The notes under the pieces: generated by a model | What the model saw: only the letters and a program-made list of their open reading frames with translations | Databases searched by the model: none | Told to the model about the DNA's origin: nothing | From: Oscillospiraceae bacterium | GTDB taxonomy: Bacteria; Bacillota; Clostridia; Oscillospirales; CAG-272 | DNA: 64,000 nt | Assembly (NCBI GenBank): GCA_015065365.1 | Contig: SVQL01000001.1 | Coordinates: 2,355 to 66,354 of the forward strand | Reading direction: 5' to 3' | In this document: piece after piece, positions 1-64,000 of the stretch | Layout of the letters: every line of letters begins with the position of its first letter | Position numbering within the stretch: the stretch's first letter is position 1 | Made by a program: the position numbers and the translations under genes

Positions 1-40
1 GATCCAATTTCAAGAGATTTTAAAAAACCAATATATATTT

Positions 41-1350
41 TTAATATATTACGATATCCGCTACTACGGGCATATGGTCGGAAAGGTATCTTCCGTTGAG
101 CTTGCTTTCATTGTTGAGAGTAGTAAAATATTCGGTATCGATTCTGTCGCTCGTTACAAAAATATGGTCGAAAATGTAATTTTGGCGTTTAGTTCCTTGC
201 GTTCCGTTGATTGTTCCGCCCAAGTCGCCCTTATTCTTTGCAACTGTTGCCGTTCTGTCGAAGCGATCAAGATTTTCAACGGATTTCAAGGTTTGACTCG
301 TGGGCACCGAGTTAAAGTCACCGACGAGAATAACGGGCAGCCCCTCGCATTTCTTTCCCTCAAGGAACTTATTAAGGTACTGTACCTGCTTGTATCTTCG
401 CCATCGTCGTTGGTCTCGCCTGCTGCGTTTCTGTACGTTACGTGAACGTTAACGAACATAAACTGCTTATGCGTAGCAAGGCTTTCGAGAACTACGTAAG
501 AAAATCCTCTGTAAGAATTAGACTCCTCAATCTTCGACTCAACGAACGGAGTGCTCGTCAAATATTGGAAACCGGAGGAGACCTTCTTGTATTTATCGGC
601 GTTCCAGAATATCATATTCGCCATACCGGTGCCCTTTAAAGCGATACCCTCGTAGCATTCGTAATTAGTCATTGCCGAGAGTATTTTTTCCTTATGCGTA
701 CTCATAGTTTCCTGCGTTCCGAAAACGTCAGGAGCCTGCTCCTTTATAAAGTTTGCAAGTGCCGTAATATCTCTCGGGAGTTCTCCGTTGTCGTCGTAAT
801 ACATATCGTAAAGCACGTTGTACGACATAACCTTAAGACTGTCCTTGGCAAACGCGACCTTTTCATTCTGTTCGACCTTAATTACGGTATCAGCACCTTC
901 GGTAGTAGCCTTAGCGAAAAATGCATCTATTACGCTGCAAAGTCCAACTTTATCCTTAGCCAGAATATATACGTTCTTTCCGTCATAGCCGATCATTCCC
1001 TCATCGCAGGACTCAAAGAACGAATAAATACTTGCGTCGCTACCCTTTTTGTCGATAAATATCTGGTATCCGTCGCCTGCGCTCTTAGTCGTCTCAAGCT
1101 CTATTTCATATATCTCATCCAATTTGATATTAAAATACTCAACGGCATACTCGCTTGCTTGTCCGCTGTAAACCAAGGTATAATCAGTCATCTTGATGCC
1201 GTTAAGCCTAAAGGTCGGCTCTCCCGACTGCGTCATCTGCGCTTCGGTATCGCTCGTTTGCGCGCCGTCTTGATTATTACAAGCAAACAACGAAGGCAAG
1301 AGCATAAGAAACGCCAACACTAAGCTTAAAAATCTAAATTTCCTTTTCAT
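41..1350 (-). pseudogene. EEP (endonuclease/exonuclease/phosphatase) family lipoprotein, interrupted by a -1 frame break
   Basis: Lipobox signal MKRKFRFLSLVLAFLMLLPSLFAC. EEP motifs VMSYNVL, FGTQET and VNVHVTY lie in ORF 286..1350. The remaining motifs GLPVILVGDFNS, FDHIFVT and LSDHMPVV continue only in the -1 frame (ORF 41..307 plus its upstream extension). Collinear with the intact paralogue 29539..30810. Confidence 0.6.
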
Positions 1351-1427
1351 TGAATTTCTCCCCTTTTGATTTAAAAACTATATGATAATCAGCCGCCGTT
1401 TTTCGTATGGCTGATGAATTTTCAATT

Positions 1428-2513
1428 TTATTCCTCGTAGCCGAATCTTTTAACAACGAAATTTTCCGCGCCCAATACGGGAAATACCTTCTCACCCCAC
1501 GGCTTATGCCAATAAAGCGAGCCGCGAAGTCTGTTTTCCGTGTCGCGTACTCCGTACTGAAGCTGGGAAATGGCAGGCTTAAAGCCCACTCCGCATTCAA
1601 AATTCAGTGTGCCCACGAAAACGTTGCACTTTCCTTTTTTGTTTCCGTAAAGCTCTACGTCGGTGGTAGACAAAATTACGGTATTATGCTGGGCTACTAT
1701 ATGATTTATGGTTGATACGTGAGAGCAATCGTGGAAGGTAATTCCTTCCTCACAGTTGTGGATATAAAGGTAATCCGCAACGACGTGCTCTCCCATAACG
1801 AAACCGTACTTAAAGCCCTGTACGGCTACGTTTCGCAAAACGTTATTGTCGTTTTGGTCCTGCGAGGTGATAAGTCCTGCAACGTGGCAGGGATTTTTCT
1901 GAAGCTCCTTACCGATAAAGGTATCTCCGATTTCTTCGTTCAGACAAAACTGAGAATCGCATATATTTATTCGAGATACGTTACCAAGGTTGACAGCTCC
2001 TTGCGTCGGATACATTTTTTCCTTGTCAAGCGCGACCGCAAACTCAAGATTATGTATAGAAAATGATCTCACGCTGAATTTTCCAGCGCAGGAATCTCCT
2101 ATCGGTGCGGACAGAATAGACCAAGGACGCGCCGTGGGGTCGTGCTCCTCGGGGGGATTCCAGTCGGAAAATATTCTCGTATTTGTACATTTTCTGCCAA
2201 ACGTAGTGGGAGAGTAATTTCCGTCGTCAGGTCTTACCTGATAGGGATACAGCATCGTGCAGGGCATTTCCCCCTCAAGTATGATGTTGTGTCTGCCTCG
2301 AGGTATGTACAGCTGAGAGCGCAACGGCTGCCCGTCAAGCTCCTCGATTCCCGGAGATGCTATCCTATATCCACCTTTTGTAAACGGGAATAAAAGCTTG
2401 CCGCCTCCACGCTTTGCAAGAAAATTTATTCCCTCCTGAATAGCGGCGGTATCGTCGGCAACACCGTCACCAACCGCTCCGAAATCTAACACCGAATAAC
2501 CGAATACAGACAT
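1428..2513 (-). CDS. Right-handed beta-helix protein, pectate-lyase-superfamily (Pectate_lyase_3-like) glycosidase/lyase
   Basis: The N-terminus SVLDFGAVGDGVADDTAAIQEGINFLAKRGGGKL matches the characteristic start of this superfamily. No signal peptide. Last-but-one gene of the locus-A operon. Confidence 0.5.
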   Translation of the reverse strand: MSVFGYSVLDFGAVGDGVADDTAAIQEGINFLAKRGGGKLLFPFTKGGYRIASPGIEELDGQPLRSQLYIPRGRHNIILEGEMPCTMLYPYQVRPDDGNYSPTTFGRKCTNTRIFSDWNPPEEHDPTARPWSILSAPIGDSCAGKFSVRSFSIHNLEFAVALDKEKMYPTQGAVNLGNVSRINICDSQFCLNEEIGDTFIGKELQKNPCHVAGLITSQDQNDNNVLRNVAVQGFKYGFVMGEHVVADYLYIHNCEEGITFHDCSHVSTINHIVAQHNTVILSTTDVELYGNKKGKCNVFVGTLNFECGVGFKPAISQLQYGVRDTENRLRGSLYWHKPWGEKVFPVLGAENFVVKRFGYEE

Positions 2514-2615
2514 AGCTCCTCCATTTTAGCCTTCATTTTAGGCTGTTAATAAACTTTGCCAAACAAAAATTTCAACCGTAATCGCCGTCTGCGTTTGGCA
2601 TTTTTAACGACGATA

Positions 2616-2648
2616 CTGCACAAGTCCATCAACGACGGACTTGTGCAG
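2616..2648 (-). terminator. Hairpin CTGCACAAGTCC(9 nt)GGACTTGTGCAG, 14 nt downstream of the SBP stop; weak U-tract
   Basis: 12-bp perfect stem read directly. Near-identical hairpin at 31005..31037. The trailing sequence is not U-rich, so it may be an intercistronic stabiliser rather than a full terminator. Confidence 0.35.
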
Positions 2649-2662
2649 CTGTATAATTTTAA

Positions 2663-4111
2663 TTAGTCTAATGCTTCGATAGAATTAAACAGATTTTCAA
2701 TCTTGTTTTCGGTAGGCGTCTTAACGCCGTTGTACAATCCGGATATATCCTTAGTAGTATTAATGCTTTCAAGCAAAATCTTAGTCTTAAGATTTATCTG
2801 GCTTCCGTATACAAGACCGAAATCGAACACAAGGCTATTGATAACGACGTCTACCATTTCAGCGCAAACCTCGTCGTAGCTGCTCTTTACCTTACAAACG
2901 GTGTTGTAGTAGGTAGTCAGCGTAGTGTCCGAGGACTTCCACGACAAAACCTCTACCATAAACGCGGAGAAGTCAGCGTCTGCCGCGCAGGTAGGAATAC
3001 CGAAGGTCGCGCCGTAGGTATTGTCGTTAGTCGTATAATAGCGTCCCTGCTCTACGTCGTACATAGGATAAGGCAAGGGCGTATAAGAGAACTGTGCGTT
3101 CTCGCCCAAGCTTTCAATGGACGACAGCGAGGAAGCGTAGAAGAACGCTCTGCCGTCAAGGAAGGTATCGTGCGGGTCGTCGTAAGTACCAAACTTATTT
3201 CCACAGAAGGAAAGATCCTCGCTAAAGAGCTTTCTGAGCTCGGCGATACTGTTCATGGAATGCTCGTTAGCAACCTCAACTGACCAATTTTCTTCCTCGT
3301 CGAACGCAACTATCTTATTGTTAAGTCCGCTCCAGAAGGAGATCGGGAATTCCTTACCTCCCGCGACGAGTCCCCAGCTGTCGTCAAGGTCCATCTTGCC
3401 ATCTCCGCCGGGATCGCTCTTCGTATAGATAAGCATCTGCTCTATGGTCCACTGCTTGTCGCGAACCATCTGAACGATATCGGGATGCTGATTTTCAGAA
3501 CCGAGATCTCGGTTGTAGTACAAGGTGTTGATTCTTGCCTTGTCAACGAGTGAGAAGTCACTTACCATGTGGAACAGTCTGCCGCCGACTCTCATCGTCT
3601 CAAGAGTATCGGAGTCGTACCACTCGTTTGAAAAGTCTATATACGATACTGCGTCAAGGTCGTTCATATATCCGCTGGTAATTGCTGTTCCCATATAGTT
3701 GCGCGCCAAGAACGCCAAATCGTAGTCGTAATCGTCAGCGAGTATAACGTTTTTAAGCGCCTCCAGACCGTCGGCATCCTCCGTGTGGCTATCATCAACC
3801 GTAATAGTTACGTTGTAATACTCCTCGATCCAGTTGTTTCTGTGGTAAACGGTATCTGACATTATATCTCCGCCGAGCTCGCCAACAAGCTCAAAATTAG
3901 GCTCGTAGGGGTTGTTCAGAGCGAGAATATTAAAGTTTCTTCCGCCCCAGTCGTAGTGAGGAACGGGATCGGTAGCCGCTTCTTCGACGAGTCCCTGGGT
4001 TTCCGTTTCCTCGGGCTCGTCAACCGTACACGAAACGAAGGTCGTAAGTAAAAGCAACAGTGCAAGAAGCAAGCTGCCTATCTTTAAAAGCTTACTTTTT
4101 AAATTAGTCAT
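2663..4111 (-). CDS. Extracellular solute-binding lipoprotein (sugar-type ABC SBP), orphan
   Basis: Lipobox LLLLLTTFVSC. ~480-aa architecture and motifs (VGGRLFHMVSDFSL...LYYNRDL) typical of Firmicute family-1 SBPs. Its start overlaps the upstream stop by 8 nt (ATGACTAA). No permease or ATPase genes anywhere in the locus. Confidence 0.55.
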   Translation of the reverse strand: MTNLKSKLLKIGSLLLALLLLLTTFVSCTVDEPEETETQGLVEEAATDPVPHYDWGGRNFNILALNNPYEPNFELVGELGGDIMSDTVYHRNNWIEEYYNVTITVDDSHTEDADGLEALKNVILADDYDYDLAFLARNYMGTAITSGYMNDLDAVSYIDFSNEWYDSDTLETMRVGGRLFHMVSDFSLVDKARINTLYYNRDLGSENQHPDIVQMVRDKQWTIEQMLIYTKSDPGGDGKMDLDDSWGLVAGGKEFPISFWSGLNNKIVAFDEEENWSVEVANEHSMNSIAELRKLFSEDLSFCGNKFGTYDDPHDTFLDGRAFFYASSLSSIESLGENAQFSYTPLPYPMYDVEQGRYYTTNDNTYGATFGIPTCAADADFSAFMVEVLSWKSSDTTLTTYYNTVCKVKSSYDEVCAEMVDVVINSLVFDFGLVYGSQINLKTKILLESINTTKDISGLYNGVKTPTENKIENLFNSIEALD

Positions 4112-5879
4112 CTTTTCTTCTCCTTGAGGTTAAACCAACGACGCCTATTGCAGAAGCCATAACCATAGCCGCGCCGCACAGTCCGATAGAGCTGCCGCAG
4201 CCGCCCTTAGGCGCCTCGGTCTCGGGAGCGGGAGCAGCCTCGGTGTCCTTATTATCCTCTACCAATACGGGAGGCTTGTTTTGGGGCTTGGAGGATCCGC
4301 CGTCATCATTTTCGTTCTCGTTGCCGTCGTCCTCGGGAATGTCCATAGGAGGAGCCGCTTCATTTTCAGCAGCTATGAGAGCAACACCCTTGTATACGTT
4401 AAGGTCACTTACGGTTACTTCGGTCACGAAATACGAATAGAAGTAAATTCCAAGATAATCTCTAAAGAATACGGAAGGATCTTCAACAGGGCTGTACTGC
4501 TCGATAAGAAGCCATCTGCCCTCGGAGTCCTTTACGTACAAAGCGATCGTGGTATTATCGCCGTTGATCTCCATAGCGTACTCCTGAACGGAAGGATAGT
4601 TCTCCGTTCCGCCGTCGTATCCGGGAACGTAATCGCTAGTAAGCGTAGAGTAATCAACGTGAGAGTATCCGCTTACCGCGTTACCGTTTCTCTGCGGTCT
4701 TCCCTTGTTAGCATAGAAGTATCCGCCGTAGACACCGTCGATGAGCAATCCAAGCGGAACGTTGCTCGTACGGGTCATAGTAAACTTAACGGTGTAAGAA
4801 TATCCTGCGCCGAGAGGAAGTCCCTCGATGTCTGCGCCCCAAGCGGCGTTTTTCTTTTCGGTAACGCCTTCCTCGCCCGTAGGTCTTTCAGTAACCCTAA
4901 TGGTTACCTTGCCTGCGTCCTCGGAATCAACGTTTGCGGTGATATTATCGCAAGGCCACTCCCAACCTGCGTTTGCAGCAGCGGCTGCGTTGCTGGGCTT
5001 GAAGCAATCGTCAGCTCCGCTGAAGTCAGCAGAGTAAAGAAGTCCGCCCTCTTCAACTCCGTCCCACAAAGCCGTTGAGATTTCGGGTTCTTCGCCTTCA
5101 CCCTCGCCTTCACCCTCGCCACCTGCGGGAGGAGTAACGGCAGCATTTTCATTAGCTACAACCGATATGCCCTTGTATACGCATACGTCGCTAACGGTTG
5201 CTTCAGTTACGTAATACGAATAGAAATATAATCCAAGACGGTCTCTGAAAAATTCGGGCGGATCCTCCTTGGGAGTACCATCGTCTATCTTGCTCCATTT
5301 GCCGTCCTCGCCCTTTACGTACAAAGCAAACGTCGTATCGTCACCGTTTATCTCAATAACGTACTCCTGCTCTGTCTTTTCGGTATAATTAACCCAGCTA
5401 TGTCCTGTCAATGCGCTACCGTTTCTTTGAATTCGAGCCTTGTGTGCGTAGAAATAACCGCCGTGAGTGCCGTCAAACAGCAATCCGATAGGTTTTGCGT
5501 TATCTGCGCAGGAAACCTTGAACTTAATCGTATAGGAATATCCCTCGCCAAGAGGAAGATCGTCTACGTCCGCGCCCCAAGCAGTATTGTTCTGCGGTGT
5601 AACCTTAAAAGTCACTTTGCCGGAGTCCTCAGGATCAACCGTTGCGGTTATATTATCGCAAGCCCAGTTGTAGCCTGCGTTTGCGGCAGCAGTTTCGTTG
5701 CTGGGCTTGTAGCAGTCACCAGCGCCGCTAAAGTCAGCCTCGTAGAGAAGCGCTCCGTCCGCAGCAGCAGCGTAAATATCGTTCGTAGCCACGTCTGCAA
5801 ACGTCGCGATTGCCATGAAGGGTACGGTCATCATCAAGACCAATACCAATGCCAAAATTTTTTTCATTGTATTTTTCAT
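4104..5879 (-). CDS. Secreted protein with two lectin-like repeats and a C-terminal GGCG-helix-RRRKDD anchor/sorting signal
   Basis: Signal peptide MKNTMKKILALVLVLMMTVPFMAIATFA. Two ~230-aa internal repeats (LLYEADFSGAGDCYKPSN... and LLYSADFSGADDCFKPSN...), each ending VSDxxVYKG, joined by a (GE)n linker. The tail is KGGCGSSIGLCGAAMVMASAIGVVGLTSRRRKDD. Confidence 0.75.
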   Translation of the reverse strand: MKNTMKKILALVLVLMMTVPFMAIATFADVATNDIYAAAADGALLYEADFSGAGDCYKPSNETAAANAGYNWACDNITATVDPEDSGKVTFKVTPQNNTAWGADVDDLPLGEGYSYTIKFKVSCADNAKPIGLLFDGTHGGYFYAHKARIQRNGSALTGHSWVNYTEKTEQEYVIEINGDDTTFALYVKGEDGKWSKIDDGTPKEDPPEFFRDRLGLYFYSYYVTEATVSDVCVYKGISVVANENAAVTPPAGGEGEGEGEGEEPEISTALWDGVEEGGLLYSADFSGADDCFKPSNAAAAANAGWEWPCDNITANVDSEDAGKVTIRVTERPTGEEGVTEKKNAAWGADIEGLPLGAGYSYTVKFTMTRTSNVPLGLLIDGVYGGYFYANKGRPQRNGNAVSGYSHVDYSTLTSDYVPGYDGGTENYPSVQEYAMEINGDNTTIALYVKDSEGRWLLIEQYSPVEDPSVFFRDYLGIYFYSYFVTEVTVSDLNVYKGVALIAAENEAAPPMDIPEDDGNENENDDGGSSKPQNKPPVLVEDNKDTEAAPAPETEAPKGGCGSSIGLCGAAMVMASAIGVVGLTSRRRKDD

Positions 5880-5921
5880 AAAAAGCCTCCTTGTTTTTTT
5901 GAAAAAAATTTTTAATGCTTT

Positions 5922-6047
5922 TTAGAATGGGTCTTCCGCCCAGTTATCGAGAGTGTCGCTTCCGAATATGACAGAAAATACCATGATGTCCTTCGTGTCA
6001 AGATTTACGACGCTGAGCTCGGGAACGACGTATTTTTTATTTTTCAT
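5922..6047 (-). CDS. Conserved 41-aa micro-protein (MKNKKYVVPELSVVNLDTKDIMVFSVIFGSDTLDNWAEDPF), unknown function
   Basis: ATG at 6047 with AGGAGG 9 nt upstream; TAA at 5922-5924. The paralogue at 32321..32449 has 33/41 identical residues, and half of the codon differences are synonymous. Too short for the supplied ORF track. Confidence 0.6.
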   Translation of the reverse strand: MKNKKYVVPELSVVNLDTKDIMVFSVIFGSDTLDNWAEDPF

Positions 6048-6065
6048 AATACTGTTCCTCCTTAA

Positions 6066-9000
6066 TTAGTAAACGAATTTTGCATAAACGGGCAGATGGT
6101 CGGAGGGATATCTCATTACTCCGTCAACCTCATCCACCTTGTTGTTGATTACGGTATACTCGAGAGCCTCAGCGTTTCTGTATATGACGTGGTCGAAGAC
6201 ATACTTATTACGAACTGTGTAATCGGTTCCGTCAAGCGTACCGCCGGTGTCACCTGCAATGAGCGCCTCGTCTCTTGCGAAGGAGAGTCCGCTGTCGGAG
6301 TATCCGTTGAGAACGACCTTACCTTTAGCCGAGCTAACGTCTGCATTCATGTCACCGGTAAGTATCTGCGTAGGATACTGTGCTGCCTTTTCCGCAAGCC
6401 ATGCAGCGAGAAGTCTCGACTGATATTCACGCAAGAGATGGTCGTCATCACACTCCGAATCAGAGGAGCTGGTACCGTCACCGTAATGGAGGTGAGTATT
6501 TACGAAGAGTATTACCTCGCCGGTCGTCTTGTCTTTGAGAACTGCGTAGCTAAAGGTTCTTCCGATGTCCTCGTCAGAGAACCAGCCCTCGGCATCTCCC
6601 TGAACGTCGATAGACATATCTGTGCCCTCGTAGCCCTCAATGGTATAGTCGTCAGCAAGATTCTTGAAGGAATCCCAACCGGAGCTCACAAGAGTGAACT
6701 TCTCAGTCTTGTAGTATATATCGTTGAATGCCCAGCCGTTGCCGAACTTGTTAGTATATTTGTTGTACTGTCTGTTGCCGGCAAGATTTGCATAGCCATT
6801 GTTCTTGAGAACAGCGAGATAATCGTTCCAATCCTCGGTGTCCTCCTGGATTCCGACAACGTCGGGGTTAGCATCAAGGATCGTCTGAACTGCGTTTGCG
6901 GGGTTTCTTCCCTCCCAAACGTCGTCTCCCTTATACTCAAGGTTGTAGGACAATACGTTAATATAGGATTGCTTCTCTTCATTTTCTCCGTCTGCAGGAG
7001 TGAAGAAGCCTGTAAGTGTCTTCAATTCGTCTGCATCGTAGGGGCTGTAAACGGTAGTGCCTGCAATAACTACGGAGTTATTGTACTTCTCGTTGCTCTC
7101 AGTGCTAACATCGCCGTATGCAGCTCTTGCAACCTCGTCGATAGATCTGGAGTTGCTCTCCAAATCGAAATCAGCGTATTTATAGATCTCTCCGTTTACT
7201 TCAATAAATGCTCTTGCGGAGAACTCGCGGTTGTAGTTGCCCGCCTTAACGTTAACGAGCGCGCAGTTGATGGTATAGGAAGCAGGGTCTTCGTCTTCGT
7301 GAATAGTCGTTGCGTCTATCCTTACGTACTTAGCACCCGTAATAGCACCGCATGCGTCCAGAGCCGCCATTTCAAAGTCTACACCGTTATTAGTAAGATA
7401 GTCGGTAGGAGTAATGATCATACCGAGCTTAACATTATCCTCGCCGTAGGTCTCTCTCAAGGAGTCGATCACGGGCTTTGAGAATTCACTCTTGAAGCGG
7501 ATACCCGTAGGAACGCTAAGACGAACGGATGCGCCGGATACGTTCAATACCTTTCCAAACTTAAGTCCCTTGTATATCTTTACGTCGGAAACCTCAGTCC
7601 AAGAATCCGCGTCAGAAGTGCCGCTCAATTTTCTTGTATAAATTCTGCATTTCAATGTATCTTTAAGCGCTGAACCCTCATAGGTCATCGCTCTTACCTT
7701 GTTGAACGAACCGTCGGCATCCATGACGTAAAGAGTCAACGTATTGTACTCGGGATCAACCTCAACAGCAAACGTATGCTTCTCAGCCTTAGCCACGTCG
7801 GTACTGTAATTCCATTTGTCTTCGCCCTCATCCGACTTTTCTACCTTTTGAGTATTCCATTCCCACAGAGAGTTACAACCGAAGCCGTCAATAACAAGCG
7901 TCTGATTGCCATCCACCTGAATACCGAGTCCGTACTTGTTATATGCTGTGTTTCCGAACTCCAGATCAAACACGAGGGTGTAATTGTTGTTCTTGTATAC
8001 GGGAGCTGCGCCTGCTTCAACCTCATCGGGATTCAGAACCTCTCTGAGAGGATATCCGCTGTCAAGTCCGCCCCATATAGCGCGGTTATATGCCTTGCCA
8101 TCAATAAGGGTAATTCTTGCAGAGCTTCCGTCCTCGGAAATAACAGCTTCTGCGCCATTATTATTACTGTCGTAGAATCCCTGATGCCAATTAAAGCGAT
8201 CAGCGAAGTTGACGGTATGCAATAGATCGCCCTCGTTTGCGTTTGCGTACTCAGCAGCTCTGTCTTCCTTAACGGATATAGGCAAGCCCTTGTATATCTG
8301 CACGTTAGAAACATAAGTCCAAACGTCGCTGCCAGTCGTGTAGCTGCGCGTGTAAATTCTGCAACTCAATTCAGTGCCAAAGGACAATTCTTCGTATCTG
8401 GCAACCTCGTTAAACGTGCCGTCAAGGTCTACGATATAGAGGCTCATTACTCCGTTTTCAGGATCGACCTCAACCGCGAACTTCTGAGTTCCTTCCTTAG
8501 GACTCCACAAACCGTCGTAGTCCCACTGCTCGGTGGGATATTTTTCTGCGTCTGAACTACTGAGCTCGGTATTCCAATCCCACAGCTTAGTGTTTCCGTT
8601 TCCGTCAACGGTAATAGTGTAGCTTCCGTCCACCTGAATACCAACCAGCGTTTTACCTCCGGTCGTGCTTCCGAAATCCGCATCGAATATAACCGTATAT
8701 TTTCTGTAATTGCCGTATACGTCTATCGTTGCGCTGGGATCATCAGGATCCTCTGCCGTACCTACAACCTCCATAAGGGGATACGCACTCTTCAATCCGC
8801 CCCACATAGCGCGCTTCGAGCTTGAGCCCAATACGGCAAGTCTTGCGGAGCTTCCGTCCTTGGAAACGACTACGTCCGCGCCTCTGTTGGAGTCAGTTGC
8901 AAAATAACCGAGCCACTCAAGCGAGTTGAAATCGACGGTATTCAGAAGATCGCCAACCTCTGCGTTATCATACTCAGCAGCTCTGTCTACCGTTCCCGTT

Positions 9001-10433
9001 TCAATATCATTAACCAATCCCTTGTATATCAGTATATCCGAAATCTCATTCCAGGAAACGCCGCTTACTTTTCTAGCATAAACTCTGCAACTCAATTCAT
9101 CATTAAAAGATATGCCGCTATAGGTTTCTACCTCTACGTACGTGCCTTCGGCATTCTTAACGTAAAGAGTCATCGTTCCGGTAACGGTTCCGTCTTCAGG
9201 GTCAGTTCCGGTATCAGGGTCAATCTCAACGGCAAATGAATTCATCTCGTCATAACCGTTCGCTGCCTTATCTATCCAGTTGACCGTTCCCGTAGTGTTT
9301 TTGGTATTCCAACTGTACAAATAGGTAAGGCCATCGCTGGCGACAAGAACCGTTTTACTGTTATCCACCTGGATGCCTACTCCGGTTTTTCCGTCTTCGA
9401 ATCTCGCGTCAAAGGTGACCGTGTACGTTTCTCCGTTCGCGAGAGAAAAGCGTTCCGCAGATACAAGTCCGCCCCACATAGCACGACCATTTTTGGCACC
9501 AAAAACAGATTTAGACGTGTTATGTATCTCCTGCTTTAGCGATCTTCCGCTTGCGGAAACGTATACATAGGAATTCCAGTTGTTGTGGTCAGCATAATCG
9601 TCGCTCCAGGACGTATCGTTGAAGTTGATAGCCTTAAGCAGTTCTCCGTTCTCTGCCTCTGCGTACAGCTCAGAAGGAGTCATTTCAACAGCGTCGGGAG
9701 TAACGACCGTTCCGTTTACGGTAACCTCACCGATATCGATGCAGCCGTCCTTGCTGGGTGCGGTTACGGCGATAGCGAAATACTTTGCCGTGACACCCTG
9801 ACCTTCACCGTCACGAAGATCTATCTTATGACCAACTCTGAGGAAGCCGTCAACGGTCTTGGAAGCGTATGCGTCGTCACCCTCAGCGGGGAAGTTCGCG
9901 CCCGCGTTCGTTCCGTCTCCGCACATTTCGCTGAACTCCTTCAAAGCAGTCCAGGTCTCGCCGTCCGTGCTCACGAGGATTTCATATCCGTCGTTTATAC
10001 CCCAGCTTGAAGCAGGATTGCTCCATCTTGCAGCCTGATCGGCAGTATATCCGTTTCCGGCAATCCAAATAGTTACGTCGTCAAGCTCACTCGTGCCGTT
10101 AAGCTCGAATACGGCGTATCCGTAGTACAAGCACATTTCCGAATCTACGAAAAGACGCGTATTTGCAGCGGATATCGCATCCGACTCGTAGTACGGACGA
10201 GCGCTCCTTCCGTCGGCACTCTCATCGTAAGGGTCTCCGTCAATCATTCCCGCAACGGAGCCGTACGAAACGTGCAAATCCCAGTCGTCGTCGTATTTTG
10301 CAAACATCTTCACGTGCTTAATGCTCGCGGGAGTAATTTCAGCATCCTCCGCACTTGCGGGCAAAACTATGATTGGCATTGCCATCATCAAGACCAATAC
10401 CAAGCATAAAAGCTTCTTTGCAATCTTTTTCAT
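6066..10433 (-). CDS. Secreted 1455-aa multidomain protein: F5/8-type-C-like domain, 3 lectin-like repeats, beta-sandwich domain, C-terminal EEP phosphoesterase
   Basis: Start at MKKIAKKLLCLVLVLMMAMPIIVLPASA, with AGGAG 6 nt upstream (ORF-track start 10508 rejected). YEILVSTDGETWTAL is a discoidin-like motif. Three repeats each end xIYKGL. GASVRLSVPTGIRF marks the beta-sandwich domain. EEP motifs: VLSYNLE, VGIQED, VNTHLHYG, TGDMNAD, FDHVIY, PSDHLPV. Confidence 0.85.
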   Translation of the reverse strand: MKKIAKKLLCLVLVLMMAMPIIVLPASAEDAEITPASIKHVKMFAKYDDDWDLHVSYGSVAGMIDGDPYDESADGRSARPYYESDAISAANTRLFVDSEMCLYYGYAVFELNGTSELDDVTIWIAGNGYTADQAARWSNPASSWGINDGYEILVSTDGETWTALKEFSEMCGDGTNAGANFPAEGDDAYASKTVDGFLRVGHKIDLRDGEGQGVTAKYFAIAVTAPSKDGCIDIGEVTVNGTVVTPDAVEMTPSELYAEAENGELLKAINFNDTSWSDDYADHNNWNSYVYVSASGRSLKQEIHNTSKSVFGAKNGRAMWGGLVSAERFSLANGETYTVTFDARFEDGKTGVGIQVDNSKTVLVASDGLTYLYSWNTKNTTGTVNWIDKAANGYDEMNSFAVEIDPDTGTDPEDGTVTGTMTLYVKNAEGTYVEVETYSGISFNDELSCRVYARKVSGVSWNEISDILIYKGLVNDIETGTVDRAAEYDNAEVGDLLNTVDFNSLEWLGYFATDSNRGADVVVSKDGSSARLAVLGSSSKRAMWGGLKSAYPLMEVVGTAEDPDDPSATIDVYGNYRKYTVIFDADFGSTTGGKTLVGIQVDGSYTITVDGNGNTKLWDWNTELSSSDAEKYPTEQWDYDGLWSPKEGTQKFAVEVDPENGVMSLYIVDLDGTFNEVARYEELSFGTELSCRIYTRSYTTGSDVWTYVSNVQIYKGLPISVKEDRAAEYANANEGDLLHTVNFADRFNWHQGFYDSNNNGAEAVISEDGSSARITLIDGKAYNRAIWGGLDSGYPLREVLNPDEVEAGAAPVYKNNNYTLVFDLEFGNTAYNKYGLGIQVDGNQTLVIDGFGCNSLWEWNTQKVEKSDEGEDKWNYSTDVAKAEKHTFAVEVDPEYNTLTLYVMDADGSFNKVRAMTYEGSALKDTLKCRIYTRKLSGTSDADSWTEVSDVKIYKGLKFGKVLNVSGASVRLSVPTGIRFKSEFSKPVIDSLRETYGEDNVKLGMIITPTDYLTNNGVDFEMAALDACGAITGAKYVRIDATTIHEDEDPASYTINCALVNVKAGNYNREFSARAFIEVNGEIYKYADFDLESNSRSIDEVARAAYGDVSTESNEKYNNSVVIAGTTVYSPYDADELKTLTGFFTPADGENEEKQSYINVLSYNLEYKGDDVWEGRNPANAVQTILDANPDVVGIQEDTEDWNDYLAVLKNNGYANLAGNRQYNKYTNKFGNGWAFNDIYYKTEKFTLVSSGWDSFKNLADDYTIEGYEGTDMSIDVQGDAEGWFSDEDIGRTFSYAVLKDKTTGEVILFVNTHLHYGDGTSSSDSECDDDHLLREYQSRLLAAWLAEKAAQYPTQILTGDMNADVSSAKGKVVLNGYSDSGLSFARDEALIAGDTGGTLDGTDYTVRNKYVFDHVIYRNAEALEYTVINNKVDEVDGVMRYPSDHLPVYAKFVY

Positions 10434-10531
10434 GTTTTTCTCCTTTTTTGTTTTGTTTTTATTTTTAATAGCGTATATTTTTACGCCAATTAAATTAAAT
10501 ATAATCACTTAATATCGTTATTACCAAATAT

Positions 10532-11170
10532 TTACTCGTCTACGGTAATAGTACAGTACAACGCATAGTGGTCTGAAAGATCTGTTCCCGCAAGCGTAAA
10601 ATCGGTTACGGTAACACCCTTATATACGATATTATCGAGAGAGGAACCACTCTCGTACGTTGGCATTTTATCATCAGTGTTTCCGAGAGTGTAGCCCGCG
10701 TCGGTAAAGAGTTCAAACTCAGAGAATGAGTTAATGTTCCAGTCACCGAGAAGAACAACGTGCTCATATTGCTCACAATACTCAATAAGCTCTTTTAACT
10801 GATTGTTTATAATGTTCTTCGAGCCAAATGCCAGATGCGTGCTGACAAGCTTAACCGTCGTGCCGTTTATCACAAGGTCGGTGGTAACAAAATAATAATC
10901 GGCACCCTCAGGGGAATATTTTCCGAGCTTACCCAAATCCTTATTACACTCAAACTCGTGAACTTCAGGCTCGGATATCTCTATTCTGGAATATACCGCG
11001 TTACAGCTGTAATTGCGCTGAGGTCCCTCGTAAACGGTATCGTATCCCTTAAAAATTGTATCCTTTGCAAGATAGTTATTCTTTGTGAACTTTTTGCTGT
11101 ACTCGTTCAAGAACATAATATCTGCATCAATGGCATTATTGATATAGTCGCTGAAATCGGCGTTCTTCAT
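10532..11170 (-). CDS. EEP catalytic core lacking its first strand (downstream half of a split EEP lipoprotein gene)
   Basis: Motifs DADIMFLNEY, VSTHLAFG, LGDWNI, LDNIVY and LSDHYAL. The ATG overlaps the upstream TGA (ATGA at 11167-11170). The N-terminal WN strand is encoded by the preceding ORF in another frame. Confidence 0.6.
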   Translation of the reverse strand: MKNADFSDYINNAIDADIMFLNEYSKKFTKNNYLAKDTIFKGYDTVYEGPQRNYSCNAVYSRIEISEPEVHEFECNKDLGKLGKYSPEGADYYFVTTDLVINGTTVKLVSTHLAFGSKNIINNQLKELIEYCEQYEHVVLLGDWNINSFSEFELFTDAGYTLGNTDDKMPTYESGSSLDNIVYKGVTVTDFTLAGTDLSDHYALYCTITVDE

Positions 11171-12219
11171 TGCAAACTGAGTGTCCTGATCGTGGAATAA
11201 TCCTTATGCCCGATCGAAAAGTGACCGATGTTCCACGTAGCTATCCTTACGGAATTGGGATTTTCAGGTCCGTACGACGCCTTGGTAAACTTGATTTCAG
11301 AGGGAAGATACGTTGTTGCGGAATTATTGTTGTAAACATAGAGGTATCTTGCATTATCGGGAATTCTTACGGTAATACTATCCTCGTTTACACTTACCAC
11401 GTTAGTATATCCCGCGGCATAGCAGGGAGTAAGATCATAGCAAAGCTCGTCACCCATAAATGCATAGGTAATAGCCTTACCATTCGCATTTTTCTTCATG
11501 GTAACAGTATTGAAAGTAGTACCCTCAAGCTCGATTATCGCGCCTTTCATCGACGATGATTTGGCGTAAACGTTTGAGCTTGTAACGTAACCGTCAAGAA
11601 CCTCTATTTGTTCAAGCGGGTATACGCACTCCGCAGCGCTTTCGTTTATGAGCGGATTGACATAGCCGTCAATGAAGGTTACGGACTTAGGAATATGAAT
11701 ATCCTTTTTGCTGCTATAGTAAACATAGAGATACTTTGCGTCATCGGGGATCTTTAGCGTTGCTTTTGTGGAAATATCCCATACGCAATGGGTATATCCG
11801 GTTGCATACTTGGGAGTCGTATTCAGGGCAAGCTCACCCGCAAGAAACGTATAGCCAAGCGAAAATCCGCTGTCGTTTTTCTCAAGCTGAACGTGAGAAT
11901 AGTCGATCCCGTCAAGGTCGATCACGGCACCGTAATAGCCGTCTGCCTTTTTGTACTTATTTTCCTTATCGGCAATCGTGCCCGGAAGCTTAACAATATC
12001 CTCAACAGAATAAGAAAACGTTCTGATATAATCCATCTCGGATTCATCCTTATCGTCTTTAGGAGCGGTATCTGAACTGTTGGTATCCGTGTCACCGCTT
12101 CCGCTTTCACCTATGTTAGGTGTAGGGGTTTCGTTTTCCGTGTTTCTACATGAGCTTAGACAGGCAAGTGTCGAAATCAAAATAACAGCCACTAAAATTT
12201 TTGCAATAAGGTTTTTCAT
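11167..12219 (-). CDS. Lipoprotein with two ~120-aa internal repeats, ending in the first EEP strand (VRIATWNIGHFS)
   Basis: Lipobox ISTLACLSSC. Internal duplication (…IPDDAKYLYVYYSS… and …IPDNARYLYVYNNN…). The C-terminus IATWNIGHF is the EEP N-terminal Mg-binding strand, and the rest of the domain is in 10532..11170. Confidence 0.6.
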   Translation of the reverse strand: MKNLIAKILVAVILISTLACLSSCRNTENETPTPNIGESGSGDTDTNSSDTAPKDDKDESEMDYIRTFSYSVEDIVKLPGTIADKENKYKKADGYYGAVIDLDGIDYSHVQLEKNDSGFSLGYTFLAGELALNTTPKYATGYTHCVWDISTKATLKIPDDAKYLYVYYSSKKDIHIPKSVTFIDGYVNPLINESAAECVYPLEQIEVLDGYVTSSNVYAKSSSMKGAIIELEGTTFNTVTMKKNANGKAITYAFMGDELCYDLTPCYAAGYTNVVSVNEDSITVRIPDNARYLYVYNNNSATTYLPSEIKFTKASYGPENPNSVRIATWNIGHFSIGHKDYSTIRTLSLQ

Positions 12220-12342
12220 AATCTCTCCTTCGAACTTTAAGTATACGGATTATAGATATAAAGTCTAAGCTTCCGTCAAAAGTAAAAACATATTTGAAGG
12301 ATTTATCAAAGACGGAGTGCACTATGTCCGCTATTATAATTC

Positions 12343-12371
12343 ATTATACCATGGTTCGGTTTTGCTTTCAA
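12343..12371 (-). promoter_or_regulatory. Candidate sigma-A promoter of the locus-A operon (TTGAAA-17-TATAAT, TG-extended -10)
   Basis: On the minus strand, TTGAAA is at 12371-12366, followed by a 17-nt spacer and TGGTATAAT with -10 at 12348-12343. About 120 nt upstream of ATG 12219. Confidence 0.5.
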
Positions 12372-12465
12372 TAAACGCAGGTTAAATGTAGGCAACAAAA
12401 AGTGATATTTGCCATAGAAATTATTTCCTTCTATTTGTTTATATTCACCATTTTATACTATGCTA

Positions 12466-12494
12466 TTGACAAATAGCGAATAGGGTTGTATAAT
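12466..12494 (+). promoter_or_regulatory. Candidate sigma-A promoter of the AraC-type regulator (TTGACA-17-TATAAT)
   Basis: Perfect consensus hexamers with a 17-nt spacer, 67 nt before ATG 12561. Same arrangement as 38553..38581. Confidence 0.6.
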
Positions 12495-12560
12495 TAACTA
12501 CGGTAATATAGTACAATTTACCAAAAAAACACATTTTTAGAAAAGCGGGGATAATGCAAA

Positions 12561-13514
12561 ATGAAGTTTACTCATTGCGATTATAAGTATAAAAGCGCAT
12601 CCACAAACGCCACTAAGGGCAATATACATTCCCGAAAGATGCGAGTCGCAAGCAGCCGCGCCGACTTAAAGCAGGATACCGAATACTACGCATCCTGGAT
12701 ATGCATTTACGCAACGGACAAGGATATAACCGAGTTTAATCTCGGAATTGACTATTCTTATCCCAATCAAACGATAAGAGACAGATGCGAGGGCAGACTT
12801 TTCCTTAATTTTATCGTAAAGGGTAAAGGAACTATTAACGGCGAGCCGTTTTCCGCGGGGCAATTCTTTTATACACGTCCTCTGCAAAAGCATACTATAC
12901 AGTCCGATCCCGACGATCCTTACGTCTCCGTTTGGATATACGTCCAGGGTGAGTACGCCAATTACGTAGAAAACGAATTGATTAAAAAAAGCAACAGTAC
13001 GACTATGACGTTAAACAATTATACCGACGTATTGGAGCTTACGAAAACCTTTCTTTTTACAATCAATCTCGCCGAAACGTCAACCTCTTATCTCAAGCAC
13101 CTGATAAATATCTACCTTTCTTATATATCTCCCAATAACGAGCTGGATTATCCCGAGATATTTGCTACTCAAAAAATAACGCGCCTCGTTTACGCCGCAA
13201 AAACGTATATCAGCAAAAACCTAAAAACAGTTACCGTTGCCGATCTCGCGGCTAATCAGCGCTATAACGTAAAATATTTTTCAAGGCTCTTCGCCTCTGC
13301 CACGGGCATGAAGCCCGCCGAGTATATAACCGACTGCAGAATTGAATGGGCGAAAAACTCGCTTGAGCACTCCGATCTCTCCGTCTCGGAAATATCCGAA
13401 GCAATCGGCTACGAGCACAGAAACGGCTTTGCCACCGCTTTCAAAAAAAAATACGGCTGCTCCCCTACTGAATACAGAAGAAAAACTAAAGGAAGCAACA
13501 AGGTTAGCGAATAA
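12561..13514 (+). CDS. AraC/XylS-family transcriptional regulator (cupin-like sensor + HTH)
   Basis: C-terminal HTH region YFSRLFASATGMKPAEYITDCRIEWAKNSLEHSDLSVSEISEAIGYEHRNGFATAFKKKYGCSPTEYRR. Divergent from the operon. Paralogue at 38648..39592. Confidence 0.85.
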   Translation: MKFTHCDYKYKSASTNATKGNIHSRKMRVASSRADLKQDTEYYASWICIYATDKDITEFNLGIDYSYPNQTIRDRCEGRLFLNFIVKGKGTINGEPFSAGQFFYTRPLQKHTIQSDPDDPYVSVWIYVQGEYANYVENELIKKSNSTTMTLNNYTDVLELTKTFLFTINLAETSTSYLKHLINIYLSYISPNNELDYPEIFATQKITRLVYAAKTYISKNLKTVTVADLAANQRYNVKYFSRLFASATGMKPAEYITDCRIEWAKNSLEHSDLSVSEISEAIGYEHRNGFATAFKKKYGCSPTEYRRKTKGSNKVSE

Positions 13515-13579
13515 CTCTACCTTGACTTATACCACCTCGCACAAGCAATGTACATTGGTTTTAAAAAAGCCGAAAGCAC

Positions 13580-13608
13580 TTGAAAATCGTTGCGCTCTGT
13601 GATATAAT
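13580..13608 (+). promoter_or_regulatory. Candidate promoter TTGAAA-17-TATAAT for the leaderless EEP gene
   Basis: Hexamers read directly at 13580-13585 and 13603-13608. AGGAGGAG RBS precedes ATG 13650. Confidence 0.45.
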
Positions 13609-13649
13609 TAATGTCGTTGTCATATACACCGTCAGGAGGAGCTTATAAA

Positions 13650-14459
13650 ATGAAAAACCAGTCGACAGCTACCAAAATCGATTGCTTAAAGATAATGTCC
13701 TACAATGTCTTGCTTGACTTTTACAAGGAAGGACGCGATCCCAGCTTTATCGTGGAGCTTCCCGCAAGCATCAGAGAGCAGGCGCCCGATATCCTCGGCA
13801 CGCAAGAGACCGTCACCGATATGCACGACCAATGCTTAAGCCTCTTAGAAGGATACTCCTGCTTCAAGGGCGAGGCATATACGGAAAACAACGGCCGCGG
13901 CAACTACGTTTACTGGCGAGCAGATAAATTCAATGTGCTTGAAGCAGGACATCGCTATATGAGCGATACTCCGACCGTGCGCTCAAAGTATGAAAAATCA
14001 AGAGAGTACCGCGGTTTTAACTACCTGTTTTTAGAAAGCTGCGAAACGGGAAACCGTTTTCTGTTTCTCAATCTCCACGCGGATTACCGTGCCGACGAGG
14101 ACACCCGAGTTCTTCAGCTTAAGACCGTAAACGCCTTTTTGAATGAAGAAAGATGGCAGGGGCTCCCGGCAATTATCGTGGGAGATTTCAACTCTACTGC
14201 GCATCAGGCAAGTATTTCCACCTTCTTGGCTGACAACCCGCGCCTTGCCATAACCTCCGAGGTTGCCGAGGTAACGGGCGACACCGGCGCTACTCTCGTA
14301 GGCGGATTTACAAGTAAGATCCCCTACGTGTTCGATTATATTTTCGTCACCAAGGACAAGATCAACACAAAGTATTATTCCGACATCGATAATATAAAGA
14401 ACGGTAAATATCCCTCCGATCATCTTCCCATAGTCGCGGAAATAGAATTATTCAACTGA
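13650..14459 (+). CDS. EEP family protein without signal peptide
   Basis: Start chosen at MKNQSTATK after the AGGAGG RBS. Motifs IMSYNVL, LGTQET, LNLHADY, VGDFNST, FDYIFVT and PSDHLPIV. Confidence 0.8.
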   Translation: MKNQSTATKIDCLKIMSYNVLLDFYKEGRDPSFIVELPASIREQAPDILGTQETVTDMHDQCLSLLEGYSCFKGEAYTENNGRGNYVYWRADKFNVLEAGHRYMSDTPTVRSKYEKSREYRGFNYLFLESCETGNRFLFLNLHADYRADEDTRVLQLKTVNAFLNEERWQGLPAIIVGDFNSTAHQASISTFLADNPRLAITSEVAEVTGDTGATLVGGFTSKIPYVFDYIFVTKDKINTKYYSDIDNIKNGKYPSDHLPIVAEIELFN

Positions 14460-14473
14460 TCAAATGATAAAAC

Positions 14474-14512
14474 AAAAATCCATCGGGGCGCTATGCGCCC
14501 GATGGATTTTTT
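14474..14512. terminator. Bidirectional rho-independent terminator between convergent genes
   Basis: AAAAATCCATCGGGGCGC tat GCGCCCGATGGATTTTT. GC-rich stem with one bulge, flanked by A-run and T-run. Confidence 0.7.
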
Positions 14513-14545
14513 CTTATTGGGTTTTGGAAATAATACCGCAAGTTA

Positions 14546-15025
14546 TTACCTTTGTGTCTTGCGAGAATTGTTTTTCAATCCGAAAATGAACCTCATTATA
14601 ACGGATACTACAACCGTTCCGCAGACTATTCCCAAGGCTATATAGCAGGTGCTCTTAAATGAAGCCGCGAAATTTTCAAAATCACGCAGCAGCAAATATC
14701 TCACGCTGTAATACAGAGCGCTTCCCGGAACGATAGGTACGACACCCGGGAGAGTAAATATTACGGTCGGTGTTTTTAATATTCTTGCCAATATTTCCGC
14801 CATCACCGCAACAAACATTGTGGCGACCGTAGCCGCTAAAAATTCCGACCAATTAAAAAATATGGCTACCATATATATAGCATAATTAAAAAATCCGCAA
14901 ATGGAAATGTATATCAAATATTTGCCTTTGAGCTTGAATATTATTGCAAAGCCAAGAGTTCCGAAAAAGGCAGCTATCAGCGCAGGCAATAAGTCAAACA
15001 GATATAACATCAGCTCCTTCATCAT
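14546..15025 (-). CDS. Threonine/serine exporter family protein (ThrE C-terminal-type, DUF3815-like)
   Basis: Small polytopic membrane protein. ATGA overlap with the upstream ThrE-family gene, the usual two-gene arrangement. Confidence 0.65.
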   Translation of the reverse strand: MMKELMLYLFDLLPALIAAFFGTLGFAIIFKLKGKYLIYISICGFFNYAIYMVAIFFNWSEFLAATVATMFVAVMAEILARILKTPTVIFTLPGVVPIVPGSALYYSVRYLLLRDFENFAASFKSTCYIALGIVCGTVVVSVIMRFIFGLKNNSRKTQR

Positions 15026-15831
15026 AGCAATACCCCCGCAGTAAATATTGCAAGTCCGAAAGCAACAGCTATAAGAACTGCTTTGATAAGCGATTGCACC
15101 AATCTTGATACACCCGCCAAAATATCACCGTACACAAGATCCGACAGCGAGTTGCCAAAGGCAATTCCCGGTATCAATAGCATTATCGTTCCGATCATTA
15201 TTATATTTTGATCGTGCCCAATACCAAAATTAACGAAAACGCAAGTTAAAAGTCCGCATATAAAAGACGTTACTACGCATTTAACCGTAGAGTCCAGATT
15301 TTTTACGGGCAGGTTATCAATAAAAATAACTATCATGCCCATGAGTGCCGCAACCAACGCATCCAAGATACTTCCGCCAAACAGTATAGCAAAGCTGCCT
15401 GCCACAAGCACTCCGCCCAGATATTGCAAAATCCAATGACTTTGCGTTTCTTTTTTGGCGTTTAATATCATTTTTTCAAACTCGTCGAGCGACGGTAGAT
15501 TTTTACAAACGGTTCTTGAAATATCGTTTAATTTTTCCACCCTCATCAGATTATTCGACGAATTATACACACGTCGCATTTGCAAAGACATATCCCCATT
15601 GGAGAGTCTTACTGATGCAACTATGAGAGAGGTTATTGCGAAAACCTCAACGTGAGCAACACCGTAAGCCAAGCATATTCTGCGAATACATTCCTCAACT
15701 CTATGTATTTCCGCGCCACTCTTCAGCATTCCTTCTCCCATATCCAATGAAAGACGCAAAAGCCTGTCTGAATCTATATGATTTAATTCATCAGTCGATT
15801 CCAAGTTATCATTCATAGCTGTTCTCTCCAA
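15022..15831 (-). CDS. Threonine/serine exporter family protein (ThrE / DUF1212-type)
   Basis: N-terminal soluble region LRLSLDMGEGMLKSGAEIHRVEECIRRI followed by TM helices, typical of the family. Confidence 0.7.
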   Translation of the reverse strand: MERTAMNDNLESTDELNHIDSDRLLRLSLDMGEGMLKSGAEIHRVEECIRRICLAYGVAHVEVFAITSLIVASVRLSNGDMSLQMRRVYNSSNNLMRVEKLNDISRTVCKNLPSLDEFEKMILNAKKETQSHWILQYLGGVLVAGSFAILFGGSILDALVAALMGMIVIFIDNLPVKNLDSTVKCVVTSFICGLLTCVFVNFGIGHDQNIIMIGTIMLLIPGIAFGNSLSDLVYGDILAGVSRLVQSLIKAVLIAVAFGLAIFTAGVLL

Positions 15832-16004
15832 AAACGTTTAGAAATCCGTTGAATTTTTCTCAAAAAACCGCTTTTCATTTTAAAAAGCCTTCTATTACCA
15901 CATTAGACATTGACGGGAATAAAATTCTTCGCCAATGTCTAATGCAACGTTGATATCAAATCCCTTACAGTGATGCGATATCTATATTTTTTTTGCAGTT
16001 TATT

Positions 16005-16625
16005 TTATCTCATCTGCTGGAGATCGAAGTGGATATCGTATTCCTTCTCCTCTTCGGTGAATCTGCGGCGGGTGTTGATAACCTCTCCGCCGTTGATCTT
16101 TCTGTCCTCAACGTCCTCGGTGGTTCCCATAACGGTTACGTTTACCTGACGGCGACGAGCGATAACGTGGTCCCAGTCGATGAAGTAGATATGTGCGAAC
16201 AGACCGAGGTCAAGCTTACCGTCCTTGATGGTAAGAGTCTCGCTTCTGCCGAAGAATACGGAACGGAGGTGTCCGTCGGTATTCATGCTGGAGTAGTCAC
16301 CGGGCTCATTTACGTATCTGCCGTACTGAGCGTGGATAGGACCGGGATGACGGTACTGATGCTCCTCAGCAAAGTCGGGGATCATCTTTCTCATAATGTC
16401 GAGAAGATCGTGCTGTAAGTATTCGAGGTCGAAGCTGTCGATATCGTGTGAGCACTCCTGAACCATAACGGAGCAGGTGGTGTGGTGAGATACGATAGCA
16501 ACAGTTCCGTTCTTAACGCCGGATGCCTCAACTATGTCGAGTATCTCCTTTCTGATGTCGTGGAAGGTGGGGATCCAGCCTCTGGACTGGAGCTCGATTT
16601 CCTTTTGTACTACTTTGAATTCCAT
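16005..16625 (-). CDS. YjbQ/UPF0047 family protein (secondary thiamine-phosphate synthase-like) with C-terminal extension
   Basis: SHHTTCSVMVQE...NTDGHLRSVFFGRSETLTIKDGKLDLGLFAHIYFIDWDH matches the YjbQ family pattern. Confidence 0.65.
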   Translation of the reverse strand: MEFKVVQKEIELQSRGWIPTFHDIRKEILDIVEASGVKNGTVAIVSHHTTCSVMVQECSHDIDSFDLEYLQHDLLDIMRKMIPDFAEEHQYRHPGPIHAQYGRYVNEPGDYSSMNTDGHLRSVFFGRSETLTIKDGKLDLGLFAHIYFIDWDHVIARRRQVNVTVMGTTEDVEDRKINGGEVINTRRRFTEEEKEYDIHFDLQQMR

Positions 16626-16674
16626 AATAAAATTCTCCTTTTTTATAAAATAATTTTTATTTTTTATTAAAATT

Positions 16675-17214
16675 TTATTGAAGCTCTATTTCGTCTTTAC
16701 GCTTCTTATCCAATCTCACCATTGCTATGATAATTGATATTATCGTAAATGCATCACTGAAGATTCCTGCAAGTGAGAATACTATAATATCGTATATCAA
16801 CCACAAGGGATTGATTATAAGATTAAATATTCGGAGTGTTTTGGGATTAGAATTTCCGTTAGCGACGGTGGACAGTATTTTAGCGGCAATAACCAATAAG
16901 CTAACCGGACCGTGCCAGCTCAAAATACCGATAACTGCGAACAAAATACCAAAAGCGATTTGAAATCCAAGTGTCTTTTTGCCTCTCTTTATTCGCTCAC
17001 GGTAAATACTGTTTGTCACACAGCTCGTGAGATTTGTCGCCATGCCCGTGTATGCGCCCAGGAGAAAGTATTGCACCGCAAAAACGAATTCACTTGCCAC
17101 GCGTATCCAAATTATTTTCTGATACGATTTGCTTTGAAAGGAAATTATAGACAAAAACATTCCAATAAAGCCTATAATTTGAATTACGATGTCGTTAGTA
17201 AAAAAATCTACCAT
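16675..17214 (-). CDS. YgjV-family inner membrane protein
   Basis: ~180-aa polytopic protein. IIGFIGMFLSIISFQSKSYQKIIWIRVASEFVFAVQYFLLGAYTG resembles YgjV. Confidence 0.5.
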   Translation of the reverse strand: MVDFFTNDIVIQIIGFIGMFLSIISFQSKSYQKIIWIRVASEFVFAVQYFLLGAYTGMATNLTSCVTNSIYRERIKRGKKTLGFQIAFGILFAVIGILSWHGPVSLLVIAAKILSTVANGNSNPKTLRIFNLIINPLWLIYDIIVFSLAGIFSDAFTIISIIIAMVRLDKKRKDEIELQ

Positions 17215-17247
17215 TTAAATCTCCTATATAACTACACTCATTCTCCA

Positions 17248-17853
17248 TCAATTATTTGAGCTTTTATTAAGTCTTTCTCCAACAGCTCCGCCGGGGTGAA
17301 TAAGAGCAAACTGCTCGTTTTGGTAGTCGGTCTCCTCAATGAGAGCCGTCTGCAACGAGTGGAATATCATACAGAGTGCCGTTGACGAGGTAGTTCCCTG
17401 CGCGTTGTACTTGTCCGTCTCTCTGTTAACGTACTGCTTTAGCACAACGTCAGCGCCGAGAGCCAAGGGAGATTCAAGATTTTCGGTAACGGTGATTATC
17501 TTTACTCCCTTTTTCTTGCATATCTCCATTATGGGTAAAAGCTCTGCGGTCTTGCCGCCACGGGAAGCAAACACCATAACGTCCCCTTCTTTTAGAAATC
17601 CCGTTCCGCCGTGTACGGCTTCTGCGGGAGAGATAAACTTTGCAGGCTGTTCTATGCAATTTAAGAGATGCACGAAGTGCTGACATATAATTCCCGAATG
17701 ACCGCAACCCGATGCGCCTATGCGCTCTGCGTTCTTCAGAAGTTCAACTGCTTTTGAAAATGAATCTTCGTCAAAGTATTCAAGCATTTCCTTTATACAC
17801 TCATACTCTATCTCATAGGCTGCCTTTGCCGCTTCAAGACTTTCTTTTCTCAT
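17248..17853 (-). CDS. SIS-domain sugar-phosphate isomerase (KpsF/GutQ-like, no CBS pair)
   Basis: GASGCGHSGIICQHF, VMVFASRGGKT and LIHPGGAVGERL. Start moved to MRKESLE to remove overlap with the upstream gene. Confidence 0.65.
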   Translation of the reverse strand: MRKESLEAAKAAYEIEYECIKEMLEYFDEDSFSKAVELLKNAERIGASGCGHSGIICQHFVHLLNCIEQPAKFISPAEAVHGGTGFLKEGDVMVFASRGGKTAELLPIMEICKKKGVKIITVTENLESPLALGADVVLKQYVNRETDKYNAQGTTSSTALCMIFHSLQTALIEETDYQNEQFALIHPGGAVGERLNKSSNN

Positions 17854-17867
17854 AGTCTCTCCTTGTC

Positions 17868-18569
17868 TTACGGGTGAAGCTCGTCCCAAGCACGGCGGAG
17901 ATTGTATATCATCTCCTCGACCATTGCGTAAGGATCTGCCGCCTTAAGTATTCCGCTCGTTGAGCCCGTTGCCTGAGCGCCCAGCTTTATGGTGTTGTAA
18001 ACGTCCTGACCGTTGGAGATACCTGCGCCCTGAAGCACCATAATATCGGGATTTATCTCGTTTACGGTCTTTATCGTTTCAATTACGTAATTGGAATCAC
18101 TCGTCGTTCCCGTACCGATAAGGTCGGTGGGCTCTGCAACGATAAGGTTTGGTGCCATGTGAGCTATTCTCTTTACGTCCTCAACGGTATCTGCGCAAAC
18201 GATGGTTGCAAGTCCTACCTCGTCGGCGCGTCTTATGGTCTTTTCAAGCGTTTCCATATCGAGGGGCTTCTCTGCGTGGTTGAGCATAACGCCCTTCGCT
18301 CCCGCCGCCTTTACTGCCTCGGGGAGAACGCTTCCAAGTCCGCGTCCGGGAACGAGCGCGTCCATATGCTGTGCAAACACGAGTATTCTCTCGGTGTTGT
18401 CAGCGAGGAGCTTTATGTCCGTGTACTGAGGCGTGACTATAATATCCACGTCGTACTTCATTGCCGTTTTGTCTATGACCTTGGCAAGCGCGAGCATCTC
18501 CTCGCCCCAAATTATTGCCTTAGGTCCTACCTCAAAGAACGGCGGTTTAATGTCGAAATTTTTTAGCAT
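17868..18569 (-). CDS. Triose-phosphate-isomerase-family protein (archaeal-type TIM-like)
   Basis: ~230-aa TIM-barrel protein with GAKGVMLNHAEKPL (NH[AS]E motif) and a QGAGISNGQDV phosphate loop. Confidence 0.55.
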   Translation of the reverse strand: MLKNFDIKPPFFEVGPKAIIWGEEMLALAKVIDKTAMKYDVDIIVTPQYTDIKLLADNTERILVFAQHMDALVPGRGLGSVLPEAVKAAGAKGVMLNHAEKPLDMETLEKTIRRADEVGLATIVCADTVEDVKRIAHMAPNLIVAEPTDLIGTGTTSDSNYVIETIKTVNEINPDIMVLQGAGISNGQDVYNTIKLGAQATGSTSGILKAADPYAMVEEMIYNLRRAWDELHP

Positions 18570-18602
18570 TTCTTTTCTCCTTTAGTATAATAAACAAATT
18601 TA

Positions 18603-19739
18603 TTATTCTTTATTTTTTGAAGCATTTAACGCAAACGTACGCGCCATACTGTAAAGATACTTGTCGGCGTTCTTCATCGCATCATCAGAAGAATCCGCCA
18701 ACGACAAGATATCAAATATATCGGCAATTCCCATTGCTTTAAGCTTATTTGGATCATCTCCGATGCATCCGACAAAGCAATACACGGGCGTTTTTGCAGC
18801 ATTAGCTCTTTTTGCCACGCCGCTTATCGCCTTACCGTAAAGGCTCTGGCTGTCGATCTTGCCCTCGCCTGTTATAACCGCATCGGCGCCAAGCAAGGCA
18901 GAATCAAAATCAGTTATATCGAGAACGGTATCAATTCCCGACTGTATGCGCGCATTGAAAAACGCTAAAAGGGGCGCGGATAGTCCTCCGCCTGCTCCAC
19001 AGCCGTTTATTTCGGCCACGTCTCTTCCGGAAAGTGACTTCAATAGCTCCGCGTAGTGCTTCATTCCCGCTTCCATTTTGGGAAGCTCCTCAGCCTGCGC
19101 ACCCTTTTGAGTCGCATAAACGTACGTAGCTCCGCTATTTCCGAGCAAGGGATTTTTTACGTCCGTGGCGATTATAAACTCACAGTCCAAAATTTCCTTA
19201 AAAACTCCTGACAGGTCTATCGCAGAAATATTATTCAAGGTATATCCCGTAGGAATAAACTCCTTGCCGTTTACGTCGGTAAAACGCGCTCCGAGCGCCG
19301 CAAGCATGCCGCAGCCTCCGTCGTTCGTTGCGCTTCCGCCAACGGTAAGCATTATTTTTTTATATCCCTTACTTACCGCGTCACGTATTATTTCACCTAC
19401 TCCGTATGTCGTTGCCGCTCCTGCTTTTTTCTCGGACTCGGATACCAGCATAAGTCCAGCCGCAGATGCCATCTCTATTATCGCTATGTCACCGATATTT
19501 CCATACCGTGCTGTCACGGGCTTAAAGGACGGTCCCGTTACGGAAAGCCATATTTGCTGATCGGACGGCATCAACGCATCGAGCGTTCCCTCCCCGCCAT
19601 CGGCTATCGGCTTACATATAACGTTTGCCGCAGGCATTACTTCCAGAATACCTCGCTTTATAGCCTCACACGCGCCGTACGCCGAAATACTTTCCTTAAA
19701 TGAATCGGGCGCTATAACTAATTTCATTTTGTTATTCAT
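18603..19739 (-). CDS. Glycerate kinase
   Basis: MKLVIAPDSFKESISA..., IADGGEGT and ITGEGKIDSQSLYGK are canonical glycerate kinase (GlxK/GarK family) motifs. Confidence 0.85.
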   Translation of the reverse strand: MNNKMKLVIAPDSFKESISAYGACEAIKRGILEVMPAANVICKPIADGGEGTLDALMPSDQQIWLSVTGPSFKPVTARYGNIGDIAIIEMASAAGLMLVSESEKKAGAATTYGVGEIIRDAVSKGYKKIMLTVGGSATNDGGCGMLAALGARFTDVNGKEFIPTGYTLNNISAIDLSGVFKEILDCEFIIATDVKNPLLGNSGATYVYATQKGAQAEELPKMEAGMKHYAELLKSLSGRDVAEINGCGAGGGLSAPLLAFFNARIQSGIDTVLDITDFDSALLGADAVITGEGKIDSQSLYGKAISGVAKRANAAKTPVYCFVGCIGDDPNKLKAMGIADIFDILSLADSSDDAMKNADKYLYSMARTFALNASKNKE

Positions 19740-19742
19740 TTA

Positions 19743-21095
19743 TTAAAGATACTTAACTTCTATTCCAAGTATTGAGCAGAGGTTTGCTATTATTTCTCTG
19801 TTGTCACCGTAGGATATAATATAGTGCTGGCATGCAACGTTGTCTGCAAAGTTCTCTACGCTGGGCATCTCAATCTCAAGAGCTGAGAGCTGAGGCGCGG
19901 GCTGATCCCAACCGCATTCTTCCCACTTGGGAGGATTCTTTCCGTTGCCGAGGACTACGTGCATTATATACTTGCCGTCCTTGTAAACAAGTCTTGACAT
20001 GGTAAGCACACCCGTCTTTACCTTGGATACGTTGAGTATTCCTTGACTTAACATTCCGAATGCCGCGGGGAGTACCGTGTAGGTATCTCCGTCTATCATA
20101 TCACTTGCTATGAAGTCGGGAACACCCGCAAGCACGCTGTTCTCAAAGAACTCATAGAACTCAAGGTAGCCTCCAAGCTGTCCCGTGAGTCCCTTTATCA
20201 TAAGCTGAGTTACAGCTCCGAGAGAATCGTTCTCGGGAACGGTGGTGTATCCGTCCTCGGAGAGAAGCATAAAGATAGGAGCGGGAGGGAAACCGCAGAG
20301 CTTCTTCATTCCGTCAACGTCCTTAAGAGAAATAGACTTATAATTTCTCTCGTCTGCTATTGCCTTAACAGCAAGGTAGTAGCCTGCCGCCTTCATCATA
20401 GCGTCGTCGTTTGCGGGCTTTAAGAAATTCCACTTGAGAATTCTGTTGTTGACGATATCTCTCTTTGCATCCTCGGAAAGATTATCGTATCTCTGCTGTA
20501 TCTCAAGCATCTCGAAGGTCTCTATCTCAACACCCGTGGTCTTCTTAAGTGACATTCCGTCGTAGAGTGTGCCGTAAAGGTTCATATCGCGGTAGCCCGC
20601 CATACCTACCTTATCAACAAGCAACTGCTTTGCCGTAATAGCCGCACGGCAGTATTTTGCAACAACGTCGCTTCTGGTCTTCTTGCCGATGATATCGTAT
20701 ACGTACTTAAACTTGTAACCAAGTCCCTCGAACGTGCCGCGAAGTCCCGTTGTTCCTGCCTGATCAGCGGTAGTTACGAGTCTATCTCCCTCATACCAGC
20801 CGCAAAGTCCCCAAAGAACCATGGGAAGATGTCTGTAATGCTCTGTTACTTTAAGTACTGCGTGGGTGGGGATCCAACCTGCAACACATACAACGAGTGC
20901 GTCGAAGCTATCCTTGGAAAGAGCCTCAACCGCACTTTTTACCTGAGTTTCCTCATAGTCGTCCGCTACGGGATATACGGACACGAGATCAAGTCCCTCA
21001 GCCTTGAGAGCCTCCTCTGCCGCCTTGCATTTTCTGACGATCACGTCAACGGGAGTATTTACCTCACCAAATCCTACAAATCCTATCTTTGCCAT
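19743..21095 (-). CDS. L-fucose/L-arabinose isomerase-family sugar isomerase
   Basis: The 450-aa length, the N-terminal MAKIGFVGFGEVNTP Rossmann-like start and the position next to an FGGY kinase fit this family. Specific substrate unknown. Confidence 0.5.
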   Translation of the reverse strand: MAKIGFVGFGEVNTPVDVIVRKCKAAEEALKAEGLDLVSVYPVADDYEETQVKSAVEALSKDSFDALVVCVAGWIPTHAVLKVTEHYRHLPMVLWGLCGWYEGDRLVTTADQAGTTGLRGTFEGLGYKFKYVYDIIGKKTRSDVVAKYCRAAITAKQLLVDKVGMAGYRDMNLYGTLYDGMSLKKTTGVEIETFEMLEIQQRYDNLSEDAKRDIVNNRILKWNFLKPANDDAMMKAAGYYLAVKAIADERNYKSISLKDVDGMKKLCGFPPAPIFMLLSEDGYTTVPENDSLGAVTQLMIKGLTGQLGGYLEFYEFFENSVLAGVPDFIASDMIDGDTYTVLPAAFGMLSQGILNVSKVKTGVLTMSRLVYKDGKYIMHVVLGNGKNPPKWEECGWDQPAPQLSALEIEMPSVENFADNVACQHYIISYGDNREIIANLCSILGIEVKYL

Positions 21096-21100
21096 AATTC

Positions 21101-22507
21101 TTAGTCCTTTCTTGTATTTAATATATTGTCGTAATATTTATATCTTTCATAGCACTCGGTATAGTCCGTGCCAAGCGTTTTGAATGCTCTGTCAAGCTCT
21201 ATTGCCCTTGCCGCAGCTTCTACGGACTCAAATGCGCCGATGCCTACTCCTGCAAGTATTGCAGTACCGAGGCAAGCGGTTTCCTTATTCTTAAGAGTTA
21301 CGAGCCTCTTATCCGTCATATCCGCCATCATCTGACACCAAAGGGGGCTGTTAGCTCCGCCGCCCATGGCTCTTATCTCGTCCACGTCAAGTCCAAGGTA
21401 TTCAAGGTTTGCCTTAAGCATACAAGCCACCGACTCCATAACACTGCGAATGAAATGACCTCTCGTATGCTCTGCGGTAAGTCCCGTAAAGCTTCCTCTT
21501 GCATCGGGGTTATACTTAGGCATAGTCGAGCCACAGAGATAGGGCAAGAACGTAAGACCGTCGCTGCCAGCGTTTACGTTCTCAGCAAGTCCGTCAAGCT
21601 CGGCAAAGCTGAAGTTCTCGCAAAGTGCGTTTCTGAACCACTTAAGTGCCATACCCGCAGTAGGTGTCCAAGAGAGTAAGCAATACTTATCGTCGTAATT
21701 GTAGTGACAAGGAACAATACTCTTTTCATCGTATTCAGGGACTGTTTCCGAGGGCATAAATATGACCATCGTCGTTCCCGTCATAACGCTGACGATTCCC
21801 TGCTTTACCACACCCGCGCCGATAGCGCCCGCTATCTGGTCGATAGCTCCCGTGACTACCTTTATGCCGTCATACTCTCCCACAAGCGTTGCGCTTGAAT
21901 GGAGCGCGGGGAGCATATTTTCTTTTACGCCGATAAAGTCAAGCATCTCGCTCCACCACTGACCTTTATGTATGTCAAAGTAGATGGTAGAGGATTGAAG
22001 CGTTTTTTCGGTTATAAACTTACCAGTGAGCTTATAGAGTATCCAATCTTCAAGAAGAAATACTCTTTCTGTTCTCTCCCATATCTCAGGTCTGTTTCTC
22101 TTTACCCACAAGAGCTTACAAGCGGGCCACGTTGCCGTGATCTCAGGCTGTCCCGTCACCTCGTACACTCTTTTGTGTCCGAAATATTCCGCTATTATCT
22201 CGGCTTCCGCAGTTGCTCTGTTGTCAAGCCAGACGATAGCGGGGCAAAGAGGATTGCCCTCTTTGTCCGCCAAAATTAGCGTTTCGCACTGCGTGTCAAC
22301 GGCAAGGGCATCTATCTTGCATACTGCCTTTGCCTTTTCTATCTCGGATTTGACTATGCTCCAATAGCTTTCTGCATCGAACTCAACTATATCTCCGTGT
22401 GTGTCGAGAGTATAGTCTGCCGTGGAGCTATGTAAGCATTTCAGCTTATCGTCAAACGCCGCCGACTTTACAGACGTCGTGCCTATATCGATTCCTAACA
22501 GATTCAT
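21101..22507 (-). CDS. FGGY-family carbohydrate kinase (xylulokinase-like)
   Basis: MNLLGIDIGTTSVKSA..., GAIDQIAGAIGAG and GGGANSPLWCQMMADM. Confidence 0.85.
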   Translation of the reverse strand: MNLLGIDIGTTSVKSAAFDDKLKCLHSSTADYTLDTHGDIVEFDAESYWSIVKSEIEKAKAVCKIDALAVDTQCETLILADKEGNPLCPAIVWLDNRATAEAEIIAEYFGHKRVYEVTGQPEITATWPACKLLWVKRNRPEIWERTERVFLLEDWILYKLTGKFITEKTLQSSTIYFDIHKGQWWSEMLDFIGVKENMLPALHSSATLVGEYDGIKVVTGAIDQIAGAIGAGVVKQGIVSVMTGTTMVIFMPSETVPEYDEKSIVPCHYNYDDKYCLLSWTPTAGMALKWFRNALCENFSFAELDGLAENVNAGSDGLTFLPYLCGSTMPKYNPDARGSFTGLTAEHTRGHFIRSVMESVACMLKANLEYLGLDVDEIRAMGGGANSPLWCQMMADMTDKRLVTLKNKETACLGTAILAGVGIGAFESVEAAARAIELDRAFKTLGTDYTECYERYKYYDNILNTRKD

Positions 22508-24003
22508 TCTGCACCTCTATCAAACATCTTGTTGATTTCCTCAACGGTTTTTCTGACGAGAATATCTCCGCCCTCGTGTCCCGTTACACCGCTAGAAACG
22601 TATGCGGAATAGTGACCGCCTCGCTCTGCCTTCTCTGTGGGAAGATATCCGTGAGCACCGCAAGCAAGCTGAATGAGGAAGGTCTGTTGAGCCTTGCTTC
22701 TCGCTCTTATCTGATTACCGAAGTCAAGGAAAAGCTCAAAGGAGCTGGTTGCAAAGGCAATGTCTCCAAGTCTGGCGATATGCACCTCCACAGGATACAG
22801 GTCGTGATTTTCCTGCGCCGTGTATCTTGCAATAGTTCCCGCATAAACGTGCATAGCCGCATTGTCAGCAAAGCTTATTTCTTCCGCCTTTACGGCAAAT
22901 TCCTCAATTCTGCGCTTTGCCGCCTCGTACTCCGCGGGAGTTACTCTGCGCACAGGCATATCAAGCATCATAACCTTATGGCAGAACAAGCCTTCGGATT
23001 GCAATTCCTCTTTGTTTATATCGTCGTATACGTCAATTATCTCTCGGGAAATTCTCTTTCCGATTCTCCACGTTCCCTTAATATCGTACATAGAGGGATC
23101 GGCTTTTCTCAAAATTACGTTTTCTCTTATAACGTTAGGATCCTTGATGGGAGTTTCGGGGTCAACCCATCTGATAAGATCACGGGGACACTGGTCGCCT
23201 GCGGGCGAGCAAAGTCCGAGCACATAGAGATTTTCTCCAAATCTCTCGCGGAGCAGTATCTTCACCTTACCCCAGTAATCCGAGGAAATAAAGCTTCTCT
23301 GCTCAAGCACCTGCGAGGGGCATGCGACGTTCGCGACTATACCCGTAAGCTCCTTATTTTCGTCAAAGGTATATATAAGCTCTATTCCGGAATCGTTGCC
23401 GCCCTCAAGCTCGGTAAAAGTCGCCGTGTTTGTGTCTCCCCACATCTTTGCGCTTCCGTCGCTGTAACAAACTCTGCGATTCATTCCAACTGCGACTCTG
23501 CCAAAATCATTGGTATAATACGCGGGCTTTCTCTGCTCCCACGCGCTCTTTGCCGCTTCGGAAATCTTATCAGCAAGCCAATACAGCGCATCGCGATCGT
23601 CCATAACGTCGGGATCAGACTGAGCGGGTGCCTCATTCTGCTTACCGCACGCCTCTGACAAAAGCTGCGCCAAAATACCGAGCGACGTACCGAGGTCTAT
23701 TTTCCTTTTACTGTAATAGTCTATTGAGGTATGCGAATGGGTTGCGTGAATTATAACGTTGTTCGCGTCAAGACCGTCAACGTCTGCAAGTCTTGCACGA
23801 GTCTCTGCTACGAGATTGTCGCCTATTCCCTCAAGGTCGCACGAGCAAATAACCATCTGCGAGCCACTCGCTTCAATAGCCATAGCCGTAACGGTTATCT
23901 CCGTTTCAACGTATTCGGAAATTCTTTCGTAAAACTGTCCCGCAAGATAAACCTTTTTCTCGGGAGTTATACTTACCTCTGACCAACCTAATTTCAAGCT
24001 CAT
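22504..24003 (-). CDS. Conserved hypothetical hydrolase-like protein (possibly neutral-ceramidase-N-like fold); paralogue of 43210..44682
   Basis: The N-terminus LKLGWSEVSITPEKKVYLAGQF...VTAMAIEA...CSCDL resembles ceramidase_alk-type N-domains, a weak call from memory. Long blocks are shared with the paralogue (GGNDSGIE, GDQCPRDLIRWV.PETPIKDPNVIR). Confidence 0.35.
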   Translation of the reverse strand: MSLKLGWSEVSITPEKKVYLAGQFYERISEYVETEITVTAMAIEASGSQMVICSCDLEGIGDNLVAETRARLADVDGLDANNVIIHATHSHTSIDYYSKRKIDLGTSLGILAQLLSEACGKQNEAPAQSDPDVMDDRDALYWLADKISEAAKSAWEQRKPAYYTNDFGRVAVGMNRRVCYSDGSAKMWGDTNTATFTELEGGNDSGIELIYTFDENKELTGIVANVACPSQVLEQRSFISSDYWGKVKILLRERFGENLYVLGLCSPAGDQCPRDLIRWVDPETPIKDPNVIRENVILRKADPSMYDIKGTWRIGKRISREIIDVYDDINKEELQSEGLFCHKVMMLDMPVRRVTPAEYEAAKRRIEEFAVKAEEISFADNAAMHVYAGTIARYTAQENHDLYPVEVHIARLGDIAFATSSFELFLDFGNQIRARSKAQQTFLIQLACGAHGYLPTEKAERGGHYSAYVSSGVTGHEGGDILVRKTVEEINKMFDRGAE

Positions 24004-24017
24004 AACTTCTCCTTATA

Positions 24018-25166
24018 TTACCACTCTGCAACAGAGCCGTCAGCATGATGCCATACGGGGTTCTTCCAATTGTGAGGAGTCTTATTCTCCTCTATGACAA
24101 GCTCCTTGTTCACCTCAACGCCAAGTCCGGGCAATTTGGGAAGCTCAACGAAGCCGTCAACAAAATCAAAGTCTGCTTTGTTCTCAACGTAGTCAAGCAC
24201 AGTCTTTCCGACGTTATAGTGAATACCGATGCTCTGCTCCTGAATTACTGCGTTATAGCTGGTTGCGTCAACATTCAGACAAGCGGCAAGAGCGATAGGT
24301 CCGAGAGGACAGTGAGGCGCGAGAGCAACGTCGTAAGCTTCTGCCATAGACGCTATCTTCTTGACCTCGGTAATTCCACCCGCGTGTGAGAGGTCGGGCT
24401 GAATTATATCAACGCCACCGCAAGCAAGAAGACGCTTAAAGTCGTATTTTGAGAAAAGTCGCTCGCCCGTTGCAATCGGAATGTTGCAGGCTGCCGCTAT
24501 CTCCTTAAAGCTCTCCATGCTCTCGCAAAGCACGGGCTCTTCTATAAACATGGGATCAAATTCCTCGAGCTTCTTTGCAAGTACCTTTGCCATAGGCTTG
24601 TGAACTCTGCCGTGGAAATCGATAGCGATACCGAAATACTTTCCGCAGGACTCTCTTATCGCCGCAACTCGCTCAAGTACTGCGTCGATCTTATCGTAGG
24701 AATCTATCATTTGAAGCTCTTCCGTTGCGTTCATTTTGATAGCCTTGAAGCCTGCGTCCATCTTTTCCTTTGCAGCCGCTCCAACGTCGGACGGTCTGTC
24801 GCCGCCAACCCATGAATATACCTTCATTTTATCGCGGCATCTGCCTCCCATAAGCTCGTATACGGGCGCTCCGAAAAACTTTCCCTTAATGTCCCACAGT
24901 GCTTGGTCAATACCGGAGATCGCGCTCATAAGAACTCCGCCTCCGCGGTAGAAGCCTGCTCTGTACATGGTTTCCCAAAGGTCTTCGATGCGAGAGGGAT
25001 CAGCACCTATCAGATAATCCTTCATTTCCTGAACGCAAGCAAGAACTGCCGATGCGTGTCCTTCAAGAACAGCCTCGCCCCAGCCCGTCAAGCCGTTATC
25101 CGTTACTATCTCAACAAATCCCCAACGGGGTCTGACAAAATATGTATTTACCTGTGCGATTTTCAT
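24018..25166 (-). CDS. dgoD: D-galactonate dehydratase (enolase superfamily)
   Basis: [31 protein letters not shown]...[41 protein letters not shown] closely tracks E. coli DgoD. Confidence 0.85.
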
Positions 25167-25182
25167 TTTCTTACTCCTTTTA

Positions 25183-26238
25183 TTACTTCTTTAAGTAATT
25201 TTTTACGTTTGACGCGCTTGGCAAAGACGTCTCAAACTCGTCTCTCCAATATGCGCGGGTATTCGCCGTTCTGCCGAACTCGTCCTCAACGGTAAAGCGA
25301 ACAAATACGTCAATATCCTGTATGGGAAATTCCGCAACCGTTATATCTGCCTTTTCCGATATTTTGAGCGATTTGCTTTGTGCACGGCGGCAACTATTTG
25401 AAACGCGAATCTTAACCGCAGGCGAGCATTCGATATGGAAAATTCCGTTCTCATACCAAAGCTCCTTTATAATAGGTCCTCTCGATGCGTAATAATCTCC
25501 GTTTTCGAGAGCCCCGATAACCGCGCTATGCTCAAGCGTACCCGAATATATCATTGTAAAGCCGCCGAACATATCTATATCCCCGTGGGTGTCGTCCGTA
25601 GCAACACAACCTATTCTCTGACCGCTTATAAGCATTTCATCGTATATGCTCGGAGCATAGGCATCGTGTGTAGTTGACGTTCCGTGATTGTATATCTCCA
25701 TAGCGTATATACCCGTAAGACCGGTATATATATCCGACGTCTCTCTTGACCAGATAGGATGATTGTAGCTTACGATAAATCCTGCCTCTTTCGCCTTGGA
25801 GATAAGTCTGTTCAAGCCGTCTGCCGAATACTCCTTCGGCTCTTTTCCGTCGCCTACGTAAACAGCCTTGGATACGTCGGGAATCTTGCTGAGAGCCATC
25901 ACATCCGCCTCGTTATAAAAAGGCATAACGTTATTCCCCGCATCTTTAGGATAGAGATTTAAGTGACATACACGTCGCAAGGGCTTTGGAAGCTCCATAT
26001 CTCCGTATATTTGTATCTCATATCCCGGCATTGCCAAAAACTCACCGTCGTTCAAATCATCGTGAAGCACCAAAACCTCATGGTCGGTATACGCAACAAT
26101 CTGATATCCCTCTGCCTTGTAAAGATCCTTTATCTCCTTGGGCGTTTTTTCTCCGTCAGATACCGTAGTATGACAGTGCAGATTTGCCTTATAGCAATTT
26201 TTCCTACCGTCTATAAGATACACACGGTTATTTTCCAT
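25183..26238 (-). CDS. PHP-domain metal-dependent phosphoesterase
   Basis: [21 protein letters not shown]...VAYTDHE. Start set at [11 protein letters not shown] to avoid overlapping kdgK. Confidence 0.65.
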
Positions 26239-26254
26239 AAAACGCGTCTCCCCG

Positions 26255-27277
26255 TTATCTCTGAACTCGTCCCGATGCGTTGCCGCCCGCAAGCGCCTCT
26301 ACCTCAGCTACGGATACGAGGTTAAAGTCGTGCTCGATGCTGTGCTTGAGACAGGATGCCGCAACCGCAAAGTTTATTGCCTTCTGGTCGTCGTAACCCG
26401 AAAGAAGTGAATAGATAAGTCCACCGCCGAAGCTGTCTCCGCCGCCTACTCTGTCTACAATGCGTACGTTGTACTTGGGGGAGAAATACGCCTTACCGTC
26501 GCTGTAAAGCATAGCTGCCCACTCGTTATCCGATGCGGAAATGCTTCCGCGAAGTGTAATAGCGACCTTCTCAAAGCCAAATCTTTCGGCAAGCTGACGG
26601 GCAACGCTTATATATCCCTCGTGATTTACCTTACCTGCATTGAGGTCGGTGTCCTCTGCCTCTATACCGAAAACGTCCTTCGCGTCCTCCTCGTTAGCGA
26701 TGCAAACGTCAACGTAAGGCATAAGAGTTGACATAACCTCGTTTGCCTTTTCATTAGACCAAAGCTTCTTTCTGTAATTGAGGTCACAGGAGATCTTTAC
26801 ACCAAGCGACTTTGCCGCCTTACATGCTTCAAGGCATATTTCGGGGAGCTCTCCGCCAAGCGCGGGCGTAATTCCCGTAAAGTGGAACCAATCCGCTCCG
26901 TCAAAGATTTTATTCCAATCGAAATCAGAAGCAGATGCTTTAGCAATTGCAGAGCCTGCTCTGTCGTATATGACCTTCGACGCTCTTTGTGACGCGCCCT
27001 TTTCCACAAAATAAAGTCCGAGTCTGTCTCCGCCGCGAACCATCATACGGGTATCCACGCCAAAGTGTCTGAGCTCGTTGACAGCGCACTGTCCTATCTC
27101 GTGAGCGGGGACCTTTGATACGAACGCCGCGTCCATTCCGTAATTGGAAAGAGACACCGCTACGTTTGCCTCTCCGCCCGCATAGCTTGCCTCGAATTTA
27201 CCTGCCTGAACAAAGCGGCAGTATCCCTCGGGATTGAGGCGCATCATTATCTCACCGAACGTAATTATTCTTTTCAT
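26255..27277 (-). CDS. kdgK: 2-dehydro-3-deoxygluconokinase (PfkB family)
   Basis: MKRIITFGEIMMRLNPEGY...YAGGEANVAVSL...DRVGGGDSFGGGLIY. Confidence 0.8.
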   Translation of the reverse strand: MKRIITFGEIMMRLNPEGYCRFVQAGKFEASYAGGEANVAVSLSNYGMDAAFVSKVPAHEIGQCAVNELRHFGVDTRMMVRGGDRLGLYFVEKGASQRASKVIYDRAGSAIAKASASDFDWNKIFDGADWFHFTGITPALGGELPEICLEACKAAKSLGVKISCDLNYRKKLWSNEKANEVMSTLMPYVDVCIANEEDAKDVFGIEAEDTDLNAGKVNHEGYISVARQLAERFGFEKVAITLRGSISASDNEWAAMLYSDGKAYFSPKYNVRIVDRVGGGDSFGGGLIYSLLSGYDDQKAINFAVAASCLKHSIEHDFNLVSVAEVEALAGGNASGRVQR

Positions 27278-27290
27278 TGTTTTTCTCCTC

Positions 27291-27944
27291 TTACAGTGAA
27301 TTTATATTTGTAACGTATTTTTTAGCTTCTGCCGTAATCTTGTCAAACTCGCCGTTCTTTATCCATTCCTTATTAACGAGGTTTCCGCCGACACCTACGC
27401 CCACGGCTCCCGCCTTTAAGAAGTCTGCAGCATTGTCGGCATTTACACCGCCAACAGCCAAAAATCTTATGTGGTTAAATGGAGCGCACACCGCCTTAAC
27501 GTATGCGGGGGCGTTTCCAACGCAGGGGAACAGCTTTACAAAATCCGCTCCCGCATTATACGCCTGCTTTGCCTCGGTAGGAGTATACGCGCCGGGCAAG
27601 GATACCAAGCCAAGCTCTCTCGTCGTCTTTATGACCTCTACGTCCGTATCGGGAGAGATTATGTACAGTGCTCCCGCCTCTGCCGCAAGTCTTACAAGCT
27701 CGGAACTCGTGACCGTTCCCGCGCCTACAAACATCTTGTCACCCATCTCTGCCTTGATAGCCTTGATAGCTTCGGCTGTATCAACAAAGGTTTCAGGCTG
27801 CTTTTGGTTAAAGGTCACCTCAACCAAGGTTATTCCTCCCTCATAAAGAGCCTTTGCCGTATCTACTGCCTGCTCTTTATTAAGACCTCGCATTATTGCT
27901 ATTATCTTTTGCTTGCTTATTTCGCTTATTACTGCTTCGCGCAT
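27291..27944 (-). CDS. eda: KDPG / KHG aldolase
   Basis: KIIAIMRGL...GGITLVEVTFN...GAGTV...ISP...KLFP. Start uncertain (Met13 of the ORF chosen). Confidence 0.8.
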   Translation of the reverse strand: MREAVISEISKQKIIAIMRGLNKEQAVDTAKALYEGGITLVEVTFNQKQPETFVDTAEAIKAIKAEMGDKMFVGAGTVTSSELVRLAAEAGALYIISPDTDVEVIKTTRELGLVSLPGAYTPTEAKQAYNAGADFVKLFPCVGNAPAYVKAVCAPFNHIRFLAVGGVNADNAADFLKAGAVGVGVGGNLVNKEWIKNGEFDKITAEAKKYVTNINSL

Positions 27945-28020
27945 GTTACCTCCCATTACTTTTTCATTAGATTTTGTCAATATAGTATTCTTTTAATATT
28001 AAACCCATTTTCACACTATT

Positions 28021-28049
28021 ATTTTACCACAATCGCCCAAATATGTCAA
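28021..28049 (-). promoter_or_regulatory. Candidate promoter TTGACA-17-TGgTAAAAT upstream of eda
   Basis: On the minus strand, TTGACA is at 28049-28044, followed by a 17-nt spacer and an extended -10 TAAAAT at 28026-28021. Confidence 0.45.
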
Positions 28050-28185
28050 CAAGCCGAAGTACACAAAAATGCCACAAAAACATACTTTTTGTTGTACATT
28101 TTTTATGTGCATCTCTGTGACCCTTCGGCATAGTTCAATATTACATATAAAATTGATAAAAAGGCTTGCTCGCTGATAAATATTC

Positions 28186-29520
28186 TTACTCTATCGGCGC
28201 TATATCAACGTAGCAAACGTCGTACAGCTTGAGCGTTGCGTGCCATTCGGCAGACTCCGCTCCATTCACTATCATTTCAGTTATCACCGCCGCATCATTT
28301 CCCGCATCGGTTCTGTATACGGTTATCTTATACTTGCCCTTCATTTCGTTCCATGAAAGCTCTACCTTCTTCGGCTCGGCAGCATCGTCGTCATTGTAGT
28401 GAGTCAGCAAAATTCCGTGGTGCGCTCCGTCGGTAGCCGCTACACAGTAAACATTCTCGCACGACTCAACACTTACCGCATTTCCAAGATCGGCAAGATT
28501 TGCAAACCAATAAAGCGAATAATAGGTTTTAAGAGGCTCTTGGGAAAGAAGCTCAAATACGCCGTTAAAAATGGCTCCCGGACTCAGATCGTAATACATC
28601 AGCATATCAAGCGGCGCATATTGACAAGCCGCCATAACGCCGGTTACGTAGGATGCTCCCTTTATTCCGTTGATTGCTCTGAGGCTGTACACGAAGCTCT
28701 TGCCCCAGCCCTTTATATACGCCCACTCGTTCAGTATGCTTTCGGTCTTTTCATATCCTGCTTCGTCGAGCATGCTTCTGACGAAGTTAACGCGGTCAAC
28801 AACTGTTTCAACCTTGCAGTTATACTCATGCCACGAAAAGAAATCGAGCGGAACGTTTCTCTTTTTCATCTCGTTTATAAATTCCATCATGTACTGTCTG
28901 GCGCCAACGGCAGCAGGTCCGCCTATTTTGAGATTCGGGAAAAGTCCCTTTAAGTGGTTTGCGGTAATTTCATAGAGATCAAAAAACTGCTCCTTCGTAC
29001 CGCTCCACGTAGGTGAGTTGTTGTCCTGCTGAAGGTCGGGCTCGTTCCATATTTCCCAATATTCAATATTATGATGGAAGCCGTCAGCCCAGCCCTCGTT
29101 GTAGTGACGAATAATATGCTCGCAGATAACAGCCCACTTTTTAAAATCCTTAGGCGGGTGAATATAATATTTTTTGGGAGCGTGCTCTATTGTCTGTCCA
29201 AGACGGTAAAACACCTTTGTGCCCGCGTCCATTATATTTTGCAAGTATCTGTCAGTCAAAAAGAAATCATAAGACTCGGGAAGCTCGGGATCTGCGTCAA
29301 AATCAGGGAAAACCCTATATATATCAACTACGTGAGGGCCTCCATACGCAGTGGAATCATCGGAATCGTGAGTTCTTGCGTACGGAAATCTCGCTTCCTT
29401 ATAGCTCTCGAAATTTCCGCGTGTCTGTACTGCAGCCTTGCTTTTGGGGCCGTTGTTTACGGCGTTCATAGGCTTTATCGCGCCAACGGTATTTGAAAAA
29501 TCAACCTTAATCGTGTTCAT
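28186..29520 (-). CDS. Clan GH-A glycoside hydrolase (GH39-like), cytoplasmic
   Basis: NIEYWEIWNEPDL contains the NEP acid/base motif. ~445-aa length and no signal peptide. Start at MNTIKVDF. Confidence 0.5.
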   Translation of the reverse strand: MNTIKVDFSNTVGAIKPMNAVNNGPKSKAAVQTRGNFESYKEARFPYARTHDSDDSTAYGGPHVVDIYRVFPDFDADPELPESYDFFLTDRYLQNIMDAGTKVFYRLGQTIEHAPKKYYIHPPKDFKKWAVICEHIIRHYNEGWADGFHHNIEYWEIWNEPDLQQDNNSPTWSGTKEQFFDLYEITANHLKGLFPNLKIGGPAAVGARQYMMEFINEMKKRNVPLDFFSWHEYNCKVETVVDRVNFVRSMLDEAGYEKTESILNEWAYIKGWGKSFVYSLRAINGIKGASYVTGVMAACQYAPLDMLMYYDLSPGAIFNGVFELLSQEPLKTYYSLYWFANLADLGNAVSVESCENVYCVAATDGAHHGILLTHYNDDDAAEPKKVELSWNEMKGKYKITVYRTDAGNDAAVITEMIVNGAESAEWHATLKLYDVCYVDIAPIE

Positions 29521-29538
29521 AATACATCTCCAAAACAA

Positions 29539-30810
29539 TCAATATATATCGACTTTAGCGAGAACGGGTAGATGGTCTGAGGGATATTTGCCGTTTTTAA
29601 TATTATTTACGACGGTATAATATCTGGTGTATACTGTATCGGTTGTAACGAAAATATAATCGAAAACGTAGGGGTGTCTTTTAGTAAAATTGCCTTCTAT
29701 CAAGGTAGGTCCCGTATCTCCTTTGACCTTCGCAACCTTTGAGGTCATGCCAAAATTCGGATTATCCCCCATAAAGTCGAGAAGAGCACTGCCGCTCACG
29801 GTCGTAGTAGTATTAAAGTCACCGAGAACTATAACGGGAAGATCGTCCTTGTTAACCTTCTTGATAAGCGCCGCAAGCGCGTCTATCTGCTTAACTCTGA
29901 CTTCCTCAGTTGCCCGATAATCGAGGTGTGTATTGATGAAAAGGAATTGCTTTCCCGTTTTATTTTCTTCAAGAACGACGTAAGTCATGGTACGGTATTG
30001 GTTTGAGCCCTCGTATTTTGATTTCCTCTCGGGAGTATCGCTGAGGAAATAGTATCCCTTTCGCTTAACGGTAAATCTATCCTTTTTCCAATAGATATGG
30101 TTGCCCTCGTCAATGTCTCCCTTATAAAGGTCGTAGGTTTTGAGGTTTTCAATAAAGTATTTGCTATGCCCCGTACCGTCCTCCTGAGTTCCGAGAACGT
30201 CTACGTCATTCTCAAGAATAGTTGTAACCATTCTAAGTCTGCAATTTGACTCTCTGCCCTCTTTATTCATATCAAAGAGAATATTATAGGTCATCACGTT
30301 CAAGGAAGGACTGTTCAGATCTTGAATTTCATATCCCGATATTGAAATTTCCTTGCTTTCCTCGTCTCCCGTTGCTTTTGCAAGAAATGCGTCGATAACC
30401 TGACAAAGAGCGCTGTAATTCGCGCCCAACAAAACTATCTTTTTGCCGGTAACGCCGATCAAGCCGCTTTGATTTTGCGCGTACGCCGCCGCAATAGCCT
30501 CGTCGTCCCCATCAAGACCTATCAAAATCTCAGGGCGGTCTTCATTTGAGAGCTCCACCTCAAGGGTAGTGCCATAAAGCGCCTCCAGCTTTTTGTTCAA
30601 ATATACGAACGCCCTTCCTGATCCGGTAATGGCGCTGTTTGAGCATACGACCGTATAGTCCTTCAAGGCAACGCCGTTGATAATCAGCGGACCAGTCACC
30701 GTCGGCGCCTGAGTTTCGGTTTCCTCCGTATTGCCGTTGTTACAGCCAAGAACTGCGGGCAAAAGCATAATCAATGCCAACAAAAAGCTTAAAAATCTTA
30801 TTTTTCTCAT
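29539..30810 (-). CDS. EEP family lipoprotein (intact paralogue of 41..1350)
   Basis: Lipobox LLPAVLGC. ~170-aa N-terminal domain shared with 41..1350 (…LCQVIDAFLAKAT). EEP motifs VMTYNIL, LGTQED, INTHLDY, LGDFNT, FDYIFVT and PSDHLPVL. Confidence 0.85.
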   Translation of the reverse strand: MRKIRFLSFLLALIMLLPAVLGCNNGNTEETETQAPTVTGPLIINGVALKDYTVVCSNSAITGSGRAFVYLNKKLEALYGTTLEVELSNEDRPEILIGLDGDDEAIAAAYAQNQSGLIGVTGKKIVLLGANYSALCQVIDAFLAKATGDEESKEISISGYEIQDLNSPSLNVMTYNILFDMNKEGRESNCRLRMVTTILENDVDVLGTQEDGTGHSKYFIENLKTYDLYKGDIDEGNHIYWKKDRFTVKRKGYYFLSDTPERKSKYEGSNQYRTMTYVVLEENKTGKQFLFINTHLDYRATEEVRVKQIDALAALIKKVNKDDLPVIVLGDFNTTTTVSGSALLDFMGDNPNFGMTSKVAKVKGDTGPTLIEGNFTKRHPYVFDYIFVTTDTVYTRYYTVVNNIKNGKYPSDHLPVLAKVDIY

Positions 30811-30837
30811 TTTTTTCTCCTGTTTTGTATTTTAGAT

Positions 30838-30866
30838 ATATTACAATCATCCGTCAGAACTTTCAA
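30838..30866 (-). promoter_or_regulatory. Candidate promoter TTGAAA-17-TAATAT for the EEP lipoprotein gene
   Basis: Hexamers read on the minus strand at 30866-30861 and 30843-30838. Confidence 0.35.
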
Positions 30867-31004
30867 CGTCCGTTCCTGCGGCTGAATAATTTTCGAATTT
30901 TAACTTAAGCGGTATTTTCAATTCAAGGTTATAAATAAAATAATCGTTCTGTATTCATTACGGTATATTGGGGTGTTGTTCTAACGTTAAGTAAAATTAA
31001 ACAA

Positions 31005-31037
31005 CTGCACAAGCCCGTCAAAGACGGACTTGTGCAG
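31005..31037 (-). terminator. Rho-independent terminator after the GGCG-tail gene; copy of hairpin 2616..2648
   Basis: CTGCACAAGCCCGTC aaa GACGGACTTGTGCAG (15-bp stem, one mismatch). On the minus strand it is followed by TTGTTTAATTTT. Confidence 0.55.
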
Positions 31038-31131
31038 CATTCTGTAGCTATTAGTCTAATAGCATATCACACGTCACGAACTGTTGACATGTTTTAAAAC
31101 GTATTCAAAATATATTGCGAAGTTTTTTTAA

Positions 31132-32274
31132 TCAGTCTTCTTTTCTCTTGATTACGAGAGCCGCGCCGGAAGCGAGTGCTATCATAGCAACGCCTGCAAT
31201 TCCGATAGAGCCGCCGCATCCGCCTGCAGCTGCCTCAGTCTCGGGAGCAGGAGCAGCATCGGTGTTAGCCTCAGTATTTGCGTCGGTTTCGGGAGTCGTG
31301 TTGGTGTTGTTATTCTCGTTGTTATTCTCGTTGTTATTCTCGTTGTTCTCGCCGTTGTTCTCATTGCCGTTCTCCTCGCCGCCTTCTTCGCCGGCAGAGG
31401 GTACGTCTAATTCGGGAGCAGCAAGCTCGTGCTCGGTAACTGCAAGTCCCTTGTATACACTAACGTTGTGAACCTCCATAGTAAGGAACTGCTCGGGGGT
31501 AACGTTGTCGCGTCCGAAACGGATAACGTATTCCCAGTTATCGTAAGCCCAACCGTGGCTCTCCTTAATCATCTGTGCGTCAACAGGCTCATCTTCCATC
31601 GAGAAGATCAATTCCCATGCGCCGTCCTTAACGACGTAAACATTATAAACGGTAATGTTATATACGAATCCAGCAGTGGTTTCGGTATTCATAGCGCCTT
31701 CGGGATGCTCACCGGTACCCTCGTCCTTGATTTCGATAGCGTAGGTCTGGGTCAAAGCAGCGTCACCGGTAGGTCCGTCGTATTCAACCGTAAACTTGGT
31801 GCTATCGTATTTTCCGCCCGCGTTTACAACGTAGGACAGGGTGTTCTTACCGGGAGTAAAGAAGAAGCCGGTTCTCCAGTCGGGATAGTATCCTATCGCC
31901 TGATTTTCATCCTCAGCGCTGAGAGTGAATACGGTGGTATAAGCGCTCTGGTGCATAGTGAATCCACTACCGGGCAAACGTCCGCCGTAACCACTTGTGT
32001 GACCCTCGTTTTTGACATCAGTCTGGGGAATGTAGGTAAAGGACATTCCGTCCTCTGAGACCTCAACGTTAGCGCCTGCCCAAGTAGCCGTAACGCCGAA
32101 GTATTCCTTGTTGTTGAAGTCTACGTTAGCGATAAGCTCGCCGTCTTCAACTGCGCCGTAGTTTTCGGGGAGCGACACCTCGCTGTTCTCTGCGAATGCC
32201 GCGATTGCCATGAAGGGCACGGTCATAAGAGTAACCAATGCCAAAGCCAAAATTTTTTTCATTGTGTTTTTCAT
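31132..32274 (-). CDS. Secreted single-repeat lectin-like protein with N/E-rich linker and C-terminal GGCG-helix-KRKED signal
   Basis: Start at MKNTMKKILALALVTLMTVPFMAIAAFA (AGGAGG RBS; ORF-track start 32358 rejected). Repeat motifs YTTVFTLSAEDENQAIGYYPDWRTGFFF, QTYAIEIKDEG and VSVYKGLAV. The tail is AAGGCGGSIGIAGVAMIALASGAALVIKRKED. Confidence 0.8.
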   Translation of the reverse strand: MKNTMKKILALALVTLMTVPFMAIAAFAENSEVSLPENYGAVEDGELIANVDFNNKEYFGVTATWAGANVEVSEDGMSFTYIPQTDVKNEGHTSGYGGRLPGSGFTMHQSAYTTVFTLSAEDENQAIGYYPDWRTGFFFTPGKNTLSYVVNAGGKYDSTKFTVEYDGPTGDAALTQTYAIEIKDEGTGEHPEGAMNTETTAGFVYNITVYNVYVVKDGAWELIFSMEDEPVDAQMIKESHGWAYDNWEYVIRFGRDNVTPEQFLTMEVHNVSVYKGLAVTEHELAAPELDVPSAGEEGGEENGNENNGENNENNNENNNENNNTNTTPETDANTEANTDAAPAPETEAAAGGCGGSIGIAGVAMIALASGAALVIKRKED

Positions 32275-32320
32275 AAAAAACCTCCTTAAAATTTTATTGA
32301 AAAAAATTTGTTTACTGTTT

Positions 32321-32449
32321 TTAGAATGGGTCTTCCGCCCAGTTATCGAGACTGTCATTTCCGAATATTACGGAAAATATCATAATATCCTTCGTATCAA
32401 CAGTAACGACTCTCATTTCGGGAGAAACGTATTTTTTATTGCTTTTCAT
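32321..32449 (-). CDS. Conserved 42-aa micro-protein (MKSNKKYVSPEMRVVTVDTKDIMIFSVIFGNDSLDNWAEDPF), paralogue of 5922..6047
   Basis: ATG at 32449 with AGGAGG 9 nt upstream; TAA at 32321-32323. Same position between the EEP gene and the GGCG-tail gene as in locus A. Confidence 0.6.
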   Translation of the reverse strand: MKSNKKYVSPEMRVVTVDTKDIMIFSVIFGNDSLDNWAEDPF

Positions 32450-32463
32450 TTTTTCATTCCTCC

Positions 32464-33300
32464 TTATCTGTAATAAATTAACTTTGCTATAACCGGAAGG
32501 TGGTCTGACGGATACGGTGTGTAATCAGCATCGTCGTACTCATTGTTTATTACCGAGTATTCAACAGCTTGCATATTTTCATCGGTGTAAAGGATATAAT
32601 CAAATATCCATTCTTCACGCTTTTCGTGCTCCGTTATAAGCGTACCGCCCATATCATGCTTGATAATTGCACTATCCTCAGACGTAAGTAGGCCGCTGTT
32701 ACCAGTAAGCTCAGCAATAGTCTGCTTTCCGGGAGTAGCATTCATATCTCCCATAACTATCTGATTGGAATAGTCAGCTGACATATTGTCAAGCCATCTG
32801 CGCAGAAGTCTCGTCTGATAGTCACGAAGAAGCTCATCATCGGGGTAATTAGAGCCTGTACCCTTTCCATAATGCAAATGAGTGTTTACGACGAGATACT
32901 GTACACCCTTATCATCTTCCAAAACCACGTATCGGAAGAATCTGCCTATTTCGTCAAAGACGGATATGTCAAAGTTACCCTTAGTATCCAAGGTTAAATC
33001 CGCGCCTTTAGCGTCTACGTCCTTATACTCCTTTGCAAGCTTTTTGTAGTACCCTATGCCGCTGGTGACAAGCGTAAATTTATCGCTCTTGTAGTAGATT
33101 GCAAGATTCTCATTTCCGTTTCCGCCGGACTTGTAGCAAGAATATCCTTTAAGCGCCGACAAATAACTGTCCCAATCACTGTCGTCCTCTTGCAATCCGA
33201 GCACATCGGGATTGAACGTCATAATAGTATCTACAACCTTGGAAGGATCTCTGCCCTCCCAACCGTTATCATCGTCCTTGCCCTCGATATTATAGGTCAT
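32464..33300 (-). CDS. EEP phosphoesterase domain ORF, probably the C-terminal part of a lectin-EEP fusion reached by a -1 shift from 33306..36830
   Basis: Motifs MTYNIE, LGLQED, VNTHLHYG, MGDMNAT, FDYILYT and PSDHLPVI. No RBS or signal peptide of its own. The frame is open upstream back to the T7 run and aligns with the A-locus giant (…FF…SLTAMTYNIEGKDDD vs …FF…YINVLSYNLEYKGDD). Confidence 0.75.
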   Translation of the reverse strand: MTYNIEGKDDDNGWEGRDPSKVVDTIMTFNPDVLGLQEDDSDWDSYLSALKGYSCYKSGGNGNENLAIYYKSDKFTLVTSGIGYYKKLAKEYKDVDAKGADLTLDTKGNFDISVFDEIGRFFRYVVLEDDKGVQYLVVNTHLHYGKGTGSNYPDDELLRDYQTRLLRRWLDNMSADYSNQIVMGDMNATPGKQTIAELTGNSGLLTSEDSAIIKHDMGGTLITEHEKREEWIFDYILYTDENMQAVEYSVINNEYDDADYTPYPSDHLPVIAKLIYYR

Positions 33301-33305
33301 CGCTG

Positions 33306-36300
33306 TCAGGGAACAAGTGTATTCACCTGTTCCCTTTGTTGAAAAAAATTCAAAAGGTTATCTCTTTTTTCGTATGGGCTGTATTTCTTTCCGTCAACCG
33401 TTTCTACCTCATACTGATACGTCAAGCCATTCTTAACAGTTCCGCGGACGTCGCTCAAGTCGTTATATGCAGCCATAGCGATGTCGGCTACCGTTCTTGA
33501 ATTGTTCTCCGAATCGTAATCGGAATAAATATATTCCACGTTTTCCCCGTTCACAATCTTTACGTAAAGAATTGCCGAGAAGGCTCTCTCGTAGTTTTGA
33601 GATTTTATATTAGTAATAGCGCAATTTATCTTGTAATAATCGCCATCCTCCAAAACTGTCAGCGCGTCGATTTCAAGATACTTAACGCCTTCTCTGTCGG
33701 AAGCATCAAGTGCCGCCTTAGTAAACTCAACGTCGGTAAGATAATCGGTAGGAGTGATCAACATTCCCATAATAACGTTATCCTCGCCGTATTTTGCCTT
33801 AAAGGTGTCGATATAGCTCTTGTAGATAAGACCTGTAAAGCGAAGTCCCGTAGGCTCGTCTATACGAATAGACGCTCCGTTTATAAGGTCTACCACGGAA
33901 GGAAGATTTCCGCTTCCCTTATAGACCTTTAGATCGCTAACGGTTACGACACCGTCCTGATTTCCAACGTTAGAATTACGGTAGAAACGCAATGCAAGCT
34001 CGGGATCCGTCGTACTCCAGTTCAGTGCAGTCGCAGGATCATTAATCAATTCATCGGGGTTAAGTGCGCGCACCAATACCCACTTGTTGTCCTGCAATAC
34101 CCAAAGATTGTATATAGTACAGTCAAAATCACTCGTAGACGTGCCGTTATCAGATATCTGAATTGCATACGTCTGAGTAAGAGCCTTAGTTCCGCCGTAG
34201 GTTCCCTCTACACCGGCAACAACTGCGTTGTTTTTGCCTTCGTTCGTACTCTTGTTAAATCTGTATGCGTTCTGACCGGGAGTCAAAATAAAGCCTGAAT
34301 TCCAGTCGGGGTAAAATCCTATCTCTTGATTTGCATCCGAAGCCTCCAAGGTAAATACAACGGTATACGAGCTCTTGAGTATCGGATAACGGTTGACAGC
34401 CATATCCTTACCCCATGCGCCCGATTTGCCATCTTCTATTCTCATCTCGATCGTGTGCTTATTCAAGATGGTCTCGTTTATTCCAGCCCAGCTGTCACCG
34501 GTGTTCCATATACCGGGCGTACCGTTGAAGTCAGCATAATAGAGCAGCTCGCCGTCATTAGCATCGGAATAAGACTTGGGCATGGGCACGCTTATCTTTC
34601 CGGCAGTAACTCCAAGTCCCTTATAAACGTCCAAATTACTGAGAGTTACGTACTTGCCCTCTTGTGATTTATCCAAGCCGTTACGGTAGAATCTAAGCAC
34701 GTATTCGTAATTATCTGCCGTATCGGTGTTCCACTTCAAATTTTCTTCAATCGCAGCAGCTGCCGCTTCGTTTCCGGGAGAGCTGAACTTAAATATAAGA
34801 ACCCACTTACCGTCAATCGCCACGTAAAGATTATACTCGGTAATATCGTATTCGAAGTTGGCTACATTGCCGTCGTTCTCGTTTCCGCTATCCATGATCT
34901 CAATAGCGTAGGTTTGCTTCAAGGCCTTCGTTCCGTTGTAGCTTCCCTTTATCTCGCTTCCGTTTTTATCAACGAGAGTTTCACCCAATTTACCAACACC
35001 GTATCTAAAGCTGTCAGCACCCGGCTTCAAAATAAATCCGGTGTTCCAATCGGGATAAAATCCTATCTCCTGATCCGCATTTTCAGCCTCTACCGTAAAT
35101 ATCGCGGTATAGGAGCTTTGAAGCATTCTATAAGTAGGATAATGCAGCTCAGCGCCCCAAGCAGCGCCCTCCGTAACGATTGCACCGTTCGCATCATAGG
35201 TAGTGGGCACCAAATTAATAGAGCGGTCCGTCACATTATAACGGTTCTCATTCATTCCCGCCCAAGCCTTTTGGGGAGTCCACAATCCACCGTTATCGTT
35301 TGTGAAGCTTGCGTTTATAATACACTCAACATCCTGACCGTAGGAACCGAACGCGCTAACAAATCCTTCACTTACCGAAAGTCCGGTATAAACGCTCAAA
35401 TCGCTAACGGTCATACCCAAATTTTGAGTTGTATCCTGTCCGTTACGGAACAAACGAAGCACGAATTCGTAATTGCTTGAATTCCACGTCAAAGCATTTT
35501 TGATAGCAGCTGCGTGCTCGGAATCCTTAAGGCTGAACAGCTTAACCCATTCGCCATCCTGAGCCACCCAAAGGTTATATTCGGTGATATTGTACTTAAA
35601 ATTCTCTTTTGCTCCGCCGTTTTCATCGCCTTCATCCTTGACTTCGATCGCGTAAGTCTGCTTCAATGCCTGCGTTCCGGCATATCTTCCCGAAAAGATA
35701 GTACTTCCGGTCGATCCACCGGCGTATTTACCGTATCTGTAGCTATCCTGACCGGGCTTCAAAATAAATCCGGTGTTCCAATCGGGGAATAGACCGAGCT
35801 CTTGATTTGCGTCTTCAGCCTCCAAGGTAAATACTACCGTATAAGCACTCTGGAGCATACGGTAATCGGGATACGGTAAGTCATCGCCCCAAACTGCGCC
35901 CTGTGTAACAAGATCACCGTTTGAATCATACATGGTAGGTATCAACATAACCGAGCTTCCGTCAGAGGAAGGACGCTTTGTCTTCATACCCGCCCAACTT
36001 TCTCCCGGGCTCCAAAAATCTCCTGTGCCCTTAAAATTTGCAGTATAGATAAGCTCACCGGTAGGGGGAGCCACCTTTCTGTTCGTAACAGCAAGACCAC
36101 TGTAAACGTTACAGTTGCTGACTATCAGCGACTTTTTTACTTGAGACTCGTCAGTTCCGTTACGCCAGAAGCGAAGCACGTATTCATAGTCACCGCTTGA
36201 CCAATTCAACGCAGAGTCAGGGTTGCAAGTCAATTCACTGCCTGAAAGCGAATACAAGAGCGTCCACTTGCCGTCAAGAATTACCCAAAGCTTATAAGCG

Positions 36301-36830
36301 GTAATCTTATAGTTTCCTCTGCCGGTTCCGCTGTCCTCAACCTCAATAGCATAGGTCTGCTTCAAGGATTTCGTTCCGTCATACGTTCCTTCTATACCCG
36401 CGTAGGTAGTACCTGCTCTATCTCTGCCGAACCTGAAGCTATCCTGACCGGGCTTTACGATAAAGCCTGTTTTCCAATCAAGGAATAGACCTACCTCCTG
36501 GTTCGCATCTTCAGCTTCCACGGTAAACACTGTGGTATAAGCGCTTTTAGACATCTCATATTTTGAAGTATCCAGTGCGCCGCCCCAAACGGATCCTTCT
36601 TCTCTTTTGAAAGTAAACTTCAAATCTATGGAGCGTCCGTCTTCGGAAATCTGGGGATCTATGCCTCCCCAACCACCTATGGGAGCATCGGAATTCCACG
36701 CTCCGCCGCCGTTAAAGTTGATCTCATCAATCAAATCTCCGACTTCCGCACTCGCGGGCAAAATTATCATCGGCATTGCCATCATCAAGACTAGCGCAAA
36801 GCATAAAAGCTTTTTTGCAATCTTTTTCAT
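33306..36830 (-). CDS. Secreted protein with four ~220-aa lectin-like repeats plus beta-sandwich domain (zero-frame product 1174 aa)
   Basis: Signal peptide MKKIAKKLLCFALVLMMAMPMIILPASA. Four repeats carry AxWG, YTxVFTxEAEDANQExGxxPDWNTGFIxKPG, QTYAIE and xVY[KST]G. GASIRIDEPTGLRF marks the domain also found in 6066..10433. Confidence 0.85.
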   Translation of the reverse strand: MKKIAKKLLCFALVLMMAMPMIILPASAEVGDLIDEINFNGGGAWNSDAPIGGWGGIDPQISEDGRSIDLKFTFKREEGSVWGGALDTSKYEMSKSAYTTVFTVEAEDANQEVGLFLDWKTGFIVKPGQDSFRFGRDRAGTTYAGIEGTYDGTKSLKQTYAIEVEDSGTGRGNYKITAYKLWVILDGKWTLLYSLSGSELTCNPDSALNWSSGDYEYVLRFWRNGTDESQVKKSLIVSNCNVYSGLAVTNRKVAPPTGELIYTANFKGTGDFWSPGESWAGMKTKRPSSDGSSVMLIPTMYDSNGDLVTQGAVWGDDLPYPDYRMLQSAYTVVFTLEAEDANQELGLFPDWNTGFILKPGQDSYRYGKYAGGSTGSTIFSGRYAGTQALKQTYAIEVKDEGDENGGAKENFKYNITEYNLWVAQDGEWVKLFSLKDSEHAAAIKNALTWNSSNYEFVLRLFRNGQDTTQNLGMTVSDLSVYTGLSVSEGFVSAFGSYGQDVECIINASFTNDNGGLWTPQKAWAGMNENRYNVTDRSINLVPTTYDANGAIVTEGAAWGAELHYPTYRMLQSSYTAIFTVEAENADQEIGFYPDWNTGFILKPGADSFRYGVGKLGETLVDKNGSEIKGSYNGTKALKQTYAIEIMDSGNENDGNVANFEYDITEYNLYVAIDGKWVLIFKFSSPGNEAAAAAIEENLKWNTDTADNYEYVLRFYRNGLDKSQEGKYVTLSNLDVYKGLGVTAGKISVPMPKSYSDANDGELLYYADFNGTPGIWNTGDSWAGINETILNKHTIEMRIEDGKSGAWGKDMAVNRYPILKSSYTVVFTLEASDANQEIGFYPDWNSGFILTPGQNAYRFNKSTNEGKNNAVVAGVEGTYGGTKALTQTYAIQISDNGTSTSDFDCTIYNLWVLQDNKWVLVRALNPDELINDPATALNWSTTDPELALRFYRNSNVGNQDGVVTVSDLKVYKGSGNLPSVVDLINGASIRIDEPTGLRFTGLIYKSYIDTFKAKYGEDNVIMGMLITPTDYLTDVEFTKAALDASDREGVKYLEIDALTVLEDGDYYKINCAITNIKSQNYERAFSAILYVKIVNGENVEYIYSDYDSENNSRTVADIAMAAYNDLSDVRGTVKNGLTYQYEVETVDGKKYSPYEKRDNLLNFFQQREQVNTLVP
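33309..33348 (-). promoter_or_regulatory. Candidate -1 recoding cassette: slippery U UUU UUU, 7-nt spacer, 11-bp hairpin
   Basis: mRNA sense: AAU UUU UUU CAACAAA GGGAACAGGUG AAUA CACUUGUUCCC UGA. T7 run = 33342-33348 (A7 on the + strand). Hairpin = 33309-33334. The zero-frame stop is at 33306-33308. Confidence 0.45.
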
Positions 36831-36866
36831 GTTTTTCTCCTTTCAAATAAAATTACTATTTGGGAG

Positions 36867-38342
36867 TTAACCTAAATTGTTTATTACTTTGAGTTCCTTG
36901 TTAATAGTGTTTCTGTTCATAACAAGGTAGATTTGCATGTTCTGATTTCTCTCCATTATCATTTTACGAGGAATCGTATATGCAGTAGTATCGAATACGA
37001 TGCCTATGTCAGTCGTTCTCGAATCGTATATCAAGTCAACGAGCTTGGTATCTCCCTCGTCGTCAAGATATCTGAGCTTCAATACGCTTTCATAATAGAA
37101 AGGTACGAGCGTTTGCTTACCAAGACTTGCCATTACCTCGAACGCCGCCCCCGTCTGATCGTACTTCGCAGTATTCGTGTTGGGGATTGCGTACAGAATA
37201 GCAATGTTGTGGACGTAAGAATAATATTCCTTCTGATCCACGTCGTACTTAGGATAAGGCAACGGAGCAAAGCCGTCGGTCATGTCAGTAAAGTTTCTCG
37301 CGGTATAGAAGTAACCGATGGAGAACAGCATCTCGCCGTCAGCAAACTTCTGCACGAGTATGGAAGAGTGCTTACTGTTATAAAGCTGAGTGTCTCCCGC
37401 ATTGTTTCCGTATTCCCCTGCGCCCTCAATGTGCATAAGGTTATACAGGCGTCCCATAACATCTATTGAACGCTCGTCGCCAATGGCAAGAACTGCCTTA
37501 CCCTCGTTATCTCGCTGGATAATAGTTCCGCCTGCTCCCACATACCAGCCAACTGTATTAGCGTCGGTGCAAAGGAAGCCGAACTGGTCTTCAATATCTA
37601 CCGCCTGGCTATTGTTCAAATCCTTCCACATATTCTTTGAAAGCGTTGCCGCTTCATCGATAGTCCACTTGCCCTCAAGAACCATCGTTCTGAGGTTTAC
37701 GTACGCATCGTCGCCGTAGTTTTCTGCAAGAAGCTTCTTATTTACGAATATGGAGCCCGTGTTGCTTACCATATCTATACCAACGTCACCCGCCATTACG
37801 TAGTTATGTCCGTTTAGTTTAGCGGCGTTCATGTAATCCTGCGCCCACCAGTCGCCCGTAAAGTCAAGGTACTTGGAGTCGTCAAGGCTCTTAAACCAGC
37901 CTTCAAGAACGAGAGCCATTCCGTTCCACTGAACGAGCTGATATGCGTCAAACTCCGTGGACTCCGCCTGAAGAAGAGGACGGATATCCGTTGCCGCATT
38001 ACTCGATTCCGAGCCGGTGTCGATAAAGTTTATCTGAAGATTGAGATAATCCTCTGCCTTTACGTTTCTCTTATAAAGCTCGAGAGAAATAAAATCTCCG
38101 TCCTCCATAGAGCCGTTCATGTCGTAGAAGTATTCAGCAGCATTCGACGCGGTCGTAGTCTGCCAAACGTTAATTTCTTCTCCCTCGAATTTGACGCCCT
38201 TAACCTTGTCACTCAGCAAAAGACCGTCGTCCGCTTCGGTAGTAACCGCAGCCTCGGTCTCATTCACAGAGCCACCGACGCAAGATACGATAAGCGGGCA
38301 CAACATCAAGATTGCCAATAAAAGCACCATTATTTTTTTCAT
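36867..38342 (-). CDS. Extracellular solute-binding lipoprotein (sugar-type), orphan; first gene of the locus-B operon
   Basis: Lipobox LCPLIVSC. ~490-aa family-1 SBP-like sequence. No cognate permease or ATPase genes nearby. Confidence 0.55.
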   Translation of the reverse strand: MKKIMVLLLAILMLCPLIVSCVGGSVNETEAAVTTEADDGLLLSDKVKGVKFEGEEINVWQTTTASNAAEYFYDMNGSMEDGDFISLELYKRNVKAEDYLNLQINFIDTGSESSNAATDIRPLLQAESTEFDAYQLVQWNGMALVLEGWFKSLDDSKYLDFTGDWWAQDYMNAAKLNGHNYVMAGDVGIDMVSNTGSIFVNKKLLAENYGDDAYVNLRTMVLEGKWTIDEAATLSKNMWKDLNNSQAVDIEDQFGFLCTDANTVGWYVGAGGTIIQRDNEGKAVLAIGDERSIDVMGRLYNLMHIEGAGEYGNNAGDTQLYNSKHSSILVQKFADGEMLFSIGYFYTARNFTDMTDGFAPLPYPKYDVDQKEYYSYVHNIAILYAIPNTNTAKYDQTGAAFEVMASLGKQTLVPFYYESVLKLRYLDDEGDTKLVDLIYDSRTTDIGIVFDTTAYTIPRKMIMERNQNMQIYLVMNRNTINKELKVINNLG

Positions 38343-38427
38343 AAATACCTCCTGAATTTACTTTGTTTTTTACGGTGAAGCGTGTTGCGCCACAGTCAAA
38401 ACGCAGCTCGCTGATATTCACGATACC

Positions 38428-38456
38428 ATTATACCGCGATTACCCGTCTTTTTCAA
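38428..38456 (-). promoter_or_regulatory. Candidate promoter of the locus-B operon (TTGAAA-17-TATAAT)
   Basis: On the minus strand, TTGAAA is at 38456-38451 and TATAAT at 38433-38428. Same hexamers and spacing as 12343..12371. Confidence 0.5.
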
Positions 38457-38552
38457 CAAGCATAAGTTTCCAATTATACACTAAAAAGTAATATTGGGTG
38501 CACAAAACTTGTGGCTTTTTTTTGTAAATTTTCACTATTATAGTTTTTTCTA

Positions 38553-38581
38553 TTGACAAACTGAAACCAATACTGTATAAT
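38553..38581 (+). promoter_or_regulatory. Candidate promoter of the second AraC-type regulator (TTGACA-17-TATAAT)
   Basis: Perfect consensus, 67 nt before ATG 38648, identical in geometry to 12466..12494. Confidence 0.6.
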
Positions 38582-38647
38582 CTACTTGTGCAAACAAGCC
38601 ATATTTACACAAATTTATTTATTTTGAAGATGGAAGTAAAATACAAA

Positions 38648-39592
38648 ATGAAGTTCACTCATTACGACTACAAGTGCATATATTACGCGCCGTCAAATAA
38701 TCCCAAGAAAAAATATGACTCAAAGTTTTTTATTGCCAGTAACCGAGCCGAAATAAATCTCGGTCTTGAATATCATACGTCCTCTATATCCATCTATACC
38801 GAGGACAAGGAATTTGAGCACTTCAAGCTCGGAGTCGACTTTTCCCCTCCCGGCTCTCTTCTTAATGGCAGATGCGAGGACAGACTATTTCTCAACTTTA
38901 TACTGAAAGGAAAAGGGCGAGTAAACGGCGTGCCTTTTTCCGCAGGTCAGTTTTATTATACTATCCCCCTACAAACGCATACAGTAGAAACCGATCAAGA
39001 CGATCCGTTCGTTTCCGCATGGATAGCCATTAACGGAACGTACGCGCAGCATGTCGTTAACGAGCTTAATAAAAAAAGCTCACAAAGACTTATGTCCTTG
39101 GAGCACCGAGCAGATATACTTAAATTAACCAAAATCTTCATATATGAGATCAATTTAGGAGAAACGTCCATCTCATACCTCAAGTCTATCATAGACATTT
39201 ATCTTTCGTACATAGTACCAAACAGCAGTCCGCAGCCCCCCGAATGGGTTGGAACGGAGAAAGCCGCTCAATTAATAAGAGAGTCAAGAAATTACGTAAG
39301 AAAAAATCTTAAATCCGTTACGGTCGCAGATCTTGCCGAGGTGCAGCACTACAACGTAAAATATTTTTCCCGCGTATTTACCGAGGCTATGGGCATGAAA
39401 CCGCTTGAATATATCACGAATTGCAGAATGGAATGGGCAAAAAACTCCCTTACACACTCAAATCTTTCCATTCCGGAAATAATGGAAGCGATAGGCTACG
39501 ATCACAGAAACGGCTTTACTACCGCCTTTAAGAAAAAATACGGCTGTCCGCCTGCGGAGTACAGAAGAAAAACGAAGCGCACCTCCTCCTGA
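38648..39592 (+). CDS. AraC/XylS-family transcriptional regulator, paralogue of 12561..13514
   Basis: Start at MKFTHYDYK (aligned with MKFTHCDYK of the paralogue; the ORF-track start 38588 would lie at the predicted TSS). HTH region YFSRVFTEAMGMKPLEYITNCRMEWAKNSLTHSNLSIPEIMEAIGYDHRNGFTTAFKKKYGCPPAEYRR. Confidence 0.85.
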   Translation: MKFTHYDYKCIYYAPSNNPKKKYDSKFFIASNRAEINLGLEYHTSSISIYTEDKEFEHFKLGVDFSPPGSLLNGRCEDRLFLNFILKGKGRVNGVPFSAGQFYYTIPLQTHTVETDQDDPFVSAWIAINGTYAQHVVNELNKKSSQRLMSLEHRADILKLTKIFIYEINLGETSISYLKSIIDIYLSYIVPNSSPQPPEWVGTEKAAQLIRESRNYVRKNLKSVTVADLAEVQHYNVKYFSRVFTEAMGMKPLEYITNCRMEWAKNSLTHSNLSIPEIMEAIGYDHRNGFTTAFKKKYGCPPAEYRRKTKRTSS

Positions 39593-39646
39593 GTTGACCG
39601 CCACGCATAACGAACAATCGCAAAATTACAAGTTTTGAAATATCGC

Positions 39647-39713
39647 AAGAAGTGCGGTCTCGCCCGACTCATAGACAAAACGCAACTATGAGTCGGGCGA
39701 GACCGCACTTCTT
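39647..39713. terminator. Very long perfect hairpin (28-bp stem, 11-nt loop) between convergent genes
   Basis: AAGAAGTGCGGTCTCGCCCGACTCATAG acaaaacgcaa CTATGAGTCGGGCGAGACCGCACTTCTT, followed by TATTTAT. Confidence 0.65.
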
Positions 39714-39727
39714 TATTTATCACTGAA

Positions 39728-40708
39728 TTATTTTACCTTAACGTCGGTATCGATGCTTGGACCTTCCTTGAGCTTCTTTCTGTCCCTAATTATATCGATC
39801 ACGCAAACGCCTATCATTCTTGCAAGAATAAACGGGAATCCAATGTAATGGAAATACATCAGCTTCTCTCCTGCAAATATCACGCCTATCAAAACGGTTA
39901 CTATTGTAGAAACCCCACCAAAGGCGGAAAACGTAGAAATCTTTATCTTGGACAGCGCGTAGTTACTCATCATCGTCGCAAATATCGTAGAGCATACGCC
40001 CAGCACCGCAAACCCGAGAAGATTTTCGAGGTCGAAGTATGGATCAAAATAGTGAAGGATATCTCCCTTTACGATATGTCTCACAACGTTGACCGAATTG
40101 AAGCACACAGCGCCCAGCATCGAGGAAACGAAGGTTATCTCAAGCGGGGTAAAATGCGCCGAGGATTTTCTGGAGAAAACGCAGAAAAGCGCGCCCACCG
40201 TCAGGGCGAGAATAAGAAACAGTATTCCGAAGAAGCTCGATTTGCCTCCCTCGGTAGACGTACAAACGGCAATATAAGCCGCGCCCGCCATTCCCAAGGT
40301 CAAAAATACACCTTGCAAGAAGCTTGGGTACTGTCTGAAGAAAATAAATTCTCCCACACAGTAGAAAATAGGCGCAAGCGAAAGCAAAACTGCCGTCGTA
40401 ACTCCATTGGTCATGGAAATTCCGAGTGTTTCAAAGAGCATATACAAAACAGGCTCGAAAAGCGCCGTGAAAATCAAATTTTTTATATGCGGCGTTCGTG
40501 GGTTTTTCTTAAAGATATCCTTGATCTTTAGCTCAATCTTTATAATTTTAAATGTTTTCAGTATCAAAAACACAACGAAGCTCAACAAAAAGCGAAGTGC
40601 GAGCAGATCAAGGACGTCTATCTTTTCCGAAAGCGCGCCTGTAAAAAAGGGGGTAGCACCGTAGATAATACATTTACCTACGGCTGCAAGATAAGCCAAA
40701 ATATTCAT
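39728..40708 (-). CDS. DMT-superfamily (EamA-like) transporter
   Basis: ~10-TM, 326-aa protein with two EamA-like halves. Confidence 0.65.
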   Translation of the reverse strand: MNILAYLAAVGKCIIYGATPFFTGALSEKIDVLDLLALRFLLSFVVFLILKTFKIIKIELKIKDIFKKNPRTPHIKNLIFTALFEPVLYMLFETLGISMTNGVTTAVLLSLAPIFYCVGEFIFFRQYPSFLQGVFLTLGMAGAAYIAVCTSTEGGKSSFFGILFLILALTVGALFCVFSRKSSAHFTPLEITFVSSMLGAVCFNSVNVVRHIVKGDILHYFDPYFDLENLLGFAVLGVCSTIFATMMSNYALSKIKISTFSAFGGVSTIVTVLIGVIFAGEKLMYFHYIGFPFILARMIGVCVIDIIRDRKKLKEGPSIDTDVKVK

Positions 40709-40726
40709 TAACCAGCTCCTTGGATT

Positions 40727-42022
40727 TTACCACTTACAGGTAACTGTACCGTCATTTTCAACCGTCATTCGCACGCCACAAGGAGCGCTCATTGCCGCAA
40801 GACGTTCAACAAGCTCATAGTCTCTTGCCTTGCGGGGAAGTCCCTCGTCGCTCTTGGTACAATCCGCACGCATAAGCTCAACGGGCATAAGACGCAAGGA
40901 CGTAAGATTTCCGTCCTTTGTTTCCCAATAAGGAATAACTGTCTCCATCATCTTTCTGTCAGCCATAAGACCGACGGTGAAATTCTGAGAGCGCTTTTTC
41001 AAAAGCTCGTGTACGGTATCGTTTGCGTCAAGTCCGTTCTTCTCAAAGAACTCTGCCGGCGCGAACTCAATACTGTAAAGCTGGAGTATAAAGTCACCGA
41101 GCGAATAGAAAATAGGCTTATCGTTATATACCTCAACGGGCTGCAAAAGGTGCGGTCCGTGTCCGACAATCGCGTCAGCGCCCATATCTATACATCTATG
41201 GCAGATCTCCTTTAAGAAGTGAGGAATATCCTCTTTTGTCTGTCCGTCTATATCGTGAGCGTGCACGGAAACCATTACGTAATCGGATTGCAACTTTGCT
41301 TCGAATATGGCAGTAGCAATTCTCTGCATATCCTCCTCATTGGGAACAAAGCTTCTCTTGGTCTTCTCTCCGAGTATAAACTTAAGCTTACCAAGCTCTG
41401 CCTCGGTATCGGCAAGGGGCGGATAATATCCCTCTTTACGGAAAATATCTCGGTCAATATTTATGCCGAGTCGGTCGCCAAGTCCGCGAAGAAAAGCAAG
41501 CTCCTCGCGAGTGACCTCAAGCTTTTCGGTCATACGTATGCCGTTGATGCCGGGGCGTCCGGGAACTCTCTCACTCTGTCTGCCCGCCATACAGCAGGGT
41601 TCAAAGCTGGTGTTGACCGAAATAAGAGCTACTCTGCCGTTTACCGTGTCAAGATATCTCGGTGCGGAAGCCGCGGCAAGATTTCTGCCCACGCCTGCGT
41701 GAACGAAGTCGCTCTTTTCTACGTAATCAAGTGTCTTCATCATTCCGTCAAAGCCAAAATCCATTATGTGATTATTGTTAAAGGTAAGCATATTAAAGCC
41801 AAGACGTCTCATATCGATAAGTGCCTCGGGATTGGTGCGTATGTAAGTGCCCCCACTGAACTGGTTGCCGTAGCACTCACCCTCGTAGTTCAGCGTTGTT
41901 TCAAGATTAAAGAAACGCGCGTCACCTTGGTTTATAAAGGGAGTAAGCTCGGAAAAGCCGACGTATCCCTCCTGTATTCTGCGCTGAATAATGGCGTCTC
42001 CCGCCGCAGTAAATTTCATCAT
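40727..42022 (-). CDS. CapA-family metallophosphatase-like protein
   Basis: FNLETTL...NNHIMDFGFDG...ISVN...VSVHAHD, the motif order typical of CapA/PGA_cap. Confidence 0.65.
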   Translation of the reverse strand: MMKFTAAGDAIIQRRIQEGYVGFSELTPFINQGDARFFNLETTLNYEGECYGNQFSGGTYIRTNPEALIDMRRLGFNMLTFNNNHIMDFGFDGMMKTLDYVEKSDFVHAGVGRNLAAASAPRYLDTVNGRVALISVNTSFEPCCMAGRQSERVPGRPGINGIRMTEKLEVTREELAFLRGLGDRLGINIDRDIFRKEGYYPPLADTEAELGKLKFILGEKTKRSFVPNEEDMQRIATAIFEAKLQSDYVMVSVHAHDIDGQTKEDIPHFLKEICHRCIDMGADAIVGHGPHLLQPVEVYNDKPIFYSLGDFILQLYSIEFAPAEFFEKNGLDANDTVHELLKKRSQNFTVGLMADRKMMETVIPYWETKDGNLTSLRLMPVELMRADCTKSDEGLPRKARDYELVERLAAMSAPCGVRMTVENDGTVTCKW

Positions 42023-42037
42023 AATATTTTTTCCTTT

Positions 42038-43168
42038 TTATTCTTCTATAAGAGAATGAATTACGCGAATAAAAATATTAAGTCCGTCGGGAACAGAGCT
42101 CTTATCAAGCCATTCCTCGCGAGTATGAGATCCGTTGTTTCGGAACACACCCATGTCTACAGCTACAATTCCGAGTGACATCGGAACGTTTGCGTCGGTA
42201 GATGCGCAAACAAGAGATATCTCCTGCCCCGTCACCTCGGCTACCGCGCGGCGGTATATCTCCACCAAGCGCTCCTCGGTCGTAACGTCTACGTCTCCCT
42301 TGCAAGGGCGATCGCCGACCAAAGTAACGTTCAAACGAACCTCGTCGCTGTTGGCTTTTGCAAAAATATTTTCAAATGCCGATTGCATAACGGCAAGGCA
42401 CTCTCTGTCGTCGGAACGGTATTCGCAAAGCATTTCTGCGTTTTGAGCAATCGTATTTACGCTCGTTCCGCCTGAGATCACGCCTACGTTATACGTAGTT
42501 GTCGTGCCTTCCTTCTTGGGAACCTCGAGCTTATATATTTCCGTAACTATTTCGGAGAGCGCGGCAATAGCATTCTTCTTGCCGAAAGCCGAAAAAGAAT
42601 GTCCGCCCTCAGTCAGAGCCTCTACCTTGTATCGGTGAGAGCCGACCGCCGCATTTACACAGTATCCGATATCCTCGTCAAGCGTGACAAATTGCTTGAT
42701 GCGTCCCTCAAAGTCCTTCATAATCTGTCTTGTTCCGACCAGATTACCAAGCCCTTCCTCGCAGGCGTTGCAAACGAACAGAAATCCTTTTGGGGGTACA
42801 ATTCCGTTTTCAAGCATATATTTTATGCCGTACAGCATAACCGCCACGCTTGCCGTATCGTCACCCACTCCGGGACAGTATATCTTCTCGTTGTCCTCGT
42901 GAAACTCGGGATAAAATTCGGTATCGGGGAAAACAGTGTCAATGTGCGCGGCGATTACCGTAAGCTCATTACTTCCCTCGCAGTTCATAGGGAAAATACA
43001 GTTATTAACACTGTCGATATACACGCCTTTTGCGCCTACACTCTCAAGCCATGCTTTGCAGTATTCCGCGCGCCGTCTCTCTCCGAAGGACGGCGCTGGT
43101 ATGTGACAAAGCTCGCGAAGTGTTTCCAATACATTCTCTCTGTTTTTCTCAACGTATTCTCTAATCAT
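42038..43168 (-). CDS. M20-family metallopeptidase / deacylase
   Basis: AHIDTVF, GVGDDTASVA, NACEEGLGNLVG and GGHSFSAFG motifs. Confidence 0.75.
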   Translation of the reverse strand: MIREYVEKNRENVLETLRELCHIPAPSFGERRRAEYCKAWLESVGAKGVYIDSVNNCIFPMNCEGSNELTVIAAHIDTVFPDTEFYPEFHEDNEKIYCPGVGDDTASVAVMLYGIKYMLENGIVPPKGFLFVCNACEEGLGNLVGTRQIMKDFEGRIKQFVTLDEDIGYCVNAAVGSHRYKVEALTEGGHSFSAFGKKNAIAALSEIVTEIYKLEVPKKEGTTTTYNVGVISGGTSVNTIAQNAEMLCEYRSDDRECLAVMQSAFENIFAKANSDEVRLNVTLVGDRPCKGDVDVTTEERLVEIYRRAVAEVTGQEISLVCASTDANVPMSLGIVAVDMGVFRNNGSHTREEWLDKSSVPDGLNIFIRVIHSLIEE

Positions 43169-43209
43169 AGCAGCTCTCTGTTCTTTTTATCAAAATATGC
43201 GTTTATTCC

Positions 43210-44682
43210 TTAATCAAATAAACCGTTTATCATGTCAAGCGTTGCGCTTACAAGATGCTCTCCGCTCTCATATCCGACGTAACCCGATGATACGTACGCG
43301 CTGTAATGTCCTGCATCCTGCGCCTCCTTCGTAGGAAGGTAAGCAAGAGCTCCGTTAGTCAGCTGAGCAATAAACGTCTGCGCAGCGGCGCTTCTCGCTC
43401 TTATCTGGTTTCCGTAATCGAGGAACAGCTCAAAGGGATTGGTTACGAACACTACGTCTCCAAGTCTTACGGCGTGTATTTCCATCTCAACGGTATTGCA
43501 GTATTCCTGTACCTCGTAACGCTGAAGCGTTCCCGTATGCACGTAAAGCTCTGCGCTATCCATATAGTTAAGAACCTTTCTTCCCTTGAAAAACTCGCGT
43601 ATTCTGTTCTCCGCGACAGCCTTTTCAGTGTCTGTAACACGGCGCAAGGGTAAAGAAAGATTTCTTGCGCTATGCTTAAATTCGGCATCCAGCGTTATCT
43701 CGTCTATTTCCTCTATCGCCATCTCTATCTCGTTGAATATTCTTCTGCCTATCTTCCAAGTTCCCTTTACGTCAAACATCGAAGGATCTGCTCTTCTGAA
43801 TTTGGGATTATTTCTGATTACGTTAGGATCTTTTATGGGTGTTTCCGGCTCTACCCATCTTACAAGGTCACGGGGGCACTGATCTCCCGCCGCAGCGCAA
43901 ATGGGAAGGAGCATAATATCGTTTCCGTACTTTTCTCTCAAAAGTATCTTTACTTTACCCCAATAGTCCGAGGATATAACGCTTCTCTGCTCCATTACCT
44001 GAGCGGGACAAGCTATATTCGCCACGACTCCCGTCATTTTCTGATTTTCGTCGTATATGAACAGCATCTCAATTCCGCTGTCGTTACCGCCCTCAAGCGC
44101 GGTAAAGGTTGCCGTATCAACGTCGCCCCACATTTTTGCCGTTCCGTCCGTATAGCACACTCTGCGGCTCATTCCGACAGCTGCCCGTCCAAATGCCGCC
44201 GCATATCCTCCGAGTGCTCTGTTCTCCCAAGCTGCATCCGCCGCATTGGCAATGGCATCTGCAAGAAATTCAAACGCATCGTCAGGACTCATTACGTCGG
44301 TTGATTCAACCTCCGGGATATACTCGCAGTCCTCGGGCATAAATGCGCCCAGCATGTGAAATGCTCCCGAAGGGGATTTTTTCAGCGGGCTCTTTCTTCT
44401 GTACGTATAAGAGTTATGTATATGAACACTCGATATTATAATGTTACTTTTGTTTATATCCGCGCTCTTGATTCGCTCTCGTACGCACTTAACAAGCTCC
44501 TCTGTAATAACGACTATATCGCAAGAGCAAAATATTGCCTGCTCGCCGTTTGCTTCTATTGCTAACGCCGTAACCGTTATAGGCGTTTCCACCTCATCTG
44601 TCGCACGCTCGAAAAACTCTCCGTCAAGAGCTATTTTCTGCTTTGGCGTTATATCCGTTTCTGCCCAACCGAATTTTATCAT
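43210..44682 (-). CDS. Conserved hypothetical hydrolase-like protein, paralogue of 22504..24003
   Basis: Start at MIKFGWAETDITPKQK (AGGAG RBS). Long identical blocks with the paralogue (ATFTALEGGNDSGIE, SSDYWGKVKILLRE, GDQCPRDLVRWVEPETPIKDPNVIR, GHYSAYVSSG). Confidence 0.4.
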   Translation of the reverse strand: MIKFGWAETDITPKQKIALDGEFFERATDEVETPITVTALAIEANGEQAIFCSCDIVVITEELVKCVRERIKSADINKSNIIISSVHIHNSYTYRRKSPLKKSPSGAFHMLGAFMPEDCEYIPEVESTDVMSPDDAFEFLADAIANAADAAWENRALGGYAAAFGRAAVGMSRRVCYTDGTAKMWGDVDTATFTALEGGNDSGIEMLFIYDENQKMTGVVANIACPAQVMEQRSVISSDYWGKVKILLREKYGNDIMLLPICAAAGDQCPRDLVRWVEPETPIKDPNVIRNNPKFRRADPSMFDVKGTWKIGRRIFNEIEMAIEEIDEITLDAEFKHSARNLSLPLRRVTDTEKAVAENRIREFFKGRKVLNYMDSAELYVHTGTLQRYEVQEYCNTVEMEIHAVRLGDVVFVTNPFELFLDYGNQIRARSAAAQTFIAQLTNGALAYLPTKEAQDAGHYSAYVSSGYVGYESGEHLVSATLDMINGLFD

Positions 44683-44906
44683 ATCTTCTCCTTTAAGCTT
44701 TAAGATTTTTACTGAATTATAGCACACTCATACCGCTTTTTCAATACTTTTGAAAGAAAAAGTTACTTTTTTTAATATGCGTTATTCACAGATATATTTT
44801 ATTCTTAAACTAATTCTTCAAAGCGAATTTATATTAAAACCCGTACATACGGAATATCGTCTCCACCATCAAGAAAATTGAAAACTTCAAACGGTTCAGC
44901 CGCTTG

Positions 44907-45902
44907 TTATTCGCTTATACTGCCTTTTATCGCGGATATAACTCCGTCTGCATAAAACGAAAATCCGAGAAAATTCGGATGCAAAGCATCAGGACTGTAC
45001 ATCTTTGACTCGTGCGGAATAAAATCCATACAGTCTATCACCGTAACGTTTGACAAGTCTGCCGCTGCCTGCTTTATAGTTTCTCCAACCGTATCAAACG
45101 TCCCAACTCGCGTTATCCTTTTACAATTTCCGCGCCAAACGGGAGTCAATGCAAAAATCTTCGCATAGGGATAAAGACTCGAGAGATTGCCGAAAAAGCC
45201 CTTGCACTCTCTCTCAAGCTCATCAAGACTTCTTCCCGCCCAGTCGTTCGTACCGTATGCCACGGTAATTATGTCGGGCGCAAGGTCGTCCTCTAAGGTC
45301 GCAAGCTCCGCGCGGAAAAACTCTCCCGCAACGCCCTTGTTTATCGCATCCGCATCAAGCGCGTCCACAAGCAGGGATGCGTAAGACATAGATGGATTTG
45401 CCGCATCGTATCCGTGAGTAATAGAATCACCAAAGCACATCATTTTAATGCCGTGCTCCAAAGGCTCAAGCGTTGCTCCGTCGTCAAGCTCAAGGCAAAC
45501 AAGCCTTGAGTTTACCGACCACGGCATATAAATCTTCACCGTCTTTTCTCCATCTCCAAGCTCATATTCTCCCCTGACGGTCACCTGCTTGTCAGGCGAA
45601 TTGTCCACGTCGTCACCAAGCGTATACAGATGCTCTCCGTCAACGTAAATATCGTGGTTAAAATAAGTTCTCGACGAGGTATGTGAAGCATTCGCCTCTA
45701 AAGTTAGCGTTTTAGAATTTGTAACAAACTCAAGGCGCACTCCCGCGGTAGAAAATGCTCTCAAATAGGACTCCGATCTTATATTCTCATACATTTTGAA
45801 CTGTTCATCGGTAAAGCGGTAAAAGCATATTTTACCGTCCTCCTCAGTTATTCTGACAGCTCCCTTGGTTATTTTCTTTATCTGTTCATACGTAAGCTTC
45901 AT
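44907..45902 (-). CDS. SGNH/GDSL-family hydrolase with N-terminal beta-sandwich domain
   Basis: MCFGDSITHGYDA (block I), AYGTNDW (block III) and PDALHPN (block V). Start at MKLTYEQIKK. Confidence 0.7.
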   Translation of the reverse strand: MKLTYEQIKKITKGAVRITEEDGKICFYRFTDEQFKMYENIRSESYLRAFSTAGVRLEFVTNSKTLTLEANASHTSSRTYFNHDIYVDGEHLYTLGDDVDNSPDKQVTVRGEYELGDGEKTVKIYMPWSVNSRLVCLELDDGATLEPLEHGIKMMCFGDSITHGYDAANPSMSYASLLVDALDADAINKGVAGEFFRAELATLEDDLAPDIITVAYGTNDWAGRSLDELERECKGFFGNLSSLYPYAKIFALTPVWRGNCKRITRVGTFDTVGETIKQAAADLSNVTVIDCMDFIPHESKMYSPDALHPNFLGFSFYADGVISAIKGSISE

Positions 45903-45913
45903 ATTAATGTCCT

Positions 45914-48115
45914 TTAATTTACTGAAATAAAATGATACATTCTTGACTCGTAATCTCTGAGTCTTTCCTGAATACAAATGCCCGCATTCATAAGAGCCTT
46001 ACCCGAAAGCACCTGCCCTGTCTGTACGTTGCGATAATACCTGTTTTCGTCAAGTCCGTTCAGGCGAACGTAATGTCTGTCGTAGATTCCGCCTCTGATA
46101 ACCACGTACGTTAATAGCACCTCGTTCTTGTCCTCAGATACGAAGCTCCACGCGCATCTCGTTCTGTCCTTCCACGGAGATATAAGTCTGTACAAATCAC
46201 CCTTGTTTATGAGGTCGTAATACTTTCTGTACTCATCACACTGCCCCTTAACAATCTCCTTTTCCTCGTCGGTAAGCTTAGTAAGATCAAGCTCGTATCC
46301 GAACGTTCCCGACATAGCAACGTGTCCTCTTGTCGTAAGAGGTGTCGTTCTGTTTGTCTGGTGGTTGGGGCAGGCTGATACGTGCGAGCCCATCGAGGAC
46401 ACGGGATAACACATAGACGTACCGTACTGTATATCAAGACGCTCGATTGCGTCGGTATCATCGCTCGTCCAGCTTTGAGGAGCGTAATAGAGCCACGCGG
46501 GATCAAACCTTCCGCCGCCGCTGGAGCACCCCTCAATAATCAGATGGGGATATTTATTAAGTATTCTTTCAAGCAGCTCGTAAAGTCCGAGAACGTATCT
46601 GTGGAATACCTCACCCTGTCTGTCGGCATCAAGCAATGCGCTTCCTACCTCGGTAAGATTTCTGTTAAAGTCCCACTTTATGTAAGCGATATTCGCGTTA
46701 TCAAGAACTTGGCTTATGCAATCAAACAAATAATCCCTTACGTCAGCGCGGCTCATATCGAGCACGTACTGGGCTCTCGCTATGCTCATAGGTCTATTTG
46801 GAGTCTGCAACGCCCATTCGGGATGCGCGCGGAACAAATTACTGTCCTTGGATACCATTTCGGGCTCAAACCATATACCGAACTTCATACCGAGATCATT
46901 CACTCTGTCTACAAGCTTACCAAGTCCGCCCTTTAGCTTGCTCTCATTGACAAACCAATCACCGAGTCCCGATTTATCTGTGTTTCTATCTCCAAACCAA
47001 CCGTCGTCCATAACGAACATCTCAATACCAAGCTCGGATGCGGTCTTTGCTATATCGTAAAGCTTTTCTTCGTCAAAGTTAAAATACGTGGCTTCCCAAT
47101 TATTTATAAGTATAGGACGGCGAGTATTCTTCCACTCACCACGGCAGAGATTATTTCGGTAAAGCCTATGATAAATACGGCTCATTCCGCCAATGCCCTC
47201 GTTTGAGTATACCATTACCGCCTCGGGAGTCGTAAAGCTCTCGCCTGCTTCAAGCTTCCAGTTAAAGCCCTCGGGATTTATACCCATAAGCACCCTCGCG
47301 CCACCGTCGGTATCCATCTCTGCGGATGCAACAAAATTACCGCTATAAACGAGGTTGAAGCCGTAAGCGTCACCGTATTCCTCGGTTGCGTCGTGTGAGC
47401 AAACAGCTATAAAGGGATTATGCATAGCCGATGATGCGCCGCGCTTGCTTGAAATGACCTGCGTTCCGTGCATAAGCGGAATTCTCTCGAATTTTCTTTC
47501 CATAGCCCAGCTTCCGTAAAGATGGATAAGGTCCATATCTCTCGCATCGTGGAAATCAACGCAGGTGCTGAATATCCGCTGAATATTCATCATCTTATCA
47601 GAGGTGTTTTTTACACTTACGTGACGAGTCATAGCCCCCAGAGCTTCAAACACGGTATAATAAAGAGTTACCTCTGCTCCGCTTGCCTCGTCAATACAAA
47701 GTATTTCAAGCGTCGTTGCCTCATCCGCAGCTGCATACGTTGCGGGCAGACCTACTATTTGGGGCTTGCCTGCATATATCTTATGTGACACGTATCTTAT
47801 ATCTGTATCAGCCGTTCCCGTGGAGCGAATTATTGACAGCGCGCTTCCACGAAAGTCTCCGCAGCCGTTGCAGGAATATTCCATACGGCTTACGTCCTTA
47901 CTGAAATAGGGTTCTCCATTTTTCCAACAAGGGACACCGGGGCTAAAGGAGCTATGGCCTACCGTATAGCCGAGATAATCCATCTCACTATCGGGAATAT
48001 ACGCTCCGTAGTAATGATGCAACAGGTATCCGTATCCATTTACCTGAAGTATATAGCTTGTTTTATTTGTATCTAATTTAAAAATTTTTGTTGCCGATAT
48101 AAACTGAATAGCCAT
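45914..48115 (-). CDS. Alpha-galactosidase, GH36
   Basis: Start at MAIQFISATKIFKLDT (GGAGG RBS). YIKWDFNR and EGCSSGGGRFD are GH36 signature motifs. Confidence 0.85.
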   Translation of the reverse strand: MAIQFISATKIFKLDTNKTSYILQVNGYGYLLHHYYGAYIPDSEMDYLGYTVGHSSFSPGVPCWKNGEPYFSKDVSRMEYSCNGCGDFRGSALSIIRSTGTADTDIRYVSHKIYAGKPQIVGLPATYAAADEATTLEILCIDEASGAEVTLYYTVFEALGAMTRHVSVKNTSDKMMNIQRIFSTCVDFHDARDMDLIHLYGSWAMERKFERIPLMHGTQVISSKRGASSAMHNPFIAVCSHDATEEYGDAYGFNLVYSGNFVASAEMDTDGGARVLMGINPEGFNWKLEAGESFTTPEAVMVYSNEGIGGMSRIYHRLYRNNLCRGEWKNTRRPILINNWEATYFNFDEEKLYDIAKTASELGIEMFVMDDGWFGDRNTDKSGLGDWFVNESKLKGGLGKLVDRVNDLGMKFGIWFEPEMVSKDSNLFRAHPEWALQTPNRPMSIARAQYVLDMSRADVRDYLFDCISQVLDNANIAYIKWDFNRNLTEVGSALLDADRQGEVFHRYVLGLYELLERILNKYPHLIIEGCSSGGGRFDPAWLYYAPQSWTSDDTDAIERLDIQYGTSMCYPVSSMGSHVSACPNHQTNRTTPLTTRGHVAMSGTFGYELDLTKLTDEEKEIVKGQCDEYRKYYDLINKGDLYRLISPWKDRTRCAWSFVSEDKNEVLLTYVVIRGGIYDRHYVRLNGLDENRYYRNVQTGQVLSGKALMNAGICIQERLRDYESRMYHFISVN

Positions 48116-48382
48116 AAAATTCCTCCAAATGCTTTTATATGCGCTTATTATATCACATCGTTCAAAAAAAGCAATAAACATTTTGTAAATCTTTATTATC
48201 TGACACTTATTATAACAAAAATGTGCAGAGTAATTTAGACAACAGATTACGAAGAAAAATGAAAACCGAGAAATTTATCTCGAAAATTTCTATATAAAAA
48301 ACCGCTTTCACTATCGTTTTGATAGCAAAAGCGGATTTTATATTGGTTTATATTCGTGCTCTTTTGTTATACACTAAATAAA

Positions 48383-49189
48383 TCAGCCTCGGGTCTTTCC
48401 GCCTGCAACGTTAAGAGTTACACCGTCAACGTAACCTGCCTTCTCGCTTGCCATGAACGCAACTGCGCTTGCAACCTCGGAGAGCTTGCCCGAACGTCCC
48501 ATGGGAGTCGTTCCGGTCTTGCTATATCCAGCGCGAAGCTGCTCAACAGTAATTCCGCGGGTGTATGCCAAAGCGGTTTCGTAAGAAATCGTACGGAGTC
48601 CCGTAGCCTCAAGAATACCGGGGGCGATGCCGACGACGCGAACGCCGAATCTGCCAAGCTCCTTAGCCCAAGATCTCGTCAGCGCGTTAACCGCTGCCTT
48701 GGAAGCCGCGTAAACGCTCTGTCCCTCAGAGCCCTCGAGTCCGCACTCGGACGACATGTTAACGATAACGCCGCTCTTCTTTGCCTTCATAATTCTCGCG
48801 GTTGCCTGAGAGCAGTAGAAGAGTCCTTTGAGGTTTACGTTCATAACCTTATCCCAAACGTTGTCGTCAAGCTCAAACTGTCCTGCCTCGTCTACGAGAA
48901 GTCTCGGGATATTTATTCCCGCATTATTGACCATTACGTCAACCGTGCCGAAGGTCTCAACAGCCTTAGCGACCATTGCGTCAACCTGCTCCTTTGAGGT
49001 AACGTCAGTCTTAACGTATATCATATTATCCGCGGTAGCTCCCTTGAATTCGGGAACGTTATCGCTTATATCACAAACCACTACCTTTGCGCCGTCAGCA
49101 AGAAATTCCTCAACTACTGCGTAGCCGATTCCGCACGCGCCACCGGTAACTATAACTACTTTTCCTTCAAGTCCAAGCCAATTATTCAT
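48383..49189 (-). CDS. Short-chain dehydrogenase/reductase (SDR)
   Basis: VTGGACGIGYA (TGxxxGxG), NNAG and YAASKAAV (YxxxK). Start set at ATG 49189, 8 nt after the GGAGG. Confidence 0.8.
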   Translation of the reverse strand: MNNWLGLEGKVVIVTGGACGIGYAVVEEFLADGAKVVVCDISDNVPEFKGATADNMIYVKTDVTSKEQVDAMVAKAVETFGTVDVMVNNAGINIPRLLVDEAGQFELDDNVWDKVMNVNLKGLFYCSQATARIMKAKKSGVIVNMSSECGLEGSEGQSVYAASKAAVNALTRSWAKELGRFGVRVVGIAPGILEATGLRTISYETALAYTRGITVEQLRAGYSKTGTTPMGRSGKLSEVASAVAFMASEKAGYVDGVTLNVAGGKTRG

Positions 49190-49206
49190 TTTCATATCCT
49201 CCAAAA

Positions 49207-50352
49207 TCAGTCTTCAAGCTTTATTTTCATCTGCGCGGTTTGACCTGCCTTATGCTTTTCAACAAGGCTGTGAATTCTCTTAACGGGGTTAAGAAGCTCG
49301 CTGAGAGTGTAATCGTGATTGAGGGTATCAACGATGTAGGAAACGTATTTGCACATATTAACCTCAACGTACCATTCTCTGCTTGCAAGCTCGGGACGGC
49401 GGTAAACGAGGTTGGTGGTAAATATTCTGCTGATAACTCCGTCAGCGTAAGCCTTGTCAAACTTTGCAAGACCGTCTGTAAAGAGACCGAAGGTAGCAAA
49501 AGCGAAAATTCTCTTTGCTCCCTTTTCCTTGAGCTGTGCAGCTACGTCTATAAGAGATTCGCCCGAGGAGATCATATCGTCAACGATGATAACGTCCTTG
49601 CCCGTAAGGTCGCGTCCGAGATACTCGTGTGCCTCGATGGGGTTACGTCCGTTAACCACTACCGAGTAGTTTCTTCTCTTGTAGAACATACCGATATCAA
49701 GACCGAGCACGGATGAGAAGTACATGCATCTTCCCATAGCGCCCTCGTCGGGAGAAATTATAACCAGCTCGTCCTTGTCGATAACAACGTCAGGAACGTT
49801 GCGAACGAGTGCCTTTATCATCTGGTAAGAGGGTCTTACGTCGTCAAAGCCCGAGAGCGGAATTGCATTCTGCACTCTGGGGTCGTGAGCGTCAAAGGTA
49901 ATAATGTTGGTAACGCCCATGTTTACGAGCTCCTGAAGCATGTAAGCGCAGTCAAGCGACTCTCTGCCGCTTCTCTTGTGCTGTCTGCCCTCGTAGAGCA
50001 TCGGCATAATTACCGTAATTCTTCTTGCCTTACCTGCATTGGCCGCGATAATACGCTTAAGGTCTGCGTAGTGGTCGTCGGGGCTCATGGGAACCTCCTG
50101 ACCGTACATCTTATAGGTAACGCTGTAATTGAAAACGTCGCAGATTATGTAAAGGTCGTGACCTCTCAAGGACTCGTGAATAAGTCCCTTTGCCTCACCC
50201 GTACCGAAACGGGGACAATCCGCGTGAACGAGAAAGGTCTCATCCCCACCGTGACGGCGCCATTCCTTCAAATAATAATCCACCTGCGCCGCAAACTGCT
50301 CGCAGCCTCTCATGCCTATTACGCTAAGCTCTGCATACTGTGATTCCTTCAT
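49207..50352 (-). CDS. prs: Ribose-phosphate pyrophosphokinase-family protein (long variant)
   Basis: ITVIMPMLYEGRQHKR, FDAHDPRVQNAIP and IIVDDMISSGESL (PRPP-binding loop). Start at MKESQY after the GGAGGG RBS. Confidence 0.7.
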   Translation of the reverse strand: MKESQYAELSVIGMRGCEQFAAQVDYYLKEWRRHGGDETFLVHADCPRFGTGEAKGLIHESLRGHDLYIICDVFNYSVTYKMYGQEVPMSPDDHYADLKRIIAANAGKARRITVIMPMLYEGRQHKRSGRESLDCAYMLQELVNMGVTNIITFDAHDPRVQNAIPLSGFDDVRPSYQMIKALVRNVPDVVIDKDELVIISPDEGAMGRCMYFSSVLGLDIGMFYKRRNYSVVVNGRNPIEAHEYLGRDLTGKDVIIVDDMISSGESLIDVAAQLKEKGAKRIFAFATFGLFTDGLAKFDKAYADGVISRIFTTNLVYRRPELASREWYVEVNMCKYVSYIVDTLNHDYTLSELLNPVKRIHSLVEKHKAGQTAQMKIKLED

Positions 50353-50389
50353 TTTAACACCCTCCAAGTTAAATATCAACTTTAACTAA

Positions 50390-50418
50390 ATTATAACACA
50401 TTTTCTTTCTTTTAACAA
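50390..50418 (-). promoter_or_regulatory. Candidate prs promoter TTGTTA-17-TGtTATAAT
   Basis: Minus-strand hexamers at 50418-50413 and 50395-50390, with an extended -10 TG. Confidence 0.4.
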
Positions 50419-50554
50419 GGGTGTTCAAACTTTTTTTACACAAAAATGTCAAAACGTGACTTTTACTAAAAATAAATTCAAAAAATCCCCAAATATTGGG
50501 GATTTTAGGTATGTGCATAACATACTTTGAATTTGCAAGTAATTTTAAACAAAA

Positions 50555-50588
50555 CCGCATTGGCAACGGAAATCCATCACCAATGCGG
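50555..50588 (-). terminator. Rho-independent terminator (9-bp stem CCGCATTGG/CCAATGCGG) followed by TTTTGTTT on the minus strand
   Basis: Read directly. It lies downstream of the 50821..51396 gene together with two further hairpins (50744..50807, 50482..50506). Confidence 0.5.
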
Positions 50589-50820
50589 GAAAACTTATTT
50601 GATTTTGATTAACATAGAAACGTGTAAATTAGTGTTCTAGTTATCTATCATCAAAATTAGCTTGAATTTTATTCTTGGTAAGTTTATAAATTATAAGCTT
50701 TTGAACACATTTTTGTAGAATTTGCAAGATTTAAAATGAAAAACAACCGCACCCCAAAGTTAATGCCATTAGATTAACTTAATGACATTGACCCGAAAGT
50801 GCGGTTGAGCAGTCTTGCTT

Positions 50821-51396
50821 TTAAATTATTCCATTATCAATCAAAATTTTTAGAAATTCATCCGATGGTGTCCAAATTTGAAAATCCGGCAATGCGATAT
50901 AGCATTGATTATCAACATATATAATATCGATGTTGGATTTTATGCGAGGATGTTTCTTGGAATGTAATGTTACATCAATATTTGATGTGGTGTTTGAGAT
51001 GTTTTGTTTATCGCCGAAAATATTTTTCCAAACGATCTCATCATCGGTATTTTCTAATACAAAGGTATCTGCTTGATAGTTATAATCTTGTTTTAAATAC
51101 AAATTTGAATCACTACCAAGTGTATAAATGAATAATGGATTTTCCGATGTGTCAGAATAGGCATTAGTTGAAAAAGGAAAACTGTAGTATGAACCCAATT
51201 GGATATCATTCGTGTTTTCTGAATTATAACGTTCGGTAACGAAAAACACAGAGGATTGATAATATCTTTCGTCATTGTAAAGCAAATACCATTCTTTATT
51301 ATCTTCTATAAAATTTATATTTTTGGAATAATTACATGAGCTTAATAAAAGCACTACGATGCATATTAGAATTATAATAGCAATTGTTTTTTTCAT
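50821..51396 (-). CDS. Hypothetical lipoprotein in an AT-rich islet
   Basis: Start at MKKTIAIIILICIVVLLLSSC (lipobox; GGAGAA RBS). N/Y/S/D-rich mature part. No recognisable family. Confidence 0.55.
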   Translation of the reverse strand: MKKTIAIIILICIVVLLLSSCNYSKNINFIEDNKEWYLLYNDERYYQSSVFFVTERYNSENTNDIQLGSYYSFPFSTNAYSDTSENPLFIYTLGSDSNLYLKQDYNYQADTFVLENTDDEIVWKNIFGDKQNISNTTSNIDVTLHSKKHPRIKSNIDIIYVDNQCYIALPDFQIWTPSDEFLKILIDNGII

Positions 51397-51550
51397 TTTT
51401 CGTTCTCCGCAAACTATTTGAAACACAGGGGGACACAAGAAACCGTCCTCTGTGTTCATTTGTCAAGCAATATACTTTTTAAGAGTTTTTGCCGCGCTTT
51501 TTACAAAAAGCGCGAAAATCGCATCCTCGCGTCCTCGCATCCTCGCGTAC

Positions 51551-53929
51551 TCACTTAAGCTCAACTACCGTAACGCCGCCGTCGCCCTCGCCGAACTGCC
51601 CTATGCGGAAGCCTGCCACGCGCGAATCCTTCTTAAGATATGCCCAAAGAGCGTTTTTCAGCGCGCCCGTTCCCTTGCCGTGAATGAGTCTGACACTATG
51701 GAAGCCTGCGATTGCCGCATCGTCAAAATACTTATCAACCACGCTCCAAGCCTCATCTCCCGTCTTTCCGCGCAAATCGACCTCTCCGCGGAAATCACGA
51801 TTGACGGTAACCTTAAGAGGTGCGCTCTTTTTCTCGGCTTTCTTCTTTTCGGGCGTATCCTCGATAAGCTGAAGGTCGCTTACCGCAACCTTGGTCTTGA
51901 TAATTCCTATCTGTATGCCGACCTTACCGTTCTTTTCGGGATCGTCCGTAAGCACTCCCGTCTTGTCAAGGCTTACGACGTAAACCTCGTCACCCTTTCT
52001 TAAGGCTCTGGGCAGCTTGTAGTTATCAAGCTTTCTGTGCACCACGGGATCGAAGCTATCACTGTGAGTTCTCAAATGCTCTCTTATTTCACGGCGAGCG
52101 TCTGCCAGCTCCTTGCCGAGTCTTTCGGACTCGCGCTGCTTCTGCACTCTGTCGAGCTGCTCCATAATAAAGTCGCTTGAAAGCTTGGCGCTGTCAACCA
52201 TATTCTGCGCCTTTGCGCGCGCATTTTCAAGGGCTTTTTCGGAGTCTGCAAGGCGCTTTGCAATATCTGCCTCTGCCGCTTTTTTGTAGCTCTCGTATTC
52301 TACTCTCTGCTTTTCGGCTTCGTATAGCTGCTTTTCCGTCTGCTGACGCAAAAGCTCAAGCTCTCCAAGTACACTCTCAAGCTTCTTGTTCTCGCTTCCG
52401 ACGAGCGACTCTGCGCGCTTTACTATTTTTTCGGGAAGTCCGAGCTTTGAGGAAATGGCAAACGCATTGGATTTACCCGGTGTTCCTATTATCAATTTGT
52501 ATGTCGGTCGAAGCGTTTCAACGTCAAATTCGCAAGAAGCATTGCACACTCCGTCCGTGTCAAGCGCATACGTTTTAAGCTCGGTATAGTGAGTCGTAGC
52601 CATACACATAGCACCTGCCGCGCGCACGTCCTCAATGACCGCAATAGCCAAAGCCGCGCCCTCAACGGGGTCTGTTCCTGCGCCAAGCTCGTCGAAAAGC
52701 ACGAGGGTTCTTGAATCCTTTTCCTTTAAAATACTTACGATATTCACCATGTGCGAGGAGAAGGTAGAAAGAGACTGCTCTATGCTCTGCTCGTCACCGA
52801 GGTCAACAAGCACGCTCTCAAAGATACACGTCGTGCTTCCCTCGTCGCAGGGCAGATGCAGTCCCGCCTGCGCCATAAGCGAAAAGAGACCGAGAGTTTT
52901 GAGGGTTACTGTCTTACCGCCCGTGTTAGGGCCTGTAATTATGAGTGTGTCGTACTCGCCGCCTATCGAAAGTGTTACGGGAACGACGCTTTTTTTATCT
53001 ATAAGCGGATGTCGAGCACGCAAAAGTCGGCAAGCGCGCTCCTCGGTAAGTATCGGCTCGCAAGCGTCCATTCTTCTTGACAGCTCCGCGCAGCCGAAGG
53101 TAAAGGCAAGCTGCGTGACGTTTCTGTAATTGAGGTTTAACGACGGAGATATCCCCGCTACCGCCGCAGACAGCTCGGAGAGTACCCTCTCTATCTCGTG
53201 CGCCTCGCGTGACTCAAGCATAGCAAGCTCGTTATTAGCCTCAACCACCGCCATCGGCTCAATAAATATCGTCGCGCCCGACGAGGACGTGTCGTGTATA
53301 AGTCCCTTTATCTCATTTCTATGCTCTGCCTTGACAGGGATAACGAACCGTCCGTTTCTCTGCGTAACTATGTTCTCCTGCAAATACTTGGAATAGCTGC
53401 CGCCCGTGTACCTTGCAAGCGTTTCTCTTACCTTTACGTTAGCCGCTCTTATCTTGCGCCTTACGTCCGCAAGCGCGGGGCTTGCCTCGTCGGCAATCAG
53501 CTCCTCGGAGATAATAGAGCGGGCTATTCTGTCCTCAAGCGTACGGTTTGGTATGAGTCTTTCAAAAACCTCGTCGAGCGAGGTGTCAAACAGCCTGTTT
53601 GAGCGTATATAGTCAAGAAGCTGTCTTGAGGATCGCAAAAGCACGGCAACGTCAAGTAGCTCGCGAGGTGTCAGCACAGCTCCCTTGAGCGCTCTTTCGC
53701 ACACGTCCGAAATATCCACGACTCCGCCGAACGAGGGCATGCCCTTTGCATCAGAAAGTCGCTTCGCATCGGTTGTAGCCGTCTGCCTTGCTTTAGCCGC
53801 CTCGATATAAGTTGCGGGATATAAAGCTCTTGCCGCCTCCGCCGCGCCCTTTGTCGGACAGCTGTCGGCAAGCATCTGTCTTATTTTATCAAATTCAAGA
53901 GTTACCAGTGTTTTTTCAGTTATACTCAT
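51551..53929 (-). CDS. mutS2: Endonuclease MutS2 (MutS domain + C-terminal Smr)
   Basis: Walker A ITGPNTGGKTV, DELGAGTDP and Smr tail VDLRGKTGDEA...LIHGKGTGALK. Confidence 0.9.
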   Translation of the reverse strand: MSITEKTLVTLEFDKIRQMLADSCPTKGAAEAARALYPATYIEAAKARQTATTDAKRLSDAKGMPSFGGVVDISDVCERALKGAVLTPRELLDVAVLLRSSRQLLDYIRSNRLFDTSLDEVFERLIPNRTLEDRIARSIISEELIADEASPALADVRRKIRAANVKVRETLARYTGGSYSKYLQENIVTQRNGRFVIPVKAEHRNEIKGLIHDTSSSGATIFIEPMAVVEANNELAMLESREAHEIERVLSELSAAVAGISPSLNLNYRNVTQLAFTFGCAELSRRMDACEPILTEERACRLLRARHPLIDKKSVVPVTLSIGGEYDTLIITGPNTGGKTVTLKTLGLFSLMAQAGLHLPCDEGSTTCIFESVLVDLGDEQSIEQSLSTFSSHMVNIVSILKEKDSRTLVLFDELGAGTDPVEGAALAIAVIEDVRAAGAMCMATTHYTELKTYALDTDGVCNASCEFDVETLRPTYKLIIGTPGKSNAFAISSKLGLPEKIVKRAESLVGSENKKLESVLGELELLRQQTEKQLYEAEKQRVEYESYKKAAEADIAKRLADSEKALENARAKAQNMVDSAKLSSDFIMEQLDRVQKQRESERLGKELADARREIREHLRTHSDSFDPVVHRKLDNYKLPRALRKGDEVYVVSLDKTGVLTDDPEKNGKVGIQIGIIKTKVAVSDLQLIEDTPEKKKAEKKSAPLKVTVNRDFRGEVDLRGKTGDEAWSVVDKYFDDAAIAGFHSVRLIHGKGTGALKNALWAYLKKDSRVAGFRIGQFGEGDGGVTVVELK

Positions 53930-53930
53930 G

Positions 53931-54722
53931 CTACTCCTTTATGGAATGATAAAACTCAAGAGTTTCAAAATTTCTTTCAAGATGGTTTATGATGTAGGTT
54001 TCACTTGCTCGGGCAAGCGTTGAGAGCTCCTCGCCCTCTACCTTAAAGGCAAATATGCGTTTGAGCGGCGCACCCGATACGTATTTCCACGCCGCGATAG
54101 CAGGCGCGCTCATAGGCACGAGCACGGTACTCGTCATAGTGGCATCAACTCCCTCTGCCGCTACGCGTTCCGCGCCTCCTTTAGCCCTCATGCAATCCTC
54201 GCAAACGAGTCCGCCGTTCATAACGTCAAGCCACGAGGACTCCACTCTTTCCGAGTTACAACGCAAGCACTCCGAGAGATCGGGGGAAAATCCCGACTCC
54301 TCTGCGGCAAAAATCTCGTATGCGCTTTTAATTTGCTCAAACGGCTTCAAATTGTTTTCAATAGCATATAGGGAGTTGAGCGTCATGCGGAGCGTGCGAC
54401 TTGCGTCAACCTCCTCGCCCGTTATTTCCCCGGCAAGCTGAACGATATACGACGCGAGCGCAAAGCCGCGTATATCGGCATTCAGCCCGAAAAAGCTATC
54501 ATTCACAGAACCTCCCGACAGCCACTTCATTCCGTTGCGCTCGTAGTATTCAAAGTTGGCATAGGTAAACAGACGGCAAACGCCCATAACCTTGCTTTTC
54601 AATGACCTCGCTCCCTTGGCAATCATAACCGACTGCCCTTTTTCCGTAAGCACGGTCACGAGTCTGTCATTCTCACCGTAAGCGCACTCGCGTATAACCA
54701 GCCCGTCACAGGTATCTCTCAT
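53931..54722 (-). CDS. recO: DNA repair protein RecO
   Basis: DGLVIRECAYGENDRLVTVLTEKGQSVMIAKGARSLKSK plus a Cys-pair zinc motif (CLRC...CEDC). Confidence 0.85.
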   Translation of the reverse strand: MRDTCDGLVIRECAYGENDRLVTVLTEKGQSVMIAKGARSLKSKVMGVCRLFTYANFEYYERNGMKWLSGGSVNDSFFGLNADIRGFALASYIVQLAGEITGEEVDASRTLRMTLNSLYAIENNLKPFEQIKSAYEIFAAEESGFSPDLSECLRCNSERVESSWLDVMNGGLVCEDCMRAKGGAERVAAEGVDATMTSTVLVPMSAPAIAAWKYVSGAPLKRIFAFKVEGEELSTLARASETYIINHLERNFETLEFYHSIKE

Positions 54723-54746
54723 GACCGCACCTCCAATTCTAATAAT

Positions 54747-55634
54747 TTATTCCTCGTCTCTGTATCCGAAGTTTCCGACAGTTCTCGCACTCTCGCGCCA
54801 GTTTTCCTTAACCTTTACCCAAAGATTAAGATATACCTTCGTACCGAAAAGCTTTTCGAGGTCGTCTCTTGCGTAGCTTCCTATAAGCTTGAGCGCCGCG
54901 CCGTTCTTACCTACGATAATTCCCTTGTGCGATACCTTCTCGCAGAATATCTCCGCGCGAATGCTTATAAGGCTTCCCTCGTCCTTGAACTCCTCGATTA
55001 CGACGGCAGTTCCGTGGGGGATCTCCTTGTTGAGCGTTCTGAGTATCTTTTCGCGGATTATCTCTGCCGCAATCTGTCGCTCGGGCTGATCCGTCACCAT
55101 ATCGTCGGGAAAAAACCACTCCGACTCGCTAAGGAATTTCGAGCACTCGTCAAGAAGCTCGCCTACGTTCTTGCCGCTTCTTGCGCTTATCGGAACAAAC
55201 GCCTCAAAGCTATGCTTGTCCGCATATTTCTTTATAGTTTCAGCTATCTGCTCACGGTTGCAGGTATCTATTTTGTTGATCGCGATGAGCGCGGGAATAC
55301 CGCTCTTTTTGAGATACGAGATTACGTTTTCCTCAACCGTGCTTATATCCTTCGTCACGTCAACGACGAGCACTACGGCATCAGCATCGCGCATTGTGCT
55401 ATCCGCCTCCTTGACCATATACTCGCCAAGCGTATTCTTGGGGCTGTGCATACCCGGCGTATCAAGGAACACAAATTGCTCCTCGCCGCGTGTGTGTATT
55501 CCCGTAATTCTGTTTCTCGTCGTCTGTGGCTTGCTTGAAACTATTGCCACCTTCTCTCCGAGAATTGAGTTCATAAGCGTTGATTTTCCAACGTTCGGTC
55601 TGCCTACTATTGCTATAAATCCCGTCTTTTTCAT
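54747..55634 (-). CDS. era: GTPase Era
   Basis: GRPNVGKSTLMN (G1), DTPG (G3), NKID (G4) and a C-terminal KH domain. Confidence 0.9.
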   Translation of the reverse strand: MKKTGFIAIVGRPNVGKSTLMNSILGEKVAIVSSKPQTTRNRITGIHTRGEEQFVFLDTPGMHSPKNTLGEYMVKEADSTMRDADAVVLVVDVTKDISTVEENVISYLKKSGIPALIAINKIDTCNREQIAETIKKYADKHSFEAFVPISARSGKNVGELLDECSKFLSESEWFFPDDMVTDQPERQIAAEIIREKILRTLNKEIPHGTAVVIEEFKDEGSLISIRAEIFCEKVSHKGIIVGKNGAALKLIGSYARDDLEKLFGTKVYLNLWVKVKENWRESARTVGNFGYRDEE

Positions 55635-56116
55635 TACTTTACTCCAAGTCCCATTTTTTCAAGTATTTCACTCTGTCGCGCTCTCATTTCCCTGTCGTCC
55701 TCCTCGGAGTCAACGTGGTCGTAGCCGAGAAGGTGAAGCATTGAGTGTACCGTCAGAAACGCGATTTCTCTGTCAAAGGAATGTCCGAATTCCTCCGCCT
55801 GCGCTCTTGCTCTCTCAAGAGAGATCACAATGTCGCCAAGCGCTATCTCAGGCTCGTCCGTAGGCGGCTCCTCACTTCTCTCAAAATCGGTAAGCGGAAA
55901 GGACAGCACGTCCGTCGCTTTATCTATATTTCGGTAGCTGTTGTTTATCGCGCGTATTCCCTCGTCGTCTACGAAGGTCACCGAAATCTGTACGTCATTC
56001 TGAAATCCCTCGTAGTCAAGCGTCGCCTTTACCGCCTCGCGTAGCAGCATCTTCTGCTTGTAGGTAACGTCCTCTCCCGATTCGTTCATAAAGTATATCA
56101 TAAGTCCCGTTTTCAT
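55634..56116 (-). CDS. ybeY: rRNA maturation RNase YbeY
   Basis: HSMLHLLGYDH zinc-binding motif. Confidence 0.9.
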   Translation of the reverse strand: MKTGLMIYFMNESGEDVTYKQKMLLREAVKATLDYEGFQNDVQISVTFVDDEGIRAINNSYRNIDKATDVLSFPLTDFERSEEPPTDEPEIALGDIVISLERARAQAEEFGHSFDREIAFLTVHSMLHLLGYDHVDSEEDDREMRARQSEILEKMGLGVK

Positions 56117-57141
56117 TTTTTCTCTCCCTGCCTTTTGTTATTTCTTGATGCCGCGCCTCGCTCGGCAGCCGCTTTTTCGTATTTTTCGTAAGCCCTTATA
56201 ATCTGCTGTACGAGCTTGTGGCGCACCACGTCCTTGTCCGTAAATGCGTGTATTTTGATGTCCTCGATGTCGTCGAGTATCTTGACTGCCACCGCAAGTC
56301 CGCTTTTTTGCCCTGACGGAAGGTCGGTCTGCGTAAGGTCGCCCGTAATGACCGCCTTTGAATTAAATCCGAGACGCGTCAAAAACATCTTCATCTGCTC
56401 CGGAGTTGCGTTCTGCGCCTCGTCGAGTATGATAAAGCAATCGTCAAGCGTTCTTCCGCGCATATAAGCCAGCGGTGCTATCTCGATAATTCCCTTTTCA
56501 AGCTGACGCGCGTAGTTTTCAGCGCCCATCATCTCGTACATCGCGTCGTATAGCGGACGAAGATAGGGGTCTATTTTGCTTTGCAGGTCACCCGGTAAAA
56601 ATCCGAGCTTTTCGCCCGCCTCGATAGCGGGGCGCGTAAGAATTATTCTTGAAACCTGCTTTTCGCGAAGTGCCTTTACTGCCATCGCAACTGCGAGAAA
56701 GGTCTTTCCCGTTCCTGCAGGGCCTATACCGAATACCACCGTATTCTTTTCAATGGCCTCGACGTATCTGCGCTGTCCGACGGTCTTTGCCTTTATGGGC
56801 TTGCCGCGCGTGGTAATACAGATGCACGCGCCCTCCATATCGGCAAGCTCCGCCGTATTTCCTTCCTTCACCATCTCCATGACGTAGCCAACCTGCTGCT
56901 CCGTGAGCGTTTCGTTGTACTTCGCCATGTTTTTAAGATATCTGACGGCATCCGCCGCCATATCTACGTTTTCCTTGCTCTCGCCCGTGATTATCACCGC
57001 GTCTGTGTCCTCACCCGCGCGATTGTGGATACTCACGTCAAAGCATTTTTCAAGCATTCGCACGTTAATATCAAAGCTTCCGAAAAGGCGCGCCGTTATT
57101 TCCGAGGAATCAATCTTTACCGTCCTTGCGTATTTTTCCAT
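56113..57141 (-). CDS. phoH: PhoH-family ATPase
   Basis: GPAGTGKTFLAVAMAV Walker A and ILDEAQN Walker B. Conserved position upstream of ybeY. Confidence 0.85.
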   Translation of the reverse strand: MEKYARTVKIDSSEITARLFGSFDINVRMLEKCFDVSIHNRAGEDTDAVIITGESKENVDMAADAVRYLKNMAKYNETLTEQQVGYVMEMVKEGNTAELADMEGACICITTRGKPIKAKTVGQRRYVEAIEKNTVVFGIGPAGTGKTFLAVAMAVKALREKQVSRIILTRPAIEAGEKLGFLPGDLQSKIDPYLRPLYDAMYEMMGAENYARQLEKGIIEIAPLAYMRGRTLDDCFIILDEAQNATPEQMKMFLTRLGFNSKAVITGDLTQTDLPSGQKSGLAVAVKILDDIEDIKIHAFTDKDVVRHKLVQQIIRAYEKYEKAAAERGAASRNNKRQGEKK

Positions 57142-57144
57142 TCT

Positions 57145-58380
57145 TTATCCGCCCCTCTCTTGTTTTTTATAATCCTTTATTGCCGTAAGCTCGACCTCAA
57201 TAACTCTCTCCCGCGCCACGTTCTCGACAGTCTGTATCAAAGCGTCAAGCACGTACACCTCCCCCTCAAGATGTCCGAAAATCTTTTTTGATTCAAGCGT
57301 TGCATCGGGTATTTCCCGATAAACCTTTTGCCACAAAAGAAAATTCGCCTCGGCGAGAGCCTCGGCTTCGCTTCTCACGCAGGTGCTTTCGGTATACTCC
57401 GCGTACTCAACCGTCCGTATCCCCAAAGGCAATTTTCCAAGTCCAAAGGGATTAAAATATTCTTCCCTCATTATTGTATCATAACTTGTATACAAATTTC
57501 CACTATTTTGAAAAAATTTTACTTCTTTTTCAAAGAAAATAAGTGTTTTTTTAACCTTTTTCTTTCCCGTATACGTTTTTTTAGTGTAAGAGAGCGGAAC
57601 TTTTATCTCGTAGACGTTATCGCACAGCGCAAAAACCTTCCCCCTTGAGCGCGTTAAGCGGAGCGGAGTGTCCGCAGTTCCGTAAACTCCTCCGACGAGC
57701 AAATCTCCCTCGCTCACCGCATCACCGATAGCAACGGCTATGTTTCCCCTTACCTCCTCAAAGCCGACTATTACGCCGTTTTTGCCACAAACGAGATTTG
57801 ACGCAATAACTCCGTCATCAACCTCAGGCACAACCGGCTCAACCTCTCTTACCTCCACGTCGGCAACCGTACCCGTAATATTTATTGCCATCCACGATAT
57901 TTTGTCCGAAGCAATCAAAAACCGCGTTTCCGTTCCGTCAACATCAATATCTTCCTTTTTGCTGCCTACGCCCATGCCACTCTCTTTTAATATCTCTATT
58001 ATCTCGGAGTCACTCACGCGCTCGTTTCCCTCAATCCTTATATCCCAAATAATGCTCCCCGATGTAAGAGTAAGAAAGCAGAAAACGGCAAGCCCCAACA
58101 GAAGCCCCGGGCGCTTCAAAACACCGAGCGCAAGAAACGGAATACCGTGTGCGCTATGGGTTTTCAGGTCAATGCCGTGTCTTGTTCTTAAAAGCCGCGC
58201 GCGAGATGCGGAGATAATATGCATACGAAAAAACAGCCGCTCTCCGTCGTCCACTTGCCGCTTACCCATGCTGTGATAGCGGCAGCTGTTCTGCGCGCAG
58301 AAATTGACGAAATCAACTCCGTTTTTTTCGGGAACAGAGATTATTTCGTAGCCGACCAAAAACAAAAGCGGATGTATCAT
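57145..58380 (-). CDS. yqfD: Sporulation protein YqfD
   Basis: ~400-aa protein with a central TM segment, located between yqfC and phoH as in other endospore formers. Confidence 0.7.
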   Translation of the reverse strand: MIHPLLFLVGYEIISVPEKNGVDFVNFCAQNSCRYHSMGKRQVDDGERLFFRMHIISASRARLLRTRHGIDLKTHSAHGIPFLALGVLKRPGLLLGLAVFCFLTLTSGSIIWDIRIEGNERVSDSEIIEILKESGMGVGSKKEDIDVDGTETRFLIASDKISWMAINITGTVADVEVREVEPVVPEVDDGVIASNLVCGKNGVIVGFEEVRGNIAVAIGDAVSEGDLLVGGVYGTADTPLRLTRSRGKVFALCDNVYEIKVPLSYTKKTYTGKKKVKKTLIFFEKEVKFFQNSGNLYTSYDTIMREEYFNPFGLGKLPLGIRTVEYAEYTESTCVRSEAEALAEANFLLWQKVYREIPDATLESKKIFGHLEGEVYVLDALIQTVENVARERVIEVELTAIKDYKKQERGG

Positions 58381-58682
58381 GCGTCCTCCTCAAAGCTCAC
58401 GGAAAAAATATTGCCGTCAACCACCGCCGCGCCCTTTTCAAACGACGCGCACGCAAGCCGTTCTCCCTTTACAGACAGCTCACCCTCTCTTAGCTTAAAT
58501 CTTATTTCCTTATCTCCATAAGCGGTAATACCGCCCCCGCCACGGACGGTAAGAGAGTTTCTTCCGCGCAGCTCAATGAGAGTTTCTCCGAGAAAAATAT
58601 CGGGCTTTATATCGAACTCATGGCACAGCCGTTCTCGCATACGCACAGAGTCCGTGCCCGCTTTTGTGTTTTTCTTTGTCAT
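58377..58682 (-). CDS. yqfC: Sporulation protein YqfC (YabP/YqfC family)
   Basis: ~100-aa protein; LIELRGRNSLTVRGGGGITAYGDKEIRFKL is a YabP-like motif. ATGA overlap with yqfD. Confidence 0.7.
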   Translation of the reverse strand: MTKKNTKAGTDSVRMRERLCHEFDIKPDIFLGETLIELRGRNSLTVRGGGGITAYGDKEIRFKLREGELSVKGERLACASFEKGAAVVDGNIFSVSFEEDA

Positions 58683-58785
58683 ATATCCTCCGCAAGTGTC
58701 CTATAAGTCATATTCCTGACCGTTTGACAGTAATATTTACCGAACGGATTTATTCAAAATATTTTATGCCCACGGAGACACTTAA

Positions 58786-59769
58786 ATGACTCTTATCGGA
58801 ACGAGAAAACGGCAAGGCTCACGCCAAGCGATAATAAATCGGCGATATGCCTTTGCCTTCATGAGCCTTTTCGTGATTATTCTGTTTTTTAAAAACGCGC
58901 AAGCCGCCTCACTTTGGGTACAGAACGGACTTTATCTGTGCGGCACACGGCTCATTCCCGCGCTTTTCCCTTTTATGGTGCTGTCGTCTATCGCAATCGA
59001 AAGCGGAGCGTTAAGGGCACTGTGTAAGCTACCCGCAAGACTCTTTCTACGCGCCTTCAAAATAAGCGAGGACGCAACAAGCGCTGTAATTATCGGCTGG
59101 CTTTGCGGTTTTCCCGTCGGCGCACGCTCGCTTTGCGAGCTTTATGCGAGCGAGCGTATAAGCTTTTCGGAATATAAGCGGGGTGTATGCATAGCGAGCA
59201 CGCCAAGTCCCGCGTTTCTTATAGGTGCTGTCGGCAAGGAAACCTTTGGCTCACCCCTTGTAGGAGTGGTTTTGTACGTCTTGTCTATCTTAATTTCCGC
59301 ACTTATAGGTGCAGTAATGGCTCTTGGGGATAAATCTGTGCCTCTCCCCTCGCCTCGGACACCCAAAAAGAAAACGGTTCGAGGCTTTGCGGGCGTTTTC
59401 ACAAACGCCGTCACAAGCTCAGCCGCGGGTATGGTATCCGTCTGCGCCTTCGTAGTTTTCTTTTGCGCGTTTCTCGGAGTAATTGAGGGCACACTTGATC
59501 TTTTTGAGCTTTCCGACACCGCTGCCGCCCTTATATTCTCCTTTTTCGAGCTTACGTCGGGCGTTGCGCGCATAGGGGAGATGAGTGCCGAATGGAGTCT
59601 TGCGCTGTGTGGAATTGCCGTTGGCTGGTCGGGACTCTCCGTCCATTTTCAGACGGTTTCCATGTGCTCCGACGCGCCGTTTGAACTAAAGCCGTACGTC
59701 CTCTGCCACCTTGTAAAGGCTTTGCTTATGGGAGCAGCCTGCCTTGCTTTATCAAGCTGTTTCAGATAA
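58786..59769 (+). CDS. ylbJ: Nucleoside-recognition-domain membrane protein, YlbJ-like sporulation protein
   Basis: Polytopic protein; ASLWVQNGLYLCGTRLIPALFPFMVLSSI resembles the YlbJ N-terminal gate domain. Shorter than typical YlbJ. Confidence 0.45.
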   Translation: MTLIGTRKRQGSRQAIINRRYAFAFMSLFVIILFFKNAQAASLWVQNGLYLCGTRLIPALFPFMVLSSIAIESGALRALCKLPARLFLRAFKISEDATSAVIIGWLCGFPVGARSLCELYASERISFSEYKRGVCIASTPSPAFLIGAVGKETFGSPLVGVVLYVLSILISALIGAVMALGDKSVPLPSPRTPKKKTVRGFAGVFTNAVTSSAAGMVSVCAFVVFFCAFLGVIEGTLDLFELSDTAAALIFSFFELTSGVARIGEMSAEWSLALCGIAVGWSGLSVHFQTVSMCSDAPFELKPYVLCHLVKALLMGAACLALSSCFR

Positions 59770-59891
59770 TTTTTAGAAAAGGGCTGAGTTATTCAGCATG
59801 AGAATCTAACGAAAGGCTTCCCCACGAGGGAAGACTATTTGTAAACCGAGCCTTAGATTACAAAATTTTATTCACAAGTACCAATATTTTT

Positions 59892-60031
59892 CGGGTCGCC
59901 GAGGACGTCGACCCCTACAGTTTATTAAAAGAAACAAGCTCTGATATTTTTGTCTGTTTTTACATTCAAAAGGCTATAAAAGCTGTATTTCGTTTTTACT
60001 TGTTGTAGGGGTCGACGTCCTCGGCGACCCG
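59892..60031. repeat. Perfect 28-bp inverted repeat (CGGGTCGCCGAGGACGTCGACCCCTACA) separated by 84 nt; REP/MITE-like element or bidirectional terminator
   Basis: The arms are at 59892-59919 and 60004-60031 and are exact reverse complements. Each arm also self-folds (GGGTCG...CGACCC). The spacer is AT-rich. Confidence 0.7.
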
Positions 60032-60060
60032 TTCTAATTAAATTCTATCTTAAATTCTCC

Positions 60061-60495
60061 TCAAAACGTATCCGCAAACGCGGTGGCAAGGGCGTCACAG
60101 CGCTCGTTATAGTGATGCCCCGCGTGTCCGTGTACCCACACAAAAGTCACCTTATGAACACTTATCAGCTCGTCTATTCTCTGCCAAAGCTCCACGTTGA
60201 GCACGGGAGATTTATCCGCCTTTCTCCAGCCGCGCTTTTTCCACGACTCAAGCCACCCTTGATTTATCGCGTCGGTAAGATATTTTGAGTCCGACGTGAG
60301 CGTTATCTCGCAGGGCTCTTTAAGCGCTTCCATGGCGCGGATTGCCCCAAGCAGCTCCATTCTGTTGTTGGTCGTCATACTCTCGCCGCCCGAAAGCTCC
60401 TTTTCGACAGAGCCGAAAACGAGTATCGCGCCCCAGCCGCCCTTTCCGGGATTTCCGCGGCATGCGCCGTCCGTATATATGTCAACGTGCTTCAT
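60061..60495 (-). CDS. rnhA: Ribonuclease HI
   Basis: [22 protein letters not shown]...TNNRMEL...LTSDSKYL...[18 protein letters not shown]. Confidence 0.9.
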
Positions 60496-60636
60496 AAAAA
60501 ACGTCCTTTCAAGTTTCTACGAATACATTTTACCATATTCCCTCGCAATATTCAAGTTAAATTTGCAATATCTCTATTGATTTTGGGTAAAAATTGTTGT
60601 ATAATTATTTATTATACACTTACGCGGAGGGTACGT

Positions 60637-61245
60637 ATGCTCAACACTAACGATATTTACAAAAAAGCTGACGAGGAATTTATTGAAACGGAAAAATCGT
60701 CCGAGCTTATCTTCGACGGCAAGGTGCTTCACCTCTACCGAGACGAAATATATCTTCCGAACGGCAAAGAGAGCTTCCGCGAATACTGCCGCCATATTGG
60801 TGCTGTATGCGTGGTTCCGGTCACTGACGAAGGGGAAATAATCTGCGTCCGTCAGTACCGCTACGCCGTAGGCAGGACGGTGCTTGAGATACCTGCGGGC
60901 AAGCTTGATTCGCGGGACGAGATACCGATTGACGCCGCCGTGCGCGAGCTTCGCGAGGAAACGGGAGCGGCAGCCCAAAAAATCACCTATATGGGAGAAT
61001 ATTTTTCTTCTCCCGCCATACTCGACGAGCGCATATATATGTTTTTGGCCGAGGGACTTGAATTCGGAGAGACCGACTTCGACGAGGACGAATTTATAGA
61101 AATAGTAAAAATTCCCGTTGACGAGCTTGTCGGCATGATAATGCGCGGCGAGATAATCGATGGAAAAACGCAGGCGGCTGTCATGAGAGCCGCGCTTGCG
61201 ATAAATAAAGAGCTTCAATACACAGCTCAAGCTGAAAGGAATTAA
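60637..61245 (+). CDS. NUDIX hydrolase (ADP-ribose pyrophosphatase-like)
   Basis: Start at ATG 60637 after GGAGG (ORF-track start 60487 rejected). Nudix box GKLDSRDEIPIDAAVRELREETG. Confidence 0.8.
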   Translation: MLNTNDIYKKADEEFIETEKSSELIFDGKVLHLYRDEIYLPNGKESFREYCRHIGAVCVVPVTDEGEIICVRQYRYAVGRTVLEIPAGKLDSRDEIPIDAAVRELREETGAAAQKITYMGEYFSSPAILDERIYMFLAEGLEFGETDFDEDEFIEIVKIPVDELVGMIMRGEIIDGKTQAAVMRAALAINKELQYTAQAERN

Positions 61246-61248
61246 AAA

Positions 61249-62508
61249 ATGAAAAGATGCTTTAGAGCGGCAGACGTTCTTCTGCCCGACATGACCAAAA
61301 CGGATGCAAAAAAATGGGCTGTCGTTGCCTGCGACCAATTCACAAGCGAGCCCGAATACTGGGAGAGCGCAGAGCGCGAGGTTGGCGACGCTCCCTCTAC
61401 GCTTCGCCTCATTCTCCCTGAGGTATATCTTAGCGAAACCGAATCTCGCATATCCAAAATAAACGCAACTATGAATGAGTACCTTGGCGGCGTTCTCGTC
61501 GAGCACAAGGACTCCATGATATACGTTGAAAGAACTCAGTCTGACGGAGACGTGCGCCGTGGCGTCGTGCTTGCGGTCGACCTTGAGGAGTACGACTACA
61601 AAAAGGGCGCAAACGCACTCATACGCGCAACAGAAGCGACTGTCGTTGAGAGAATACCTCCACGCGTTGCCATAAGACGCGGAGCGGCTATCGAGCTTCC
61701 TCACGTAATGATGCTCATTGACGACCCCGACTGTTCTGTTATCGAGCCGCTTACGGACAAGGACGGAGAGATAACTTACGACACCGAGCTTATGCTCGGC
61801 GGCGGACACATCAAGGGACGCTTCCTCTCGTGCGAGGAGAAAAAGTCGCTTGCAAAAGCACTTGACGACCTCGTTTCTCCCGAAAGCATGTCTGCGCGCT
61901 ACGGCGAGGAAAACCTCGCTCCACTGCTCTTTGCTGTCGGTGACGGCAACCACTCCCTTGCGTCCGCAAAGGCGGCGTACGAGGAGATAAAGGCAAAGAT
62001 AGGCGCGGACGCAGCAAGCACGCATCCTGCAAGATACGCGCTCGTAGAGGTCGTAAACGTACACGACGCTTCTCTCAAATTTGAGCCTATATACAGAGTT
62101 ATGTTTGGTGTTGACCCCACCGACGTGCTTGCAGAGCTTAAAAAGTACGCAAGCTCTCTCTGCGGATCTGCAAGCGCGCAGACCGTGCGCTACGTAAGCG
62201 CCGACGGTGAGGGCACGCTTACGGTAGACGCGCCCGTGCGCCAGCTTACCGTCGGAACACTTCAGGACTTTATTGACGAATACATAAAAAGTCACGAAGG
62301 CGCGGAGGTTGACTACATTCACGGAATAAATTCCACCGAAACGCTCGCTCGCCGCGAGGGAGCTATCGGATTTATATTCGACGGAATGGGCAAGTCCGAC
62401 CTCTTTAAGACGGTTATTTTCGACGGTGCGCTTCCCCGCAAGACCTTTTCAATGGGACACGCCGAGGACAAGAGATATTATCTCGAGGCAAGAAAAATAA
62501 CGCTTTGA
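61249..62508 (+). CDS. DUF1015-family protein
   Basis: The 419-aa length and VVACDQFTSEPEYW plus ...AVGDGNHSLASAKA are motifs I associate with DUF1015. Confidence 0.55.
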   Translation: MKRCFRAADVLLPDMTKTDAKKWAVVACDQFTSEPEYWESAEREVGDAPSTLRLILPEVYLSETESRISKINATMNEYLGGVLVEHKDSMIYVERTQSDGDVRRGVVLAVDLEEYDYKKGANALIRATEATVVERIPPRVAIRRGAAIELPHVMMLIDDPDCSVIEPLTDKDGEITYDTELMLGGGHIKGRFLSCEEKKSLAKALDDLVSPESMSARYGEENLAPLLFAVGDGNHSLASAKAAYEEIKAKIGADAASTHPARYALVEVVNVHDASLKFEPIYRVMFGVDPTDVLAELKKYASSLCGSASAQTVRYVSADGEGTLTVDAPVRQLTVGTLQDFIDEYIKSHEGAEVDYIHGINSTETLARREGAIGFIFDGMGKSDLFKTVIFDGALPRKTFSMGHAEDKRYYLEARKITL

Positions 62509-62535
62509 GCTTTATGAAATTGAAAGGATAACAAA

Positions 62536-63093
62536 ATGAGTGATTCATGGGAAAAGCTGCGCGCAGACTGCGAAAGCTGTACTGCCTGCGAGCTTTGTAA
62601 AACTCGAACAAATTGCGTTTTCGGCGTAGGAAACGAGAACGCCGACGTACTTTTCGTCGGTGAAGCTCCCGGCGACAACGAGGATAAGACTGGTATTCCC
62701 TTTGTGGGCAGAGCAGGCAAGCTGCTCGACCAATACCTGTTTGCCGTTGACATTCCGCGCGAAAACGTATATATTGCAAATATTCTCAAATGCCGCCCGC
62801 CTAAAAACCGCGATCCCCTACCCGCCGAGGAGGATGCCTGCATTGAATTCTTGCGCAGGCAGGTAAGGCTTATAAATCCCAAGGTCATCGTCTGCCTTGG
62901 CAGAATATCCGCCATGCGATTAATAAAGCCCGACTTCAAAATTACCAAGGAGCACGGCGTTTGGTTTAAGAAGGGCAACTTCTACGTAACCGCAGTCTAT
63001 CACCCTGCGCTTCTTTTGCGTGACCCTCACAAAAAGGAAGAAATGCTTGCCGATATGAAGGCAATCAAGGAAAAAATAGATTCCGTAATTTAA
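62536..63093 (+). CDS. Uracil-DNA glycosylase, family 4
   Basis: CTACELCKTRTNCVFGVGNENADVLFVGEAPGDNEDKTGIPFVGRAGKLL, the family-4 UDG Fe-S and active-site motifs. Confidence 0.85.
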   Translation: MSDSWEKLRADCESCTACELCKTRTNCVFGVGNENADVLFVGEAPGDNEDKTGIPFVGRAGKLLDQYLFAVDIPRENVYIANILKCRPPKNRDPLPAEEDACIEFLRRQVRLINPKVIVCLGRISAMRLIKPDFKITKEHGVWFKKGNFYVTAVYHPALLLRDPHKKEEMLADMKAIKEKIDSVI

Positions 63094-63114
63094 AAGTCGC
63101 AAGAAGGATCAAAA

Positions 63115-64000
63115 ATGGATTTTAAATCGTTTCTCATTACAATAGCAACCCTCTTTATACTGCTCATCATCGGATACGTTGCGGGCAAGAGGGGCATTAT
63201 CGACTCGGTTGCCTCTAAAAAGCTTTCGTCGCTCATAATAAATATCGGTCAGCCCGCGCTTATAATTTACTCCATAACCTCACAGCCGTATACTAAAGAA
63301 AATCTTTTGCTCGGTCTAAAAACACTCCTGCTCGGCTTTGGAGTACATCTGTTTATGGGCGCTATCGCTTACGTCGTATGCATAAAAATAAAGCACATGG
63401 ACGAGCGAAAGATACTTGAGTTTTCAATGGTGTTCGGAAACACGGGCTTTATTGGAATTCCTATTCTCGGTGCGCTTTTCAAGGAAACAGGCGCGTTTCA
63501 GGCATCGTTTATAATGATAAGCTTTAATATTCTTCTCTGGACGCTCGGCATGAGCATTCTCGGAAGACACAGAGATGACATTAAGGTGACACCCAAAAAG
63601 GCTCTTATTAACAAGGGCACGGTTCCAAGCCTCATTGGAATTGCAATATTCCTGCTCCCCGCCATACCCGCGCTTCGCGATTTTAGCCTTAATGTGACTC
63701 TGCCGTTTGCATCTGATACCCTGATGTACGTTTCGGGACTCTGCACCCCTATTTCGATGCTTATTATAGGTGCACTTCTGTCCACGGTAAGTCTGCGAAA
63801 GGTCTTCGTTTCGGGCAAGCTTTACTACCTTTGCCTTTTCAAGCTCTGTGTGATTCCACTTTTGGTTTGCGGTATTATGAAGGTCGGATCTCTGTTTTTA
63901 CCGTTCAGCACAGATTGGATTCTTTTCGCTACGGCACTTACCTGTATGCCCTCGGCAACGTCGGTTTCCATGCTAGCGGAAATTTACGACATCTCGCCTC
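63115..64000 (+). CDS. AEC-family (auxin efflux carrier-like) permease, 3' end outside the window
   Basis: Open frame from ATG 63115 to the window edge (MDFKSFLITIATLFILLIIGYVAGKRGII...FGNTGFIGIPIL). Not in the ORF track because no stop is reached. Confidence 0.65.
   Translation, partial: MDFKSFLITIATLFILLIIGYVAGKRGIIDSVASKKLSSLIINIGQPALIIYSITSQPYTKENLLLGLKTLLLGFGVHLFMGAIAYVVCIKIKHMDERKILEFSMVFGNTGFIGIPILGALFKETGAFQASFIMISFNILLWTLGMSILGRHRDDIKVTPKKALINKGTVPSLIGIAIFLLPAIPALRDFSLNVTLPFASDTLMYVSGLCTPISMLIIGALLSTVSLRKVFVSGKLYYLCLFKLCVIPLLVCGIMKVGSLFLPFSTDWILFATALTCMPSATSVSMLAEIYDISP

Follow-up and report, generated by a model that had tools for sequence, protein, structure and literature searches.

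An AraC-controlled, PUL-like locus in an uncultured Oscillospiraceae bacterium that may harvest a phosphate-containing glycan

Results

Gene content and transcription signals of locus A

The window analyzed here, a stretch of 64,000 nt (64 kb), comes from an uncultured rumen/gut Oscillospiraceae/Ruminococcaceae bacterium that carries repeated AraC-controlled gene modules. One of these, locus A (41-14459), has four catalytic domains of the EEP (endonuclease/exonuclease/phosphatase) type along with two lectin-like-repeat proteins, an SBP-like lipoprotein, a beta-helix protein, a sORF of 41 aa and, transcribed divergently, an AraC regulator. The minus-strand ORFs that an earlier note had listed are all present where it placed them, and its picture of a co-oriented gene unit with a divergent AraC gene is borne out by conservation of the kit across related contigs.

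41..1350, minus: A1/A0, lipoprotein (lipobox LFAC) that combines an N-terminal domain of ~150 aa with a BT3783-like EEP domain
1428..2513, minus: A2, right-handed beta-helix protein of the cytoplasm, lacking a signal peptide
2535..2562, minus: possible internal promoter upstream of A2 (10/12 sigma-70 consensus; a match to consensus only)
2663..4111, minus: A3, SBP-like lipoprotein (lipobox FVSC), distantly related to sugar ABC-transporter binding proteins
4104..5879, minus: A4, with signal peptide, two ConA/legume-lectin-like repeats, acidic linker, 'GCGS' motif, TM helix and RRRKDD
4107..4205, minus: tripartite tail of A4 (K-G-G-C-G-S-S-I-G, hydrophobic helix, RRRKDD)
5922..6047, minus: 41-aa sORF, MKNKKYVVPELSVVNLDTKDIMVFSVIFGSDTLDNWAEDPF
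6066..10433, minus: A5, ~1455-aa secreted protein (EEP Pfam match, repeat alignment, C-terminal structure model)
6069-6953, minus: EEP domain of A5
6999-7556, minus: beta-sandwich domain of A5
9009-9671, 8274-8993 and 7554-8276, minus: three lectin-like repeats of A5 (repeat alignment)
9669-10433, minus: N-terminal domain of A5
10532..12219, minus: A7/A6, lipoprotein in which two beta-sandwich-like domains of ~130 aa accompany a divergent EEP domain (EEP Pfam match on A6)
12343..12371, minus: operon promoter-like site (TTGAAA-17-TATAAT with TG extension, 11/12)
12466..12494, plus: promoter-like site for A8 (TTGACA-17-TATAAT, 12/12)
12561..13514, plus: A8, AraC-family regulator with a cupin-type ligand-binding domain (Pfam)
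13580..13608, plus: promoter-like site before A9 (11/12 with TG)
13580..14500, plus: A9, cytoplasmic BT3783-like EEP protein without signal peptide, including promoter-like site and terminator-like hairpin
14486-14500, plus: terminator-like hairpin of A9

Promoter-like sites lie where the earlier note put the operon promoter and the perfect consensus promoter of the AraC gene. Promoter-like sites overall are not in excess (26 observed against a shuffled expectation of 21.5), and we regard only the best three, all intergenic, as notable; the candidate internal site lies within the 149-nt gap between A3 and A2. The divergent regulator proposed earlier is confirmed in A8 by matches to HTH_18 (E 8e-22) and HTH_AraC (E 1.1e-17), with AraC_binding at E 4e-5. 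Behind it, as had also been proposed, lies a leaderless EEP gene, A9, with its own promoter-like site; its likely start at 13650 gives a 269-aa product, the length also called in other assemblies. Export signals (lipobox or signal peptide) are present on A1, A3, A4, A5 and A7 and absent from A2 and A9.

EEP domains

The claim of four EEP catalytic domains within 14 kb holds in a PF03372 search, which matched A5 (31.8 bits; ORF 6066-10508, EEP at aa 1186-1471), A6 (10532-11170; 37.8 bits) and A9 (13611-14459; 51.2 bits, E 1.7e-13), with A1 (286-1350; 22.6 bits) falling slightly below the cut-off because the gene is truncated. The loss of catalytic residues had been named as a possible refutation; the N/E/H/D-N/D-H motifs are kept in all four domains, and the catalytic residues are invariant in 36 homologues of the A5-type EEP. 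A model of the C-terminal 504 aa of A5 (pLDDT 86) has as its top PDB fold match 3MPR/4C1R, the protein BT3783 (E 2e-20, TM 0.77), followed by PDE12, CNOT6L, nocturnin and TDP2, which are nucleases or RNA/DNA phosphodiesterases. A9 likewise matches the mannosyl-6-phosphatase 4C1R (E 5.9e-14).

BT3783, the closest characterized relative of both locus-A EEP types, is a mannose-6-phosphatase from the yeast-mannan PUL of Bacteroides, acting on phosphorylated mannan/N-glycan (PMC4978465). Because this relative is a phosphomonoesterase, the cleavage of specifically a phosphodiester, as the earlier note had it, is only a candidate activity. One EEP subfamily of Clostridia is a proven sugar-specific phosphodiesterase (PMC10704324).

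Lectin-like repeats, C-terminal tail and micropeptide

The ORF of A5 reaches a GTG at 10508, with the ATG at 10433 as the likely start. Three lectin-like repeats and an EEP domain were found in it as described, but the 'discoidin-like' label for its N-terminal domain is tentative: F5/8C matches were sub-threshold (E 0.065) and a PDB sequence search gave no match. The repeats were called lectin-like from the outset, and structural models agree: the AlphaFold2 model of A4 (pLDDT 80-92 across both repeat domains) has a ConA/legume-lectin-like jelly-roll fold, for which Foldseek returned BoNT Hc, the peanut and Lotus lectins, the lectin wings of V. cholerae sialidase and CBM22, a likeness at the level of fold only (TM 0.5-0.58, ~10% identity). 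The ConA-like fold also serves protein binding, which counts against a glycan-binding reading.

At this fold level, the ~220-aa repeat appears in the models as a new module, of which A5 and A4 together hold five copies. The family is tiny, with 179 clusters among 1.84 billion representatives, and only 11 homologues of A4 were found. Among 51 long repeat-family proteins, the fusion partners were EEP (15), MBL (2), metallophosphatase/PAP (1) and GDSL (1), with no GH. The fused enzymes are thus almost always phosphoesterases, drawn from three unrelated superfamilies (EEP, MBL and metallophosphatase), and this preference for phosphoesterases over GHs gives independent support to the idea of binding something and cleaving a phosphate ester.

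The C-terminal signal noted on A4 is the tail 'GGCGSSIG-TM-RRRKDD', which recurs in B2 of locus B (below), in the related loci L001, L005, L008 and L009 and in 56 of 150 repeat-family representatives. Its similarity to the MYXO-CTERM, PGF-CTERM and LPXTG models is sub-threshold, and it is an uncurated, putative C-terminal anchor. The 41-aa sORF, also predicted earlier, has an AGGAGG ribosome-binding site, a paralogue in locus B and family members in eight related loci (L001, L002, L005, L006, L008, L010, L015 and L016), while L020 has a 60-aa ORF with N-terminal similarity to it. Members of the family come after the gene for the large repeat/EEP protein, and the next gene is in most loci the GCGS-tailed repeat gene. 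Copies A and B differ by 8 synonymous and 8 non-synonymous codon changes, and no NCBIfam family was matched. We count both the GCGS tail and this conserved micropeptide as components of the system.

Binding lipoprotein and beta-helix protein

The translational coupling proposed for A4 and A3 is supported by an 8-nt overlap of the A4 stop with the A3 start, an arrangement kept in L001, L005 and L016. Homologues of A3 give weak PF13416 matches, and its profile matches the arabino-oligosaccharide-binding protein AraN in the PDB (E 3e-7). The earlier note called A3 an orphan, and a permease gene was found neither in the 64-kb window nor in the related loci; with no permease beside any SBP-like gene, the uptake step is a gap in the model presented below.

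The beta-helix assignment of A2 stands on an N-terminal match to PF12708 (E 3.8e-11). Its sequence matches in the PDB (mannuronan epimerases, GH55 and GH28) are confined to the N-terminal cap, and this N-terminus is of the pectate-lyase/GH28 beta-helix type. A2 is the most conserved protein of the set, with 82-95% identity across loci as opposed to 36-68% for the surface proteins, as expected if the surface parts track variable substrates.

Two interrupted genes

A1/A0 reads as two ORFs (286-1350 and 41-307) owing to a 1-nt gap. Independent assemblies from this strain are 99.93% identical to the region, with that single gap in 1401 nt, and encode an intact 436-aa protein. The frameshift reported in this last EEP lipoprotein is missing from them and probably reflects a rare variant or an error of assembly. 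The split at 11167 (about 11170) in A7/A6 is genuine. It corresponds to a 1-nt deletion relative to an intact 557-aa homologue, intact homologues of this length being present in L001 and L016, and its presence in 17 independently assembled contigs shows that it is real; A7/A6 is a probable pseudogene, inactivated in the natural population. A7 has a weak NADase_transloc/F5-8C match.

Locus B and related loci

The duplication reported at 29.5-39.6 kb is real, and in an all-vs-all BLASTP comparison it spans 28.2-39.6 kb. This paralogous locus B is supported by Pfam, BLASTP, the sORF and the tail.

28186..39592, minus (AraC B6 plus): locus B
28186-29538, minus: GH39 (Pfam)
29539-30810, minus: B1, lipoprotein-EEP
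31132-32358, minus: B2, GCGS-tailed repeat protein
32321-32449, minus: sORF
32464-33300, minus: B3, EEP
33306-36830, minus: B4, four-repeat protein
36867-38342, minus: B5, SBP-like
38588-39592, plus: B6, divergent AraC

Identities between the loci are 59% for the AraC pair A8/B6, 45% for the A5 C-terminus/B3, 37% for A1/B1, 32% for A5/B4 and 25% for A3/B5. A third module is found immediately beyond the left edge of the window. Some ten related contigs, every one of them from uncultured Clostridia, carry the kit again, and in seven (L001, L002, L005, L010, L015, L016 and L020) it is whole, sORF included; since the clade is narrow, shared ancestry and not selection may account for part of this synteny. 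In sister loci the repeat protein and the SBP-like protein are retained, usually together with AraC, and the enzymes are exchanged; these comprise GH2 with two MBL-fold proteins, two GH39, GH36, GH78, GH92, GDSL/CE2, a six-hairpin GH, PHP and GDPD. The earlier statement that no glycoside hydrolase is present was too strong: GH39 abuts locus B, the A2 N-terminus is of GH28 type, and relatives of the wider system add GH78, GH92, GH2 and GH36. Phosphate-related flanking genes include PHP/PHP_C (L001, L005, L008 and L020) and GDPD (L016), and L005 is flanked by an MFS protein weakly like PgtP/UhpC/GlpT. Two proteins of 499 and 505 aa gave no Pfam or PDB match.

Discussion

Alternative functions

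The EEP, MBL, metallophosphatase and GDSL families also fit nucleic-acid or phospholipid substrates. Were phospho(sphingo)lipid head groups harvested, the lectin-like modules would bind the glycan head of plant, fungal or protozoan glycosyl-inositol-phosphoceramides or similar glycolipids, and the EEPs would act like neutral sphingomyelinase or Isc1-type phospholipase C to free a phosphorylated glycan head for uptake. Each of the repeat's fusion partners belongs to a family with lipid-head-group phosphodiesterases or lipases (nSMase, NAPE-PLD, acid SMase and GDSL lipases). Sphingomyelinase C (7CNE) appears among the A5 EEP fold matches, but at rank 49, well below BT3783, PDE12, CNOT6L and TDP2, and sphingomyelinases are absent from the EEP sequence matches. 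Although a GlcNAc-PDase EEP subfamily groups close to sphingomyelinases (PMC10704324) and L011 is adjoined by GFO_IDH_MocA and AP_endonuc_2, families that include inositol-catabolic enzymes, no ceramidase or lipid-handling gene was found, and we consider this reading unlikely. Slightly less likely again is the scavenging of extracellular nucleic acids, with surface EEPs as DNases, RNases or nucleotide phosphodiesterases digesting eDNA/RNA and binding proteins holding the polymer or capturing nucleotides or nucleosides. Nucleases abound in the EEP superfamily (fold matches to PDE12, CNOT6L, nocturnin and TDP2 at E 1e-17 to 1e-14), the best sequence matches of the A5 EEP are CCR4-type proteins, MBL and metallophosphatase partners include nucleases and nucleotidases, and PHP phosphoesterases lie nearby. 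Both EEP types nevertheless match the glycan phosphatase BT3783 best, the ExeM/NucH extracellular nuclease model reached only E 0.027, and the binding modules have a lectin fold. The context is one of carbohydrates: A3 is a relative of sugar-type SBPs, the AraC regulator has a cupin domain, sister loci carry GHs and GDSL, and genes for sugar kinases, isomerases and aldolases are close by. The locus holds no nucleoside transporter, phosphorylase or nucleotidase.

That the system is self-directed, trimming or turning over the cell's own teichoic-acid-like or capsular polymers with the lectin-like proteins as wall-associated scaffolds, strikes us as improbable. All exported parts are cell-attached (lipoproteins or a C-terminal anchor), the surface parts evolve fast like surface antigens, and a capsule-related PGA_cap gene lies in the window (40727-42022). 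Ligand-dependent AraC control and many paralogous modules with different GHs and esterases are, however, typical of nutrient loci, linkage to catabolic kinase, isomerase, aldolase and dehydratase genes is tight, and no glycosyltransferase, flippase or polymerase gene was found in or beside the locus. Least probable is that the frameshifts mark an eroding cluster and that what looks like a system is only its relic. Interruptions affect two of the four EEP genes in this sequence, and that of A7/A6 is fixed across 17 contigs. The A1/A0 interruption, however, is missing from independent assemblies, no other gene is broken, motifs are conserved and promoter-like sites strong, several species have intact orthologous loci, and the sORF changes synonymously with its peptide conserved.

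A PUL-like module for phosphorylated glycans

We favor the reading, with a probability of roughly 0.55, that locus A belongs to a set of several paralogous PUL-like modules under AraC control, harvesting a phosphate-containing glycan or glycoconjugate, and as such a Gram-positive system comparable to PULs. The regulator would sense an internal breakdown product through its cupin ligand domain and drive the operon, and the lectin-like modules of secreted A5 and membrane-anchored A4 would bind the polymer. Surface EEPs (A5 and the lipoproteins A1 and A7/A6, the latter inactive in this strain) would cleave phosphate esters, either removing phospho-substituents or breaking phosphodiester bridges, and A3, coupled to A4, would capture the released product. 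Uptake could proceed through a transporter encoded outside the locus, either a shared ABC permease or, in relatives, the adjacent sugar-phosphate/anion-type MFS. Cytoplasmic A9, the conserved A2 and neighboring PHP phosphatases would then complete the degradation, its products passing to the sugar-catabolic enzymes encoded alongside. From the accessory enzymes in sister loci, we infer that the leading candidate substrates are phosphodiester-linked or phospho-decorated wall or extracellular polysaccharides of other microbes, such as teichoic-acid-like polymers or phosphomannan.

Organization of locus A and its paralogue

All ORFs that the earlier note had placed in locus A (41-14459) were found at their positions, and an exact-sequence look-up identified the NCBI proteins of the window as MBE6706009-MBE6706036 (locus tags E7577_00025 onward), from a MAG recorded as 'Ruminococcaceae bacterium' or 'Oscillospiraceae bacterium'. 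Every locus protein looked up carries the NCBI label 'hypothetical protein', the AraC regulator excepted, and the small ORF (sORF) is absent from the annotation of the record. The rest of the window holds housekeeping and sporulation genes (RecO, Era, YbeY, PhoH, YqfD, MutS2) and many sugar-catabolic genes, and the organism is therefore a saccharolytic spore-forming Firmicute. Related contigs from uncultured Clostridia are numbered L001-L020 here; judged from sample names alone (yak, Tibetan cattle and buffalo-type labels), they probably derive from ruminant gut metagenomes.

The divergent regulator gene, A8, does encode an AraC protein with a cupin-type AraC_binding domain (Pfam), and the promoter-like sites proposed for it and for the operon were both recovered.

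Promoter-like sites in locus A (matches to the sigma-70 consensus)
12371..12343, minus strand: operon promoter-like site, 11/12, TG extension
12466..12494, plus strand: site upstream of the AraC gene, 12/12
13580..13608, plus strand: site upstream of A9 (cytoplasmic EEP), 11/12 with TG
2562..2535, minus strand: possible internal promoter upstream of A2 (beta-helix), 10/12, suggestive

The best three sigma-70-like sites within 14.7 kb all lie in intergenic DNA, and the total of weaker promoter-like matches is no higher than in shuffled sequence. The coupling of A4, a two-repeat protein with a C-terminal GCGS tail, to A3, a lipoprotein resembling solute-binding proteins (SBPs), is seen as an 8-nt overlap that is also kept in L001, L005 and L016, and a strong ribosome-binding site is present at the 41-aa sORF (5922-6047). 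No RNA families or riboswitches were detected in the whole window with Rfam, and a repeat search for an AraC operator found that the four divergent intergenic regions share only short AT-rich repeats at chance level.

The duplication at locus B (28186-39592) was borne out and is more complete than first described, with a GH39 gene, a lipoprotein-EEP (B1), a GCGS-tailed repeat protein (B2), an sORF, an EEP protein (B3), a four-repeat protein (B4), an SBP-like lipoprotein (B5) and a divergent AraC gene (B6). The large repeat protein and its EEP domain are two adjacent ORFs (B4, B3) in locus B, whereas they form one fused gene (A5) in locus A. In longer same-strain assemblies a third module lies directly left of the window, comprising genes for AraC, an SBP-like protein and a protein of 754 aa together with a 60-aa sORF-like gene; in L020 this DNA, adjoining window position 1, spans 10578-17050, and on leaving the window it holds first a PHP_C protein and then the module. 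The window therefore cuts through a larger module array.

The earlier note had reported two interrupted lipoprotein-EEP genes, A7/A6 and A1/A0, each of which proved to be a one-base deletion relative to intact homologues, and only one of them stood. The A7/A6 split is real, recurring in 17 independently assembled contigs from different samples, and on these sequences it is a genuine population-wide inactivation; the lipoprotein part, A7, retains only the first catalytic Asn, and the A6 remainder has no signal peptide. In contrast, at least four independent assemblies lack the A1/A0 gap and carry the gene whole, for a protein of 436 aa; the window differs from them by one gap in 1401 nt (99.93% identity), and the interruption most probably reflects a mistake in assembly or an uncommon variant.

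EEP domains

The claim of four EEP (endonuclease/exonuclease/phosphatase) domains in locus A holds, with A5, A6 and A9 recognized by Pfam and A1 just under threshold.

EEP domains of locus A (Pfam)
286-1350: A1, lipoprotein-EEP
A5, aa 1186-1471 of the 1480-aa ORF: large secreted protein
10532-11170: A6, remainder of the split lipoprotein-EEP
13611-14459: A9, cytoplasmic EEP

Scores against PF03372 (cut-off 24.5 bits) are 31.8 for A5, 37.8 for A6, 51.2 for A9, 48.9 for B1 and 60.3 for B3; A1 reaches 22.6 bits, below the cut-off because the 1-nt gap truncates it. The catalytic and metal-binding residues (the first-strand N, the E of 'QE', the H/D of 'HL(H/D)', D-x-N and S-D-H), are readable in A1+A0, A5, A7+A6 and A9 as SYN/WN, QE(T/D)/NE, (H)xH/HL, GD(F/M/W)N and SDH. 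In an alignment of 36 A5-type sequences, N213, E246, H363, D410, D463, D494 and H495 are invariant and N412 is nearly so.

The best sequence match of A9 in the PDB is 4C1R, the mannosyl-6-phosphatase BT3783 (E 5.9e-14), and A1 and B1 are related to A9. By sequence, the A5 EEP has only weak, CCR4-type matches. The last 504 residues of A5 gave a confident AlphaFold2 model (pLDDT 86), whose EEP domain is closest to 3MPR/4C1R, again BT3783 (E 2e-20 to 2e-18, TM 0.74-0.77, 22-23% identity), followed in the fold ranking by PDE12, CNOT6L, nocturnin and TDP2, with sphingomyelinase much lower. The A7/A6-type EEP in its intact form has no sequence relative in the PDB. With identity to BT3783 at only about 22%, specificity (monoester or diester, and which sugar) is therefore not transferable.

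BT3783 and BT2630 are EEP-fold phosphatases of the yeast-mannan PULs of Bacteroides thetaiotaomicron (Cuskin et al. 2015, PMC4978465), and BT3783 removes phosphate from phosphorylated yeast mannan/N-glycan inside its PUL (PMC4978465). The window EEPs may be monoesterases or diesterases: the nearest characterised relative is a monoesterase, and sugar-specific diesterases also occur in the EEP fold. The latter form the GlcNAc-PDase subfamily of secreted EEPs, mostly from gut Clostridia (Fossa et al. 2023, PMC10704324), which includes GlcNAc-PDase itself (GenBank OQ439827 ORF27), MBE6669927, HCG67795 and NLD61619, has phosphocholine or phosphoethanolamine on GlcNAc-6 as its proven substrate, and shares its chemistry with the MBL-fold Pce and the metallophosphatase MPPE1 (PMC10704324).

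Lectin-like repeats and their fusion partners

Ten repeat units of about 220 aa, from A5, A4, B4 and B2, align with one another and share G-x-L-L...F, WGG, Y-T-x-x-F, Q-x-Y-A-I-E, L-Y-V...D-G-x-W and V-S-x-x-x-V-Y-K-G. No sequence match to the repeats was found in Pfam, NCBIfam or, using a repeat profile, the PDB. The predicted structure of A4 contains two well-predicted domains (pLDDT 80-92 in both), which Foldseek matched with probability 1.0 to BoNT Hc, legume lectins (TM 0.49-0.58), Vibrio sialidase lectin wings, galectins and CBM22, and which also match laminin G at fold level. Comparison of this jelly-roll model with solved structures thus shows the description 'lectin-like' to have been right at the level of the fold, and the repeats are candidate carbohydrate-binding modules, although the fold alone is no proof of sugar binding. 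The discoidin-like assignment of the A5 N-terminus fared less well: PF00754 (E 0.065) and PF22633 (E 0.086) both fall far below cut-off, and the domain has no sequence match in the PDB.

An exhaustive profile search of 1.84 billion representatives retrieved just 179 clusters, and the repeat family is therefore very small. Among its 51 long members, fusion partners are EEP (15), the MBL fold (2), a metallophosphatase with a purple-acid-phosphatase N-domain (1) and GDSL (1); glycoside hydrolase fusions number 0 of 51. No independent evidence speaks more strongly for a phosphate ester on the target than the joining of one binding module to three unrelated phosphoesterase folds.

The SBP-like lipoprotein

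For A3, 45 homologues could be detected, every one of them in metagenomes or Clostridia MAGs. A3 itself has no Pfam match, some homologues carry PF13416 or PF01547, and a profile of the family weakly matches the binding proteins of sugar ABC importers (AraN, E 3e-7; maltodextrin-binding protein, E 2e-4). A scan of 185,579 species genomes, built on 14 closer SBP sequences because the 24-sequence alignment had no stretch conserved enough, placed the family in only three 'Eubacteriales' MAG species; a JGI metagenome scan with the SBP profile returned one short locus only, and the co-occurrence analysis rested on exact-protein contig look-ups.

As had been claimed, there is no ABC permease: neither BPD_transp nor ABC_tran was found in any ORF of at least 150 aa in the 64-kb window. 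Likewise, no permease or ATPase gene lies beside any of the more than 12 SBP-like genes examined in the window and in L001-L003, L005-L012, L015-L017 and L020.

SBP-like lipoproteins of about 480-500 aa without a permease, often adjoining AraC
window 2663-4111
window 36867-38342
L020 13055-14563

L003 carries three SBP-like copies, paired with a sulfatase, a SASA esterase and DUF4838, and L017 carries two.

The GCGS tail and the micropeptide

The C-terminal tail of A4 consists of a low-complexity acidic/Thr/Pro linker, G-C-(G/A)-(S/G) with an invariant Cys, about 20 hydrophobic residues and (K/R)(K/R)K(K/E)(E/D). It is present in A4, B2, the matching proteins of L001, L005, L008 and L009, and 56 of 150 repeat-family representatives.

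GCGS tail copies in the window
4107-4205, minus strand
31135-31230, minus strand

The layout of motif, helix and basic cluster at the extreme C-terminus of one protein family is that of the LPXTG/sortase, MYXO-CTERM, PGF-CTERM/archaeosortase and GlyGly-CTERM/rhombosortase signals. Unlike these curated signals, the tail matched no model above threshold; its sub-threshold NCBIfam matches (E 0.007-0.9) include an ArtA-dependent PGF-CTERM-type S-layer glycoprotein tail (E 0.007) and the tail of a MYXO-CTERM-anchored family (E 0.03), with LPXTG and NPXTG matches weaker than both. No sortase, rhomboid, exosortase or CPBP gene was found in the window. Two readings are plausible: a new sorting or lipidation signal of Firmicutes, or nothing more than a tail anchor.

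A small HMM detected the sORF in both window loci, in L002 and in the contigs L001 to L016 listed here; the L020 ORF is added to the list for its similar N-terminal half.

Micropeptide (sORF) family, 41-60 aa
window 5922-6047, minus strand
window 32321-32449, minus strand
L001 7457-7591
L005 8041-8169
L006 5772-5918
L008 1602-1760
L010 18290-18427
L015 9813-9986
L016 9518-9646
L020 16868-17050

The large repeat/EEP gene always lies immediately ahead of it, and in most loci the GCGS-tailed repeat gene is the next one. The family consensus is K-(E/K)-Y-(V/I)-x-P-x-(L/M)-x-V-...-(S/T)-D-(V/I)-(I/M)-...-D-N-W-x-x-D-x-F, of which the N-terminal half is constant (K-x-Y-x-x-P-x-L-x-V...D-V-I) and the C-terminal half is variable, being mostly ...D-N-W-x-x-D-x-F and in one case Gly-rich; the 60-aa ORF of the third module (L020) shares the N-terminal half alone. 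The two window copies are about 80% identical, as against 30-45% for the flanking proteins, and differ by 8 synonymous and 8 non-synonymous codons, which is consistent with purifying selection on the sORF as a peptide. No known NCBIfam family matched it. Its constant and variable halves recall the leader/core organisation of RiPP precursors. Nevertheless, none of the loci examined contains a radical-SAM, cyclase, lanthipeptide or RRE family, nor was any NCBIfam peptide family matched, and the RiPP reading was set aside because no modifying enzyme lies nearby.

Sister loci and flanking genes

The AraC gene beside the module is divergent in loci A and B, and divergent or co-oriented in L001, L005, L009, L010, L015 and L020. 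In L001, L002 and L016 it stands beside a gene set comprising EEP557 (an intact 557-aa homologue of A7/A6), the large protein (fused or split), the sORF, the repeat protein with its transmembrane tail, the SBP-like protein, the beta-helix protein and the lipoprotein-EEP, followed by PHP phosphatases or a GDPD glycerophosphodiesterase. The order in L010 is AraC, SBP, repeat protein, beta-helix, EEP, large protein and sORF. In L012 the domains of A5 are divided between two proteins, one with the N-domain, repeat and a GCGS tail and the other with repeat and EEP; the two sit among MFS, GDSL, GH92 and GH39 genes and the galactonate-dehydratase/PfkB/aldolase block also found in the window.

Elsewhere the SBP-like and repeat proteins are kept and the enzymes are swapped: for GH2 and two MBL lipoproteins in L006, two GH39, GH36 and GDSL in L009, GH78, GH39 and GDSL in L015, and GDSL/CE2, PHP and a six-hairpin GH in L008. 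In locus A the only candidate for a glycoside hydrolase is the beta-helix protein A2, through its cap match; GH39 abuts locus B, and GH78, GH92, GH2 and GH36 occur in sister loci. By gene content, the sister loci behave as a family of substrate-specific nutrient-acquisition modules, of which loci A and B are the phosphoesterase-rich variants.

A2 (1428-2513) has no signal peptide, and its N-terminal cap alone (PF12708) matches the pectate-lyase/GH28/GH55/epimerase superfamily. No other component is as well conserved: A2 is 82-95% identical across loci in which the SBP reaches 49-61%, the repeat proteins 42-47% and the large protein 36-54%. Between genomes (the window against L001, L005, L010 and L016), the A7/A6-type EEP and the beta-helix protein are 83-95% identical, and the AraC, SBP-like, repeat and large EEP proteins only 36-68%; in the near-conspecific L005, most genes are 90-95% identical and the large secreted protein only 68%. 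In this pattern, surface parts that evolve fast or recombine stand beside a conserved cytoplasmic chemistry, and the mosaic points to an exchange of cassettes, or to diversifying selection acting on surface and regulatory components.

Between loci A and B, a catabolic block (16005-28000, minus strand) encodes a galactonate dehydratase (equivalog-level match), a PfkB kinase, a KDPG-type aldolase, a PHP/CehA-like hydrolase, a xylulokinase-like FGGY kinase, an SftI/AraA-like isomerase, a glycerate kinase, an archaeal-type TIM, a CBS-less KpsF/GutQ-like SIS isomerase, YjbQ and the membrane protein YgjV; in L012, EEP and GH39 genes once more accompany part of this block. To the right of locus B (39728-48181) are an EamA transporter, a PGA_cap capsule-synthesis-type protein, an M20 peptidase, a 505-aa protein, a GDSL esterase with an SsfX3-like N-domain and a GH36 alpha-galactosidase; the GDSL and GH36 pair also flanks the GH39 module of L009. 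The 505-aa protein has a 499-aa paralogue (cytoplasmic, 52% identical via L012), and such proteins recur beside modules and the FGGY kinase.

Proteins of about 500 aa
window 22504-24003, minus strand
window 43210-44727, minus strand
L001 15209-16750
L008 10052-11545
L012 5779-7152

Neither window protein has a match in Pfam, NCBIfam or the PDB; a ceramidase assignment suggested by an N-terminal motif was dropped for want of a usable PDB sequence match. The pair may represent a catabolic enzyme of the pathway that has so far escaped recognition.

Discussion

Gut and rumen biomass is rich in phosphate-containing glycans, among them teichoic acids, phosphopolysaccharides of walls and capsules, yeast phosphomannan, glycans modified with phosphocholine or phosphoethanolamine, and glycosyl-inositol-phospholipids. 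To our knowledge, almost nothing is known of how Firmicutes break down phosphate-bridged or phosphate-decorated glycans. The gene content suggests that locus A is a PUL-like glycan-utilisation module with several uncurated components. A toxin/immunity or defence role for the EEPs was set aside in view of their catabolic surroundings and of their being lipoproteins or cytoplasmic enzymes under AraC control.

In a utilisation module of this kind, AraC would control expression, lectin-like modules on secreted and membrane-anchored proteins would catch the polymer, EEP domains would cleave phosphate esters at the surface, and the product would be handed to the SBP-derived lipoprotein. Uptake would fall to a transporter encoded elsewhere or, in relatives, to an adjacent MFS protein that weakly resembles PgtP/UhpC/GlpT, with cytoplasmic finishing by A9, A2 and PHP enzymes. 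The glycosidases of sister loci point to rhamnose, mannose, galactose and xylose-type sugars, and together with the acyl-esterases, GDPD and PHP enzymes they suggest phosphate-bearing decorated heteropolysaccharides; the most plausible substrate class would be microbial wall or extracellular polymers, or phosphomannan.

Known precedents are the EEP phosphatases of Bacteroides mannan PULs, the sugar phosphodiesterases among Clostridial EEPs, and the PULs of Gram-positive bacteria. Locus A resembles the BT3783/BT2630 systems in encoding an EEP-fold Mg-dependent enzyme within a regulated glycan-utilisation locus, and the GH92 gene beside the A5-type EEP in L012 mirrors the GH92 and phosphatase pairing described there (PMC4978465). 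It differs in having a Gram-positive host, no SusC/SusD, and four EEP copies, one fused to three lectin-like repeats and two being lipoproteins with extra N-terminal domains. The superfamilies of the GlcNAc-PDase chemistry (EEP, MBL, metallophosphatase) are the same three that are fused here to the lectin-like repeat, whereas GlcNAc-PDase-type enzymes, compared by description, consist of a single domain, are 219-357 aa long and come with no published locus context. With Gram-positive PULs, which combine a regulator, an ABC transporter with its SBP and glycoside hydrolases, the locus family has in common an AraC-type regulator transcribed divergently, a lipoprotein that here is SBP-like, secreted enzymes of several domains that carry binding modules, catabolic neighbours and many paralogous modules with swapped enzymes. 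In contrast to them, it has no ABC permease or ATPase, phosphoesterases dominate over glycoside hydrolases, and the constant micropeptide gene and the GCGS-tailed lectin-like protein have no counterpart in described loci. We found no published description of a core of orphan SBP-like lipoprotein, GCGS-tailed lectin-like protein, micropeptide and AraC, nor of the lectin-like family or its systematic fusion to phosphoesterases.

We give about one chance in four to the fullest reading, that this is a new Gram-positive surface apparatus for other microbes' phosphodiester-linked glycopolymers (teichoic acids, phospho-polysaccharide wall polymers, phosphomannan) built from four uncurated parts, namely a lectin-like module recruiting phosphoesterases of three superfamilies, an SBP-derived surface binder departed from ABC transport, a Cys-containing 'GCGS-CTERM' sorting/anchoring signal and an obligatory leader-like micropeptide. 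The finding is real and coherent, within one narrow clade of uncultured bacteria; everything past fold and family assignment, the whole of its function included, is inferred. The locus family nevertheless offers candidate enzymes for phosphoglycan chemistry (lectin-tethered EEP, MBL and metallophosphatase proteins), a new family resembling carbohydrate-binding modules, SBP-like proteins that consistently stand apart from permeases, what may be a new signal for surface anchoring and a conserved micropeptide, and its phosphoesterases could serve as glyco-analytical tools, as GlcNAc-PDase does.

Follow-up and report, generated by a model that had tools for sequence, protein, structure and literature searches.

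The last ~35 residues of proteins A and B, encoded in the 64,000-nucleotide stretch of DNA that was analysed (the window), are best explained as a dedicated C-terminal sorting signal, which sequence comparison indicates to be common in uncultured gut Clostridia. This tail is confirmed as a genuine feature of both proteins. Its family is modular, is restricted to Clostridia and is linked by gene neighbourhood to a pair of genes, lgt and CPBP. The tail is an uncatalogued, widespread signal type. It is probably the Gram-positive counterpart of the MYXO-CTERM/myxosortase system, with the Cys being lipidated, likely by Lgt, and the helix then being cut by the CPBP protease.

Two tail-bearing proteins in the window

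Protein A (4104..5879, minus strand; ORF and translation) is a tail-bearing surface protein of 591 aa that 17 metagenome contigs encode in identical form. Its translation starts with a predicted Sec-type N-terminal signal peptide, MKNTMKKILALVLVLMMTVPFMAIATFA (5796..5879). The AlphaFold model and Foldseek give two beta-sandwich domains. The first (residues ~34-238, 5166..5780) has a ConA-like lectin fold with a pLDDT of ~76-91 per 10-residue block, and Foldseek matches the beta-sandwich to 7kwb (a surface glycan-binding protein), laminin G and CBM22. The second (residues ~270-498, 4386..5072) repeats the first within the protein, as the alignment consensus shows. Protein A is predicted to be a two-domain lectin-like glycan binder. 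From residue 505 on the pLDDT is below 50, and the translation and pLDDT place a disordered, acidic, Pro/Thr/Asn-rich linker at 4209..4367.

The translation of protein A ends in ...AAPAPETEAPKGGCGSSIGLCGAAMVMASAIGVVGLTSRRRKDD. The linker is followed by the signature motif K-G-G-C-G-S-S (4188..4208), in which the GGCG codons occupy 4194-4205 and Cys561 occupies 4197-4199. The hydrophobic transmembrane segment IGLCGAAMVMASAIGVVGLTS (4125..4187; translation and family profile match) abuts the motif directly, and the charged end RRRKDD, predicted to be cytoplasmic, lies with the stop codon at 4104..4124. These features are all on the minus strand.

Protein B (31132..32274, minus strand) is a tail-bearing paralogue of A with 380 aa and a single beta-sandwich domain, and it ends in ...AAPAPETEAAAGGCGGSIGIAGVAMIALASGAALVIKRKED. 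Its motif is G-G-C-G-G-S (31207..31224, minus strand; Cys at 31216-31218), and the translation places the transmembrane segment IGIAGVAMIALASGAALVI and the charged end KRKED at 31135..31206 on the same strand. In their N-terminal domains A and B share just 28% identity (E=4e-13), and their linkers are unlike; nevertheless the tails align, with GGCG(S/G)S, a ~20-residue hydrophobic helix and then RRRKDD in A or KRKED in B. The original prediction had reported the tail at both loci and its conservation despite unrelated linkers upstream, and the ORFs and translations support it on both points, with coordinates that agree. A tail HMM built solely from the tails of unrelated genomes scores 31.8 bits for B and 27.1 bits for A. 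It detects no third tail in the window, where the highest score of any other of the 1046 ORF segments is 4.5 bits.

The tail family

Searched against 1.84 billion protein clusters, a 38-position tail profile matches 285 of them at E<=1e-3. Among the best 150 of these 285, the match lies at the extreme C-terminus (at most 4 residues from the end) in 149, and the proteins range from 44 to 1220 aa with unrelated cargo. A DNA-pattern scan found at least 101 loci with real tails in at least 77 species-level genomes. Both searches therefore place the motif well beyond the two paralogues. A word-indexed search with the tail alignment gave just 3 weak matches; an exhaustive profile search was required.

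The tail consensus is E-E-K-K-G-C-G-S, the helix, and K-K-K-E-D at the very C-terminus. The G-C is kept in 157/157 family representatives, an invariance that is partly circular because the profile or pattern used for collecting members itself includes G-C. The following G (+1) is present in 144/157 and the S at +2 in 136/157, and the rare S-C and N-C variants of the motif retain the Cys. The distance from the Cys to the end is 27-28 residues in 95 of the 157. G-C-[GA]-[SA] is also kept in all 10 tail-bearing full-length homologues (40-51% identity), so the Cys is conserved among orthologues as well as across the family. The G-G-C-G-x-S-I-G originally described as invariant holds between the two paralogues, but family-wide only the G-C is fixed.

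The position counts of the family and the window translations give the same layout of signature motif, hydrophobic helix and basic cluster, which bears out the tripartite sorting-signal build that had been proposed. The motif adjoins the helix with no spacer between them, an arrangement typical for signals cut by membrane-embedded enzymes (Haft, bioRxiv 10.1101/2023.06.07.544157). Small-residue G/S/A patterns run along the helix. Of the 92 family representatives that reach 200 aa, 73 have a basic N-terminus and a hydrophobic run, as in a signal peptide.

The 101 tail loci all come from uncultured gut Clostridia MAGs. The Firmicute origin of the window is supported by its sporulation gene yqfD and by relatives that are all Clostridia MAGs. 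Several tails per genome are common, with 3-4 tandem genes at loci L056, L121 and L135 and 8 or more tail genes spread over 5 contigs of MAG RGIG5350. The tail-bearing proteins of the sampled loci split into many unrelated clusters, and Pfam assigns them 15 surface-type domains including FIVAR, F5/8-C, Flg_new, cohesin, Big_2/3 and GDSL. None of the 12 pattern matches on viral contigs was a real tail; therefore, the signal is not phage-borne.

Genes beside the tail genes

In related genomes, tail genes occur beside an lgt-CPBP gene pair. At locus L114 the order is tail gene, lgt (PF01790, E=3e-30) and CPBP (PF02517, E=5e-20), with lgt and CPBP overlapping by 8 nt, and a tail gene is also directly upstream of the pair at L140, L146, L230 and L231. 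The pair occurs in seven lineages and in varied surroundings, with CPBP identities of 37-70%. The neighbourhoods of 80 metagenome loci found via lgt were compared. A tail gene is just upstream in 18 of the 34 loci with CPBP beside lgt and a same-strand upstream ORF, versus 0 of the 19 loci whose lgt lacks an adjacent CPBP (Fisher p=4e-5, a value that treats metagenome loci which are not phylogenetically independent). In most of the 42 paired loci the lgt and CPBP genes share a few bases, and in the others they are at most ~190 nt apart. The cargo encoded upstream of the pair belongs to at least 5 families that are unrelated by BLAST. The lgt-CPBP pair is a candidate for the enzymes that process the tail.

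The window itself encodes no lgt or CPBP gene (tblastn), and Pfam scans of its membrane proteins gave no sortase or rhomboid, in line with the original statement that no processing enzyme is encoded there. No lgt or CPBP gene lies within 10 kb of the orthologous protein A cassettes in five other lineages. A CPBP (P0254) from a sample that also contains the window contig has neither an lgt neighbour nor a tail nearby. No lgt-CPBP pair was found linked to the organism of the window, which we infer to carry one.

Other neighbours were also considered as enzymes. An SGNH-like protein, a small 4-helix membrane protein, NusB, XseA and a radical SAM protein recur around the 101 tail loci and were dropped because all come from one syntenic lineage. 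Multi-helix neighbours were identified as ZIP, TauE, ECF-S, Rnf and TMEM164 proteins. A regex sortase screen of the neighbours flagged ~15 ORFs, and the two put to Pfam were TsaD-family and NmrA-like proteins.

Proposed processing pathway

Since tail genes lie upstream of lgt-CPBP, surface retention via a lipid on the Cys is suggested. The N-terminal Sec signal peptide would direct export, and the C-terminal helix would at first hold the protein in the membrane with its K/R-rich end in the cytoplasm. The Cys of E-E-K-K-G-C-G-S would therefore lie at the membrane's outer face, where its thiol would be lipidated, most likely with diacylglycerol via Lgt. The CPBP/Rce1-like protease, an intramembrane glutamic protease whose gene shares an operon with lgt, would then cut just past the lipidated Cys and remove the helix and the KKKED end. 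The mature protein would be kept on the cell surface by the lipid on its C-terminal Cys. We infer the lipidation, the cleavage and the order of the two steps.

The pathway could also be a mirror image of the lipoprotein pathway, in which an ordinary Lgt lipidates the Cys of a reversed lipobox and a dedicated CPBP, co-transcribed with lgt, replaces signal peptidase II. This more specific version is quite possible, though somewhat doubtful. Read backwards, the tail has the form of an ordinary lipobox-containing lipoprotein signal peptide, and 283 of 289 reversed tails satisfy the PROSITE-type lipobox rule. Lgt is not known to act on a Cys preceding a helix of inverted topology.

It is unlikely that the tail is a permanent single-pass anchor of a type I membrane protein, with G-C-G-S having a different role at the membrane surface, for example in helix packing, in a disulphide bond with a partner or in reversible acylation. 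A hydrophobic helix with a basic cluster suffices to anchor a protein, and the G/S/A patterns in the helix and the lack of an enzyme gene in the window or beside the orthologous cassettes are consistent with this function. However, simple anchors would not usually share an invariant Cys, a fixed length from the Cys to the end and a KKKED end when their cargo is hundreds of unrelated proteins in at least 77 species. The strong association with lgt-CPBP (18/34 vs 0/19) also argues against a plain anchor.

The candidate enzymes

The lgt-linked CPBP scores 72 bits for PF02517 (cutoff 22.4) and contains the catalytic motifs EExxxR, FxxxH and Hxxx(N/D). Residues E122, E123, R127, H159 and H203 are kept in 119/119 members of its family. 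Its top NCBIfam score is for an ABC-permease/CPBP fusion model, and the best named models after this are MrtJ, Mrt_core, MrtS, MrtP and MrtZ. The curated myxosortase models give 20-36 bits, far below all of their cutoffs of 75-325; the values are 20-36 bits for Mrt_core (NF040914, cutoff 100), 24-36 bits for MrtJ (cutoff 75) and ~20-26 bits for MrtS (cutoff 130). A PDB sequence search with the CPBP gave no match. With its confident structural model (pLDDT 92.9), Foldseek found nothing significant in the PDB, and MmRce1 was outside the top 50.

The CPBP-linked lgt scores 105.6 bits for PF01790 (cutoff 24.9) and 69-77 bits for TIGR00544 (cutoff 118.9). The failure to reach the TIGR00544 cutoff raised the possibility of a dedicated paralogue. 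Residues R143, G154, Y235, R239 and E243 of E. coli Lgt align, and N146 and E151 are each replaced by Cys in GRIGCLMAGCCYG; the catalytic residues of the E. coli enzyme are R143, N146, E151, G154, R239 and E243. The unusual GR[IL]GCxxxGCC motif is common to the CPBP-linked lgt and to lgt genes with no CPBP neighbour. Therefore, judged by its sequence, the CPBP-linked lgt is probably an ordinary housekeeping lgt. A dedicated paralogue is unlikely, because the CPBP-free lgt genes share the GCxxxGCC motif at similar identity. The position of lgt beside CPBP could have another reason.

The housekeeping character of lgt bears on a further explanation, that the CPBP cuts the tail without Lgt and that another enzyme modifies the Cys or the cut releases the protein from the cell. 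This seems improbable, since lgt and CPBP mostly overlap in the 42 paired loci, the pair persists in several surroundings, and the lipobox rule is satisfied by 283/289 reversed tails. In addition, Rce1-type enzymes require a lipidated Cys, as established for Rce1 and MmRce1. The points in its favour are that the neighbourhood evidence is stronger for CPBP than for lgt, that lgt is probably the housekeeping copy, and that the lipidating enzyme of MYXO-CTERM is not established (PMC11980579).

Comparison with curated signal models

On the tail, every NCBIfam and Pfam model stays below its own cutoff, and no published description of this tail was found. The MYXO-CTERM model TIGR03901 gave no match at E<=10 on the 14 tails and tail proteins scanned. 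The top Cys-signal model on any tail is Synerg-CTERM (TIGR04564), with a best score of 16.4 bits (protein P0070) vs a cutoff of 22.5, and position-specific counts give no invariant Pro in the tail helix. The Cys-containing signals, MYXO-CTERM and its relatives, are the nearest described class, as had been suggested, and their curated models do not recognise the tail. The tails were also correctly described as having no LPXTG motif. The sortase-signal models score below cutoff, at 11-14.7 bits for LPXTG_anchor (TIGR01167, cutoff 15.9) and up to 14.1 bits for Rumino_NPXTG (NF033846, cutoff 23.5), and in these matches just the helix and the charged end align.

A non-canonical sortase signal, cut within G-G-C-G so that the protein is joined to the cell wall, is very improbable: the tail resembles Gram-positive sortase signals in its helix and charged end, the two sortase models give these sub-threshold matches and the KKKED end is also found on streptococcal LPXTG proteins, but an LPXTG-like pentapeptide is absent, the spacer that sortase signals usually have between motif and helix is missing (Haft, bioRxiv 10.1101/2023.06.07.544157), the neighbours showed no sortase, the two regex candidates put to Pfam being TsaD and NmrA, and one tail-bearing MAG (locus L106) also has a normal NPXTG-type protein, so that any sortase there reads a different motif.

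Comparison with known systems

Cleavage of MYXO-CTERM by the CPBP protease MrtX has been shown experimentally, and MrtX processes its own substrate in E. coli too; Lgt is the leading but unproven candidate for lipidation of the MYXO-CTERM Cys (PMC11980579). Like the MYXO-CTERM/MrtX system (Myxococcota; TIGR03901), the tail is a tripartite signal at the extreme C-terminus, is carried by many unrelated surface proteins per genome, and has an invariant Cys in a Gly-rich motif abutting the helix (GCGC there, GCGS here). A CPBP/Rce1-like protease, a candidate in the present case, and two proposed steps of Cys lipidation and then cleavage are also common to both. Unlike MYXO-CTERM, the tail occurs in Clostridia, which are monoderm and therefore lack an outer membrane and a type II secretion step. 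It has one Cys rather than the frequent two, and where MYXO-CTERM has an Arg cluster its end is Lys-rich and closes with acidic residues (KKKED). The CPBP is coupled to lgt here, and such coupling was not found reported for Mrt systems in the literature consulted.

Cys-type signals processed by CPBP proteases have so far been described in Myxococcota, some Proteobacteria, Synergistota and Thermococcales, and the tail would carry this class into the monoderm Firmicutes. The coupling of lgt and CPBP and the tail genes upstream, which form a compact three-gene cassette, would provide independent genomic support for Lgt as the Cys-lipidating enzyme. If the mirror-image pathway is true, the lgt-CPBP operon marks Lgt as the lipidating enzyme for all Cys-type signals, including MYXO-CTERM.

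Synerg-CTERM/MrtS (Synergistota; TIGR04564) shares a short motif right before the helix that is rich in Gly and Ser and has a single invariant Cys. It differs in phylum, in the invariant Pro of its Leu-rich helix, which the tail does not have, and in a motif that ends at the Cys, where the tail continues with G-S. JDVT-CTERM and CGP-CTERM are likewise tripartite signals that contain a Cys, and each has its cognate CPBP protease, MrtJ and MrtA respectively. Of the named myxosortases, MrtJ matches the CPBP described here best, and the JDVT system resembles the present one in that target and enzyme genes are often adjacent. The near-invariant D-P before the Leu-rich helix of JDVT-CTERM is absent from the tail, as are the Cys-Gly-Pro and the ~20 aa length of CGP-CTERM.

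The N-terminal lipoprotein pathway (lipobox, Lgt, signal peptidase II) also uses a membrane-surface Cys flanked by small residues, a hydrophobic helix and a Lys-rich end, and an Lgt-family gene is genetically linked to the tail. In contrast, the tail is C-terminal with inverted topology, and a different protease would remove the helix C-terminal of the Cys. In the CAAX processing of eukaryotes and archaea (prenyl transferase, then Rce1/MmRce1) a Cys close to the C-terminus is lipidated first and a CPBP glutamic protease removes the remainder, and the EExxxR, FxxxH and Hxxx(N) catalytic motifs are present in the CPBP described here. However, the piece removed from the tail would be a ~28-residue membrane helix rather than three residues, the substrate would face the cell exterior, and diacylglycerol would take the place of the prenyl group.

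A tail HMM would label hundreds of anonymous surface proteins in gut metagenomes. The tail is apparently a major display route for adhesin-like and glycan-binding proteins in abundant, uncultured Clostridia of the gut and rumen, beside sortase or replacing it. Compared with LPXTG/NPXTG sortase signals, the tail has a Cys in place of the Thr-Gly cleavage site and no sortase link was found for it, whereas the overall layout, the Gram-positive host, the helix with a KKKED-type end and the cargo types (adhesin-like and glycan-binding domains) are shared.

Tail-bearing proteins of the window

The window has two proteins that carry the C-terminal Cys tail. Protein A (591 aa; 4104-5879, minus strand) begins with a Sec-type signal peptide and continues with a ~230-aa domain in two repeats, a linker that is acidic and rich in Pro, Thr and Asn, and the tail; its translation ends ...ETEAPKGGCGSSIGLCGAAMVMASAIGVVGLTSRRRKDD. 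The GGCG codons lie at 4194-4205, where the original prediction had placed them, with the Cys codon at 4197-4199 (minus strand). Protein B (31132-32274, minus strand) ends ...ETEAAAGGCGGSIGIAGVAMIALASGAALVIKRKED. The N-terminal domains of A and B are 28% identical (E=4e-13), which makes them distant paralogues; the linkers are unlike, yet the tails can be aligned. ORF translation and a tail HMM found no further tail-bearing ORF in the window. Metagenome contigs of JGI and ENA samples match the window at 99.99% identity. The window contains the sporulation gene yqfD; therefore, its origin in Clostridia is sound.

The AlphaFold model of protein A (pLDDT 69 overall) has two beta-sandwiches, with a pLDDT of about 76-92 per 10-residue block over most of both domains and a disordered linker and tail. 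Based on Foldseek matches of this model to a Bacteroides surface glycan-binding protein, laminin G domains, clostridial neurotoxin binding domains and CBM22, protein A is most likely a lectin-like glycan binder.

Extent and conservation of the tail

A full-length search with protein A returned 11 homologues (40-51% identity), 10 of which end in G-C-[GA]-[SA]-x-I followed by the hydrophobic helix and [KR]3-[DE]. A 38-position tail profile, built from 12 tails and searched exhaustively against 1.84 billion cluster representatives, matched 285 proteins of 44 to 1220 aa at E<=1e-3; the match ends no more than four residues from the C-terminus in 149 of the best 150. The tail is therefore wider than the two paralogues of the window, and its Cys is kept in orthologues, since G-C is present in all 10 tail-bearing full-length homologues.

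The consensus, anchored on the Cys in 157 representatives, is a Thr/Glu/Ala/Pro-rich linker, E-E-K-[KGS]-G-C-G-S-[SVA]-[IV]-[GA], ~20 hydrophobic or small residues and K-K-K-E-D as the last residues. In this set, which is partly profile-selected, the Gly at -1 and the Cys occur in 157/157, the Gly at +1 in 144/157 and the Ser at +2 in 136/157, and the spacing from the Cys to the end is 27-28 residues in 95/157.

A DNA pattern for C-G-S...K-K-K-E-D-stop (TGC codon only), applied to one genome per GTDB species, gave at least 120 loci, and at least 101 of them contain real in-frame tails from at least 77 genomes (WGS prefixes counted by hand). Among the matches listed, all tail carriers are uncultured Clostridia, Eubacteriales, Oscillospiraceae, Ca. 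Scatosoma, Clostridium sp. CAG:448 or Mageeibacillus sp. MAGs, and the 19 tail-less loci, in Streptococcus, Bacteroidota, archaea and others, matched by chance. The hosts whose guts yielded the tail-carrying MAGs are ruminants, humans and other animals. In viral contigs, a pattern of this kind gave no genuine tail. Many genomes have several tail genes, with three or four in tandem at four loci (L056, L096, L121 and L135) and at least eight on five contigs of MAG RGIG5350.

The invariance of G-C was counted on sets chosen with the motif and is partly circular, a concern softened by the full-length homologue search and by extra tails in the same loci outside the pattern matches. Because part of this invariance comes from the profile itself, an HMM was also made from other genomes' tails only; it gives the window tails 31.8 and 27.1 bits and the next best ORF segment of the window 4.5 bits.

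Linkage to lgt and a CPBP protease gene

Searches of the window for lgt, CPBP and membrane proteins agree with the original prediction that no processing enzyme is encoded there. In one tail locus, L114, which gave the first lead, an Lgt-family gene (PF01790, E=3e-30) comes after the tail gene and overlaps by 8 nt with the CPBP/Rce1-like protease gene (PF02517, E=5e-20) behind it. The 119 relatives of the L114 CPBP protein all stem from Clostridia-type MAGs or from metagenomes. Seven further relatives (37-70% identity) were examined; lgt is immediately upstream and overlapping in six, and the gene before lgt is tail-bearing in four of these six. The seventh (P0254) has no lgt neighbour. The surroundings of the pair vary (tsaB-rpiB, peptidase M20, plsY and others).

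The reverse search, from lgt over metagenome contigs, gave 80 loci. CPBP is next to lgt in 42 loci; 34 of these have an upstream same-strand ORF, which is tail-bearing in 18. Another 25 loci have lgt without CPBP over at least 900 nt of downstream sequence, in neighbourhoods that include lgt-galK, ABC-F-lgt-spo0A and lgt-MGMT; 19 have an upstream same-strand ORF and none of these is tail-bearing. The difference (18/34 vs 0/19) has a Fisher p of 4e-5, calculated on loci that are not independent. Motif variants in the upstream ORFs include GCKS, GCKT, GCTS and GCAS. BLAST detects no similarity between the families of upstream cargo proteins, of which there are at least five; therefore, the linkage is not one inherited block. 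A plain permanent membrane anchor would account for a window without an enzyme, but it leaves unexplained the invariant Cys, the fixed length, the common KKKED end on unrelated proteins and the lgt-CPBP linkage, and is considered unlikely.

The CPBP residues E122, E123, R127, H159 and H203 are kept in 119/119 members. The best named NCBIfam matches are MrtJ, Mrt_core, MrtS, MrtP and MrtZ, behind an ABC-permease/CPBP fusion model, and all myxosortase-model scores are far under the cutoffs. The family can be read as a new CPBP subfamily near the myxosortases. A PDB sequence search found no similar solved structure, and Foldseek with a model (pLDDT 92.9) gave no significant match.

The linked Lgt passes the Pfam model and scores 69-77 bits with the TIGR00544 equivalog, under the cutoff of 118.9. 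Its motif is GR[IL]GC[LF]xxGCC[YH]G where E. coli Lgt has GRLGNFINGELWG, and Cys takes the places of E. coli N146 and E151 in the Lgt of this Clostridia group (loci L150-L229, L114, L140, L142, L146 and L149), which misses the TIGR00544 cutoff with or without a CPBP gene following. Since lgt genes without a CPBP neighbour have the same motif, the linked lgt is probably the ordinary lgt of the clade and not a dedicated paralogue. That lgt is probably a housekeeping gene would suit CPBP cleavage without Lgt, a scheme that seems quite improbable; Rce1-type enzymes cut only once the Cys is lipidated.

Proposed processing

Read backwards, the tail is in sequence terms a lipoprotein signal peptide, in which a Lys-rich end leads into a hydrophobic run and then small residues before the Cys. 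When reversed, 283 of 289 tails pass the PROSITE-type lipobox rule. The motif directly abuts the helix with no spacer, which is typical of signals cut by membrane-embedded enzymes, unlike LPXTG signals (Haft, bioRxiv 10.1101/2023.06.07.544157). For MYXO-CTERM, cleavage by the CPBP protease MrtX has been demonstrated experimentally, the Cys is required and Lgt is the leading, unproven candidate for its lipidation; MrtX also functions in E. coli (PMC11980579).

Processing by Lgt and a CPBP protease, a pair known here from related genomes, is somewhat favoured. The tail-bearing protein would be exported by Sec and held by its C-terminal helix as a transient anchor. Lgt would transfer diacylglycerol to the Cys and the lgt-linked CPBP protease would remove the helix, so that the protein would stay on the outer face of the membrane via a C-terminal lipid. 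The evidence in hand is a sequence family and gene linkage, from which we infer the chemistry of lipidation and cleavage.

Relation to known signals

In NCBIfam release 20, no model scores above cutoff for 14 tails or tail proteins. The weak matches to LPXTG_anchor (11-14.7 bits, cutoff 15.9), Rumino_NPXTG (up to 14.1 bits, cutoff 23.5) and Synerg-CTERM (up to 16.4 bits, cutoff 22.5) cover the helix and charged end only; MYXO-CTERM, JDVT-CTERM and CGP-CTERM are absent from this set even at E<=10. Pfam has no model for the tail, and a literature search on it returned only myxosortase papers, in which Firmicutes are unmentioned.

The suggested likeness to Cys-bearing MYXO-CTERM-type signals holds, as MYXO-CTERM/MrtX and its relatives Synerg-, JDVT- and CGP-CTERM are closest to the tail in how it would work. 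The tail belongs to none of these four curated families, as their models do not recognise it and the residues that define them (second Cys, D-P, invariant Pro, C-G-P) are missing. It also differs in its host phylum, which has no outer membrane and no type II secretion, and in its candidate protease, which fails the curated myxosortase models. Coupling of lgt to a protease gene with substrates directly upstream was not found described for the known systems in the myxosortase papers.

A non-canonical sortase signal is highly improbable: its one support is the likeness of the helix and charged end, no sortase was found among neighbouring genes, and a tail-bearing MAG also has a normal NPXTG protein. 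That protein (L106 4698-6365, fecal_MAG_401) ends NPNTGDNAVISVIVAAIAVTALGAAVVTKKSRA, an NPXTG-type sortase signal, so both anchoring systems can coexist in one genome. Chance pattern matches in Streptococcus (L079, L090, L092, L109) include LPXTG proteins ending ...LPNTGTES...GKKKED; therefore, in its helix and charged end, the Cys tail of Clostridia closely resembles classical sortase signals, which may hint that it evolved from one.

Cargo proteins

The tail-bearing proteins form many unrelated clusters. Most of 68 full-length representatives have no Pfam domain; the remainder have FIVAR, Flg_new, F5/8 type C, Glug, GDSL lipase, cohesin, beta-helix, Big_2, Big_3, laminin-G-like, LTD or MBG domains, the usual repertoire of surface-anchored proteins. 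Of 92 representatives with 200 aa or more, 73 begin with a signal-peptide-like N-terminus, and most others appear truncated.

Metagenomes also contain mini-ORFs of 65-110 aa (P0014, P0070, P0074, P0106, P0126, P0148 and others) in which a short Thr/Glu/Ala/Pro linker joins an N-terminal lipoprotein signal peptide to the Cys tail, with nothing else present. If both ends were processed, the product would be a short peptide with a lipid at each terminus. The recent NCBIfam model NF058595 (invert_tail; 'lipo-invert putative C-terminal anchoring domain') matched the N-terminal lipoprotein signal peptides of three scanned mini-proteins, below cutoff, and never the Cys tail.

Gene cassettes

Comparison of orthologous loci indicates that the cassette of the protein A gene is kept in several lineages; it encodes a giant secreted protein and several endonuclease/exonuclease/phosphatase-family (EEP) proteins alongside an AraC regulator, a solute-binding lipoprotein and a pectate-lyase-fold protein. 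The window has two paralogous cassettes (about 41-13514 and about 29539-39592). In each, genes for an AraC regulator, a solute-binding-type lipoprotein and additional EEP lipoproteins accompany those for a lectin-like protein with the tail and a giant secreted protein; cassette A also includes the pectate-lyase-fold protein. One giant protein (6066-10433) has an EEP domain at its end. The giant protein of the other cassette (33306-36830) has no Pfam match, and the separate ORF after it (32464-33300) ends in ...PSDHLPV, the same motif as in the window's EEP-domain proteins.

P0009, the one metagenome homologue of protein A without the tail, has instead a C-terminal module GA.VRL..PTG.RF... that resembles a module of the giant neighbour protein in the window, close to that protein's end. 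P0009 is, on this resemblance, an example of domain shuffling between the tail-protein and giant-protein gene types.

Two EEP lipoprotein genes are split by single bases. Near 399 (region 41-1350), the window is one base short relative to metagenome contigs L001 and L002, so that a 436-aa EEP-family lipoprotein gene is broken into two ORFs (286-1350 and 41-307). Near 11188 (10532-12219), a one-base difference from L001 splits a 562-aa EEP lipoprotein gene, and this split is also found in L002 and L003. Strain polymorphism, phase variation and assembly error are all possible causes of these splits.

Follow-up and report, generated by a model that had tools for sequence, protein, structure and literature searches.

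Described small precursor peptides and partners of secreted proteins

Lasso peptide precursors (LasA type, for example fusilassin TfuA, paeninodin PadeA and the predicted rumen Firmicute LasA peptides) consist of a leader with the motif YxxPxL (PMC6784204), which binds RRE proteins as an added beta-strand (PMC5067487), and a core. Their leaders carry a conserved Thr at the penultimate position, although a penultimate Ile variant is known (PMC10368454), and the precursors are encoded next to the genes B1 (PqqD), B2 (transglutaminase-like) and C (Asn-synthase-like). In rumen Firmicutes, lasso clusters are further accompanied by accessory genes including an HprK-like kinase, an ABC exporter and an NTP_transf_5 gene (PMC7533575). 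Other small proteins that invite comparison are the Gram-positive pheromone precursors without signal peptide (ComX, SHP/XIP), the cognate intracellular inhibitors or escort proteins of secreted enzymes (barstar-type immunity proteins, secretion chaperones), and the ANR/Aar-type small negative regulators of AraC-family activators.

Here we analyzed a 64,000 nt stretch of contig SVQL01000001.1 of an Oscillospiraceae bacterium (GCA_015065365.1), referred to as the window, in which a sequence-only reading had pointed out a 41-codon ORF between a lectin-EEP giant gene and a gene for a GGCG-tail protein, with a paralogue at the corresponding position of a second locus. We found that this ORF is a real, selected gene from a large, unnamed family of small acidic peptides in gut and rumen Clostridia. 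These peptides look like natural product (lasso/RiPP) precursors, yet their genes almost always lie directly behind the gene for a giant, usually secreted protein.

Two copies of a small gene under purifying selection

Copy A (5922..6047, minus strand; 41 codons plus TAA stop) encoded MKNKKYVVPELSVVNLDTKDIMVFSVIFGSDTLDNWAEDPF. A Shine-Dalgarno sequence AGGAGG (6062..6057) was found 9 nt before the ATG and started 3 nt after the TAA stop (6068..6066) of the upstream EEP giant. Copy B (32321..32449, minus strand) encoded 42 aa, and its AGGAGG (32464..32459) overlapped the TAA stop codon of the upstream EEP ORF. The two copies shared 33 of 41 residues with one codon indel. Sixteen codons differed, 8 of them synonymously, and the last 9 codons plus the stop were identical. 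The flanking genes had diverged much further, with 44.6% identity between the EEP domains and 28% between the downstream proteins, against 78-80% for the peptide. High nucleotide identity between the two copies continued, however, through the spacer and the signal peptide codons of the next gene, and part of the likeness is therefore probably due to gene conversion. The argument for selection thus rests on the other copies and on the wider family.

Six distinct DNA copies (window copies A and B, and those of loci L001-L004; L numbers denote the loci fetched for comparison) kept the frame. Variable columns by codon position were 12, 9 and 30 of 42 each (binomial p = 1.7e-4) and pairwise dN/dS was 0.07-0.19. 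Change was mostly synonymous from T18 onwards, and the last 8 codons, encoding DNWAEDPF, varied only at third positions. A conserved DNA or RNA element, or a conversion tract that happens to be open, is therefore refuted by the codon position pattern. Rfam also gave no match, the best hit being RAGATH-19 at 25 bits against a gathering score of 85.6. The antisense frame in codon register was free of stops in all six copies, but the substitutions would fall on its first positions, and the only plus-strand ORFs in this region (5815..5925 and 5953..6069) were in other frames. An extension of the EEP gene by read-through was likewise rejected, since copy A and the L013 copy were in frame with the EEP gene (TAA plus 6 codons) whereas copy B and the L005 copy were not.

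A large unnamed family with two-part conservation

The sequence-only reading could not place the peptide in any family. This was correct for curated libraries, as we found no match to Pfam-A, NCBIfam, PHROGs or PADLOC for the two window peptides and only scattered hits at E >= 0.005 for 39 family members. An exhaustive profile search nevertheless retrieved 17 hits, which increased to 40 clusters and finally to 3,532 clusters at the loose cut-off of E<=10, with relatives down to about 30% identity keeping the frame and the same residues. Copy A matched the family HMM with E = 4.9e-22. The 120 listed members were 35-67 aa long and none was fused to another domain; a hit of 5,774 aa (P0004; P numbers denote protein hits) was a repeat artefact. 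A tblastn search of a plasmid collection, a scan of JGI metagenomes with the narrow alignment and a literature search for the motif strings gave nothing relevant.

Members of the family have an invariant N-terminal segment (KKYxxPxΦ…D[VI][IM]TxS) and a variable acidic, aromatic tail with a median net charge of -5. In copy A, residues 1-25 (5973..6047, minus strand), MKNKKYVVPELSVVNLDTKDIMVFS, represent the conserved, leader-like segment, in which Y6, P9, D20 and S25 were invariant among 98 family members. Residues 26-41 (5925..5972, minus strand), VIFGSDTLDNWAEDPF, represent the core-like segment, which was the most conserved part in the EEP-linked clade; the boundary between the two is inferred. 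AlphaFold2 with a 98-sequence alignment predicted an extended chain with no fold (pLDDT 80, pTM 0.26), as would be expected for a peptide that binds by strand addition. By inspection, the peptide does not have a Sec or lipoprotein signal peptide, since E10, D17, K19 and D20 interrupt the segment following MKNKK and the longest uncharged run is 10 residues, starting at residue 21.

Genomic context

In 30 of 32 sampled loci the ORF started 13-78 nt after the stop of a large co-directional ORF, usually encoding a secreted protein; one locus was undeterminable and L044 was the exception. A Shine-Dalgarno core was present at -8 to -22 (mostly -11 to -16) in all 19 family loci examined. In the window, the gene upstream of copy A (6066..10508, minus strand) encodes a secreted giant with a signal peptide (MKKIAKKLL…) starting at the ATG at 10433, repeated lectin-like modules, an unnamed domain X of ~190 aa (about 6990..7559) and a C-terminal EEP domain (about 6093..6953). 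Upstream of copy B (32464..36830, minus strand) we found a lectin-X ORF (33306..36830) and an EEP ORF (32464..33300) joined by a conserved -1 frameshift cassette (33306..33349), with the predicted junction peptide …NLLNFFSTKGTGEYTCSLTAMTYNIEGK. A promoter-like site at 12343..12371 (minus strand; 11 of 12 matches, TG extension), divergent from the AraC promoter at 12466..12494 (plus strand), probably drives the whole minus-strand operon containing copy A. No terminator-like site was found on the minus strand between 12219 and 2663; this is a consensus scan only.

The tail motif tracked the class of the upstream protein. DN[WY]xxD[PV]F followed an EEP domain end in 11 of 11 distinct loci, and PGTETTP…GIWDL was found behind '…KY..SA.AYR' ends in 11 of 13. 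A domain shared by all upstream proteins was not detected. Domain X was found in the EEP-type and L018-type proteins only, its comparison with the '…SA.AYR' domain Y gave an hhalign probability of 0.3%, and neither domain is in Pfam.

The downstream gene, in contrast, was not constant. It was replaced by other genes in L001 and L027, and in L026 and many short contigs the ORF ended the operon, followed only by a convergent gene or a terminator-like hairpin. Among the roles suggested by the sequence-only reading, a partner of the GGCG-tail protein is therefore the weakest. The same synteny largely refutes a regulatory upstream ORF or arrest peptide acting on the next gene, which we consider very unlikely, although the ORF lies 42 nt upstream of that gene and its conserved C-terminal W…D-P-F-stop is somewhat reminiscent of TnaC-type arrest peptides. 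The spacer was A/T-rich, of variable length, without conserved structure and not conserved beyond close relatives, the downstream gene has its own strong Shine-Dalgarno sequence, and many members carry extra residues after DPF.

Feedback on the adjacent AraC regulator, also suggested by the sequence-only reading, was neither shown nor excluded, but appears unlikely. Small anti-activator proteins act on some AraC regulators, and an AraC-family gene was found within 10 kb in most long loci (both window loci, L005, L006, L013, L017, L018, L022, L025 and L026, plus L031). Paralogous lipoproteins with weak similarity to solute-binding proteins were also encoded in both window loci (2663..4111 and 36867..38342). 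However, L020 has two family ORFs and no AraC gene within 10 kb, AraC regulators are common in clostridial sugar loci anyway, and the ORF is tied to the giant gene and not to the regulator gene. ANR proteins are helical, about 60-70 aa long and found in Gram-negative pathogens, and show no sequence or structural likeness to the peptide. The pheromone precursors ComX and SHP/XIP are likewise small ORFs without Sec signal, whose own active part is probably C-terminal, but they are encoded beside their regulator or modifying enzyme and not behind a giant exoenzyme gene. SHPs are hydrophobic whereas these peptides are strongly acidic, and no ComQ-, Rgg- or PptAB-type gene was found here.

Comparison with lasso and other RiPP precursors

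The peptide resembles lasso precursors in size (35-55 aa), in the basic N-terminus followed by aromatic-x-x-P-x-hydrophobic, and in the acidic core with bulky aromatic residues. The leader motif reads Y6-V-V-P9-E-L11 in the window peptide, and position 11 was I, M or L in 84% of the 98 members. The only PDB hit of the family profile was the leader of fusilassin TfuA (6jx3_A), but with E = 1.7. Thr two or three residues before the predicted cut is shared by the wider family (T23 in 89%, T24 in 62% of members), but the window copies read D-I-M-V/I-F-S and lack it. The leader is also 4-5 residues longer (…DVITTS), and, if Ser25 is core residue 1, the large PGTETTP subfamily has no Asp/Glu at core positions 7-9, whereas D31 is residue 7 in both window copies, a match that is likely by chance in such acidic tails. 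The family HMM did not score published rumen lasso precursors above shuffled controls, apart from two scoring 10.7 and 9.8 bits against a shuffle maximum of 9.1, so that the likeness to lasso leaders is at motif level only.

One relative, P0085 in L044, was found in a RiPP-type cassette, between an HprK-like kinase gene and a PqqD gene, an S26-like peptidase, an ABC exporter and an NTP_transf_5 gene. P0085 shares about 73% of its 22 leader residues with the giant-linked P0103. The PqqD and peptidase hits were below NCBIfam cut-offs, although the precomputed Pfam table lists PF05402 (PqqD) for that protein, and the contig ends before any cyclase could appear. This was the only biosynthetic cassette among 32 sampled contexts. 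No PqqD, protease, cyclase or exporter gene was found in the 64-kb window, nor in the roughly 436 kb of fetched loci other than L044, as judged from precomputed Pfam tables of the annotated loci and tblastn, which do not cover machinery acting in trans. Lasso precursors, moreover, are not wired to giant secreted-protein genes, and scattered RiPP precursors wired to enzyme operons are to our knowledge without precedent.

Possible function of the peptide

The core claim of the sequence-only reading, a translated and selected micro-protein with its own ribosome-binding site in both loci and more conserved than its large neighbours, holds, and its suggestion of a processed peptide gained real support. 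As a tentative explanation, which we favour without considering it more likely than not, the ORF is translated from the same mRNA as the lectin-EEP giant and its product is a free, extended, acidic precursor with a leader (residues 1-24/25) of the kind bound by PqqD-type RiPP recognition proteins (K-K-Y-x-x-P-x-hydrophobic … D-Φ-Φ-T/V-x-S) and a locus-specific core. A PqqD-like chaperone encoded elsewhere in the genome might bind the leader, which might be cut next to the invariant Ser25. T/V at -3 and S at -1 would fit a signal peptidase-type site, releasing VIFGSDTLDNWAEDPF, whereas T/V at -2 with Ser as the first core residue would fit a lasso-type site, releasing SVIFGSDTLDNWAEDPF. The short core might then be exported at the same time as the giant enzyme and act outside the cell on or with its C-terminal EEP module as a ligand, latch or reporter. 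Export, cleavage and binding to the enzyme are all inferred.

The main rival, less likely in our view but still possible, is a cytoplasmic escort or inhibitor, in line with the inhibitor or chaperone of the EEP enzyme proposed by the sequence-only reading. The tail would bind the last-made C-terminal module of the upstream pre-protein, here the EEP phosphodiesterase domain, and keep it unfolded or inactive until export, while the common N-terminal half would dock on a shared factor such as the export machinery. The position behind the secreted-protein gene, with the Shine-Dalgarno sequence abutting or overlapping its stop, the position as last gene of the operon in L026 and several short contigs, the tail motif tracking the upstream C-terminal domain, the lack of a signal peptide and the extended, binding-prone chain are consistent with this. 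The peptide was also not found fused to the secreted protein although only about 14 nt separate them, as expected if the two must end up in different compartments. This reading does not explain, however, why the N-terminal half matches a RiPP leader or why a relative lies beside a PqqD, peptidase and ABC exporter. Other EEP genes in the same loci (for example 29539..30810 and 10532..11170) have no such ORF, and the upstream proteins share no detectable common domain. Known inhibitors and escorts of this type are likewise small acidic proteins co-transcribed immediately after a secreted hydrolase gene, with a specificity that follows the partner's class. They are, however, folded proteins of 80 aa or more, and none has this sequence, whereas here we found no autonomous fold and a shared leader-like half, and many partners are not hydrolases (Big_5 and LRR giants).

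Implications for gut and rumen Clostridia

The family comprises up to about 3,500 clusters at 90% identity in public metagenomes at the loose cut-off, and none of the members looked up carried a GenBank protein accession or product name. For the window ORF, the accession numbering of the neighbouring genes appears to leave no slot, which is an inference. Whichever function applies, genome mining tools that look for precursors only beside maturation enzymes are missing these peptides. A more speculative, less likely but still possible reading is that gut and rumen Clostridia carry many orphan lasso-type or other RiPP precursor genes, each hard-wired behind a different giant secreted enzyme or adhesin gene and all matured in trans by one PqqD/peptidase/exporter set. 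The resulting small, stable peptides would serve as dedicated extracellular partners (latches, inhibitors, anchors or expression reporters) of those proteins rather than as antibiotics, which would be a new use of RiPP chemistry and a new layer of control in polysaccharide-degrading loci. If the peptides are processed and exported, they link RiPP biosynthesis with the giant surface enzymes of fibre- and glycan-degrading Clostridia, two fields that have not met, and would offer short, predictable peptides to look for in gut and rumen peptidomes. If instead they are cytoplasmic escorts or inhibitors, they define a new class of partner-specific mini-chaperones for very large secreted proteins.

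Coding potential of the two micro-ORF copies

The minus strand of positions 5922..6047 encoded the peptide MKNKKYVVPELSVVNLDTKDIMVFSVIFGSDTLDNWAEDPF. AGGAGG was located at 6062..6057, nine bases before the ATG and three bases after the TAA stop of the 1,480-codon lectin-EEP gene. The second copy was located at 32321..32449 and read MKSNKKYVSPEMRVVTVDTKDIMIFSVIFGNDSLDNWAEDPF, and its AGGAGG overlapped the stop codon of the preceding EEP ORF. The sequence-only reading had counted 33 identical residues out of 41 with one codon indel, 16 differing codons of which eight were silent, and identity of the last nine codons and the stop, and all of these counts were correct. The neighbouring genes have diverged much further, with 44.6% aa id between the EEP domains and 28% between the downstream proteins. 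A six-frame HMM search found exactly these two family members in the window.

Relatives were found in a MAG of a related species (Eubacteriales SGB_5258, five copies) and in many metagenome contigs. Six distinct DNA versions kept the frame, with 12, 9 and 30 variable alignment columns at codon positions 1, 2 and 3, respectively (binomial p = 1.7e-4), and with pairwise dN/dS values of 0.07-0.19. The motif DNWAEDPF changed only at third positions. Every one of the 19 loci examined showed a Shine-Dalgarno core 8-22 nt (mostly 11-16 nt) upstream, usually abutting the upstream stop codon. The antisense frame in codon register was also free of stops, but the substitutions would hit its first codon positions and no plus-strand ORF with a start codon spanned it in that register, and it is not the gene. 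No Rfam family matched, and the spacer to the next gene was not conserved outside close relatives. A non-coding explanation is essentially excluded.

Near-identical DNA between locus A, which holds the first copy, and locus B, which holds the second, spanned the 3' third of the micro-ORF, the spacer and the signal-peptide codons of the next gene (~5790..5950 versus ~32190..32345, minus strand), while the rest of both flanking genes was only 28-45% identical at the protein level. This looks like a gene-conversion tract, and the two window copies have probably exchanged sequence. The case for selection rests on the wider set. The fetched locus L004, which showed a locus-A-type context but a peptide with a B-like N-terminal half, points the same way. 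In locus A (5922..6068, minus strand) and in the fetched locus L013 (449..592) the micro-ORF was in frame with the EEP gene and separated from it only by TAA and six codons (…KFVY*LRRNSIMKNKKY…), so that stop read-through would append it to the enzyme. This was not conserved in locus B, the fetched locus L005 or others and is probably coincidence.

A large family of small acidic peptides

An exhaustive profile search of 1.84 billion representative proteins returned 17 hits, of which 16 were proteins of 38-49 aa and the other was a repeat artefact. Iterated word-index searches gave 40 clusters and then 3,532 clusters at E<=10. The 120 listed members were 35-67 aa in length, and none had a Pfam domain or any name beyond 'hypothetical protein'. 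Pfam, NCBIfam, PHROGs and PADLOC gave no match, and none of the members that we looked up carried a GenBank protein accession. The window comes from a Ruminococcaceae/Oscillospiraceae MAG in which the neighbouring genes have the accessions MBE6706011 and MBE6706015, and the intervening numbers seem to be taken up by the three larger genes between them. As inferred from this numbering alone, the small ORF is probably unannotated in that record.

In an alignment of 98 members the residues Y6, P9, D20 and S25 were invariant, with the consensus (M)KKY[VI]xPE[IML]x[VI][VI]x[LFV]xTxD[VI][IV]TTS[PG]…, after which the sequences became variable but stayed acidic and aromatic. Median net charge was -5, and Cys occurred in only 6 of 98 members. 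Subfamilies differed in the tail, which read DN[WY]xxD[PV]F in the subfamily of this window, PGTETTPKDExDGIWDL or DGYDNFENDPF in others, with further types besides. Within the clade of the window the pattern was reversed: the tail from T18 onward showed mostly silent change and the last eight codons (DNWAEDPF) only silent change, whereas the non-motif positions of the N-terminal half changed freely. AlphaFold2 with the 98-sequence alignment predicted an extended chain with no secondary structure (pLDDT 80, pTM 0.26).

Single contigs can carry two divergent family ORFs, each behind a different large protein. Examples are the fetched loci L020 (8246..8365 and 10001..10132), with an LRR giant of 2,154 aa and a 420-aa protein, and L018 (10001..10135 and 17621..17779), with a Glug-type protein of 1,217 aa and a 593-aa protein. 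The L020 copy behind the LRR giant showed Ala in place of the otherwise invariant Pro.

Genomic context

Both window copies were located inside long minus-strand gene blocks that are transcribed divergently from an AraC-family gene. Locus A encoded a lipoprotein-like protein of 350 aa, an EEP protein of 212 aa, the giant, the ORF, a GGCG-tail protein, a lipoprotein of 482 aa, a pectate-lyase-like protein and an EEP protein. Locus B encoded a lipoprotein of 491 aa, a lectin-X protein of 1,174 aa, an EEP protein of 278 aa, the ORF, a GGCG-tail protein, an EEP protein of 423 aa and GH39, followed by sugar-acid catabolism genes. Related loci added GH31, a GDE_C/GH94-like protein (L005, L013) and a GDPD phosphodiesterase (fetched locus L022). 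This combination suggests breakdown of phosphodiester-linked glycans such as teichoic-acid-like or phosphoglycan substrates, although this is an inference only. The lipoproteins of 482 and 491 aa (2663..4111 and 36867..38342, minus strand), one in each locus, were unnamed paralogues with 25% aa id, with only a weak SBP_bac_8 hit and no permease genes nearby. A second pair of unnamed paralogues of 499 and 505 aa (22504..24003 and 43210..44727, minus strand) shared 52% aa id and showed no obvious signal peptide and no Pfam match.

Across 32 sampled loci one feature was constant. In 30 of them the ORF started 13-78 nt after the stop of a large co-directional ORF, while one locus was undeterminable and one, L044, was different. 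Where the N-terminus of the upstream ORF was visible, it usually had a signal peptide. The downstream gene was not constant, being a GGCG-tail protein in many DNW-type loci, another EEP in L027, a 728-aa protein with no obvious signal peptide in L001 and a convergent gene in L026, while terminator-like hairpins followed in many short contigs. A regulatory upstream ORF is essentially excluded as well. The GGCG-tail proteins of the window ended in a conserved sorting-signal-like tail (4104..4215 and 31132..31240, minus strand) with an acidic, Thr-rich linker, then G-G-C-G-[GS]-S-I-G, one hydrophobic helix and an R/K-rich …KED end. The same tail was found in L003, L004, L005, L013, L015 and L017, and no NCBIfam or Pfam model matched it.

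The tail motif of the peptide followed the class of the upstream protein. All 11 distinct DN[WY]xxD[PV]F loci followed a …SDHxPV… EEP C-terminus, and of 13 PGTETTP…W[DE] loci 11 followed a C-terminus of the form …F.KY..SA.AYR…. The upstream proteins did not share one detectable domain, and other EEP genes in the same loci had no such ORF. An unnamed domain of about 190 aa (X: GASVRL.xPTGIRF … NSRS..EVA.AAY … YSPY) without a Pfam match was located between the lectin modules and the EEP domain (~6990..7559 and ~33330..33900, minus strand), and was also present in the non-EEP proteins of L018 that are followed by family ORFs. A cytoplasmic escort or inhibitor of the C-terminal module of the upstream enzyme is the main rival to the precursor reading developed below. 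It explains the synteny and the absence of fusions equally well, but not the leader, and we consider it unlikely though not negligible. Feedback on the AraC regulator is weakened by L020, which has two family ORFs and no AraC gene within 10 kb, and is considered still less likely.

An apparent -1 frameshift cassette in locus B

In locus B the 1,174-aa lectin-X ORF and the EEP ORF were joined by what looks like a textbook -1 programmed frameshift signal (33306..33349, minus strand). The EEP ORF had no signal peptide and no Shine-Dalgarno sequence. The signal consisted of U UUU UUU in the zero frame (33348..33342), a 7-nt spacer, a 12-bp stem-loop (33335..33308, -21 kcal/mol) and the zero-frame stop as the stem ends (TGA, 33308..33306). 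A -1 slip reads …NLLNFF|STKGTGEYTCSLTAMTYNIEG…, which reconstitutes the architecture of the unsplit locus-A giant. The same cassette, with a 9-12 bp GGGAACAGG…CCTGTTCCC stem-loop, changes that preserve the stem and a zero-frame stop in or just after the stem, was present in three other loci: L003 (~6090..6140), L015 (~3680..3727), whose lectin ORF was only 39.5% identical, and L001 (~6440..6490), where the EEP frame has ATT instead of ATG and so cannot start on its own. Such a cassette would yield both a lectin-only product and a lectin-EEP fusion. This also means that the ORF in locus B follows the C-terminal EEP domain of a secreted giant, as in locus A.

Similarity to RiPP leader peptides

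K-K-Y-x-x-P-x-L is the motif by which lasso-peptide leaders are recognised by PqqD-type B1 proteins (PMC6784204), and binding is by addition of a beta-strand (PMC5067487). The only hit of the family profile in the PDB sequence set was 'TfuA-Leader' (6jx3_A), which aligned MEKKKYTAPQLA to profile positions 1-11, but at E = 1.7. The decisive lead came from one family member, P0085 (MEKYVVPEMEIIKFETEDVITTSNGGGNDPSLNLLSDGPNA), which scored 50 bits with E = 4e-8 against 5.8 billion sequences. By manual count, about 73% of its 22 leader residues were identical to those of the giant-linked family member P0103.

In L044 (9200..14844), an unidentified metagenome contig, the gene for P0085 was located in a RiPP-type cassette just after a capsule/EPS glycosyltransferase cluster. 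The gene order was an HprK-related P-loop kinase, the peptide gene, a PqqD protein (PF05402; the lasso-type PqqD NCBIfam model scored E = 1e-7, below its cut-off), an S26 signal-peptidase-like protein, an ABC exporter, a 318-aa coiled-coil membrane protein and an NTP_transf_5 protein. HPr-kinase-like, PqqD and nucleotidyltransferase genes are the typical companions of lasso clusters in rumen Firmicutes (PMC7533575). No Asn-synthase-like cyclase was visible before the contig ended. The invariant Ser25 with T/V at position 23 fits two readings, either a signal-peptidase -3/-1 site, which would give the core VIFGSDTLDNWAEDPF, or a lasso-type site with T/V at -2 and Ser as the first core residue, which would put D31 at ring position 7.

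Homologues of the L044 machinery were absent from the window and from the other 43 fetched loci (436 kb were searched in all, L044 included), and the Pfam survey of the whole window showed no RiPP enzyme or exporter. The family HMM scored the 26 rumen lasso precursors taken from Table 3 of PMC7533575 on the whole no better than shuffled versions, for which the mean was -1.3 and the maximum 9.1 bits. The window copies lacked the Thr pair, and the largest subfamily had no acidic residue at core positions 7-9. We therefore do not assign the peptide to the lasso precursors. We do conclude, however, that its N-terminal half is leader-like, of the RiPP type, and that it appears to work as a leader in at least one relative.

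The closest known systems are lasso and other RiPP precursor peptides, with which the family shares the leader motif, the size, the acidity and one cassette context. It differs from them in the strict attachment to giant secreted-protein genes, the absence of neighbouring maturation genes and the failure of two lasso rules in the window copies. The family itself was undescribed in every library and paper collection searched. Although whole genomes carrying these ORFs were not searched for PqqD-type cassettes, the evidence best fits, as a tentative explanation, a leader-plus-core precursor peptide made together with the giant enzyme. It would be processed and exported by machinery encoded elsewhere, and its core would act on or with the C-terminal module of that enzyme.
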